Shown here: piece after piece, positions 1-64,000 of the stretch
Layout: every line of letters starts with the position of its first letter
How positions within the stretch are numbered: the first letter of the stretch is position 1
Assembly (NCBI GenBank): GCA_023231475.1
Contig: JALJEE010001061.1
Span: 1 to 64,000, forward strand
DNA from: Seison nebaliae
Lineage: Eukaryota
Length of the DNA: 64,000 nucleotides
Direction of reading: 5' to 3'
Notes under the pieces: model-generated
Seen by the model: only the letters and a program-made list of their open reading frames with translations
Databases searched by the model: none
What the model was told of the DNA's origin: nothing
Program-made: the position numbers and the translations under genes

Positions 1-148
1 TGTTTATTTTTCTGTAATTTAAGAATAAATAAAATATTTCGTAATAATATGAAATTAGATCAAAATGGTAGGAAGGAATGAAAAAAATTATCAAAATTTA
101 TATTGTTAGAATGAATAATTATTGTGTATAAATAAAAAGAAGAAATAT

Positions 149-2865
149 TCAATTTATAATATTGAGAAGTGGGTTGTCGGTTGAAGAATTGATATAATTT
201 TGAATGGCAACATTTAATCGTTTGATTAATTCATCGTTCTCTTCATAAAGACCGGTATGTAACAACTGGTCACGTTCTCTTATTAAATCCTTTAACTGAT
301 CTTTATTTGTCCCAGTTTTCTGACGATTAGTGGAATTGTCTAAACGTTTTTTATCTTCATTCTCTAATTCTCTCTGTGATTCTTCTTTCGCTTTTTTCAA
401 TAATTCGATTGTCTCCGCTTCTTTCTGATTTTGTTTCAATTCCTTCAATTCCTTCTTCTGATCTCGTGCTTCTTTCTTCCGAATTTTTAGCAACTCCGCT
501 AAACATCGATTCAATTCATTCTTATATTGGATTTTAAATCTCTCCGATTCCATTAACTTATTCGACAAATCACTCTATTAAATACATATTAAAATGAGAT
601 AAAGAAATGATGAGAATAAAAACATTTTCTTGTGTCAACTTCACAATTTGAGTTTGATAATTCGATTCTTTCGGAATTATTTGTTGTCGTAAATTTAATA
701 ATTCCTGATCAGAATTCTTCCTCGTCTCATTTAATCGATCTTCAGTTTGTTTCAACTGGAAATCATTAAAATTAAATTGGCAAATTGAAAAGAAAAACTT
801 CAGATCTCAAGAATTCTACTCGTTTCTCTAATTCCACATTCTTCAGTCTAATTCAAATAAATTTTTAAAGTTTCTTTTTTAAAATTTATTACGAATTGAA
901 AAACTTTTCTATTTCCACTAAATGTTTCGTTTCGTCCATCATTATTCTTCTTTCTTCTTGAAATTCATGATCTAATTTATCTGCTTTCATTCTCAAATCG
1001 GATTGTTTCTCAGAAATCTAATTTTTTCATAATCAATTCCAATTTATCTTATTTCACTAACTTTTAATGTTTTCTTCTTCATATCTTCTTCTTCTTTCTG
1101 TAAATCATCAAATAATAATTTACTCCGTCTTTCCAATTCACTATAAGCAGTTATCTATGAATTCAAATAAATTATTAATAATAAATTAAATAAATAAAAC
1201 TTTCTTTTGGAGGAATGTTTGTCTTTCATGTTCACGCTTCCGAAACTGTTTCGCCATTTCTAATAATCGTTGAGATTCAATAAATTCCAACTAGAAAAAA
1301 AAATATAAAAAAAAAATTTTTTTAAATAATTCTACAAATAAATTTGAAATAAGAAAAAAAACTTTGACTAAAAATTCTTTTTCTTTATTCTTCTTCCACA
1401 ATTCCAATTCATAAACGGCGTGTAATTGTGTGTGAACGTCAATTGGGAGGGAATTCTTTTTCTGATCAGAAATCTCAGGACAAGTCATCACTTCTTTCTG
1501 ATAATCGATATTTTCCGTGGCGTCTTTATCCATCGATTTTCTTGATAATTTACTGAGTGGAAAAATCGATAAATTTTGTGGAGTGGCATTTTGATCGATA
1601 TTATTATTATTTTCTTCCTGAACGGTAAATTGATCGAATGTTTCAGTTTCGGTAATTTCTGTCGGATTATTTTCGGTGGTGAAAGTGGGAGAATTTCTCT
1701 GTTGTTTATGGAATGATAATTGAAGTGATAATTTCCCGAAGAAATGATACGAATCGATTTCTTCACATTTGACAGGAATTGATAAATTAAATAATTTATC
1801 AGAAGAGAAATTTTCTTTATTTTCATTTTTCATATTCGATGATAGATAAGTTGACGGCGGTTCAATAGTTGCATTACCGATAATTGGAAATTGATTATCA
1901 TCTTCGACTAATTCGATTCGTATATTTATCGAACTATTCAGCAACATATCATTATCGAGTAATGGAAGATGATTTCCCATCGTCATCTCATTCAATGCGG
2001 CTTCGGTAAAAGAATTTTCAATTTTCATGGGAATGGTAAATTGAATAGGAAACGGTTTCGTTTCGAACATCCAATTTCCATAATTGAACGATAATCGAAT
2101 TAATTTCTCTTTCTTATTTTTCATCTCCTTCAATTGTTGTGATGTCAACATTTTGACGAAAACGGGCAACGTCTCATTCGGATACATTTCCAACGACATT
2201 AAATTAATGGAAATGAAATTATAATCGTACCGTTTTGACGATATTCCATTCTTGCTCTTAATCGTCCGATCGAGATTTCTTAATAAATCTTTTATTTGAA
2301 AATCACTTTCTGTTTCGTTCACCGTTTTCTCTTCCGTTTCCATATATAAAGCTAATTGAATTTGTGGAGTACTTTTGTTGTCTTGTCGAATTGGACAATT
2401 GAGAATTTTATTCCAAACCGGTTTCTATTTCACATAAAGGAAATTTAGAGGAGAATTTAAATAATGAGAACTTTATCTTCAGCGTTTTGAATTCCTGAAT
2501 GAACATTTAAAACGATATATCCTATCGTCTTTTTACTATGACCGTTACATCCATAAATGTGAATCTGGAACAGAAATTAAAATTTTTTAAATATTTCATG
2601 AAATTTTGAAAAATTGAAATGAAAGAACTTTAATAGCGGAACGTTTCATTCGATGTGATTGATATTGTTGTTTATTGAGCGACCAGGCTAATTCCTGTTG
2701 TATGAGAATTCGAGTTAATATTTGACTAGAATTACATGGAATGGGATCGATTGCCAATTGTTCATGATCGAATTTTGCTTCGATTTCTAACGATTCAAAT
2801 TGGAATTCAATTCCACGAACTTCGTATAATGAAATGACGAGTAAAACTCGTTCATCTTCCATCAT
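149..2865 (-). CDS. CEP120: Centrosomal protein of 120 kDa (C2 domains + coiled coil), 9 exons
   Basis: N-terminus LLVISLYEVRG..EAKFDHEQLAIDP..QELAWSLNKQQYQSHRMKRSAIK|IHIY..TIGYIVLN..|KPVWNKIL matches the CEP120 C2A domain. YELELWK..FRKREHER and the C-terminal LIRERDQLLHTGLYEENDELIKRL match the CEP120 tail. Eight short GTT..AG introns join the ORF-track pieces in frame. Confidence 0.85.
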
Positions 2866-3149
2866 TGATCTCGCCAAATTAACATGTGATGAGAATGTCT
2901 AGAAGTAAGATGAGAAATATAATAAATAATAAAGGATGTTGACTTTCAAGAAGAAATTGTCAGGAAAATTGTACGAAAATGAATTGAAAAAAAAGAAAAA
3001 TAAATTTCTCTTAAAAAAAAATTGAATGAACAATTCAATTGAAAAGTCAGAAGAAAAAAGAAAAGTTTTTTTTTGGAAGAATCTTTTTTTCTTTCTTTCT
3101 ATTAAGTATCATTTCTATGCATTTTTCGTGCACTATTTCTGCACTCAAT

Positions 3150-3794
3150 TTAATTGGTACTATGGAGAGCACGTAAGAATTCCCCGTGACATGTCTCAAC
3201 ATCCAAAATCATTTCGCGACATTCCTCCTCATTCAATTCGCTCGTGGCTAACGGTAAATTATTCAATTTGTCGTACCATCCCAAAATCTTCTCTCGACTT
3301 TCTTGATCTGATGGAAAGATGGAATTGAGTTTGAGGAAGAGAGCTGATATCTCTCTCACGTCATGAATCAGTTCACCTTTACTTGTTATTTCTAATTTCA
3401 ATTTATCCATCACCGTAATAAACAATCCGACAATTTCTGCTATTGCTGGTGCTAAACCGGTTTTATCACCAGGAATCGTTATTGGACGACCATCACGTAT
3501 ACGATCTAACGCTGATGGACATTGACATCGATTCTCTGCGAGAAATTTACTCAAATCATCCAAATTCTTTCCCGCTTCTTTCGCAGCTATTTTTACCTGC
3601 ACTAGCAAACGGGAACATGCGGCGGTGTAGTCGTTCGGTTGGATGAGGTCGCGACTATACGCCTTCTCTAATGATTGCAATGTATTGATGACGGCATAAA
3701 GATCAGCTGCGTTATCCACATGTTTACGTTCCCGAGCGTTCCGATATAATTTCACTTCTTGGAACATCTCGGAGTCAAGACGACCAGTTGCCAT
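3150..3794 (-). CDS. VPS28: ESCRT-I subunit VPS28, intronless
   Basis: FQEVKLYRNARER..ADLYAVINTLQSLEKAY..YTAACSRLLVQ..CPSALDRIRDGRPITI..FITVMDKLKL. First ATG at 3794. Confidence 0.95.
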   Translation of the reverse strand: MATGRLDSEMFQEVKLYRNARERKHVDNAADLYAVINTLQSLEKAYSRDLIQPNDYTAACSRLLVQVKIAAKEAGKNLDDLSKFLAENRCQCPSALDRIRDGRPITIPGDKTGLAPAIAEIVGLFITVMDKLKLEITSKGELIHDVREISALFLKLNSIFPSDQESREKILGWYDKLNNLPLATSELNEEECREMILDVETCHGEFLRALHSTN

Positions 3795-4196
3795 TTCGTG
3801 TTTCAGAATATTAATAATAAAAAATTTATTTTCTCCCAAAATGAAAAACTTGTAATTTGAATAAAGAATTTATTGAATTTTCAAGAAGAAACTTCTAATC
3901 AATCTTTTCTTAATCTGACTTAATGATAATATTCTCCTGAAAATTGATTTCTGATGATATTTTATCCATAATTTAATTCAAAATTTATTTCTCATAATAT
4001 TTTTTTATTCTAAACTCATTTTTCGCCATATTTTTTTTCCAACATTTTTTTCTTCTAATATTCTTTCATTTGAAATTTATTTTTCTCCAAAAACTTATTT
4101 TTCATGAGAAATCAGATTAATATTAAGAATAGTCATATAATCAGTCATGAGAATATTAATTTCGAAATTTATGTTTGATCATATTTTATTGGAAAC

Positions 4197-5582
4197 TTAG
4201 TGTTTTGGATTGACACAATTTCTTATCAGTTCATCTAAAATGAGATTAGCGATCTGATGATCTTGAAGACGGATGATGCTCGAGCTATAAATCTTTCTTC
4301 GTAACAAATCCATAAATTCTCCACGTCGACCTAATTGACTCGATAATTTTTCTCGCTCCACTTTTCTAGTAGCTAGATCGAGGGCAGTACTTAATCGGTT
4401 ATTGATAGCGTTATGTAGAATGACTTTCTTTTTGTTTCGTTGAATCGTTTTAAAGTCTCCCAATTTGTCATTCTTCTCATTCACTTCTTCTGTGGTCGTT
4501 CCATCGGATTGGAGCGAGATGACTTGTTCGTCTCGATTGAGATGTAATCGTTTGAGTAGTGTGATCTTTGCCATAATATTCATTTTGTTATATTCATGTC
4601 TCATGAGTAACATTTTATAATAATAAAGATTGATTTCTTCATGTAATTCCAATTCGGCTTGTTGGAAAGCTACTCCCAAAATCACTTCGATGATTGGTTG
4701 GTAAAGTTCGTCAAAACCTTTTAATTCATTTCTATCCAATTGTGTGCCAATCTCTTTCACATCTTTTCTTTCCGTTTCATTGATGATTAATGGTCGATTT
4801 GATAAATGATCCGAATCCACTTTCGCCAACAATTGATAAACAGCCTCGTCATGTAAATCCTGAAGTCTCATAATTTCGATAGCAGACGGTGGTGATAATT
4901 GTTCATAATTATGTGTTGTGAATAATGTCACTTTCTTCTCATTCTTCAACTCTTTCACACCTTCCACTTGAAGTATTCGCTGATGTTCTTTGGTGATGTG
5001 AGGACTGAGATTTGGTATTTTTTGGAGACAATATTTCTCCCGATTATGATATTTCTCATTACCATACATATCCGTTAACGTGATGGGCATGTCTTTCATT
5101 TGGGAAATGAACACGTCATTATTCACCAAATCTACAGGTCGCCATTGCCATTTGGAAGTTTTGCTAATTCGAAATTTGTCGCTGTCACTTTTATCACTTT
5201 CCAGCGAATCAGTCGAGAGATTTGTGGAAGTTTGGTTTAATTTATGATCGGAGACTTTCCTCTGTTTGTCAGTTATCGCTCGCAATCGATCGTCAGTTCT
5301 CAATTGCACTTCTTGTTTACTCATATATCGCTCCAAATAATTTCGGCCGGTTTTCGAAAGGAAATTCAAATCGGGACGAAACCGTTTTAAGGAATGTTGT
5401 TCTAATCGATATCGTCTGGGATGACGATGAATATTCGGAGTGAATTTCGGGAACAATTCCGCACACTCATTCATCAACACAACTCTCTTGTGGAGAGGTT
5501 TGATTTCTCGATAATCTATCTCCGAATAATCATCGGCTTCCAACGATACTCTTTCCTGCACCGTACTCGATCGTTCATCCAT
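4197..5582 (-). CDS. Divergent radial spoke protein 3-like protein with N-terminal extension, intronless
   Basis: KEIGTQLDRNELKGFDELYQPIIEVILGVAFQQAELELHEE resembles the RSP3 core (DVATQI..ELFDFD..KP.LEVLVGKT.EQ.L.EV.EE). Two in-frame TAA codons lie just upstream of the ATG. Confidence 0.55.
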   Translation of the reverse strand: MDERSSTVQERVSLEADDYSEIDYREIKPLHKRVVLMNECAELFPKFTPNIHRHPRRYRLEQHSLKRFRPDLNFLSKTGRNYLERYMSKQEVQLRTDDRLRAITDKQRKVSDHKLNQTSTNLSTDSLESDKSDSDKFRISKTSKWQWRPVDLVNNDVFISQMKDMPITLTDMYGNEKYHNREKYCLQKIPNLSPHITKEHQRILQVEGVKELKNEKKVTLFTTHNYEQLSPPSAIEIMRLQDLHDEAVYQLLAKVDSDHLSNRPLIINETERKDVKEIGTQLDRNELKGFDELYQPIIEVILGVAFQQAELELHEEINLYYYKMLLMRHEYNKMNIMAKITLLKRLHLNRDEQVISLQSDGTTTEEVNEKNDKLGDFKTIQRNKKKVILHNAINNRLSTALDLATRKVEREKLSSQLGRRGEFMDLLRRKIYSSSIIRLQDHQIANLILDELIRNCVNPKH

Positions 5583-5625
5583 CAAACAATTTTATTAGTG
5601 AAACTGATTTGACAAATCAATAAAT

Positions 5626-8399
5626 TCAAATGACGATGGAAGAAAAGAAGAATTCTTTCAACGGAATTTTCATTTGTGCGCTCATCTTCCATAATATCAA
5701 TGGCAGTTTCAACGAATTCACCATCAATCGACCATCCGTTTTCAAAAATTTTATTCTATTCTCATCATCTCTCATCAACAAATAGAATATATCGTCGCTA
5801 TTTCTGATGAATAAATATTTCCCATTCAATTCCTCCAACATATGATGATGTTGAGCCACGTGAGTAATGTCGATTTCTTTCTCCTCCAAATTCACATTAC
5901 CTTCCATCACACTTCGTCCTGACATACCGATCGGTGAGTAACTTCCAATGAAATTGAAACTATTCAATCTCGGAATAAATAAATGGAAATTTATAAAGGA
6001 ATAATCCGTTTTTACCAGATCCATATAAATCCAACTGAAAAAATTAAATTGAAGAAAAATTTAAATAAAATTTTCAAAAAGAAACTTGTTTGTTATAAGA
6101 GAATAAACATAGAAATGTTCGATCGAATGAACGAGAAAATGATCGTTGTCGATTCGGTTCGCAAATACTTCCACGTCCTGTAACTGTATCGGCAATATGG
6201 TCAATATTCTCGATTGTAAACGATGACAATAAGTACAAGAAATTGTAATTTCTTCAATTTTCTCTTCATATCTTGAAAAGTTTTGAAAAATGTGCTTTGG
6301 AAAAATTTTCAATTTTTAAATTTACAAACTTGAATCGATTTCCTTTCCCACCAATCACGATGATTCGATATCGTCGACGATTTCTCTTACATCTTTGACA
6401 TTTTACATCTAATTCACGTTCGTTCTTGAATAATAACGAATAACATGACGTGCGACGACAATGCATTGACGAACAGATGATTTCTTTAACTTTCATCTAT
6501 TTACAATTAAATATTTATTAAATATAATTTTAAATAAATAATTTTAAATGAACCGGTTCCTTCTTCTCAAAAGACAATTCGAGACAATGAATCGCTTTCG
6601 TTGGATAAGTTTCCAATTGACATCTCACCGGATTGATTCCACCTGTTAATACGACATTCATTTTGATGGAATAAATGACGGAAATTTAACCGATAACATA
6701 AATTTTGTTTTCTATGGAAATTAACGAGGCGTATCGTCTCACAATCGTCAATTGATCATAACAATTCCAATAGTCTCTATTATAAACGACGACTGATAAG
6801 GAGATTTAATTTTAAATTTAAATTTAAATTCGTTAACGATGATTGTCGAATAAGAGAATGAAATAATCTCTTAAATTCTTTTGGTTATTTCCATGTTCGA
6901 TTAAACAGATCGAATAAACATCTTTCTCGTCATCCAAATGAATGTTTGAACTGGCATTATTCCCCGATTTGTTTTTAAAATTTCTTAACGGATTTAAAAA
7001 ATTCGATTTCGCCATTACCGAATTGGGATTGAAAGTTAATAAGTGTAAAGGCGGATGCTTTCTTCCGAATTGAAAAGAAATGAAAAAAATTTGATCAATA
7101 CGAATCAGTTAATTCTTATCCAAAAATTCATTTAACTTTTTATGTGGACGAATTTGCATATTATGATTTCCTTCTAATAAACCGTCGAAATGATAATCAA
7201 TTGATTGTGGTGTATCATCGAGATGGAAGAATGTTTGACTATCATCATGATGGAAGTATGTCTGACTATCATCATGATGGAAGAATGTCTGATTATCGTC
7301 GACATTGAACATCGTGTGATTATCATCATCGAGATGAAAGATGGTTTGATTATCATCATCCAGTGAAAATTGATGAGCTTTTGATGAATATGTGAATAAA
7401 TTTCCTGCTGCATTTGTATCATCCATTAATTCGGTTTGTTCATTCTCCTCATGATCAGTGAAGGAAGAATTGGCGATATCTTTCCAATTCGTTTCCATTC
7501 CTTCATTCCTCATTGGAGTGAATTCCAGAGAATAATGATGTGGCATTTCCAATAAAGCTCGATAAAGATCATCGTTATAAATCAGATAATATTCACAAGC
7601 GAACACTTTCTCTTCTGTCGTGAAATCTGAAAAATTTTTAATTTTTTTAAATTTAAAATTAATTTTTAACATTTCTCTCTTTTACCGATACATTCGTCGA
7701 GATGAGCTAACGGGAAAAAAATCTCGAATAATCTCAACCATTCGTATGGTGTGACATGATTAGCGAACATGACACGATGTTTCCGCAAATAATAGAAATA
7801 TGCGATAGCAATATCGCGATCATGTAAGGCGCATGGTCGAATATGTGAACAGATCAATTTACTGAATTGATCGATAGCGAATTGTTTCTGTTCCCGATTG
7901 AGGAATGACGACGAATAATTCATCATGTGAAGTATGGCGTCCTCGTCATACACTTCTTTCAATGTACTATTGATGTAAGTTTTACTAAATCGTTTCAATT
8001 CTTCCATAAATGAATTTGAAAAAAAAAAAGAAAAATTAAAAAAAATTTTTTTTTTTAAATTGAGAAAAATTTCCAACTCTCTAGAATGAATTTGAGTCGT
8101 TGGTGGATATAATAGAAATCTAAAATTTCCGCAGTTCTCAACAATTCTTCCAATTGCGGGAAGGTCAAACAAAGTGCTGGATTGTTTGTCAATGAAATTA
8201 GATTGTTGAACGACTCGACGGAAACGTCCTTAAACTTGATCTTTTTAAACCTCAAATCCCTAAATCGTTTGTGAAGATAAGTAAAATGAACTTTATCCAT
8301 ATTCTTCAGAAGACTCGTCAGTTTCGTACTGTTATTCTTGAGAATATCCAAATTCATTCGGATCGTGCCCGTTTTCAATTGAATTGTCGAATAATTCAT
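5626..8399 (-). CDS. BTB-BACK-Kelch (KLHL-like) protein, multi-exon, highly divergent
   Basis: BTB-like N-terminus (IKFKDVSVESFNNLI..LEELLRTAEIL), BACK-like TEEKVFAC, and Kelch-like RRYASLISIENKIYVIGG and SMHCRRTSC..RIIVIGG. ORFs 8055-8399, 7666-8172, 7109-7672, 6833-7015, 6266-6496, 6061-6312 and 5626-6024 join in frame through GTT..AG introns. The exact 3' end is uncertain. Confidence 0.65.
7215..7365 (-). repeat. Coding tandem repeat of 27-30 bp units (DDxQTxFHx) inside the KLHL-like gene
   Basis: Translation DDDNQTIFHL DDDNHTMFNV DDNQTFFHH DDSQTYFHH DDSQTFFHL DD. The DNA unit atcatcatgatggaag recurs. Confidence 0.85.
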
Positions 8400-8521
8400 G
8401 TGCGAAGGAAATGAGGAGAAAGAAAAATGGAAAAAAATTGTGTTCTAGTCAAATAATTTTATTTTGCTCCAATCTGCTTAAAAGAGAAGAAAAAGAAGTC
8501 AATTAATCTTCCAAGTTCATC

Positions 8522-8818
8522 TCATTCTTCAGGTTGCTTAATTTTCTGATCTGCTTTTATCATCGAATCGATCAAGTTCATATCATAAGATTTTTTCGGT
8601 TTGAAATCGAAAACCGTTTCCATCTTGTTAATTTCCACCGAATGTTTTACATTCGCTTTTAACATCTCTCTCGTTCGCTGATCAACGGTGAGAAGGATAT
8701 CTGTCGTTCTGATTGCTGGTATAATTTTCCGTTTTCTTATCGAGTCATCCAATGAGACGCTTTTCGTCGGTTTTTTCGAAGTTCCACTTTCTGATTTTTT
8801 TGACTGAGAACGCGACAT
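8522..8818 (-). CDS. Small basic hypothetical protein (~98 aa)
   Basis: Intact ORF MSRSQSKKSESG... with coding-like composition. No recognisable domain. Confidence 0.45.
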   Translation of the reverse strand: MSRSQSKKSESGTSKKPTKSVSLDDSIRKRKIIPAIRTTDILLTVDQRTREMLKANVKHSVEINKMETVFDFKPKKSYDMNLIDSMIKADQKIKQPEE

Positions 8819-9617
8819 GTACGAACACAATAGAATAGACACAGAAAAACAAAACTTGAATTGATCTCACTAAAAAATGACGATTTAAACCGAAATCTCT
8901 AATTTACATGTTTCAATTTTAATCAACAATTAATAAACATTTATAATGTCAACTATCGGAGTAGTAGAAACTAATAAAGCTATTCAAGAGCAACTTCAAT
9001 AAAATAAGTTTTATTCTTTTAAGTTTTCTTAAATTCAAATATTATTGATGGAATGCTTTTAGATGGAATTGAAATCATATTTTCGTCAATCGACTCTCTT
9101 TCTTTTCCTTCAAAGTTTTCCTGTTTTTTCAAGAAAATTTATGGAGTTTCTAAAATTTAAAGTTTCTTAAATTCTATAGGAAGTACAAATTCCACTAATC
9201 AACTGAATATTGATTTTATTTCAGATTCATAATGTGAATTATTTTCAAATTTCAAAACTTTATTTTTCAAAATTAAACTAATAAATTCTTCAAAAAATTT
9301 AAGAGAATCTTAAAAAGAATTAGAAATTGGTTATAAAGTTTCAAGAATGATCCAGGTACAGTTGGAGGAGCAGTGGAGAATGATTTGGATGGAAAGTGTG
9401 AAGTAGAACTTAGTGGACGAATTGCTGACTGAAATATAGTCTGCAAGTAATTAACATTAAAACAATAAATTCTAATGGTACCATATGTGATAATGTTAAT
9501 TTGATAATTCCATTATAAACTACTGCAAATATTTGTAGAGAGTTGTCTGAAATTCTTCTATAAAACGTACAAAATATTCTCCAAAATAATTTAACATTTT
9601 AAGCGTTTGCCTGAATT

Positions 9618-10578
9618 ATGAAATATTTATTCGTCATTCTCTGCATTTCATATGGTTAGCATGAATATTTAATCATTCCATTTAATCTTCCTTCTTAGCA
9701 TTTGCATATCCTCAAGATCATGAATGTCTCTCAAAAAGTGGAAGTTGTTTACCATCAGCTTCATGTCCGAACCATAATTACAAATCGGGTTTATGTCCAA
9801 ATGCACCTAACAATGTACGTTGTTGCTTTTCAGGTGACATTTTTTAAATTTCCTTCAAAATTCATTTTACCAAATAATCTGCAGCTCATAAACAAGACCA
9901 AGAATGTGTGAGTAAAGGAGGGAGTTGTTTGAGTAGTTCGGATTGTACGTTCGGCTCGACTCAATCCGGTTTATGTCCAAATGCTCCTTGGAATATTAAA
10001 TGTTGTTTACCGTCCGGTAGTACCGGTACCGTTTCAGGCTCATGTTATTATTTAATTAAAATATTATATTTAAAAATTCAAATTATCAGGTACTGTCCAT
10101 TCTTATCAGAATAGTCAATTCATCGGAAAGAGAGCATATGTGGAAGATGGTTTCCGATATGCCATGGACAAAATGAATAGTTATGCTAAGTCATGTGGAG
10201 TTCAAATTTATATCACCTCATCATTCCGTGTGGTGGGCAATATGGTCAATGGAGCTGTAGTGACACCAGCTTCACAGTCTAATCATCATGTGGGAAAAGC
10301 GATCGATTTCAATATCGCCGTTAATGGTCGTATTGTTTGTAACAGCAGCTGCTTATTGAGTTAATTTAAATTAATGGAATTTAATTTCATTCCATTAAAT
10401 TACAGGAAAATCACATAGTGGAGCAAAATGCTTCTTAAACAAAGTACAAACTGGTGGATTAACTTGGGGTGGAATTTGGTCCACAGCCGATCCAGTACAC
10501 ATCGACGATCGAGCTAACCGTAAATCTGGTTACGCTGCCATGAAAAAACGTTTACAAACGTATTGTCGAAACCTCTAA
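9618..10578 (+). CDS. Secreted peptidase M15 (LAS-type Zn metallopeptidase, CwlK/Ply500-like) with two N-terminal six-Cys repeats, 5 exons
   Basis: Exons 9618-9654, 9699-9833, 9885-10043, 10090-10359, 10406-10578. Signal peptide MKYLFVILCISYAFA, two C..GSCL...C...SGLCPNAP.N..CC repeats, then ITSSFR..SNHHVGKAID (H-x6-D)..LTWGGIW..DPVH. Confidence 0.8.
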
Positions 10579-10773
10579 CTAGTCAAGAGAGAACGAGTAA
10601 GAAAATGGAAAGAACTTATAATTGTTTCCTTTATTTTTCTGGGAAATAAAATAAACTTTCTTCATTTCAATAATTATGTGACATACGTTTCGAATGACGT
10701 CAATAAATTATTCATTCGAAGGAGATGAGTATGGATAAAATGAGAAATTTGTCTATACCTAATTGACGGATTG

Positions 10774-13025
10774 ATGAGATTATGTTGTTTCATTATGAGC
10801 TTTTGGTTAATTTGTCTCCTAGTCCTCGTTCTTCGAATTAATCCATTGACAATCGATTTTAATAATGACGTTCAGTCATCGTTAAAGGAAATTCAATTTC
10901 TACGAATACAATTTTCTGATGTCATTCCAGCTAATAATTTCCTTTTGTTTTATCGAAATGGAAATTTGTCTATCAATTCAACAATTTATGAAGAACTTCA
11001 ACAAGTTTCTTTCATTACCATTTTAATTCATAATTGATGGTTTTCGAAGAATGAATTAATTTGGTCAGTTCGATCGTTGAATGATATCAAATTACAAATT
11101 GTAGAGGAGAATATCGAAATTGAAATAATGCATAAGATTTCAATTGATAATATAAATAATTTATCAATAAAATTTATTCCATTCAATTCCAGTTAATTTC
11201 CACAAAATTTCTTCTCCACAATAAAATACATGGAAAATAGAACTAATTATTCAACAGGCCAATAAACAATATGACATCTTCCCAATACAAATCAGGAATG
11301 TAAATAAAGAATCATCTTTTTTGAAATTAATGGAAAATCGGTATTCCTCATATGCCATCCAATGGCACTATGGAAATGTTTTCTATAACGACATCTTACT
11401 AAGAAGGAGTTTGTATTAAATTTAAAAAAAAATTAATTAAACAATTTAAAAATTATTTCAAAACAGATATCGGTTACATAGAAAATGTTCAACAATTCAA
11501 TTTTGTTTTTGCAGAAACCAGTTCAATTAATTTATTACGATCAAGTTCAAATTAATGGAATTGATTATTATTCTATGGAACATTATTTTATTTTTTAAGA
11601 TTTTCATCTTAATATCAATTATCTCGTTTATTGTACCACCACAAATGATCTCGATAACACGAAACGGATTATCTTCATGAAAAATAACGTCATTAATTTT
11701 AAAAGTTTTTTTAATTTTAAATAATTTAAATTTTCTTTTTCTTTTAGATCGTCCAATTATTAATTTCGCTATTCATTTCCGCTCAAGTTTATTTCATTAT
11801 AAAAATTAAAATGATATTCACTTATCATTCACTAATTATTCAGCGGTTATCAATGGATATTCCTTTAGAGCCAATCGACATGACGCTTGTACCAATGTGG
11901 TTGACTTGAACAATTATTTTGGATACGACCGAAATTATACGAGTAGTAAATTGGTGAATAAGAGAATGATGGTATTTGAATGTAATTATTTTATAATAAA
12001 TGAATTAATTGGAATGTGGGAAACGAAGAAAGTGATATGGAAACTAGAAAATGTTCAAAAAGTAACTAGTCAATCATCTATTGATGAGGTGAAAGAAGGA
12101 AAATCGTATAATAAAGAAGTTGCGATTGTCATGACTTGTGCAATAGTTCTAATAATAGTTGGTCTTTTTTGCTGGGTTCTACCAATTGAAAAAGAAGAAT
12201 TGAACACATTAGAAAGAACTCATAGTACGGCACTCTCGTCTATTCATGATATTAATGAACGTCAATTAAATCTCTATACATCGTCTGGTAGTAGAAAATC
12301 GAAATCGAATGAGGAAATTGTGAAATTGGGAGGGAAACTTTTAAAAAAGAAAATCTCTTCATCAATCGGGAAAGATTTAGATAAGAAAGTTCCTTGGAAA
12401 CATTCGGAGAAGAAACCGTTTCTCGACATATTTCAAGAAAATATTAGATATATCATCGTCATCGACGACAATCCAGAAACTTATTGTCGAAAAGTTTCCA
12501 TATTTTTTCTAATTTCCTTTTAATTTTCCCCCTCAAGTTATCGAAGCGACAAATCCCGTCTGAATTAGGATTGAAATTTATCGATATTTTGGAAGACAAA
12601 GATAGAAAATTTATCTTTCATCCAACAAATTATGAAACTGGAAAAGAATTCAAATTATTCTCAACAAAGTCCATTATCGGAATTGGAAGTCATTCATTTC
12701 GAGGATGTCTCAAATTTTATCAAATCTCCTTACCCTCCTCCTTACGCAGTGTGCTCATATTGTTGAAAATAATTAAGATTTGTCAAAACATATCAAATAA
12801 ATGTCAAATACAATTCATCGGGTTCCTCTCATTTTGGAAGATATTTGGAAAATTAATATTTCTATTTTTCTAGTAAAAAGGAGAAAAAATCGTACAAGAA
12901 TGTCGTCGATTTATTTAGTAAAACTTATTCTCATGTTGTTCTAAAAGTTCGTCTTTTCCTCAATCAACTTTTCAATTCTTTAACAATTATAGAAAACGTG
13001 TCGATCATTCAATGATTATTATTAA
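10774..13025 (+). CDS. Hypothetical multi-exon single-pass membrane protein
   Basis: Hydrophobic N-terminus (FWLICLLVLVL), a later TM segment (VAIVMTCAIVLIIVGLFCWVL), and several ORF pieces separated by AT-rich GTT..AG segments. Exon structure only partly resolved. Confidence 0.45.
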
Positions 13026-13462
13026 ATTTCATAATTCTCTTTTTCATAAATTAAATTTTACAATTTATATTTTTTTATAAAATAATTTTAAAATTCTATT
13101 TTCTAAACAATTTTAAAGTTGAATTCTAATAAAATTTATATTGACAAATTTACATATTAGTTCTTTTCAATTAAACTTCAAATTACACAAAAATAAAAAT
13201 TGTCAGAAATGTGTCATAATTTTTAAAGCAAATAAATATTATATCAAGCTTAAAATTTGAATTATATCATTCTAATTATAAAATTGTAGAAAAGAAAGAA
13301 ATGAAAATTTTCTTCGATTTGAAGATACGTGAAATACGAATAGAAAAAAGAGATTTCCTATCCTATCATAAAGGGAATAATTTAATTAAAAATATTTAAA
13401 GATTTGGAAAAAAGATAAATGTTGCACATTTATTATAGTAATTGGAACTAATTTTGAATATA

Positions 13463-15317
13463 ATGTCGACGACTAATATGAAACGATCGAGTAGTAAATG
13501 GGACGACGACATTTCCGTCGATCATGAGAAACGATTACGTCTCAAATTGATCGAGAAGACAAAGAGACGGAAAAAAGACAAGAAAAATAATTCCGATTCT
13601 CCATATACTTCCCCATCACTTGGTGATGTTGACACCGATGACAATGATTCGGAAGTAAATGAGACGATGTCTACAATTTATTATAATCCAGCATTGAGTG
13701 GTTGTCGTAGTATATCGAATTATCGACGACTCAATCGAATAGAAGAAGGCGCTTTCGGAATTGTCTTCCGTGCACAAGATATCGCCAGCGAGAAAATTTA
13801 TGCTATAAAGAAATTGAAATTAGATCGAGAACGAGAAGGATTTCCTATCACATCATTGAGAGAGATTAACACGATATTGAAAGCACAACATAAGAATGTG
13901 GTGACAGTACGTGAGATAGTAGTTGGAGAGAATTTAAATGAGATTTTCATAGTCATGAATTATGTTGAACACGATTTGAAAACGTTGATGACATATTCGA
14001 TGAAGAAACCTTTTACCGTCGCACAAGTCAAATGTTTATTGCAACAATTATTGAACGGTGTTCGTCATCTCCATGAAAATTGGATTATTCATCGCGATTT
14101 AAAACCATCAAATCTCTTATTATCTCATTCTGGAATTTTAAAAGTTGGAGAAAGAAATTTATTTAATTTTTAAAAAAATATTTTTTTATTTTAAATTTTT
14201 TTTAAGATCGGAGATTTTGGTTTAGCCAGAGAATATGCGTCACCATTAAAACAGTATACACCTCTCGTCGTCACTTTATGGTATCGAGCACCAGAATTAT
14301 TACTCCAATCGAGAGATTATTATTCGACGGCAGTCGATTTGTGGAGTGTGGGATGTATTTTTGGAGAGTTGTTAACGATGAAACCATTATTTCCTGGAAA
14401 AACGGAAACAGACCAAATCATGAAAATTTTCAATGTTAGTTCATTCTACTTCTAATTCTTCTTCTCCTTCTTTACCTTTTGAAATTTTCATTTTTTTTTA
14501 AAAGAATTTTTTAAGGTAAAGAAGGAGGAGTATTTTTTTTAAATTTTTCAAAATCCATCTTGAAATTTTTGATGGGGAAAAATAATTTGGGAATTCTCAT
14601 TAAAGTTTTCTTCTAATCATTCGTCGTTTATTTGGAATATTCTTTTCTTTCCATTTGTTGAGAACATTTGATTATAATTCTATTTAAATTAGTCTTCATT
14701 TGATCATTCTCCTCCATTGCTCGATAACGGTACGTGACGCAACATGTACTACAACAGCAAAAACAAATGACTTATCTCTAAAATAAAATCATCCATTCGG
14801 TTTCTTAGTTATCGTCATTCTTATCTCGTTCTCTTTCCCTTAGACGATGGGCACCCCAAAATTTGCCGATTGGCCCGAATTCGGATTATTGACAGAACGA
14901 GCTCGATTCACCATACCACCAATCCCATCAACTTCATGGACATATCATTTTAGTCATGTTAAAGAATTCCGAGAAAAAGGAAAGAGTTTATTGAATCACT
15001 TCCTCCAATTCAATCCGAAACGACGAACAAATGCCAAAGATGCTTTAGAACATGAATATTTCAGACAGAAACCATTACCAATCGATCCATCATTATTTCC
15101 GTCATGGCCCGCTAAATCGGAAGGGGGAAAACATATTAATAAGGATTATTTGAACGTTCCTAAACCACCATCAGGACGTCATAATTCTGGTGATGACGAA
15201 GTATTGATGGCATCTCTTAATTTAGCCACAGGAAATAATATCGTTAATATGACATCGTTAGGAAATTCCACTACAACCACTTCAAGTGACAAATCTTTCA
15301 AATTACGAATGAGCTAA
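13463..15317 (+). CDS. CDK11: Cyclin-dependent kinase 11 (PITSLRE), 3 exons
   Basis: [90 protein letters not shown]. Introns 14144-14206 and 14435-14843. Confidence 0.95.
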
Positions 15318-16061
15318 ATTTGTACGCGGATAATTTATTGCAGAAAAAAAAAACAACTATTCCATCTGAATTGATAGGAATTTTCATTATCATCCAATGT
15401 TCTCTTAACAATTCTTTTTTTTATTGTTGTTCTTCATCTGTTTTCCTCTCAAGTAAATTAAGTCTCTAACTCATTTTTATTTTTAATTTCTTCTTCATAA
15501 TTAAAGTGTAATAAAACCATCATCAACAACTTGTTTTCTCTCAAAATCTAATTGCACATATTCCCAATCACTTTTTCTACATTTATCACTCAATCCAATT
15601 CTTATTCAATGTATATACTAATTTCAAATGAACAAATTAAAATAAATAAATTTTATTCTCAAAATAAAAACTTCTCAATTCCCTTTCATTCCTTAAAAAA
15701 CGAGTTTCTATACGGAATGTTTGATTCTGCGTTCATTAGCATGAACATGGATAGCTGAGTAAAATGGTCAAAGTTCGTCAAAGATGTGCACATTTTGTGC
15801 ATTAGAGAGGTTAAAATTTGAATTTTATCAGTATTATCAAATGTTAAAATAAAAAAGTTTAGGAAGAAAATTTATTTTAATAAATATCAAGCAAGTCTAT
15901 GGGAACATTTTAGAAATGAGTATTAGTAAAAAAATTGCACTTATATGAATTGATGATTCAATTATTTATATGAATCAAAAAATTTGTAAAAAAATTGAGA
16001 AAGAACAAATAGTATAGACAAAAAAGGAAAAAAGTTTTTGATTTATTTATTGAACATTGAT

Positions 16062-17214
16062 TTACCATAATAAACCCTTATTTTTCAAATTCAATTGAAT
16101 CGGATAAATCAGATATAACGGCCATTTAATTATAGGGTCTCCGTAAATTTCACGTAGTCGTTGGAGTTTAGAGGGAAAGAATCTCTTCTTTTGGAAAAGG
16201 CCGTCTTCGTATTTCCGAATAGTTCTTCGTCTTTCGAAAAACTCGAGCCATGTCCTATCCTTCAAATTCAGTAGACAAAGAATTAGATAGAGAATGACGG
16301 TGCAAGTCATGGTCGAGATGTTTCCCATTAGAATAATGATTGCGATTAAAGCTTCGAAAGTTCCGTGTTCGAATAATTTATGTTTTTCACAATATTCGAA
16401 TGTCGCCCAAATGGCTATTCCGAAGAAGATTGCTAAATAGAACAACAATTGCATATAATATCGATAAGTAAAATGACCAATACATGTATCTATAAAAACT
16501 GAATTAGAAACTAAAAAAAAAGACTGATGGAACTCGTTAAATGTGAATGGAATTGTCGTTTTAATACGCACCAATGACACATATCGCAATGAACAGATCG
16601 GGCGACTTGGAAAATTTTACAAGAATTACAACAACGTTCTTCGTAGCAACGATGTCGTTCAATTTTTTGGATATCAAAAACACGTTTCTGTACCGATTCG
16701 ATCAACAAATGTTTCGCATTTGGTCCGTTCATCGTATTTTCTATTTCCAATTGAGCAGCGTCGTCAAATATTTTTGTTAACGTTTGTTGACTTTCCGTCA
16801 CCGTCAAACGATTGGCATGTGTATCGAGACATATCAAATAATTTAAACAGATTTGTACTAATACAAAAATCGTGTAAACATAAGTGACTACAGAGTTTTT
16901 TTTTTCATTATGAACTTCAATGAAATAGATAAAAAAGAACTTGAATCAAATTCTTTCACATGAATATACCATAACAGATTGATAACAAATAGGATTTGTG
17001 AACAAATTTTTATTATTCTACTGAATGTTGCCGGCTCAGTTCTGAACAGTGAGAAAATGGAGTTTAGTAGAGTTTAATAAACAACAAGTTGTAACAATGC
17101 TTCCACAATTTCCTCCACGGGAACTTGTCTTCCTTCGCACAACTTATCAAAAATTCCCATCTTTCCGTCTGACCATCTTTCTTCAAAATCGATCGAATTC
17201 ATTTGGATTTCCAT
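16062..17214 (-). CDS. DHHC-family palmitoyltransferase-like protein with a degenerate catalytic motif, 4 exons
   Basis: Two TM segments, then CNSCKIFQVARSVHCDMCHWCVLKRQFHSHLT|NTCIGHFTYRYYMQLLFY, two more TM segments, and RTWLE (TTxE-like motif). ATG at 17214. Confidence 0.8.
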
Positions 17215-17540
17215 GCTGGATTAGTAGCTTCTACTTTATGTTGTTAGTTATAATGGCAATCTTAAACCATGGCGACTTAAATTTGATTAAAATAATGGTT
17301 TTCAAGTAAAAAAAATTATTTGCGTTTTTATTTCCTAATTCAAAATTTTAGCTTTTAACATTATCTCATTTAGCGTCGTAAAAGCCAAATATTTGAAAAT
17401 ATTAATGTTAGTTTGAAATTATTGTTCAAATGGAAAATTTGTGAGGAAAAAAATATCATGTGCACGCTGAAATTATTCAAACAACACTTTCAACATTTAG
17501 TTAAATCTTTTGATTCAACAAAGACAGTTAGAATTCAGAA

Positions 17541-19140
17541 ATGGTTTGTATCTTTCTCTTGTAATTATGTGAATTTTGAACAATTTTGTAGAGTCATCGT
17601 AAATTTGAACATCCACGTTGTGGTTCGTTGGGATTCCTCCCAAAAAAACGTACAAAACATCATCATGGAAAGATTAAGGCTTTCCCGAAAGATGATCGAT
17701 CGAAACCAGTTCACTTGACCGCCTTTATGGGATACAAAGCGGGAATGACACATATTCTCCGTGATGTCGATCGAGTCGGATCGAAACTGCATAAGAAGGA
17801 AACGGTAGAAGCCGTCACAATTATTGAGACGCCTCCAATTGTGATTGTGGGTTGTGTTGGATATATCGATACTCCGAGAGGACCACGTGCCTTCCGATCG
17901 ATTTTCGCACCTCACATGAGTGATGAATGTAAACGACGATTCTATAAACATTGGTTAGTTTCCTTTAAAAATTATTTAATTATTTCATTCCATTGTGAAA
18001 TTATAAATAATTAATTAAAAAAAAAAGTTTGATATTTCATATTGTTTCGATGATATCGATTTTATGTTGCGGGATCGAATTATCAATTCCATCACCGATT
18101 AACATCTAATTTATTATGAACAATATGATTTATCTATTGTAAATGATTGAGTCTCCGCTCATATGTCGATCATCTGTTATTAGAGAAATAGGATAATCGA
18201 ACGACGAATAAATGATGAGACCAGAAATTTACAGAAACATTCTATCATTTTCTCTTCTCTCCATTCCTTCAGGCGTAAGAGTGCCAAGAGTGCCTTCACC
18301 AAATATTCGAAACGTTGGGAGAGTGAAGATCAAATGAAAGAGATCGAACGTGATTTCCGAAAAATCGAGAAATTTTGTAGTAGTATTCGTGTCATTTGTC
18401 ATACTCAAGTCGCTATTTTGAAAAAACGTCAAAAGAAAGCTCATATTTTCGAAGTTCAAGTGAATGGTGGATCGATGGAAGATAAAGTGAAATGGATTCG
18501 ACAACATTTTGAACATAAAATTCCTGTGACTCAAGTATTTGAAGAGAATGAAACGATCGATTTATGTGGTGTTACTAAAGGTCACGGATTCAAAGGTGTC
18601 GTATCTCGATGGGGCGTTACGAAACTCCCAAGGAAAACACACAAGGGTTTGAGGAAAGTGGCATGTATTGGAGCGTGGCATCCGTCACGTGTCGCCTTCA
18701 CTGTGGCACGTGCTGGTCAGAAAGGATATCATCATCGAACAGAAATCAACAAGAAAATTTATCGAATTGGAAAATCGACTCAAAGAATCGACACGAAAAA
18801 TCGAGAGAAAGAAGGCGAAGGCGAAAGTACAGCGATCGGAAACGGTTCAACTCAATATGATCCAGTCGCTAAAGACATCACACCAATGGGCGGTTTCCCT
18901 CATTATGGTGTGGTGAATCAAGATTTCATCATGATCAAAGGATGTTGTGTCGGTTTGAGGAAGAGAGCCATCACCATGAGAAAGGCATTACAATTGCCGA
19001 CGAAACGAGCTGCTTTAGAGAAGATCTCATTGAAGTTCATCGATACGAGTAGCAAATTCGGTCATGGTCGTTTCCAAACGAAGAAGGAGAAGGCCACTTT
19101 CATGGGTCCAATGAAAGCAAAGACGGTGGTAACAGAATAA
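17541..19140 (+). CDS. RPL3: 60S ribosomal protein L3 (uL3), 3 exons
   Basis: [68 protein letters not shown]. Introns 17544-17591 (directly after the ATG) and 17954-18272. Confidence 0.98.
18037..18242 (+). ncRNA. Candidate box H/ACA snoRNA in RPL3 intron 2
   Basis: Hairpin 1: TCATATTGTT/AACAATATGA, ATGTTG/TAACAT, GAATT/AATTC. ANANNA-type boxes near 18120-18128. Hairpin 2: TGTAAAT/ATTTACA, GTCTC/GAGAC, TCAT/ATGA, GTCG/CGAC. ACA at 18237-18239, 15 nt after the upper stem. Confidence 0.6.
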
Positions 19141-20789
19141 TGTTCTATTTAACGAAACATTCAATCATTTAAGATGATGTTGTTTTGGAAGAAATAAAAA
19201 TTCTCTTAAAATCTTTTGACGTTATCAATTTTGTTTTAGCAGTTCACGTTTTTAGTTCAATTTATATCGGTGACATTTAATCTCTAGATAATTTCTTTAA
19301 TCAATATACTGATATTGAAATATTTAATATTTTTCTGTTTGTATATGTGACAGAAGAAGAGAATGATATATGGGTCTTCCGTATAGAATTTGCACAACCA
19401 TTTAATTATTTAGAAAAGGTAAATGAAATATATCTAGGTGTTGTTGTACGAATGTGATTCGAATGAGTTCTACCTTCATCTGTGAGTTCTTAAAAGTTTG
19501 GTTATAATTTTTAATATCTTATCGTAAAATGCTCAATGACGTCAATGAAGTGATGTTTGTTTCCTTTTAATCAATGAGAGAAAGAGAGAGGATGGAGGGA
19601 AAGACATTAAAATAAAAGATTACGATGTTCAAACGAGTTAAATGTGAAGGGACTAATGATTTTTCTATTGAGTATACGTAGAGATACATATGTCCGTGTA
19701 GATGATCTATGACAATCAATAGTTTATCGATAGTTCTGTAGGAGAGGTTTCATTATTTAAAATTCTCTACTTGGGTACGATCGGTGAGATCCATTAATTT
19801 ATGAAACTATTAATATAAACCAAACTGGTTGTTGTATATGTAGAAGTGACGCGGATCGAATATGGTCTCATAATCATCGATATTGAAAATTACTATTGAA
19901 ACATTGCAACGTGTCAATAAAGCAGATCAGAAAACGACGAAGACAAGATAGGAGATATAAAGAGTAATATTTAACGTGTATCTGTGTGTAGGACGAAGAC
20001 AATAAGATAGATAAGATTGAGGAACGTTCATACAAACGGTAATCTGAATGGTGAACTTGGAGTTGAACGTCGCTAAATGACTTATAATCCCCATCCATCC
20101 CAATGTACAAAATAATCAATTAACAAATTAATCCCAAATCGATTAGAAGAAGAAGAAGAAGAATTTCTTCAATAAAGAACAAACTTTTTCTCTTTGGATC
20201 AGCTGCGAAATTTTATTGAACTTAATTCTTCACTCTCACCAATCCCATTCGAATCACGAGAACATGTTTGTATGAGACAAGGAACCAATCTAAAGGATTT
20301 ATCTCAATACGGAACTGGTCGAATTTCTCGACGATTTTTATTCTTGCCCATTTTCTTATTCAAGCGGACAAATCCCACATCATCAATCCCAACGATAATA
20401 TTATGTTCATTATAAATAGAAATTGAATACTTTTCCAATTTTCAACATCCTTTGCCCATCTTATTCTCCTACCGAATCATTACCAATTTCATATCATTCC
20501 TTCCCACAGAGATTACCAAAAGTAACAAATTGAAAACTAACCATCAGTCAACAATTATCGAATGCAACAATAACATTCATTTCCTTCCATTAAATACGAT
20601 TTAGTGTTTTCGGAAGTTTTGAAATTCGCTTCAACACACACTCACACACGATTGTTGGGGATAATACACATTCCTCAAACACACACACACACACACAAAT
20701 TTTCCTTTCATCAACATCCAATTTTTCCACAACTTTATTAGACTAGCAGCAACTGTAGTTCAGAGAGTTAGCATAGAATCGGGTAAATC

Positions 20790-21497
20790 ATGGCAATGTT
20801 ATCACCATCATCAGTCTCATTGAACGAGTCTAGACGGTCGCCCTCTTACTGTCGGATTGCTACACGTTTACCTCGTATATCGACACAATTGTACAATAAA
20901 AATGAATTAACTTCACTTTCTACTGGCATTCTACGCAAACCATCAATGGGAAGTTTACGCAATCCCACCAACGATATATTCGCTCGTCTTAATCGTTTGA
21001 TGATGGGAAGCAATGGCAGTAACCGTGCCAAACGGATGTTAAAACGTCTGATGGAGAAGAAGGATCGAATGTATCTCTTCGACGATTCAGAGACAATACC
21101 AGAGAAGATAAAGAAGAAGCGTATGAGGAGAAAACGCAAAACGAAGAAACATAGTGAACAATTCATTAAATTGAATGAGAAGGACAATAAATTGAAGAGA
21201 CAACGACGACGAAGAAAACGGAAAAATCAGCAACAAGAACCAAATACCATGAAGATTGACAAAGAGCCGAAATTGGATGATGATCATGAACAGATTAACC
21301 GTAGTCGTCATCATCATCGACGGCATCATCATCGACATCTATCTCCGTACCAAGTGCCAAGTAACGGTAATTCACGTAATTCTTCACGAACCACTCACCA
21401 ATCTGACATTTCCTCAAATTTCGACACTTCCCAAAACTATTTGAAGGAAATAGAAATGAACAATGAGAACGAAAACGAATTAGAGATAAATGGTTAA
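20790..21497 (+). CDS. Basic, low-complexity ORF (Lys/Arg and His tracts); orphan gene or an upstream exon of a larger gene
   Basis: 235-aa ORF with KKKRMRRKRKTKK and HHHRRHHHRH. It ends at a possible GTTAAC donor near 21493. Confidence 0.5.
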   Translation: MAMLSPSSVSLNESRRSPSYCRIATRLPRISTQLYNKNELTSLSTGILRKPSMGSLRNPTNDIFARLNRLMMGSNGSNRAKRMLKRLMEKKDRMYLFDDSETIPEKIKKKRMRRKRKTKKHSEQFIKLNEKDNKLKRQRRRRKRKNQQQEPNTMKIDKEPKLDDDHEQINRSRHHHRRHHHRHLSPYQVPSNGNSRNSSRTTHQSDISSNFDTSQNYLKEIEMNNENENELEING

Positions 21498-24400
21498 CAT
21501 TTAAGTTTATTTTATCTTCCATTCGTTTTATCGGTTTCCTCACCGAACGAATAATCTGTTTCGTTTGAGGAGTCGAAACATTTACATACATTTCCACCAT
21601 CTCCCCCCTCTCCTTATCATGGGAGGAATCTTCTTTGCGTTAAATATCGTAGTGATGAACACTTGTATTAGTAGAATGGGAAGGCATTTGAAAAGTTATC
21701 TACGATTGAATCTTCGGAAGAAATTAGAAAAATGTCCATCAACCAAATCAATTCTTCTATTTCATTATCAAAGACTTCCAATTTGATGTAAGTGTTGGAA
21801 GAAAGGAATTTATCTTTGTAACGTTCTTGATTCCATTAAACATTCGAATATTCGAATGGAAAGTGTGTAAAAAGATAGATAGACTCATCTCACTCCTTTA
21901 TTGATTTACCGACCGATTGTTCTTGATCGATCGATTGGTGAATGAATCAAAAGAAGAAATATTAAGATTATCTTACAAACAATGTAGCAGTTATCATTTC
22001 CAGTTTAGTTACTTACTATAAAATGTATTGTGAAAGTAAAGAATGTTTGAAGTTGAGGAAGAAAACATTAGAAATTTTTCTCATGACCTTCACACATTGA
22101 CAACTCATTGCATATAAGTATGATATGATTATAATCGAAAAAAAATCGTCTATATTATCATAGGAGAAAGTGAGATGGAAATAAGACTGTCCATCGTTCT
22201 CTTAATAATATGGTGGAACATCATTAGTTATCTATATAAGAAAGTTTTATATTGCGACTTTGTGCCAACAGTTTCCATCAAACAAATTCGTCCAAATGAA
22301 CTTTATTTCAAATTAAAATCTCATTTTTCTTCCTTCGACGTCACGGTCAAATTTCTTTCAAAATTACAAATCGTAGAATTACGGAATTTAGATATGTGAG
22401 TAGAAGTGAGTGATTGAAATGATTCTTACGAAGACTTCGTAGATGGAAGTCTTTAAAATACCTCGTAATTTAGTTGTCGATACGAATAAATTTGTAAGAG
22501 GTTTTCCCCTTCGACAATATTGTCGCTACTGTAAAAGAAGTTTCCAGTAAATAATTCGATTATTAAAGAAATAATTTGTCAGATTCTTCACTTTCCCTCA
22601 ATTCTATATCCTGAGAATAATTTGACTTTCGCCTACGCATCGTTACATAACAAAGTTAAAGTGAATTACATTCTCGTTCATTTCATTTTTCTTGTGGACA
22701 CATGAATTTCCATGTCACCAATTCCCTTCGGAGAGAAATGGAGAATTTGTTTATTTTGGTTGTTAAATTCTTGAAGGAATTCTTCATATTTTACATAATA
22801 GTCCGTCAGTGACCATTGGGTGGAAGAAGATAGGTTTGTTTTCTTCTAAATATTTGTGAACTATTCTCCCGAATGTATTAATAGCAATGCAATAATATAA
22901 TTAATAAGATATTTGTTTGGAATCGTTGTCCGATGTATCATACAATCGAAACTAATGAGATACAAACTCAATATAAGTCAATAAGAAATAGAAAGATTTT
23001 AATTATCTTAAATTTTATTGAGCATTTCTTTTGCATCAAACACATTCGCTTAATCAACATACAGTTCCTTTTTCCTTTCTCACAACCAAATTTCACAACA
23101 GTTGTCTTCCTTTTCATAAAAAGGGTTTTTCGTCTTTCCATAAATTTACGTATTTAATAATTAGTGCAAAAGTATAAGCTTTAGATCTCGTGCCGATGTG
23201 TTCGAAAGAATTGTTTGAAAACATTTAAGAATGAACATTTCCTTGAAAGTTCTTTTCCCTATAGAAATGTCTAATACTATTCTCTATGTTGAACTTCAAG
23301 TGCAAAACATTATCCCAACATTCCAATGTTCTTTTCGAAGTAGCTAATTCAACTTATCTCGAAAGAATTTTCCCTAGTTTTTTCTCCCAATTTTCTCCCT
23401 CACATGAAATCACTTATTAAGCGCTGAAGTCATCATTTGTTATTATGAACATTTGGACAATTCGTTCAATTTTACATGTTCTCACTTCAATTACAAAGTT
23501 CGTTAAGGTATTCTCTTGTACTGTGACATTCGGGTATTGATATATACAAAGTTTATGATTCGATGTGATCAGAAACCCAACTCCTCCTGACAAGTTGAAA
23601 TAATGATGTAATTGAAAATCTTTTCTCCCATAACAAGAAAGTAGTGTGTATGTGTGTGTGTGAGAAGTTTTAGTCAACGAAAAGTTTCAGTCAGAAAATT
23701 GAAGCAACTTTTGAGAATAATTTGAACTCGTTTTTCTGGTCGGTCGAGGAGGAAGGAAGAAGGAAAATCATTGAAAGAGAAATTTCCGATGTGTGATAAA
23801 TTCTATTTGCTCCAGTCCTCCTCTTTATTGCCCTTGACTACTCATTTAAAAATTATACTTCTACTTCCATCCTCCTTCTTCCCTCCTTCTCTCACAATTT
23901 ATTTCCGTTGTCTCGTTCATATCGTTGCAATGGTAAGCGAACCGTGTTACTGTCATTCATACAAGACAGTTTCCACTTTCCCGAATGTCATTCTCCCTAA
24001 TTTAATGTTTTTTGGACATCAGCACATGTTTCAATAATAACAATTAAACAATCTCATCTTTTCTTTTTGACATGGCTCGCCCATGTTGACTGATCTCCCA
24101 ACATATCTCGGTATATATCTATGTCAATTTCTCCATCCACCAATATGATTCTTTCGATTCGATGTTACTCTCATATCAGTATTCTCTTGGTCGAATGTTA
24201 AAAATGACACTAGTCGTAGAAGACGAACGGAAATTAAAGTGTTTATGTTTTCTTGCTACCCTAAATATATTTAGTCAAAGGGGTTTACTCCTTTCTAAAG
24301 AGTAATTAAAGGTTTGACGAATTGATCTTCTTCTGTCTTTTCACAATATTATCAATCGGATAATAATGATAAGTTCTTCTTAAACATAAGCTGAAAATGA

Positions 24401-37304: not shown

Positions 37305-37706
37305 TTATTTTCTTAATGGAAATGGAGTTGAACCGAACATCGAGTAATCGTAATCTTCCATTGTTGTATATTTTCCATTAATAAAATCATATTTTCGTGT
37401 TGTTGTTCTTCGTTTCGGTGGTGTGCTAATTGGAGGACGGACACCTAAAACTTGCTGTAATTGTTGTAAGGCTTGTTTGTTTTGTTGTAAATAATTTATA
37501 ATTTGCATGAGATCAAGTTGTTGTGGTTGTTGTTGAGGATATTGGAACTGATATTGGTATTGGTATGGATATTGTGGAGGATATTGTTGAGGATATTGTT
37601 GAGGATATTGTTGAGGATATCGTTGGGGTAGTTGCGTATATTGTTGAGAGTAACTTTGACCCAACAACACCCCAAAGACTGATAATAGAATGATCGTTTT
37701 GAACAT
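37305..37706 (-). CDS. Secreted Gln/Pro/Tyr-rich peptide, copy 2, with extra PQQY repeats, intronless
   Basis: MFKTIILLSVFGVLLGQSYSQQ..YPQQYPQQYPQQYPPQYPYQYQY..INYLQQNKQALQ..PPKRRTT..YTTMEDYDY..STPFPLRK. 12-bp unit ggatattgttga near 37579-37620. Confidence 0.85.
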   Translation of the reverse strand: MFKTIILLSVFGVLLGQSYSQQYTQLPQRYPQQYPQQYPQQYPPQYPYQYQYQFQYPQQQPQQLDLMQIINYLQQNKQALQQLQQVLGVRPPISTPPKRRTTTRKYDFINGKYTTMEDYDYSMFGSTPFPLRK

Positions 37707-37803
37707 TTTTAATAAATTATTTTTATAAAAAGTTTGCTGATAATTCTGCTGAAATTACCTACCAATTTATGTTCTCAATATAGACAAAGATTTTTTACAA
37801 ATT

Positions 37804-37833
37804 GTCTTATTTGTTTTCAGCATGGTCATAATA
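37804..37833. promoter_or_regulatory. Conserved upstream block of the QPY peptide gene, copy 2
   Basis: gtcttatttgttttcagcatggtcataata, matching 36244-36273. Confidence 0.55.
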
Positions 37834-39283
37834 GGAATTATCACCTTTAAAATTAACAAATAACATTGTTTAATTCTCTTTGATATTGGTAGGACATTTC
37901 CATTTTAAATCTCTCTTCGTTTGCGAAAGATTCTATAAACAACAGTTCGTAACTTTTTCTGTTGAATTGGAATAGAGAAGCACAAGTTTTTTGAAGTTTC
38001 GGTTTCTAAAACAGTTCAGTTGAGTTAGAAGATTTACTTGTTGTTTCCTTATGAATCAGTCTGATAACTTAAAAATTATATATAGATGAGATAGTACTGG
38101 ATAAACAGAGCACATATAATATTCCCAAAAGAATCACAAGGGCCATTAAAATTTTAATTTTATTTACAATTTCGTATCTATCAGTATTGTCGTACAAAGT
38201 GGTTATAAACTCGGTCAATACTTATACTTTCCATAGAATTATATCAAAATTTGAAATGAATTCCAACAACACGAGATGTTTCTGATTTAGTTTACTTTTT
38301 TTTATTAATCAGTCAAATCTCCACGGGGTAAATTATATTATGGATCAATAACTTTAACTTTTTTAATAATAATAAAATTCAAATTTAAAAACCTCAAAAA
38401 ATTCATAAACCTGAAAAATAATTCTGTTTTTAAGGATATTCCATAATATGCAAGATTTAAAGAGCCATAGAGAATGCAAATGTTAGATTTTTGTAAAATT
38501 CTTAATAGCTAAATTTAAAAAATTATAAAAAATTAAATGACTATTATAATATATTTAATATTATATATATAATTACGAAGCAGCTTGATGATAATAAGAA
38601 AATTTTAGCATGGTTGTTTAACCTTAAAATTCGAAGAATATGGAAATTAAGAATTTTGGAAATTAACTTAAAATTATTTTTCTACAATCGGTAACCATTC
38701 AAAATAAAGATTAATTTTCCTTTTATTCAGACGATTTTATCTTAAAACAAATCTCTTTTTTATCTGGTAATGTGAAATTGTTAATATTCGTTAATTTTAT
38801 TAGATTATCGCCGAGAAGCGTCATAAGAAATGTTGACGACTAACGAGGTTTTTCAACTGACTTTCAATAAGTCAGTTGAGAAACAGATTAATAAATATGA
38901 GAAGAAATTGAGAGAATTCTTCCAATTGAGTCATTTTACAAGTTGAAAATTTTGACTTTACATTTCACTCTGTCTTCTGAAATCTTCTGTTGTTTTAAAG
39001 AAAGTATTCGAGAAAATAAAATAATTTACACTGTCCAATCATCCAATAAACGTTTTGAAAAAAGTACATTTAAAGTTAAACGAGAATATTTTCGAGAAAT
39101 ATTTTATCTGTATTTTTCCAGGTTTATTTCAACAATATCATAAAGATCGAAGATCATTCAAGTGAGATTTGTGTGTCAGGCGGATGGATTTCTTTATTGT
39201 CCACTCAATTTTTCCAACATTATCTCGCCATTACTTTGGGTGTTGTGGTGGAGAAGCGTTGTGAAAAGAAGGAACGATTATTT

Positions 39284-40885
39284 ATGGCGAACACAGGTCA
39301 ATTGGTGGACAAACAATTTCTTTTAATGACTCAAAATACACTGAAAAGATTGAGACGGAAGAAGGTGGGAAAAAGTGAAATTTCATTCGATTCGTCAATA
39401 TTGGCCATTGTGGAAGTGGTGAAAACATTTCGGAATTATGATGTGAAGAATATCACTGAAAATGTCAACAATTCCTTCAATTTGTTCGATGGGAAAGCAG
39501 ATCAACATTTCATGAAATATTTGAATAATTTCAATCAATTATTCGAAATGAAGAAACAAAAAGAGAAATTGCCAAATACGAAAGATAAATTGGAAAATGA
39601 GATCGGAAATGAAGAAAATTTGTCGAAAGAAAAAACGAAATTGTCGGAAAATGATAACGAACAGTCAACGGAATCGGTTGAAGATTTATCGATGTTGTTG
39701 AGTAATTTAAGTTTCGATCTCTCACAAGGTCTTTCCAACAGTACACCGAAAAAACAAGTGGAATTAATCGATTTAACGAAAGATGACAATATTTTGAAGA
39801 GGAAAGGAAATGTTGTTGAATTGAAGGAAGAGAAAAAATCGGAGGAGATTCATCGAGATAATAAAAATGAAATTTTCAAAATTCCGTTGAAAAAACCAGA
39901 AAATTTCGTCACGAAAGATGTGATTGATTCGAAATTTTCTTGTCCCTCAACGAAGATTGGGATGGAGAATTTTTATCGATTTCCCAAAACTTCCACGAAT
40001 GAAACAAAATTTCAAAAGATTCATGATCATAATGCGAATTGGAAGAATAAGAAACGAATAAACGACAAAAACCATCGACGGAATCGTCGAGAACAATTTC
40101 GTTTTAATAAAAGAAATTTGACTTATTCACGACAGAACATACAACGATCGAAAACGGTTGAAAATAAAATTTCGAAATTTCCTCAACGATCCGAACAGAA
40201 ATCACAGCAAACAAAACGAACAACAATACCATCAAATTTCCAGTTTGGAGAAAATAATTATCGTGAAGTTTTCCCCGCACTCCAAAACATCAACAATCGA
40301 CGTATTGTCGTTGTGGATGGAATGAATATCATTAATTACGGGAGACAATTCCGGAAGAATCAAGACGGTCAACTCTGGCGGTTATGTTCTCTCTTGGAAT
40401 ATTTCGCATTGAAGAATCATGTGATTGTGGTAATGCCGAGAAAAGTATTCAGTAATTTTAGTAATCGAAATGAGAATGATGAAAATAAGAAATCTGTAAA
40501 TATAATCGTTGGAAAGTTGTCGGAAGATCAATTAGTATTAACTCCACATAAAGTGACAGATGGTCGAACGATTTCTCCCTATGATGATCGGCTAGTGTTT
40601 TCTATAATGATTTAATTTTTTCAATGATTCATAGATATGTGCTCGATATTGCATTGCGGAAGAATGCTATTGTAATTAGCAATGACTCATTTCGAGATTT
40701 ATGTCAGGAGAATGCTGATTATGCTCTTCATTTAACCGAAAAGTTTCTTTCCATTTTATTTCGATATTTGAATTTAATGTCTTATGATTAGCCTGGTTGG
40801 ATATGCATTTATGGAAAAATATTTTATGCCTGCTACCGATCCGAACGGAAGACATGGGAAAAAATTGAATGAACTTCTTGAATGA
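39284..40885 (+). CDS. NYN/PIN-domain endoribonuclease of the Regnase-1 (Zc3h12)/N4BP1 family, 3 exons
   Basis: RIVVVDGMNI, LVLTP, PYDDR|YVLDIA, IVISNDSFRD, FMPATDPNGRHG. Introns 40591-40634 (GC-AG) and about 40743-40790. No CCCH finger follows the domain. Confidence 0.88.
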
Positions 40886-41164
40886 AAAATATGGTTTGGT
40901 TAAAATCATCACTTTCTTATGAAACCACATTTTCCTGTTTTCCCTCATTAATATCATGAATATATTTTCTTATTTACAGCATTTAAAATTGGCAAACTCT
41001 AATTTGAAATAAAACATTTAATGATATTTTTTAATGAATTTTGAATTAGGAACTTACAAGAGATTGTATGTTTGTAAGGTTTGTAAGATTTTATGATTGA
41101 ACTAGGAAAAAGAGAGAAAGGTATCAGAAGAAAAGAAAAATTAATTGATATATGAATAGGAAAT

Positions 41165-41501
41165 CCCATCTCCAAATCAATTCGACGGATTGTCCTCCAA
41201 ACGGTCGTTTTCGAATATTCTAAATGGAAACGGTCCATACCGACTTTAACGTTGGAGTTGCGGTTGCCAAAAATAAATTTCTTGATTTTTAGTTTCGTAC
41301 GTCCGTTTATGAAAGATTCAAATTTTCTTTTCTTCAATCAAACGTAACCTTTCCGCTTTTACTAATTCGTCCCACTTTGGCCAAAGAAACAGCTAATTCC
41401 TTCGAAACCTGCCTTATATTTTTGTTGCCTTTATAGGCATGTAAAATAGCGGATTATAAATCTTGACTTAGTTTTTTTGATTTACAAACATTGTTAGTCA
41501 T
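41165..41501 (-). mobile_element. Decayed Tc1-family transposase fragment (N-terminal paired HTH region only)
   Basis: MTNNVCKSKKLSQDL*SAILHAYKGNKNIRQVSKELAVSLAKVGRI..*, a frameshift, then ..YSKTTVWRTIRR. This resembles the Tc1/Sleeping Beauty N-terminus (KSKEISQDLRKKIVDLHK..VSISTVKRVL). No DDE domain seen. Confidence 0.7.
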
Positions 41502-42295
41502 TTTAAAATTATGCGTGTTTTATTTCAAAAAAATTCAATTTTTAATATGTCCCAAAAAATAAGGTTAAAACACGTTAAAAAAGCTTTGTCTCACAATCTA
41601 TGATTTTCTTTGAAACTTTTCCTCATTATACACGGGATTTCTTATGTTCCACAATTTATGAAACACAGCATTATTCAAGTTAAAAGATACTCCTAGTTCC
41701 TCAAACGTTCCAGATAAGGTTCTTAAACAGGAAGACGAAGCCCTAAAGGTGTAAAACTGAATGAAACTTATACTCTATTTTCTTGGAAACGAATGTTCTT
41801 ACAAATTCTTTAGATTCACGACGAAAAAATAAGTAGAGTATCACTGTTAACAAAATAGTGATCTCAAAATCTTCGTCAAATGCTGAAGAAATCGGTGTCA
41901 AGAACAAATCAACGACAAAAATTAAAAAAAAACATATTCCAATTTCCTGACAAAAATATTAACAGTTTTTTGTGAACGTATAAACGAAAAAAATCGAAAT
42001 GATATTTTATTGAAATTCTTAAACGAAGAGAAATTAATTTGAATTCATTCCTCATCCAATATAGGATGAATATTTTTGGATGAGAATTTTAAAGGAACTT
42101 TTTATGAACAGAAAACGAAATAAAACTTCTTTCGTCATCGAAATTGAGAAAGAATAAAGGATAATTGGGAAAAACTCGATTTCAACGAAAAAAAGGAAAT
42201 GTTTATTTTTCTTCAGAAGTCATTCTTTTTTGAATTTTTAATAATTTGATTAATTTTTTTCTATTTGAACAATAAGGATTCCATTCAAATTCCGT

Positions 42296-45200
42296 TTAAG
42301 AATTCCACATTTGTGATTTTTTCACTCTGAAAATTGAAGAAAATTGAAAGAAAATTATAAATTGTTTAGAATAATGAAATGATGTAAAGAATTCGATGGT
42401 TTTAGAGAAAATAATTAATAAACGTTAATATTGATTGTTATTGAATATGAAGAAAATGATTGTTAGAATGTTAATAGAAAGAACTGTGAAACAATTCAGA
42501 AGACCAGGTTTTTATGATAAAACTAAAAGAATTGTTTGAATGGGAATTAATCAATTCAAAAACAAATCATAAATCACCAGTCTTCCAAATCGTCAAACAT
42601 GATATTAATTGATAATTGGGGAAAGAATAAAATTAAATTTTGTACTAACATCTCTTGTAGTGAACGTTGGGCGTCAGCTATCTGTTTATCTGTTCCAATT
42701 AATGTAATTATTCGGTCATTTCCTGTTTCGTAAGCGGACAGAACGATTTTAGTATTTGTTTCTATTGAAACTTTCTGTAACTTCTCACCTGTTTCTCCCA
42801 GTAAAATTGGTGCCAACTACAAAAGAATAATTGAAGAATGAACATGAAAAGAAGAAGGAACAGCATTTTCAATAGTGACGGCATTCCGTACCAATTTCTC
42901 GTTTTGAGTCAAACGACGACTGTCATAAGTGAATTCTCGATGGCACCATAATTTACCGTTCATTAAGGATTTGGGTGCGTTTTCGTAAGAGTTTTTCATT
43001 GGTGTAAAACTCGACTTTTCATTAGTTGGCATTCTCGGATATGGTTGATAAATTGGGAATTGACATCTTAAAAAGAAATTAAATTTTAATAAATAATATT
43101 CAATTAAATAAAAGAAATTTTAAAAAATCATTCAAACCGGTCACTATTATCAGAATTTTGAGTGTTCGGATTAGTATTCCTGGGATTGACTGGATCGGTC
43201 AATTTGTCTCCATCATATCGATTGTAAGGGATAGATGATGGTGGTTGGGGGAAACTATCGTTTCTTAACCGTTTGTTCGATGCATATGGATGGACGTTAG
43301 AGATGGTGGAATTTCGGTTGGTTGACATCGACGAATTTGGATTATATTGAATCGAATTATGATATTGTTGCATAGGAGGCTGATTATTGAAATTCGATTC
43401 TCCTTTGTATGTTTGATCGGAAAATGGTGAACGAGGACGATATCGTTTTCTTTCACCGAACGACGTCGTAGCATTTGATGCTGTCGGACCACCATAAGTC
43501 GGATCCTGTTGATAAAATGGATAATTTCGTTGATTATTATATGATCGAATTGTGTCTGTATTTTTATACGACATAAATTTCGATGAATCTCCACCATCAT
43601 AATTGCTTTTATTTCTCATTCCATTATTATCGTACATTGACGATTGGAAATTGGTGTTGCAGGAATAATTTAAAGAATTTCCTTCAAAATTATGATTTTG
43701 ATTATTTCGTTTCAAACTCTGTTGTCCCATATTCTTCTGATGATGATATGGATCTTTACTCTTGCCAACATCTTTCACCAGATAATGATCATTCGTCATC
43801 CATCCACCATACAAATGTGCGAAATCCTCGTTATAATTGAACGGATCATAATTCGTAATTGGTCCTCGTGGCGGGGCGAGTCGACATGATTCCATAATTT
43901 CTCCGATACACTTCTTTATTTCGTCTAATTTGCCTTGTAGACGAACAACTCGATCCGTCGACGCCGGACAACATTCGGCGTAACATCGTAAATCGATTTT
44001 ATATGACTATCATGAGGAAAATAATTGAATTTAGGAAATGTGATTAATAGATTAATTAATAATAGGGAAAAAATTGATTAATCAAAGAAAAACCTTTCTT
44101 AAATTTTTTATTTTATCTCCGCGCTTCCCAATCACACATCCAGCTTGTGATGCATGAAGTAGAAATCTGACGTCATGATCGATCTCTTCTTCCTTCTTTC
44201 CTACGATATCCAATTCGCGCTGTTCAAAAGATGGTTTTAGAGAAAGAGAATGAGATGATAATATACTGACTTCGGATAAAAGAACGTAAGCATCTCCCAA
44301 ACACTTCAATGTGTCATCTAATGCACCTTCGATTGTCAACAATCTGAAAAAGAGGAAATATTTTAATAGGAGAAAATTGAGGAGGAGGAGGAGGAGGATG
44401 AAAAAGAAAGAAATGAATTAGATGAAAATGATCGAATTGAAGGAAGAAATAAAGGTTGATTAATTGAAATTTAAAAGAAAATTTTTTTCTCATTCACAGA
44501 TGGTGGGAAGATTTAAGGTTGGACTCATCCTTGTCGTCAAAGATGATGAGAGCAGAAGATGAAATGAGGTTAACCGTTCAGGGCCCTTGCAATCCGGTAC
44601 GTTAACTCCGACATTATTCTATAGCGTTGATGGTTAAGGAATGGTCGGTCGGTCGGTCGGTCGGTCAGATAGATAGATAGATACCCATTACCATAGGAAG
44701 ACAGCGGCGTTCAGATAATGGTAATGGTGAGATTTCGGTGATGACGGTATAAGGGACATCATTTATCGTTCAACGTAATCGATCAATCAATCGATATTGG
44801 ATTTCATTAAATTTTCAGTCAATTCGATAATTTTTTCAGGAATTCAAGAATATAATTTTTGTTCAGGATAAATTCAAGAATATATTTTTCGTTCAGGATA
44901 AATTCAGGAATATATGAGGCCATATCAGGAATTGGAATTCAATTGCATATTAACAATTTGCAACATAAATAGAAAGAAGAAGAAGGAACAAGGAAAGATT
45001 AATTAACGAATTCGTGTTACTCTTCTATCAGTCTCCTAATCATTTTAACCATATCTCATCGTCATTATATGAACGATTTAGAAAGACAAGGGAAATGGCG
45101 GATAAAAGTGTGAAGAAAAAAGAAATTCTACTAACATCACTTCGCAATCGTTTGATATTGGTCCCGCCTTTCCCGATCAACGCACCAGCATGCTACCAAT

Positions 45201-47048
45201 TTGAAAGAAGATTATGATGAGGGAGAATATATATCGAAATGAAGAATTTATCGTTAGAAATGTTCTTTGTGGAAAGCGATTGAGATGAAAGTGAAATGGA
45301 AAGAAATTCGATAATTCCATAAAAATGCAAAGAAATGACGAGAGGAATGCATAAGAGAAATTATTTTGAATGGAATTGGAGAATAATCATTCACACACAA
45401 ACAATACATGTCATACAAATAAAATAAACGCTGATTGTTGCCATGGAAACTGGTGGAATGACTACATCGATTCACTTACCATTTTCCATTCATCCACGCG
45501 ACCTCATTATATTTTTGTTCATAATCAACTTCTTCTTCTTCTTTCCGTCTCTTCACAATCAATGGACGATCAAGAAAAAAAAAATCAATACTTTCTTTCA
45601 TTTCGACAAACAAATGGAAATTCCACAGCAAATCTTCTTCATCGTAATCAATTTTGATTAGATGAAAGAAAAATCTCTTTTCCCAAAAATATTAAAAGGA
45701 AATTGAGGAAGAAAATTCGATGTAATTCTTTCTGTGCACAAATGGAGAATGCACAATCATTTTCAAACAAGTTGCACGAAATCATTTATTAAATTGTTAC
45801 CATGGAAACGTTTGGTATGACAACTGATTTTATTTGTATAACATTTCCTTCTAACTACAATCATACATGTCACATCTCTCTTTATCAGACACATGGACAG
45901 GAGAAGTGCATTTTCTATTATCAGTCCATCTAAACACTACGATTAACATCATGATAATTATGGTGGAATTACAGGTGCTTTCATCATTCTCCTAATAGAT
46001 TCGATTAGAAATTCGTTTCTATGGAATCTGATCCGGAGACGAATAATAATATTCTATTTCGCTCAATAAACAAATTAACGTAGCGACAATAAATTGGACT
46101 CGTATTTCCTCGTATCAGAACAATGAGGAAATTAGAAGAACTCGCTAATTTTATCGAAATAATCAAAAAGAAACTAACGCGACTGGGAACGAGTAATCGA
46201 AGTAGAGTGTCATCTTTGGAACGAGCACGTTTTCCTTTCAATGATCGTCGATATGATTCCGAATTTCTCGAATCATGTGACCGTTTCCCATGATTACTAT
46301 TTGAATGATGATGATTATTGGGAAATCGATGAGATCGATTCTTTTGATGATTTCCAGAATTATTTTTCCTGTTTGATGTTTTTTCGTCGTTTTTCCGATT
46401 AGCATTTTTCTCTCTTAAATTTGATTGTTCTCCATCAGTTTTCGTTGTAACTTCTTCTATTTTCGACGTTTCATCGATTTTCGGTTGTTCTTCCTTCGAT
46501 TCTGTTGATATAGTATTCGTCTGATTTTCTGATGGATTTGTTGGATTGATTATCGAATTATCTTCATTCAAATTTTCTGATTTCTCCTTCGGTTTCTCCT
46601 CTGATACATTTATGGAAGTCTCGATATCTGATTCCTGTTCCGTTGTCAAATTTGTTACAGGAATATTATCTGATTCTTTTTTTATTTCAGTCAATTTCTC
46701 GATATCGATGTTGGTGTTTTGATCACTTTTTACCATATTCTCTCCTGTATCTGTCGAATTTTCAACTTTATCGACAACTTCAACGGAATTTATCGCTGTT
46801 TCTTCAGATTTCATTTCCGTTTTTTCACTCTCTCTTACCATCTTCTCATTTGCTACAGGATTGTCGTCTTCCTTACAATCTGCCGTTTTTCCATCTTTTA
46901 GGGGATCGTTGGGCGATTGTTTCTCTCCTTCACTTATCGTCGCGTCGTTTATAATTTTTGTTTCTATTTCTCGTAAGACGACAGCAGAATTGTCTTCTAC
47001 CTTCATATCTTTCGTTGATTCGTTTACTTGGTCGACAACTTCCTCCAT
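42296..47048 (-). CDS. HNRNPK: Heterogeneous nuclear ribonucleoprotein K (3 KH domains) with an acidic N-terminal extension, 9 exons
   Basis: LRLLVPSR|HAGALIGKGGTNIKRLRSD|..VPDCKGPER|LLTI. KH2 VRFLLHASQAGCVIGKRGDKIKNLRK|..ECCPASTDRVV..YDPFNY..YGG. KH3 VTIENA|LAPILLGETG..DRIITLIGTDKQIADAQRSLQE. The last exon is inferred. Confidence 0.9.
44643..44682. repeat. Compound microsatellite (GGTC)n(AGAT)n in an hnRNP K intron
   Basis: ggtcggtcggtcggtcggtcggtcagatagatagatagat read directly. Confidence 0.9.
44841..44914. repeat. 30-bp tandem repeat, about 2.5 copies
   Basis: aattcaagaatataatttttgttcaggata / aattcaagaatatatttttcgttcaggata / aattcaggaatata. Confidence 0.85.
45437..45450. promoter_or_regulatory. 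RFX X-box-like motif
   Basis: GTTGCCATGGAAAC fits the X-box consensus GTTNCCATGGNAAC. Confidence 0.5.
45796..45809. promoter_or_regulatory. RFX X-box-like motif, second copy
   Basis: GTTACCATGGAAAC, followed directly by a degenerate third site GTTTGGTATGACAAC. Confidence 0.5.
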
Positions 47049-47439
47049 TACGTATGACAATGATGATGGACAATATATCCAATGATTTGATGAGTCGTCT
47101 AACAATTTGGATAAATTGGATCGTTTCAATTGCACCTTCCTATCAAGATGAATGAGAATAATTTCCGATTTTGCAATGCTTTATCTGAAGCTTTAACGAA
47201 TATATAATATCTGAGTAATATACAAAACAGAAAAATTGATGATTAGAAGAAATTGAACATCTTCCCCAAAATTAAATTTTAAATTTTAAGCCTTTATCAA
47301 AATTCTTAACAACAACAGTGGAAATTGGTTGAAAGTGGACGAAATGAGTTAATTCGTATTTCAATTTTCAAATGCACAACGAATTGTTTATTTTGTAATG
47401 TATTGTTTGTTTGTGTATTGAGAAGACAAAGGAAGAAAT

Positions 47440-50400
47440 TTATTTCATCAACTTTTGTCTATAAGCAAAATATTTAATTTGTAAATTGCCACATTTGGCT
47501 AGGGCGTCACGGAATGTTTTGTGATTCTCCAAATTATTTTCAATGACAATTTTCACAATTCTATCACCGTCATTCGAGTACATGAGTACGAGCAGAAGGA
47601 ATTGTTGTTGGAAATATTGGATATTCTTCTCCAAATCATCCATCTCATTCATATGTAAATTCCTCTCATAATAATTGAGAATTCTCCAAATAATTTTGTA
47701 ACTAAAATAAAAATTAGAATGAGAATCGAATGATAAAATTGAGTGAACTATTTGCAGATATGTTCGATCGTGTCATTATCGATCGTTCGATGTTTATTGA
47801 AGTGATATCGATAAATATGTTTCAATCGTTCACTACAATCAACATACTCCAAATCTTCGTTATTTAAGATGATTCCCAATAGATATTTGTTCAATGAAAA
47901 TTGAATGAAAAGAATCGAATTCCATTTATCTTCTTTTCTAATGTCGTTCATCTTCGATTGATTTAATTGTTCCACTAAACGTTTCCAATCTACATTCTGC
48001 ATGATTCGAGGAAAAATTTGGAAAATATTCAGAATTTGTTCATGTGCTTGTTTAATATTAGATATCGAATTCATCAATAATAAATAATCTTCCGATATCT
48101 CGTAAAATGTTGTTATTGTTGAAATGAGTTGATAGAAGTGACAAGAATATCGATGGAAATCTTCCATTTCGGTTGGTGGTCGAATGATTGAAATGATCAA
48201 ATTATTTCCATTCATATAAATTTTCTCTTCTATATTTATCCGTTCTTTCTCTTTATTCTTCCATTGTTTATAACTGTTCATATCTCGAATCATTTCGTCC
48301 AATAAATGAGTTTGAACGCGAATAATTCTCATATAAACCGAACATAAATCCGTCAATTTCCGATCCTCCAACTATTGAAATTTGAAAAGTTTGAAAAACT
48401 TAAAAATTTTTTATTTATTATATTAACTTTAATAAATGTTTGAAATGACTTATCCATAATATTACTCAAACGTCCATTTGCATTCACCAATAGATCTGGA
48501 AGAGAAAATTTATTTATTATTATTTTATTAAAATTTACCGATTAGATTGTTAGTTTGGAAGAATTTGAAAATTGATTGAAAATCACAAAATTGTCGTTGA
48601 GATAATAAGGAATATTTATTGTAAATACTTCTTAAATTGCAATCGGTTTTATTGTTTACCGTTTCCTTTACCAATTTCAATAATTCCACATATTCGTTCT
48701 CGTTATCGAAAATGTATCTCACTTTCAATTCGATGGGGAGAATATAATTGAGATAACATTGTTTCATACTGTGAAGTGCTCCTTTGAAATATTGAATGGC
48801 CGTAAATTTTTCACGATTAAAATACTTCGCCGCTTTAGTGAGAATATAATCATATTCGTTGATGAGTTGATTTTTCGAATTTTCCACTTTATTCTCTTCG
48901 AACATCAACCAATATTCGATGTATTCCAAATAAATCGTTTTGATATGTTCGTCGTGTTTGGCAGACATGGTGAGAATGATGGATTGGAAAAGATCATATT
49001 TCCATAAAGTCGTAAAGATTTTATTCACCGTTTCACGATGATGAGATATCATTGAAATGATTTCCACGATATAAAACAAGAAATTAATATCGTGATTAAT
49101 TTTCCAATGTGAATGTGAGTCATATTCGATGGATGATAATGATAATTGTGCGGAGTAACTGGATCTCAACGTTTCTTTCTTTACGAATAAAGTTTCACGT
49201 TCAATTTTTAATTTTTTCGATTTTAACGAACTTAAAATGATGGAAAATCGATTGATATAATTGAAAAGAATACTGAGAACTAATTTCATTCCTCGAGTAC
49301 TTGACGCCAATTCATGAACAATGAGAACTAATTCTAATAATTTCAAAGAATAATTTAATTGTTGTTCCGTTTCTGGAAATTCGATGACTCTTGAAAATAA
49401 TTTATCTGCAAAACATTCATAATTTGAGAGTGATCGTAAATGTCGATTTTCCAATCGTTCCCGTATCGATAATTCATCGATATCTTCCTGACATTTATCG
49501 ATACAAATATATTCAGTTGATCGATCAACTGTATCACCATATTCCGATTCGAAAGTCGTTTCATATGACGATAAATTCGATCGAATTGGTAATGGAATAT
49601 TTGATTGATTTAATTGGAATTTTTTCTGATAGAATGACGCAATTTCTGTAGAGAGAATATAAGAATAACATTCATCATTAATTTCACTCACATTCTTCAT
49701 TTGTTGACTGATTGAAAAATAATTTTCTAATGATAATCGATTGACAATAAATGAACGTCCAGTACAATGACAGATTAATTGATAAACTGTCAAACGTCTC
49801 AATTCATACCATTGGAGTAGAGTGAGATCTTTAATCGTGCAAAAAGTGAGAAGTAAAATAAAATAATTTTTCATAATAAAATTATCATTTTCGATGAAAT
49901 GTTGAAGAATAAGTTTTATATCATAATAAGTGTTCTCCACCGAAATATCGATCATTTCTCTCAATTGTCCAATTAAATTCAATTGTTCTTTATCTAATAT
50001 CGGATCATATTGTTGTTCATCTTCCATCAAATCGATAATATCCAAAAGTCGATGAAGAAGGATAAAAATGAATAAATAATCAGGAATATATCCGATATTT
50101 GTTGTGAATTTAATCGCTTCATAAATCATATTACGATGTATCATTTCTTCAACAATTTTTCGAATATATCTCTCAATCTTATTCTGATATTCATCCTCTT
50201 TCACAAATTTAACGATTGTAATTTTGGAGCAATCGTTAACGATCTCCAAAAGATCTCCATTCACCACAAATTTGAAATTCGACGGAACTTTCTTCTCAAT
50301 CTGATCATTCCATTTCTCCAGAATATATGCCATGTATAATTGGAAGATATTCTCCTCTAAATTGTCGTTGCGAAAACAGATGTACGCGGACAACGTATAA

Positions 50401-53208
50401 ATAGCGTCGGTGGAATTTTCGATGATTTTATCGACGAATAAAATGAAATTGATAAATTCTTCTTTATATTCTCTCAATAAGTCTTTGGTAGATAATTCTT
50501 TGAGTTGGTTTACATTCCACATGAATTGATTCTCATTCTTCATCGAATTGGAATTAAATGATTTATAGAAGTTTTCGATCGTTTCGATCAATTGTTCAGC
50601 TCCGATGTGAAATTTCAAGACAATCTCCGTCGAATTATTCAAATAAAAACAATTCACTAAATACTCATCGAATTTATCGACATTATCATCGAATATTACT
50701 CTCGTCAACGATTCAGCGATGGCATATTGATTTTTAGAGCAGAAATAAATTTTCATCGATTCATTCAATAATAAATCGTCATGGACATTCTCTTTCATTT
50801 TCTCAATAATGTCCCACACTCGACATTTTTTCTTCGCACACAACAATTCTTTCGTTGCTAATTTCTTTATTTCTCTCAATAAATAATATGATTTTAATAA
50901 ATAATTCCTTTTCTCATTTTCATGAATGTTTTCGATTTCCTCAAAATTCTGTTTCATTGGATTCCAAAATAATCCATTTTCTGGCAACGTTAGCAAATAT
51001 TCGTTATAAGAAGAAAAAGTGAAATTATATTTCTTGTCATTCTTGCCCATTTTCTTCGTTAACACTTTCAATGGGAGGATTGTTATGAAATAGATAAATT
51101 GTGTGGAATCGGTCCAAGTGTAAATGAAATTTTCGAAAATTAATTTCGACAACATCTCCCCAATTTCCAAGAGCATTTGAAAGAGATTTTGATCGATCGA
51201 TTCGTCATTTCTCAAATGGAATTGATTTGTTAAATATTCTTCGAAAATAATTTCGGCAGTTGAATAATTTTTTAAAAATAAAAAATTATCATAAAATAAT
51301 ATCAATCTCAATAATTGTTTCAATTCGATTGATGCATATTCATTATTCAGAAAGAGTTGGAGGATTAATGTTAATGACGGTAATTTCCCTTCCAATATGA
51401 TACATTCGATCACCTGTTTCGTTGTAACACAAATCTGACGACGATGATTTAATGCGAATTTGAAATATTGTTCTTCGAATCGCTTATCGTAAAAGATGAT
51501 CGTATCCTTCGAATTTAAACTATAATTATTTAGATTAGGTAGAACAGTTTGATAATTTAATCGATGTGCTTTTTGATGTTCTTTCAATCTCATCAAATAA
51601 TGGAAAATATTTCCTTGAATATTTAAGAGAATTCGATATTGTTTCTCATCGAATGATGATCGATGAAAAATTTCCGTTTGGTCATGAATCCGTTTGATAA
51701 TTTGTTCAGCTGGAAGAATTTTTCCTAACGAGAAAATTCGAAATTAATTCACAGAAAAATAAATTTGAACTTTTTTGACTAATATTAAAATTTTTCTTAA
51801 AAAAATTATGTTCGAATTGATTATTCACATCGAATAATTTGACTTTCTTCGGTGTAATGTAAAATAAGAAGATCGACGGCTCATCAATCGACAAATCCAT
51901 CAAATCATTATGTGTGTCGTTACTATCCGATCGATATACATAAAGTGAACTATATATTGTTTTTTTCCTATGTTTTCTTCTTCTCTTATAATCGATCAAT
52001 TTCCCCTCCAAATTCTCAATCACTTTCAATGCTAATTGAATAGAATTCAAATAAATTTTCTTTTTTTCTATCGTAAACTTATTGAAATGTCTCGATTCCA
52101 CTTTCGATGCCACTTCATGGAATAATAATTCTAAATCACATTTAACCTAAAAATTAAATTGTCATTTGATAATTGTAGACAAATAAGAATAATCGATTAA
52201 CATCACTATATGGATATTGAATGAGTTGGATGAAAGTGTAGAAAATGATTTGGATCAATTGTAATTGAAAACGATAATTTAAATGTTGATTATCGTTATG
52301 TTTGAGAACAGAGATTGAGACACCGATCAAAATGTGTGATACTCGAAATATATTCAATTCGTGAAGTTTCCGACAGATTTGCAGGATACACAACCAGAAT
52401 TTGAAAACGTCGATTTTTTCTAGAAAATTTCTTAAATCATTCACATTCAAAAAAATGATATGAATATGATTCAAATAAGATCTAATGGAAAAGTGAATAT
52501 TTTATTTTTATTTCTAATAAAAACTTTCCGATACATTTCCCCAAAAATTCCGTTAACTTAATCACAGTTTCGTCTTCGCGGTTGATATGTTTGGGAATTA
52601 ATTCGGCTTCCGTCGAAAATAAATAAATGATAATTTCGATTAAATTTCCATTATCGAATTCTGAAAAATTATTCTCATCAATCTTTCCTGAGAGGAGGAA
52701 ATAGAAACCTGATGATAATTTCAATTTGTTGACGATCTTAAAGAAATGATGAAGACATTTGATTTGAGAAAGTAAATTATTCGATTCATATTTCATCTCA
52801 CACTTCACTTCCGATTTCTCCATTTCAAATCGTCTCAACAACAAAAGAAATATGAGAATCGAATACAATTTAATTTCGGATTCATCCTTTCCCGATAATC
52901 GGATAAATTGTCGGAATAATTGACTGCGAATTTGTCGCACAGATCTTTAACAGACGAAACAAGTAAATTTTGAAAAAAGTTATTAATTTCAACATTTTCT
53001 TACAAGAATCATGATAATAATTATCGAAGGCAATAAATGGATGTTTTCCATCGATAATTGTCGATAATAAAATTTTTAATTTCTCACAAATCTCATTCGT
53101 TTCCAAACACAGTCCAATATCAGATGATGGCATTCGGTTAGCTAAAAAGAAATTCTTTAAATTATTCCCTACAATTCACTAACAGTTAATTTCTATTTCA
53201 TTCTCCAT
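47440..53208 (-). CDS. SPG11: Highly divergent spatacsin-like protein, multi-exon
   Basis: IRKIVEEMIHRNMIYEAIKF..FIFILLHRL, LLELVLIVHELASSTRGMKLVL, IISMISHHRETVNKIFTTLWKYDLFQSI, VDWKRL and ALAKCGNLQIKY occur in the same order as recalled spatacsin C-terminal motifs. The 5' exons are less certain. Confidence 0.55.
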
Positions 53209-53629
53209 CAACACAACATTAATTTCTTTTTTTCGATTTATCTCCAATTAAATTAGCTGAAATATATTTATTAAAATTCAATTAGAATTCTTATTTACAA
53301 ATGACTCGTTTATTTACTTATGTTCATTTGTTTATTCCAAATGTATAAGAAATTAGAATAAAATTTATTAAACATTTTTTTAGAATGAAATTTTTGAAAA
53401 TTTTTTTTGGAATGAAATTTATTAGAATTTTTTAGAATGAAGTTTATTGGAATTATAGGATGGAATAAATAATTCGACCAAATAAAATGTGAAAATTATT
53501 CAAAAAAAAAAAGGGACAAAAGAAGAATTTAATTAGTAATTTTTGAATTTTTTTTATTTCGAGATTTCGTTTCTATTAGAAGTAATTTAGAATGTTAAAT
53601 TTAATTTTTATATTTCACATCTCTAAATT

Positions 53630-54094
53630 TCATTGAGTTGCAACTGGTTCGTCTTTCAAATTGAGTAAGAGAGATCGTAAACGAGAAGAATCCTTCTCAC
53701 TCTTACCCAATTTTGGATTGAACTCACAAAATTTAGCTACATCCTTCCAATCAATTCCTTCCGAATTTGATTTTTTATTGGATTTGATGAAATCTTGCTG
53801 TTCCATTAAGTTCATTTGATATTTCTTCTCAATTTGATCCTTTCGTTTCTCATACCATTCTTCGAGATCTTTTTCTGCTTGTTCCGACATCTCCTTAATT
53901 TTAATGGCTTCTTCGGCATCTTTCTTTTCTAATCGCTCCTTGAATTCACGACGCCATTGTTTCATTCGATCGGGCTCTTCACTATGCTCCTCTGGCATAC
54001 CGTCAATAGGAGAAGTCTCCGGAGCTAAATTTGGAAGTGGTGTAGAAGGTTTTGAGTCATTGGTGGAAGAAGACGGGCCAAACAGATCATCCAT
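53630..54094 (-). CDS. Clathrin light chain, intronless
   Basis: EEPDRMKQWRRE..LEKKDAEE..EQAEKDLEEWY..WKDVAKFCEFNPK..KDSSRLRSLLLNLK. Confidence 0.93.
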   Translation of the reverse strand: MDDLFGPSSSTNDSKPSTPLPNLAPETSPIDGMPEEHSEEPDRMKQWRREFKERLEKKDAEEAIKIKEMSEQAEKDLEEWYEKRKDQIEKKYQMNLMEQQDFIKSNKKSNSEGIDWKDVAKFCEFNPKLGKSEKDSSRLRSLLLNLKDEPVATQ

Positions 54095-54488
54095 TTTCTT
54101 CAATTAATCAGTAAATAAATGACAAATTCGAATACGTGAATAGTGTGAAGTCACGTTACTTTAATTTTTTCAATAAGCTTAAAATTTGAATTTTCCGATT
54201 TTTCAAAAAATTATTAAAATAAAAAAAATTAAATTTTTAGAAAGTATTTTTTAAAAATATAAACATAATTTCATCGAGAAGAAGCTAAATTTTTAAATTG
54301 GGAAATTTCTTTGATTTTAAATGGGTAAATCGAAATTGAAATTTGCGTTCAGTTATATCATTCTTATGGGAGATTGTTGTAAATCAACGTCTAATTTCTT
54401 GAATTTATTACCTCCAACATCCTGTTGATTTGAAAAGGAATTTAAAGAAATTAATTCGTCATAATTTTCTTTTATTATTCAAGAGAGA

Positions 54489-55265
54489 ATGGGTGCTGAA
54501 GTATCGATTAATTCTGCACATGAACTCGCCAATTCTCATTTTAAAAACAAGGAAATTATTTCAGAAAAATTGAAATCAATTCCAAATGTGTCAAATGACG
54601 AGATGGATGAATTGGATGGATGTCCGATGAAACTCTCCATTTTGGAGAAGAGAAAAAAAGAAAATATTAATCAATTGAATCAAATGCCAATGGATTTGAA
54701 ACAACAACCATCGAAAGATCAGCCATTTGCTTTACCAACTGAACGAGAAAAATCATCAATACCTCGAGCAGATAAAAATGAAAATTGGATCTATCCATCT
54801 CAGCAAATGTTCTGGAATGCGATGTTGAGGAAAGGATGGCAATGGAAATCAGAAGATATCTCTCCCAAAGATATGAATGATATCATTCTCATACACAACG
54901 TCAATAATGAGAAGGCTTGGATGGAAGTGCTGAAATGGGAAGTTCTCCATGTTCACAAAGAAAATCCGATAGAACCGAAATTGAAACGATTTGGTGGGAA
55001 AGCAACAAAATTTTCCCCTCGTGCTCGTCTCAGACATCTATTCGGTTATGAATTGCCTTTCGATCGACATGATTGGATTGTACAACGAGGTGATAAAGAA
55101 ATTCGTTATGTTATCGATTATTATGACGGTGGTGATGTTGATGAGAACCATCAATTTGCATTGATGGATGTACGTCCAGCGCTCGACTCGTTCGAAGCCT
55201 TTTCTGATCGTTTTAAAGTGATGTGGTGGAGATGGAAAGAAAATTTTACTTCCAAATTATTTTAA
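54489..55265 (+). CDS. HCCS: Holocytochrome c synthase (cytochrome c heme lyase), intronless
   Basis: [80 protein letters not shown]. One CP heme-regulatory motif. Confidence 0.97.
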
Positions 55266-55548
55266 CCAAAAAAAAACAATTGTTATCCTTTCCATCAGAC
55301 AAATCAATTCGTTACTTTTTTATTCAAATTTTTTTGACATTTGAATTTTAGATAATTTCAATTTTATAATATTTTTATTTTTTTCAAATTTCCATAATTT
55401 CATTTTTCTGTTGAATAGTTTCGTTTTTGTTGAATGTCGTTTAAAATTGAAATTTAATCGATTTAATATTCGAATTTAATTAGTTGGACAATTTTCTTTT
55501 CTCTTATTAGACTTTTCTTTTATCATTTTTTTCACACAATCGTAAGAT

Positions 55549-57155
55549 ATGGGTTGCTGCATTGGCAGTTTAGTGAGCAGTGTTAGTGGACAATTGCTGA
55601 TTGATGTGAACTAACTTCTTTTCTAGTTGGCGTGTTGTTGTGGGACAGCAGCATGTAATTTATGTTGTGCCTGTTGTCCCTCCTCCAGGAGTTCAGTGAT
55701 GACTCGTCTCATGTATGGAACGATGATTTTTTTGGGAACTATCTTATCCTGCATCTTCTTATCACCAACCATAAAGAAACGATTATCAAATGTTTAATAT
55801 TTTATTTTTTGAAATTTGAAGAAATTTATTTGAATTTTTTTAGAATCCATATTTATGTGATGACGATTTGATCGGAGAGAAATGTTATAATTTAGTCGGA
55901 TATAGTGCTATCCATCGAGTGACGTTCGGTCTGGTCAGTGTGTTCTTCTTACTCGCTCTCATTATGATCGATGTGAGAAATTCGAAAGAATGGAGAGCTT
56001 ACCTGCAGAACGGTTTTTGGTTCTTCAAATATGCCGCATGGGTTGGAGTGATGGTTGGGGGATTCTTCATTCAAAGTGACATCTTTACTCAATTTATGCT
56101 CATTCTCGGATATATGGGAGCGTTCTTATTCGTCATTGTTCAATTAGTTATTATCATCGAACTAGCACATGTATGGAATGGGAAATGGATGGAAGAAGCT
56201 GAAAATAATAGAAATTATAAAGTCGGATTGATTTTCTTCACCGTCGTCTTCTTCGCTTCATTCATCGTTATCACAACATTATCTTATGTTTATTATACTA
56301 AAGTTATTAAATTTCTGATATTTAAAATTAAAAATTTCCTTCCAGACTGATGATTGTACTTTACATAAAATAATAATTTCCGTCAATTTAATTCTGTGTA
56401 TCATCATTACAATTGTGTCTATTCTTCCAAGCATTCAAGCAGTCAGTCCTAGAAGTGGAATATTCCAACCGATTCTCGTTTCCGTCTATGTCATGTATCT
56501 CACCTGGTCGGCACTAACGAGTAATCCACACCGAAATTGTAATCCAACAATCATGTCGATTTTGAAAGACGATCTCAATTCCACTCATTATAATTCGACA
56601 CATTTATATTCGAAAAATACTACAGGACAATTCAATCCTTATAGTCTCGTTGCAATTATTCTTTTATTCCTCTCACTTTTCAAGAGCATGTTAATATTCT
56701 CTTTTACTTAATTCATTTATAACGATTCTTCTAGATTTACTAGTTCCACATCTGACACAACTAACATGTTGATGAATCAAGAAAAAACTATTTTAGGTCT
56801 TTATTTCTTTCGCTAATTTAAATTTATATAATTTAAATTATTATAATTTCGTAGGACAAGAAACTGCACAGAAAGTTGCCGATGATGAAGAAGAACAAGT
56901 CTCTTACAATTACTCGTTCTTTCACTTACTTTGTCTTCTCGGATCGTTATATATGATGATGTCCTTAACCAATTGGAATAGGTTAAAGAAAAAAATTTTT
57001 TTTTTGAAAATTCCATAATTTTTCTCATTAGCACCAAACCTAATTCGATGGCACCGTTTTGGATCAAAGTCTCCAGTAGTTGGGTATGCATCCTTCTCTA
57101 CCTTTGGACAACAGTCAATAAGTTGATATGTGATCGTGATTTCGGAGACTTTTAA
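55549..57155 (+). CDS. SERINC: Serine incorporator (SERINC/TMS1) membrane protein, 7 exons
   Basis: MGCCIGSLVSS|LACCCGTAACNLCCACCPS, LVGYSAIHRVTFG, RAYLQNGFWFFK, PRSGIFQ, YLTWSALTSNP, VSYNYSFFH, SLYMMMSLTNW, WIKVSSSWVCILLYLWT, DRDF. Confidence 0.96.
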
Positions 57156-59462
57156 AATGACACTGAACATTAATTATATGAATTTTTAACAAAAGAAATT
57201 TTTTACAATCAGAAAATTCCATTCTCAAATTTTTCATCTCCGTTCAATATATCTTGATTCGTTTTTCGATCGATTCACATCGCCATTATTGAAATTTTAC
57301 CACACAAACGATATTCCATTTTCCATATATGAAGGAATTTTTCAAAACATATTTTTTTGTCTTCAAAACTGAATTTTTCTTTTTTTAAACTAACGTAAGT
57401 TTCATATTTTTCACAATTATTATAATCGAACTTTTATATTATGCACTACTGAATCTTCTCTAATTGTCTTGGGAGTTTTGGGAGATTGTTGGGAAAACAT
57501 TTGGAAAATATTTTCAATTATAATTTTCTTATTATTATTGTGAAGCAATTAAAGAAATAAGATAAAAAAAATTGTAAATTAATCATTTTCGACACGAATG
57601 ACGTATAATTATATAAATAGCCTTGCTCAATTACTTGTCATACTTCAATTATCACTTTAATTCAATAGTTTAATTTCTCTCCTTCATTTCTTTAATTGAA
57701 CTATTATTATTATTATTATTATTGTTGTTGTTGTTGTTGTTAGAAGGGAGGAGGAGGGGAGTTAAGAGAAAATATTTTAATTTGCGATGATATGTTCGAG
57801 TGACATTGTGAAAACATTAATGATCTCTACACCAAATCACGACCGAATGATCAATTGAAGGAAAAAGAAGAAGCGATCGCCATTGTTCTAATTAGAAATT
57901 GATAATTTCATATAAACCTTTCGCATGACTTCTTTAAAAACTATTTACTTCATCTATCCCAAATTGAATTATTTTTTATTCATATTTCGTCCAATTCTCT
58001 TTCTAACATTCTACTTTCTTTCTCAATTATGTAACGGTGAGAATGGTTGACGACAATTTGTACTTATTTCAATCTCCAATGAATTAATTTCGAAAACGCG
58101 AGAATGATAAGAGGAAAAATTGGAAAGAAAAAATATTCATTTTTTTTCAAAATTAAAAAAATTGAAATTTTCAAAATATTTCCTAAAAATTTGAATTGTG
58201 AAAAATTAATTTTACCAATTTGAAAATTGCAAGCGTTGTCATCTTCTGTCTTTGTGAGAAGTGTGATTGGAAAGCAGAATTCTCGTTCACTACAGATAAG
58301 ATTTGAAATATGAAATATATATTCTTCGACTTTTTATAAGCTTAAAATTCAAATTAGAAGAATATTCGAATTAGAGCCTATATAATTCTTTTATTTTCTT
58401 TATAATGCACGTAAAAGAACATGATAACAATAAATATTAACAGACTGTTCACTCGATGCGAAATACTAGATCTCGATCTAGTGGGTTTTTTCTTAAGAAA
58501 ATCTTTATTCAAATTAATTTCGGTTTAATTTGTACGAATTCCTTGAATTGGATGTTACAATTTCCAACGTTCTTAATTGATGATTAAAAAAAGGGAATAA
58601 ATTTTGAATTTGATCGAATTAGTGAAATTTTTAATTGCTCCATTCATTTCAGTTGGAGATAAATTTGACAGTTAAAAATAGTTTAATATTTTTCAATTTC
58701 TTCTAATTTAAGATTTAATCGATTAATTGATTAGGATCGATAATATAATCGATATTGATAAATAATTCTTTTTTTCTTTGAATAATAATATTTCCTTCAT
58801 TTCATCTAATGGAAAAGATACAAATTACTCATTATCTTCTTTTTTTCCGCGTTCGTGTTTATTTGATTCATCTAATTTTTTTTGTTGTTCGACGGATGTA
58901 TGAAAATATATGTCTAATCTACTTCTTCTTTTTTGCTAATTCAACAATGAATTTTGTTTTTGTGTATGTTCGATGACGATAAGATATATAATGTAATGAA
59001 ATATGTTCGCGCAAAAAGAAGAAAATTAGTTTGTCGATGATCGAATTATTTATTTCTCTTTTAAGAAAATTCGATATCTTCCGTCTAACAATGACAATTG
59101 GAATTTAACGGGGAGGAGGAGAGGACAGTGTGGGGGATTGAAGAGGGTAGAATTTCACAGTTGTTTCTTTCAGATGTGTGGGTGAACAAGAAATTAATAA
59201 TCGCTTTCATCCATTTTATTTTCTTCATGTATTTCGATCATTCGTTGCTCTCCTACAGCATTACTCCCGTCTGTTTTATATGCTGGTATTGTATGTATAA
59301 ATGTAAATTATTTGAATGATAATGGTAATATATTCGATAATTCTTCATTTTTCTCTTTCACTCTTATGATGGTGGTGGTGGCGGCAATAATGGCGGTGAG
59401 AAAAAGATGATGATTTATTATTTTAAAGAAATGGATATGTATGTACAAGGAATTGAGTGCAA

Positions 59463-59463
<1 letters not shown>

Positions 59464-59493
<30 letters not shown>
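59464..59493. repeat. (ATG)n microsatellite
   Basis: atgatgatgatgatgatgatgatgatgatg read directly. Confidence 0.9.
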
Positions 59494-62400
59494 TATTAGT
59501 TTTATTATGAACAACATTTTCCTACAAAGAATTTCTTTAAGAAACTAATTATTACATAACGATTAACACGAAGGTATGGGAGGTGAAAGTGCGCATATTT
59601 AACCTCGTGTCTACTCCCAATGATATATGATATGATTCGATTGGTCACAAGGGAAAATAGATATTTGAACTCTGTTTGTACATGTGCGTTTGTGTGGTGT
59701 TGTGTTGTGTGTGTGTGTGTGTTCGGGATGTATATATGAATAAAGAATTAGATACGCAGCTATGTATGTGTAAGCGAATGTACATATAAGCAATCGAGTT
59801 GACTCATTTACATGAAACATGTGTTGTTGCTAAGGAACGTTGAATATTCGACCACTGAAAATTCTCTTGGATCCTCATTCACACGAAAAAGACCCATATG
59901 TCGAGATAGAAGGGGAATGTAGTAGGGAAGGAATGTTATGTTCTTGTTCTCTCACAATTCAATTTCATTCGACAATCGAATGTTGTTCTATTTGGTGATT
60001 TTATGTAATACAATTCCACATCTCCAAGAGGCGGAAAAAATGACAAACGATGTTCTCTTTCTTTTCCAATTCACATCTCTTCTACGGGGAATATTAGAGA
60101 AAGAAAATAATGGAATTATTGTTCTCTTCCTTTCTTACTATTCTTCCAAAAGAAGAATTTTATATATATTGTTATTGTTATTGTTGTTGTTGTTGTTCAT
60201 TTACATAACTCACGAATGAATTTTACTTCCACATAGACAGAATTTCTTCGATAAAAAAATTATTATTTTTTCCTTCTTACTTTTGTTACGTGTTATATAT
60301 CTGGTGAAGAATAAGTAATTGGGAGGAAATTGTGAAATAATCTGACAGCAATACAAATATATATATATATATATATGAATATATGTATATCGATATGAAG
60401 ATAAATAGTTACCATTTATCAGTGGAAGAAGAATCATTTGAAGTCTTCCTTTCTTCTCCATATGTTCTCCATAGGAGGGAGGGGAGGGAGAGATGAAAAT
60501 TAAAGGGAATTCTTCAAATATCTTTTTAGGGAATTCATTTAAATTTAATTATTATTATTTGTGTATACGTCTTATATTGTAGAATGTTGAGCGTATGGCA
60601 ATAGGAGAACACTAGGTGAACGATTACATCATTCATTCTCTTCCAAACACAGTTCCCAATGGAAGTGAGTGAAAGTGAAGTAATTTCCAATTTTTCTCAA
60701 ATTTCTGTCTTCCATTTCTTCTTGCCATCAAATAAATCAACTTATATAATATTTCTTTCTCGTTAAAGGTAAATAATAATAATAATAATAATCATTATTA
60801 TTATATAATTTTTTCCTATACATTAACGTCATTGGCATTGACGTATGTATCACTAAATCATCTTTCCGATAATAACGATTCTTATCTTCTCTCATTCGTC
60901 ATGTATTCTTTTATATATACACACACATAAATTTATTCGTTGCCGAATGAATGAAAGTAATAATCAATATCTGCTTACATTTGTCAATCACCAGGTAATA
61001 TAGATGCATTTATTTATTTAACTTTTCATCCACAAATTTTTGAGCGATCCATAAAAAACACAAGAATTACATATGGAATCATTTTCATCGAAGATGATGA
61101 TATGAAAGGAGAATGGATTCTCATAATTCTCTGTTTCTTTCAAAAGAATTTTTTCCCATTAAATCCATATTGATTGATCAATCGATATTTGATTCGATAC
61201 ACTTTCCATTGTAAATGCATTAGAGGAGATGGTGAAGAGGAGAGAGTGGAGTGAATTTGTGTGCGTGTCAAAATTACATATGTTTTAACGTGACACCAAA
61301 TTATTTTTGTTCTTCAAATGATTTTATTTGAAAAAATAAAGTTTCGTCATCGAATGTGCATTTCATTCAATAGTGATGTCGTTTTAAGAATGAATGGTGT
61401 GGAGGAGGAAGAGGAAGGGGAAGGAGATAATCTATGATGAAATTCATCGATCAGTTCATCAGTATCATCATATCGTATCACTCATTTACTCGGCGTTCAC
61501 AACATCTTCCTCATTCAATTTATTTCAATTCTAATTTTATCTTTTCTGATCATCCTTTAAAACGATAAATATCAGACATGTTCATCACTTAATGAAATTA
61601 TCTCGAACGATTGGTGCACGAATCTCATGACATCTCTATTCGGAAATTGATTAAACAAATGAGAATTTTTGAATTATTTATAATGAATAAAATGTGAGTT
61701 TTTGATATGAGGAAGAAATTGTTGAATGTAGAAGAGACGAATGAATCGTTCATGGAATGTCGATAAAAACAAGTAATTGATATTTAATTTGAATCCGATT
61801 TAAATTGAATTAGACTTTCATTTTTATTTTACTCCCTCCCACTCAAACATTCTCATTAGAATCTATTTTTTTTATTCATCTATTATTTATATGTTAATCG
61901 ATTGAAATTTTAGTAAATGGTTGTTTATTCGAGCAGAAATGCCCAATCTCTCCCACCACACCAAATACAATGACTCATCATCCGATTTTAGCGTTTCGTC
62001 CATGAATCAAAATTGTCCCATTAACAGTTAATATCTTTTTTTCTCTCTGGGGATTATGGGTCTGAATGATTGCAATTAACATATATCTCTCCATCTCTCC
62101 TTCCTATAAACGTTCATTTTAATTTCATTATCTTCATCGGTGTATTGGATGATCGGTCGTTCTCTCTATCTCTCCTCTTTCGAGACGGGAGGGGGCAGTT
62201 GGGGGTGTGCAGGTCAAATGATGAATGAATAATTAATATCAAATTTCTTCTCGTTTCATCCTCATGAAACATGATATTTGCTAAACTTAATTTCATAATA
62301 ATCTCTAATTCTCTTTATAACCAAATTCCATCCATTTTCATCGATTGATGACATTTGGAGTGAATATAATCGAATTTCTTATTTTTCTGTAATAAAATTG

Positions 62401-62563
62401 TTGTGATGGGGATAATTATTATGTGTTTTTGGGAGTAATTCATATTAAAATTATTTATTGTTAATAAACTTTTAAGATTATTAACCAAATCATTTTTTGA
62501 ATTTTAATCATACTTTTTTTTAGGAGGTATTTTTAACTAAAATTATTTATTTAAAATATTTAA

Positions 62564-64000
<1,437 letters not shown>

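Follow-up and report, generated by a model that had tools for sequence, protein, structure and literature searches.

Introns modelled in DNA of Seison nebaliae, a tiny relative of the rotifers, depart from the animal donor signal at its third base. Across all 72 introns modelled in 14 genes of one 64,000-nt stretch of DNA (the window), T occupies donor position +3 in 67, C in two, A in two and G in one, and just three donors carry the purine of the animal consensus. This shift to +3 T in the modelled introns is confirmed as real and as exceeding what AT-richness would give. Few RNA contacts of eukaryotes are as conserved as the pairing of U1 with the donor. The probable cause of the GTT donors, in our analysis, is a change of U to A at position 6 of the U1 snRNA (ACUUAC to ACUAAC), the Seison U1 itself being predicted.

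Among the proteins encoded in the window are ones identical to annotated S. nebaliae proteins. The intron set consists of predicted gene models, with 53 of the 72 introns obtained by exact mapping of public proteins, for which only GT-AG or GC-AG ends were permitted and all nine proteins were placed exactly, and the remaining 19 modelled by hand. Eleven doubtful annotated introns (joins made by gene fusion, one intron that may lie in a 5′ UTR, and the unsupported 5′ part of P0126) were excluded beforehand; their donors are ten GTT and one GTC. The set has 71 GT-AG introns and one GC-AG intron, and its short introns have a length mode of 43–46 nt. U12-type introns have the donor motif RTATCC, which is absent among the 33 donor hexamers listed. 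Five short branch-point patterns at −40 to −8 were no more frequent than in shuffles. Unspliced read-through is also possible for two of 71 introns (8291, 44270). Contigs from four of seven sequencing runs over 38500–54150 showed no joint at the modelled introns, three of them looking like DNA, and weigh neither for nor against splicing.

The sequence-only reading had tallied 36 introns in nine genes, with 33 T, two C, one G and no A at +3, and an independent recount was identical. CEP120 (575..2628, minus strand) has eight introns of 43–72 nt, all GTT, placed by exact mapping of P0121, with donors at 2628, 2471, 1362, 1200, 1061, 904, 798 and 623, the junction at 2628 being ungapped against human CEP120. 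The M15 peptidase gene (9655..10405, plus strand; P0122 mapping and Pfam) has three GTT introns and one with CAG/GTGACA at 9834, the slash marking the exon end. In CDK11 (plus strand), intron 1 (AAA/GTTGGA, 63 nt, 14144..14206) falls between the consecutive human CDK11B residues 154 and 155, and intron 2 (AAT/GTTAGT, 409 nt, 14435..14843) is in register with residues 228 and 231; both use the sole frame-compatible GT. A DHHC gene (16490..17095, minus strand) has three introns by protein mapping, all GTT, with the 16533 junction ungapped against ZDHHC20. RPL3 (plus strand) has a 48-nt first intron (ATG/GTTTGT, 17544..17591), for which three more upstream options of ATG plus donor also fit the protein, and a 319-nt second intron (TTG/GTTAGT, 17954..18272) placed by protein mapping and ungapped against mammalian uL3. 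The single intron of a TENT5-type gene (CAG/GTTCGA, 111 nt, 28496..28606, plus strand) again uses the sole frame-compatible GT. SERINC (55582..57031, plus strand; P0127 mapping) has five GTT introns and TAG/GTCTTT at 56797, and its first four junctions are ungapped against human SERINC3. An NYN-domain gene (38942..40791, plus strand; P0128 mapping) has four introns, three GTT and one GCT.

The hnRNP K gene (minus strand), with KH domains by Pfam, was modelled by hand. Its first long intron (CGC/GTTAGT, 986 nt, 45193..46178), modelled by frame and KH motif, has its donor at 46178 and not at 46158 where it had been placed. This is followed by an intron of 517 nt (GAT/GTTAGT, 44619..45135), by five introns within 42817..44574 with donors at 44574 (GTTAAC), 44270 (GTCAGT), 44093 (GTTTTT), 43137 (GTTTGA) and 42861 (GTTCCT), and by a last intron of 323 nt (GAT/GTTAGT, 42327..42649). 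A mir-7-like hairpin was also observed inside this last intron.

A further 36 introns, from five more genes and the 5′ part of the NYN gene, gave 34 T and two A at +3. P0124 (6035..8291, minus strand), which has a weak Kelch match, and the unnamed gene of the C-terminal part of P0122 (11005..12992, plus strand) each have nine introns, all GTT, none of them in the first tally. The unnamed gene of P0125 (31555..32478, plus strand) has four, all GTT, by protein mapping. The 3′ part of P0126, also unnamed (34675..35368, plus strand), has three GTT introns and TCA/GTACGT at 34675; a possible GTACGT donor had been suspected at about this position, and protein mapping places it in P0126. A large unnamed gene (47702..53183, minus strand), absent from the first tally, modelled by hand from frame and without a convincing match in Pfam, has seven GTT introns and TCG/GTAAAT at 48538. 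The absence of +3 A thus holds for the first 36 introns and fails window-wide, because of the two A among the additional 36 (GTACGT at 34675, plus strand; GTAAAT at 48538, minus strand). Outside the 72-intron set, an SRPK gene may have 5′ introns at about 60.8 and 62.5 kb, possibly beginning GTA.

Composition accounts for part of the preference for T. It had been argued that an AT-rich sequence should favour GTA as much as GTT; this expectation was wrong, as T follows 34% of non-donor GTs in exons, 41% in introns and 40% in the whole window, making GTT about twice as frequent as GTA from composition alone. The conclusion that AT-richness is insufficient nevertheless stands, 67 of 72 being far above this background (P 6e-21). 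In short introns, +3 is T in 59 of 64 vs 49% T in intron interiors, and A was found twice where 21 were expected.

That the donors were chosen as GTT during modelling, or that +3 T merely drifted up in T-rich introns, is a very improbable explanation that is largely refuted. It draws on the predicted status of the junctions, on the origin of 53 of the 72 introns in a public gene prediction that contains clear errors (VPS28 is fused to CEP120, and M15 to its neighbour) and on the twofold excess of GTT over GTA in the window. Against it, besides the deficit of +3 A, stands a test by reading frame alone on 71 introns (RPL3 intron 1 omitted), considering GT options within 45 nt. A single GT was compatible with the frame in 29 of the 71, and these forced donors are 27 GTT, one GTC and one GTA (P 4e-9 against a background of 41%). 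Any frame-compatible GTR option was present in only 27 introns, leaving 44 without one. In addition, all ten junctions fixed by human structures have +3 T.

The remaining donor positions retain the register of normal U1. The claim that all introns above 300 nt start with GTTAGT was borne out, with TAGT in five of five vs four of the 67 others (P 9e-6); these long introns carry +4 A, +5 G and +6 T, matching the normal U1 register. On the sense strand all eight GTTAGT and 11 of 16 GTTAG sequences are donors, and none of 16 GTRAG sequences is one, three perfect GTRAGT included (P 7e-5). Over the whole set +4 is A in 33 of 72 and T in 20, +5 is G in 24 of 72 vs 6.7% (P 2e-11), and +6 is never G (0/72). 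A normal U1 pairing one base further on (GT-T-RAGT), as it does at rare human sites, was considered and is refuted in the window: it predicts +6 G, found in none of the 72 donors, the enrichment sits at +5 (24/72), and the long introns read GTTAGT. The probability left to this shifted register is negligible.

On the exon side the donors end in AA in 29 of 72 cases and in AG in five. A is enriched at −1 (40 observed vs 26 expected, P 0.0007), and G is not (16 observed vs 13.9 expected, 72 donors). This loss of exon-side G is a point that the sequence-only reading had missed, and a single U1 change does not account for it. One intron of the NYN gene, near 40.6 kb, proved to be other than had been modelled, namely a GC-AG intron of 44 nt (TCG/GCTAGT, 40591..40634, plus strand) that combines −1 G with TAGT at +3 to +6. 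The sequence YDDRYVLDIAL is read in P0128 as well as in P0129, a relative with 81% identity, and the two flanks of the intron match human KHNYN at residues 94 and 95. A stronger match of the remaining bases to U1 has been reported for GC donors (PMC3167603). All six donors that are flawed at +2 or +3 have either −1 G or GT at +5/+6 vs 23 of the 66 others (P 0.003, post hoc), with −1 G in four of six vs 12 of 66. The classical seesaw between −1 G and +5 G is absent (P 0.77), and the AA exon end has a weak relation to +5 G (P 0.08). Both exon-led and intron-led donor classes seem to be present in the window.

The lack of an overall −1 G signal and the A-rich exon ends would also suit a U1 snRNP that was lost or became marginal, with donors read by U5 (at the AA exon end) and U6 alone. 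Cyanidioschyzon is known to be without U1 (PMC11732430), and about 35% of metazoan BUSCO genes are absent from Seison (PMC8351084). However, the genes are intron-rich with degenerate donors, the flawed donors show U1-like compensation, and a loss of U1 would not by itself explain why +3 is T rather than C, making this reading scarcely credible.

The proposed change at U1 position 6 is the best-supported mechanism, in view of the single base at +3, of GC and weak donors that behave as if U1 contacted +3 U, and of the U1 precedent in Entamoeba. The U at this position, a pseudouridine, pairs with A or G at +3, giving the usual purine; an A there would pair with U alone, from which we infer the single dominant base. 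The remaining contacts (−1, +4, +5 and +6) would be unchanged and used when an intron is long or its site flawed, and short introns would get by with GTT, their length and the AA exon end, a likely pairing partner of the U-rich loop 1 of U5. A change in U6 would be unnecessary, since +3 U may face the G of U6, as proposed for Entamoeba. When 33 single changes of the U1 5′ end were ranked, 6 U>A was best at separating donors from 942 decoys (AUC 0.84 vs 0.72), a result that only restates the dominance of +3 T. Duplex energy with the changed U1 separates donors only at an AUC of 0.63; as −1 G is not enriched and +5 G is limited to 24 of 72, the changed U1, too, would pair only weakly with most short donors. 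The near-fixed +3 beside weak neighbours could reflect a check at the catalytic step.

It is this same contrast, of a near-fixed +3 with weak −1, +4 and +6, that favours a normal U1 RNA, with +3 U set later, at the hand-over to U6 where a G faces +3, or by altered U1C, LUC7 or PRP8. Most lineages with shifted donors retained their U1, a review places commitment of the donor at transfer to U6 and U5 rather than at U1 (PMC11732430), and for Entamoeba Roy and Bowser (bioRxiv 10.1101/2022.06.08.495308) remark that pairing with U6 could be better for GUUUGU and that U1C is highly diverged. Yet a U6 G should accept +3 C at least equally, and C is found in two of 72 vs a background of 20%; the published uncompensated cases involve +4; and the compensation by −1 G in flawed donors suits a U1 helix. 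We regard this explanation as possible but unlikely. A U6 ACAGA box whose G facing +3 had become A, whether or not U1 changed as well, would give the same T-only pattern, and PMC10581693 reports a box change at the neighbouring position in Cyanidioschyzon. The same paper gives ACAGA as invariant across 240 surveyed species, and Entamoeba keeps it despite +3 U (bioRxiv 10.1101/2022.06.08.495308), which leaves this reading quite improbable.

An Rfam search of the window gave nothing at the gathering score and four chance-level matches at E up to 1, and no U1-like 5′ end was present in it. A pattern scan for a U1 changed at position 6, using a pattern that misses divergent U1, was made on metagenome and viral contigs and yielded 64 metagenome loci and none in the viral contigs; of six loci picked by eye for Rfam, three were true U1 and three were not. 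U1 genes altered at position 6 thus occur naturally: L002 and L016 read ACUAAC (96 bits) and are accompanied by a normal copy, and L033 reads ACUCAC (127 bits). L033 has no clear genes on which to check donors, and no copy in the metagenome scan was attributable to Seison.

As far as found, compensated changes of U1 and donor have been documented in amoebae and a slime mould. If the U1 change is true, an animal with many loose introns would illustrate how all donors of an intron set may pass from purine to U at +3. A changed Seison U1 would mean that U1 sets +3, and a normal one that U6 or proteins do, so that either outcome bears on which snRNA commits the donor. Relatives (acanthocephalans, bdelloids and monogononts) could date the switch. 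In practice, gene prediction built on the usual animal donor model will get Seison genes wrong.

Compared with the standard animal U2-type donor, MAG/GURAGU with its classes AG//GU and NN//GURAG (PMC3167603 and PMC11732430), Seison shares the GT/GC-AG ends and, at strong sites, +4 A, +5 G and +6 T, but has T instead of A or G at +3 and an exon side of AA (29/72) instead of AG (5/72). In the Saccharomycotina, switches between A and U at +4 are tied to METTL16 and SNRNP27K (PMC10581693). This is likewise a lineage-wide shift at one donor position, but there +4, read by the m6A of U6, changes with U1 and U6 sequences unaltered, whereas in Seison +3 has changed and +4 has not. Yeasts, Giardia, Trichomonas, Thecamonas and Micromonas also combine a +4 shift with a normal U1 (bioRxiv 10.1101/2022.06.08.495308). 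Yarrowia lipolytica resembles Seison in that +3 has moved to one base, G there and T here, and PMC2911113 describes its GTGAGT donors as fully complementary to U1; the precedent is insecure and an actual U1 change doubtful, because ACUUACC is given as invariant in 227 Saccharomycotina genomes (PMC10581693). The closest likeness is to Entamoeba, where GUUUGU(U) donors have co-evolved with U1 (AACAAAC / ACAAAC) and the ACAGA of U6 is unchanged (Roy and Bowser, bioRxiv 10.1101/2022.06.08.495308). Both have GT-AG ends and +3 U in nearly all introns (67/72, >90%, in Seison), the Entamoeba-like A at U1 position 6 being only predicted for Seison. Unlike in the GUUUGU of Entamoeba, A is still the commonest +4 base in Seison (33/72, T 20/72), and one U1 change would therefore be needed and not two. 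Seison donors are also loose, with GTTAGT in eight of 72 and GTTTGT in three vs 88–90% GUUUGU in Entamoeba, and its genes are those of an intron-rich animal (72 introns in 14 genes of one window), the Entamoeba type being an intron-poor genome. It is an evenly balanced proposition that such an animal rewrote the pairing end of its main U1 (ACUAAC) together with the donors of all its introns, with U1 position 9 possibly changed too so as to read AA/GUU; this would represent a metazoan co-evolution of U1 and splice site unaccompanied by the loss of introns and the strictness of signals that go with it in Entamoeba.

The window has a G+C content of 31%, and its host is placed as a seisonid within the rotifer-acanthocephalan clade (PMC8351084). 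In a protein search, the RPL3 exon at 18274-19137 showed 100% identity to SNEBB_005989 of Seison nebaliae, and three further protein matches bear neighbouring SNEBB numbers. Nine public proteins (P0001, P0121-P0128) were placed by exact translation, with any GT or GC donor allowed and the +3 base unweighted. Public model P0121 (152-3794, minus strand) fuses VPS28 with CEP120 and P0122 (9618-13022, plus strand) fuses the M15 gene with its neighbour, both apparently annotation errors; because of such imperfections, 11 doubtful introns (10 GTT, 1 GTC) were set aside. Nineteen introns were added by hand in CDK11, a TENT5-type gene, hnRNP K and a large unnamed gene. The final set holds 72 introns in 14 genes, mostly 42-60 nt long, and intron calls throughout are models. 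Contigs from four sequencing runs, compared with 38500-54150, were not joined across a single modelled intron, and three of these runs appear to be DNA.

In this animal, the Peptidase_M15_4 gene (D-Ala-D-Ala carboxypeptidase-type; 9618-10580, plus strand) has two N-terminal repeats rich in cysteine as well as four introns, and is possibly foreign in origin. Two short, similar tandem genes (35774-36181 and 37305-37754, minus strand) code for proteins that are rich in Q, Y and P, begin with a hydrophobic segment and are probably secreted. A large gene at 47420-53200 (minus strand) has an open frame of 1,071 codons with no convincing Pfam match, and we take it to be reminiscent of spatacsin.

Over the 72 modelled introns the base at donor +3 is T in 67, A in 2, C in 2 and G in 1. 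The sequence-only reading had counted 33 T, 2 C and 1 G in 36 introns, a tally reproduced exactly for the same genes; its statement that A does not occur at +3 holds for those introns but fails among the 36 newly added ones (34 T, 2 A). After non-donor GT, T (34-41%) is commoner than A (19-23%), so GTT is already favoured by composition and the earlier premise that AT-richness should favour GTA equally was wrong. Composition nevertheless cannot reach the 93% of donors with T (P 6e-21), as that reading had maintained, and in short introns A was observed at +3 twice against 21 expected from the intron interior. It is very unlikely that the pattern is an artefact. When every frame-keeping GT-AG pair within 45 nt was enumerated for 71 introns, free of any donor model, 29 had a single possible donor, GTT in 27 of these, and any GTR alternative was available in only 27/71. 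Ten junctions are fixed by alignment to solved human or mammalian proteins, where they fall within a gap-free block or between adjacent residues, and these likewise all have T at +3 (RPL3 17954; CDK11 14144 and 14435; SERINC 55582, 55792, 56303 and 56690; CEP120 2628; DHHC 16533; NYN 40591). The change in the 5′ splice site of this intron-rich animal is real, strong and lineage-level.

All five introns longer than 300 nt begin GTTAGT, as had been claimed, against TAGT in 4 of the remaining 67. Across the sense strand of gene bodies (25,114 bases), modelled donors account for 8/8 GTTAGT, 11/16 GTTAG and 0/16 GTRAG, three of the latter being perfect GTRAGT. Pairing of a normal U1 in a register shifted by one base is excluded, its probability being negligible, since G is enriched at +5 (24/72 against 6.7%) and absent at +6. 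Beyond the modelled genes GTTAGT occurs at 17243, 17407, 24704 and 25944 (plus strand) and 57394 (minus strand), in some cases ahead of RPL3 and the TENT5-type gene; these copies may serve as donors for introns in 5′ UTRs. In other animals mir-7 lies in an hnRNP K intron; here the last hnRNP K intron holds a mir-7-like long-loop hairpin (42483-42601, minus strand; folding z -4.5) with a weak Rfam mir-7 match (19.5 bits, E 1.8, 38 extra loop bases). For Seison, long-looped microRNAs have been reported (PMC12553114).

The NYN intron at 40591 is of the GC-AG type, with the donor G/GCTAGT (the slash marking the border). Both the public NYN protein and an 81%-identical relative read YDDRYVLDIAL across the junction, and when aligned with human KHNYN the sequences on either side join between residues 94 and 95. 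A GT alternative was rejected, as it gives two extra residues and an intron shorter than every other in the set. GC donors are reported to offset their mismatch by stronger pairing elsewhere (PMC3167603), and because this one reads G/GCTAGT, T at +3 looks like the U1-matching base. Each of the six donors with a flaw at +2 or +3 carries G at -1 or GT at +5/+6, a feature of 23 among the other 66 (P 0.003, post hoc and with small n).

On the exon side, with expectations by codon position, G is not enriched at -1 (16 against 13.9) and A is (40 against 26). Exons end in AA 29 times and in AG five times, a departure additional to that at +3 and absent from the sequence-only reading. Downstream of the 72 acceptors the exon opens with A 40 times, where 27 are expected, and with G just 9 times, giving an exon context of AA/A in place of the usual AG/G. 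Acceptor position -3 is T in 38, C in 22 and A in 12. A branch-point motif was sought in the modelled introns and none stood out.

Normally, U1 ACUUAC pairs with GUAAGU (bioRxiv 10.1101/2022.06.08.495308). With U changed to A at position 6, U1 would tolerate no +3 base but U, matching the pattern seen, and its remaining contacts would apparently be unaltered; the AA exon end would require a separate explanation, most simply U5 loop 1. We consider this change the probable cause of the Seison donors, with some reserve; counting against it, most short donors are computed to pair weakly even with U1 so altered. U1 genes with a changed position 6 do exist, as indicated by metagenome contigs in which a pattern scan gave 64 matches, six of them checked with Rfam. 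Locus L033 (3001-3160, plus strand; 127 bits) has a U1 whose ACUCAC would be complementary to GUGAGU donors, and is without genes for a donor check. Loci L002 (2877-3037, minus strand) and L016 (2108-2268, plus strand) carry a presumably plant-like U1/U5 gene cluster with an ACUAAC copy beside a normal one, and the same variant was seen by eye in L010, L013 and L047. None of L033, L002 and L016 belongs to Seison, and the variant copies need not be functional.

A normal U1, with +3 set by the hand-over to U6 or by a protein change, is distinctly less probable but deserves weight. Donors are reported as shifted (+4) with U1 unchanged in yeasts, Giardia, Trichomonas, Thecamonas and Micromonas (bioRxiv 10.1101/2022.06.08.495308), and donor commitment is argued to occur at transfer to U6 and U5 (PMC11732430). 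U1 and U6 are described as invariant across Saccharomycotina (PMC10581693); this invariance of U1 clouds the Yarrowia precedent (PMC2911113). A change in the U6 box is improbable and the loss of U1 scarcely credible. The favoured change at U1 position 6 is open to a sharp and cheap test.

Among the literature matches listed, in which subscription journals are mostly uncovered, none describes GTT as the consensus donor of Seison, of rotifers or of any other animal; a published account may nevertheless exist. The accessible text of the Seison genome paper (PMC8351084) contains no instance of 'snRNA' and a single one of 'splic', and the accessible content of both supplements is without splice, snRNA, snRNP or intron. 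A small-RNA paper (PMC12256650) makes no mention of splic, snRNA or intron, and the available part of a lamin paper (PMC10125929) treats Seison splicing as alternative splicing only. Compensated changes are described elsewhere: in five species of Entamoeba, GUUUGU donors go together with U1 ACAAAC, the U6 box being normal, and Mastigamoeba has another compensated U1/donor change (Roy and Bowser, bioRxiv 10.1101/2022.06.08.495308).

What the first reader, a model, noticed from the sequence alone, without database searches (positions are those of the whole stretch)
9618..10578. Intron-containing, secreted, bacterial/phage-type M15 peptidoglycan peptidase fused to two six-Cys modules: candidate domesticated antibacterial enzyme
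Seen: the spliced product is a signal peptide, two exon-sized repeats (QDHECLSKSGSCLPSASCPNHNYKSGLCPNAPNNVRCC and QDQECVSKGGSCLSSSDCTFGSTQSGLCPNAPWNIKCC), a GSTGT linker, and a domain with ITSSFR, SNH-x6-D, WGG.W and DPVH. All four introns are phase 1 and three use the local GTT donor, so this is an integrated gene and not bacterial contamination. Established: SxH-x6-D plus a downstream D-x-x-H and an upstream Arg form the Zn/catalytic signature of M15 LAS enzymes such as the L-Ala-D-Glu endopeptidases CwlK and Ply500, which cut peptidoglycan stems. Inference: an HGT-derived cell-wall hydrolase for digesting or defending against bacteria, with defensin-like Cys modules added by exon duplication as possible wall-binding domains. 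The ORF track splits it into three unrelated-looking pieces. Related genes may exist in other invertebrates; I cannot check that here.
Basis: partly seen in the sequence, partly recalled or inferred. Interest (0 to 1): 0.8.

Follow-up and report, generated by a model that had tools for sequence, protein, structure and literature searches.

The report
Rusticalin-like cell-wall peptidase in a rotifer
This is a real, intron-containing gene of the marine rotifer Seison that encodes a likely secreted, bacterial-type enzyme predicted to cut bacterial cell walls, and it belongs to a protein design (rusticalin-like) already described in sea squirts, amphioxus, a coral and placozoans, so it mainly adds a new animal group to a known family.

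Summary
Five exons (9618-10578, four phase-1 introns of 44-51 nt) give a 257-aa protein: signal peptide, two six-Cys modules, a linker and an M15C (PF13539) domain with intact R157, H176, D183, D229 and H232. Its predicted fold is closest to the L-Ala-D-Glu endopeptidases Ply500 and LysB4. A diverged low-depth copy keeps three splice sites and the stop, and 21 of 27 changed codons are silent. The host is Seison nebaliae. The design is known: rusticalin-like proteins (Daugavet 2019, 2020), with 38% identity over 252 aa to an Oikopleura member. The nearest catalytic domain (57%, no gaps) is an amphioxus protein already in that paper's table. The same M15 subfamily occurs in a bdelloid rotifer, a nematode, a coral and a protist, so an old eukaryotic acquisition fits better than recent transfer. 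The closest prokaryotic relatives found are bacterial rather than phage. What is new: the first rotifer record in the papers searched; modules with shifted Cys spacing that look locally duplicated; and a tree position beside chordates rather than bdelloids (suggestive only). Activity and expression are untested. Interest is modest.

The parts
9618..9654 (+). Exon 1: start codon and most of the predicted signal peptide (residues 1-12)
   Evidence: 9-residue hydropathy 2.0-2.7 at the N-terminus; no window above 1.1 later
9655..9698 (+). Intron 1, 44 nt, GTT..AG, phase 1
9699..9833 (+). Exon 2: six-Cys module 1 (residues 22-55 at 9725-9826; spacing Cx6Cx5Cx9Cx8CC)
9834..9884 (+). Intron 2, 51 nt, GTG..AG, phase 1; acceptor kept in a diverged contig
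9885..10043 (+). Exon 3: six-Cys module 2 (residues 65-98 at 9905-10006, same spacing) and Gly/Ser/Thr linker (99-110)
   Evidence: low pLDDT at 105-108
10044..10089 (+). Intron 3, 46 nt, GTT..AG, phase 1, splitting the codon of Cys111 at the start of the catalytic domain
10090..10359 (+). Exon 4: first part of the M15C domain with R157 (10227-10229) and SxHxxGxAxD (10278-10307; H176, D183)
10360..10405 (+). Intron 4, 46 nt, GTT..AG, phase 1 within Arg201; donor kept in diverged contigs
10406..10578 (+). Exon 5: WGG.W, D229-x-x-H232 (10489-10500), terminal Cys254 and stop TAA
10645..10650 (+). AATAAA, candidate polyadenylation signal 67 nt after the stop
   Evidence: sequence match only

Best explanation
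A five-exon nuclear gene of the rotifer Seison nebaliae encodes a rusticalin-like protein, two six-cysteine modules joined to an M15C domain with all five active-site residues intact, that is likely secreted and is predicted to work as a zinc L-Ala-D-Glu endopeptidase on bacterial peptidoglycan, from a gene likely inherited through an old eukaryotic acquisition from bacteria. Mechanism, inferred from LysB4, ChiX and Ply500: H176, D183 and H232 hold Zn2+, D229 activates the water, R157 stabilises the intermediate, and the L-Ala/D-Glu bond of the stem peptide is cut. The basic mature protein (computed pI about 9.1) would act in the gut or on the body surface to digest or hold down bacteria. The modules most likely stabilise the enzyme or steer it to the wall and may be trimmed off, as reported for a placozoan lysozyme with such repeats. 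Shown: gene structure, motifs, family match, purifying selection, homologous range. Predicted: fold. Inferred: secretion, activity, bond cut, site of action, role of the modules, age of the transfer.
For: PF13539 above cut-off. A profile of 33 relatives hits only Ply500 and LysB4 in the PDB. The AlphaFold model (pLDDT 84) matches Ply500, LysB4 and ChiX first by Foldseek; by VIA, Ply500 Z 10.6 (rmsd 3.1, 122 aligned), LysB4 10.3, best Hedgehog 9.4. The SxHxxGxAxD motif and the Arg and Asp shown essential in LysB4 and ChiX (PMC6354061, PMC5778951, passages) are all present. D-x-x-H occurs in 319 of 323 family domains and E-x-x-H in 1. Bacterial relatives carry SH3_3 or PG_binding_1 where this protein has its modules. 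21 of 27 changed codons in a diverged copy are silent. 38% identity over 252 aa to Oikopleura E4X1L0, which is listed in the 2020 supplement, as is the nearest hit C3YYL0. One origin for all 26 eukaryote-type rows is not rejected (p-AU 0.39).
Against: I found no activity data for any rusticalin-like protein in the papers read. No RNA evidence was obtained. Support for a single eukaryotic clade is weak (62/68; not recovered), the set was partly defined from a first tree, and most of its rows are unnamed. A direct bacterial sister group is not rejected (p-AU 0.10 and 0.12). The Cys spacing departs from the published rusticalin motif. The VIA margin over Hedgehog is only 1.2 Z units.
Confidence: 0.72

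Rival explanations
1. The same kind of enzyme, but Seison obtained this copy sideways from another animal (a chordate, amphioxus-like lineage) and fitted it with its own duplicated Cys module.
For: The nearest domain is amphioxus C3YYL0 at 57% with no gap in 129 residues; the next hits are 47% or lower. The pair has 99/95 support and 80/93, inside a 9-row clade (95/92) whose named rows are chordates. The bdelloid copy lies in a separate clade. A clade of Seison plus the Rotaria and Plectus groups is rejected (p-AU 0.012; group named after seeing the tree).
Against: 57% lies within the range of ordinary Seison orthologues: RPL3 best non-self animal hits 61-67%; VPS28 about 51% and CDK11 about 68% to human by my count of the printed alignments. 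FastTree support for the pair was 0.46. Seison plus the Rotaria clade is not rejected (p-AU 0.079). Old paralogy with loss gives the same pattern, and only one representative per 50% cluster was sampled. Exon-4 GC3 of 0.37 equals that of host genes, 0.32-0.39.
Confidence: 0.12
2. An independent transfer from a marine bacterium into the seisonid lineage, with the rusticalin-like design rebuilt convergently.
For: The subfamily is widespread in bacteria: 144 of 174 candidate stretches in GTDB genomes were confirmed. AU tests do not reject a bacterial sister. The two modules resemble each other more than any other module. The two genomic eukaryotic relatives I could inspect do not share intron 4.
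Against: The best bacterial identity is about 45% against 57% for amphioxus. All three trees put Seison among eukaryote-type rows, and the forced bacterial trees are 42-43 log-likelihood units worse. The C-x3-C and downstream Cys are shared with the eukaryote-type rows and absent from most prokaryote-type rows of alignment A1.
Confidence: 0.08
3. The site is intact, but the protein works on something else: D-Ala-D-Ala or L,D-carboxypeptidase-type trimming, sensing of wall fragments, or a proenzyme held shut by its own modules.
For: VanX, VanY, LdcB and Hedgehog share the fold at Z 8-9.4. The module pair weakly matches tick carboxypeptidase inhibitor (E 0.026), and the 2019 paper raises the auto-inhibition idea. 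A Ciona paralogue has lost Zn ligands (P0291).
Against: The general base is Asp as in LysB4, ChiX and Ply500, not Glu as in VanX. Sequence-profile hits in the PDB are only L-Ala-D-Glu enzymes. All five site residues are kept.
Confidence: 0.08

Closest known systems
Rusticalin and rusticalin-like proteins (Daugavet et al. 2019, PMC6339383; 2020, PMC7379824)
   Same: Signal peptide, two six-Cys repeats, short linker and Peptidase_M15_4 domain; length 257 aa against 248-271; four introns as in the Trichoplax gene; 38% over 252 aa to Oikopleura E4X1L0.
   Different: Host is a gnathiferan rotifer. Module spacing is 6-5-9-8 rather than 6-(6,7)-8-7. The two modules are more alike (14 of 28 non-Cys residues) than the pairs in chordate members (6-11 of 28). 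There is no tRNA gene in the window. Unlike Styela rusticalin itself, the active site is complete.
Branchiostoma floridae C3YYL0 (P0010)
   Same: Nearest M15C domain, 57% identical with no gaps.
   Different: A 699-aa model with stanniocalcin-like regions, a canonical-spacing module and, by its database name, a g-type lysozyme in front of the peptidase; it may be a fused gene model.
L-Ala-D-Glu endopeptidases Ply500 (2vo9), LysB4 (6akv), ChiX (5opz); M15C / LAS enzymes
   Same: Predicted fold, SxHxxGxAxD, D-x-x-H and the upstream Arg.
   Different: Only 17-23% identity; the Seison protein has added cysteines, N-terminal Cys modules instead of a phage wall-binding domain, a signal peptide and introns.
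Unnamed bacterial M15_4 subfamily (Bacteroidota, Proteobacteria, Lentisphaerota, Chloroflexota, Cyanobacteria)
   Same: 31-45% identity, same TSSFR and GHAID core; the probable source pool.
   Different: Fused to SH3_3 or PG_binding_1; no single donor clade could be picked out.
Placozoan lysozyme PLys with cysteine-rich repeats (PMC12855814)
   Same: Same kind of N-terminal repeats in front of a peptidoglycan hydrolase of bacterial origin.
   Different: GH23 glycosidase; there the repeats were shown to stabilise the protein and to be removed on maturation.

Membership tests
Peptidase M15C / Peptidase_M15_4 (PF13539) | Score above the Pfam curated cut-off | tested here: met
   34.8 bits against 25, E 2.5e-8, residues 172-234
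Peptidase M15C / LAS enzymes | SxHxxGxAxD, downstream D-x-x-H and upstream Arg | tested here: met
   S174-H176-G179-A181-D183, D229/H232, R157; R157, H176 and D183 invariant in 33 rows; motif as given in PMC6354061
Peptidase M15C / LAS enzymes | Hedgehog/DD-peptidase fold closest to L-Ala-D-Glu endopeptidases | tested here: met
   Predicted model: Ply500 E 3.2e-5, Z 10.6; LysB4 Z 10.3; best Hedgehog Z 9.4
Peptidase M15C / LAS enzymes | Zn-dependent cleavage of L-Ala-D-Glu | not testable with these tools
   needs an assay
Rusticalin-like proteins (broad: Cys-rich repeats + M15_4, Daugavet 2020) | Signal peptide, no transmembrane segment | tested here: met
   hydropathy scan only; no dedicated predictor was run
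Rusticalin-like proteins (broad: Cys-rich repeats + M15_4, Daugavet 2020) | Two six-Cys repeats homologous to rusticalin-type repeats | tested here: met
   A profile of 16 strict-spacing modules from relatives scores both modules (18.2 and 20.6 bits); 0 of 200 Cys-fixed shuffles each reach this. The authors' own profile was not available.
Rusticalin-like proteins (broad: Cys-rich repeats + M15_4, Daugavet 2020) | Near full-length similarity to a listed member, both domains in order | tested here: met
   38% over 252 columns, residues 7-238, to Oikopleura E4X1L0, listed in the supplement
Rusticalin sensu stricto (Daugavet 2019) | Cys spacing Cx6Cx6-7Cx8Cx7CC | tested here: not met
   Both modules are Cx6Cx5Cx9Cx8CC; therefore filed in the broad class, not as a strict orthologue
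Rusticalin sensu stricto (Daugavet 2019) | Fourth intron at the position shared by Trichoplax, Ciona and amphioxus | tested here: inconclusive
   The position is given only in a figure that is not held. An Oikopleura-like genomic locus has a phase-0 intron about 8 codons later; a coral-like locus has none there.
Rusticalin sensu stricto (Daugavet 2019) | Repeats with a beta-defensin-like fold | tested here: inconclusive
   Module model pLDDT 84; 10 of 11 Foldseek rows are beta-defensins or defensin-like peptides and the other is tick carboxypeptidase inhibitor, but E >= 1.9; VIA Z 2.1-4.1
Hedgehog N-terminal signalling domain | Pfam Hedgehog match and a better fold match than to peptidases | tested here: not met
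   No Hedgehog family; 9-18% identity and lower rank than Ply500 and LysB4

The most novel reading that the evidence does not exclude
Seison's peptidase was passed horizontally between animals, from a chordate (amphioxus-like) lineage into a seisonid rotifer, and was then rebuilt with a locally duplicated defensin-like exon. Bacterial wall hydrolases would then be traded among marine animals and repeatedly capped with the same phase-1 module.
Probability: 0.12. Interest if true: 0.65.

Novelty: new member of a known kind. Interest (0 to 1): 0.3.

Why it matters
[quoted passage not shown] An intact member in a rotifer, plus module-less relatives in a bdelloid, a nematode and an ancyromonad protist, argues for an older or repeated acquisition from bacteria, and the prokaryotic sequences found are far closer than phage A500. 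The gene is kept under purifying selection in a strongly reduced genome. It is a compact, basic candidate for what would be, in the papers read, a first assay of an animal L-Ala-D-Glu endopeptidase. It is a range extension, not a new system.

Tried and rejected
Bacterial contamination: rejected; the gene has host-type introns among animal genes (VPS28, CDK11, RPL3, TENT5) and lies in one piece on 19-26 kb contigs of five runs (these may be the window's source, so they are not independent). The stored 832-aa model P0001, which joins residue 248 to the next gene: rejected as a likely mis-join, because it skips the conserved terminal Cys, a stop followed by AATAAA, and a stop region kept in a diverged contig. 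Expression: no RNA holder listed and no splice joints in contigs; this is no evidence either way. No whole genome is held, so paralogues could not be counted. tRNA/attP relic as in Ciona: 0 tRNA genes in the window; attP itself was not searched. Viral relatives: 2 of 61 candidates, 28-35%. The ESM Atlas gave no usable hit for the modules. Exon 4 alone gave no significant PDB sequence hit. The AU test on the 96-row tree did not finish and was run on 43 rows instead. Earlier scan findings: nothing returned. A paper search on Seison diet found nothing. No complex prediction was run.

Full report
1. Observation. Joining exons 9618-9654, 9699-9833, 9885-10043, 10090-10359 and 10406-10578 gives 257 residues and a stop, with four phase-1 introns of 44, 51, 46 and 46 nt. 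The stored gene model P0001 is identical over residues 1-248 and then runs into the next gene. At 80% likeness, short low-depth contigs (depth 2-4, against 13-26 for the main copy) align over exon sequence and break at the intron-2 acceptor (9883), just after the intron-3 donor (10047), at the intron-4 donor (10362) and just after the stop (10581). They are either a rarer co-sequenced lineage or a paralogue; I could not tell which. Of the 32 differences listed in exon 4, 24 are at third positions; 21 of 27 changed codons are silent, and none touches the site residues. This supports the exon borders and shows purifying selection. It is not RNA evidence.

2. Host. The window's RPL3 is 100% identical to a protein that the tool names Seison nebaliae, a seisonid rotifer. 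Seisonids live on leptostracan crustaceans, probably as commensals (PMC8351084, passages). That paper's main text has no match for 'HGT' or 'peptidase'; its supplements were not read.

3. Catalytic domain. PF13539 passes its cut-off, and the ESM Atlas ranks M15_4 clusters first (0.96). R157, H176 and D183 are invariant, and D229 and H232 nearly so, in 33 aligned rows. A profile of these rows finds only Ply500 and LysB4 among solved structures. The AlphaFold model of residues 1-248 (pLDDT 84, pTM 0.59) matches Ply500, LysB4 and ChiX first and ranks Ply500 (Z 10.6) and LysB4 (10.3) above Hedgehog (9.4 at best). In LysB4 the Zn ligands are His80, Asp87 and His132, and Arg50 and Asp129 are essential; ChiX Asp120 likewise (PMC6354061 and PMC5778951, passages). 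The Seison residues map onto these by motif; the printed alignments show the His and Asp motifs, while R157 is placed by motif order only. The base is Asp, not the Glu of VanX; 319 of 323 family domains have D-x-x-H. L-Ala-D-Glu endopeptidase activity is therefore the best inference and is untested.

4. Modules. Each sits in its own phase-1/1 exon. Both have the spacing Cx6Cx5Cx9Cx8CC and share 14 of 28 non-Cys residues and 72 of 121 aligned bases. They score higher against each other (121) than against any of 13 other modules (best 86-96, an unnamed one-module protein P0019). Local duplication or homogenisation is likely. They are homologous to rusticalin-type repeats beyond the Cys pattern. 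A model of module 2 (pLDDT 84) draws beta-defensin-like rows at weak scores, and the pair weakly matches tick carboxypeptidase inhibitor (E 0.026). Bacterial relatives have SH3_3 or PG_binding_1 at the same place, which favours targeting. In a placozoan lysozyme the repeats stabilise the protein and are cut off (PMC12855814, abstract and passages), which favours a pro-region role.

5. What is known. This design is the rusticalin-like family: signal peptide, two cysteine-rich repeats, linker and MD-clan peptidase similar to phage A500 L-Ala-D-Glu peptidase, reported from tunicates, cephalochordates, a coral and Trichoplax, with function untested (PMC6339383, parts 1-4 of 7 read). The follow-up (PMC7379824, parts 1-2 of 5 and supplement table rows) lists 382 repeat-bearing proteins, six with M15_4, among them E4X1L0 and C3YYL0, both of which came up here. 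It also lists three Lingula proteins with two repeats and a Hedgehog/DD-peptidase domain, so a protostome case of the broad design is already tabulated. None of the 70 'Metazoa' rows is a rotifer. Searches for 'rusticalin' (4 papers), M15 + rotifer + peptidoglycan + horizontal (1), peptidase M15 + HGT + metazoan + peptidoglycan (3) and L-alanyl-D-glutamate peptidase + invertebrate + HGT (4) showed no listing on a rotifer member; subscription papers are not covered.

6. Range and origin. The catalytic domain finds 448 representatives at E <= 0.001, of which the best 150 were listed. I looked up 30 proteins chosen as eukaryote-looking or by tree position; 10 of the 30 clusters carried an organism name, all eukaryotic: Branchiostoma floridae, Ciona intestinalis (2), C. 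savignyi, Oikopleura dioica, Orbicella faveolata, Plectus sambesii, Rotaria sordida and Fabomonas tropica (2; an ancyromonad). In prokaryotic genomes 144 of 174 candidates were confirmed, and the best 80 are 31-45% identical and spread over many phyla; viral contigs gave 2 of 61. For trees, 10 of 333 domains were dropped as partial and the rest reduced to 255 at 85% identity. FastTree put Seison in a 38-row clade (0.969) that holds all named eukaryotes; it also held one probably bacterial row (P0066), and one eukaryote-looking row (P0043) fell outside. IQ-TREE on 96 rows kept 37 of these on one side of a weak branch (62/68), paired Seison with amphioxus C3YYL0 (80/93), and put the Rotaria group apart (97/88). 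On 43 rows the pair had 99/95, inside a 9-row clade (95/92), and the eukaryote set needed two changes. AU tests, on groups named after seeing the trees: all eukaryote-type rows p 0.39; Seison + Rotaria group 0.079; Seison + Rotaria + Plectus groups 0.012; Seison + proteobacteria 0.10; Seison + Bacteroidota 0.12. With about 130 columns the power is low, the trees are unrooted, and the 'eukaryote-type' label of unnamed rows is partly circular. The data favour an old presence in eukaryotes with paralogy and loss. They do not fix one origin, a donor or the direction of transfer.

7. The amphioxus link. 57% identity with no gap stands out from the next hits at 47% or lower. However, ordinary Seison orthologues show about 51-68% identity to other animals (the latter two counted by eye from the alignments), and GC3 is host-like. 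Intron 4 is not shared with the two genomic relatives I could see: an Oikopleura-like locus has a phase-0 intron about 8 codons later (read by eye), and a coral-like locus has none there. The published conserved position is in a figure that is not held. Animal-to-animal transfer stays a minority reading (0.12).

8. Verdict. A real, constrained gene and a new member of a known class (Cys-rich repeats + M15C, rusticalin-like in the broad sense); the strict rusticalin spacing is not met. It works, most likely, as a secreted peptidoglycan endopeptidase for digestion or defence. Interest 0.3.

Noticed in passing
window 9618-13022 (+), stored protein P0001: The public 832-aa model fuses this gene to the next one through a 276-nt predicted intron from about 10550. 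The downstream part (about 10825-13022, with a hydrophobic segment in ORF 11810-12523) is probably a separate gene; that ORF had no Pfam hit.
   Followed up: partly
window 10825-13022 and 17955-18273: Predicted introns of this genome start GTT almost throughout (9 of 9 in the next gene, plus RPL3) and are mostly 44-61 nt, a +3 T donor bias unusual for animals (the comparison with other animals is recalled).
   Followed up: partly
window 35774-36181 (-) and 37305-37754 (-): Two tandem, near-identical genes for secreted-looking Gln/Tyr/Pro-rich proteins with no Pfam match.
   Followed up: partly
window 9905-10006 (module 2 model): The best wide structural match is residues 30-71 of Cypridina luciferase (24nk, Z 4.1, rmsd 1.9, 35% identity), hinting that this luciferase carries the same kind of module; the score is low.
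   Followed up: no
P0291/P0123 (Ciona intestinalis LOC100179664): A rusticalin-like paralogue in which the first and last Zn-binding His positions are replaced, a likely inactive form.
   Followed up: no
P0089, P0096, P0100: Bacterial-looking proteins of this M15 subfamily are also very Cys-rich (32-42 Cys) and match a loose six-Cys pattern 2-3 times; relation to the animal modules not tested.
   Followed up: no
L136:2766-3721: Genomic copy of the Oikopleura-like rusticalin-like gene with three introns, at positions unlike Seison's.
   Followed up: partly
P0023, P0004: Eukaryote-looking relatives with other add-ons: a bacterial SH3_3 domain (P0023) and two modules plus a hydrophobic C-terminal tail that may be a membrane anchor (P0004).
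   Followed up: no
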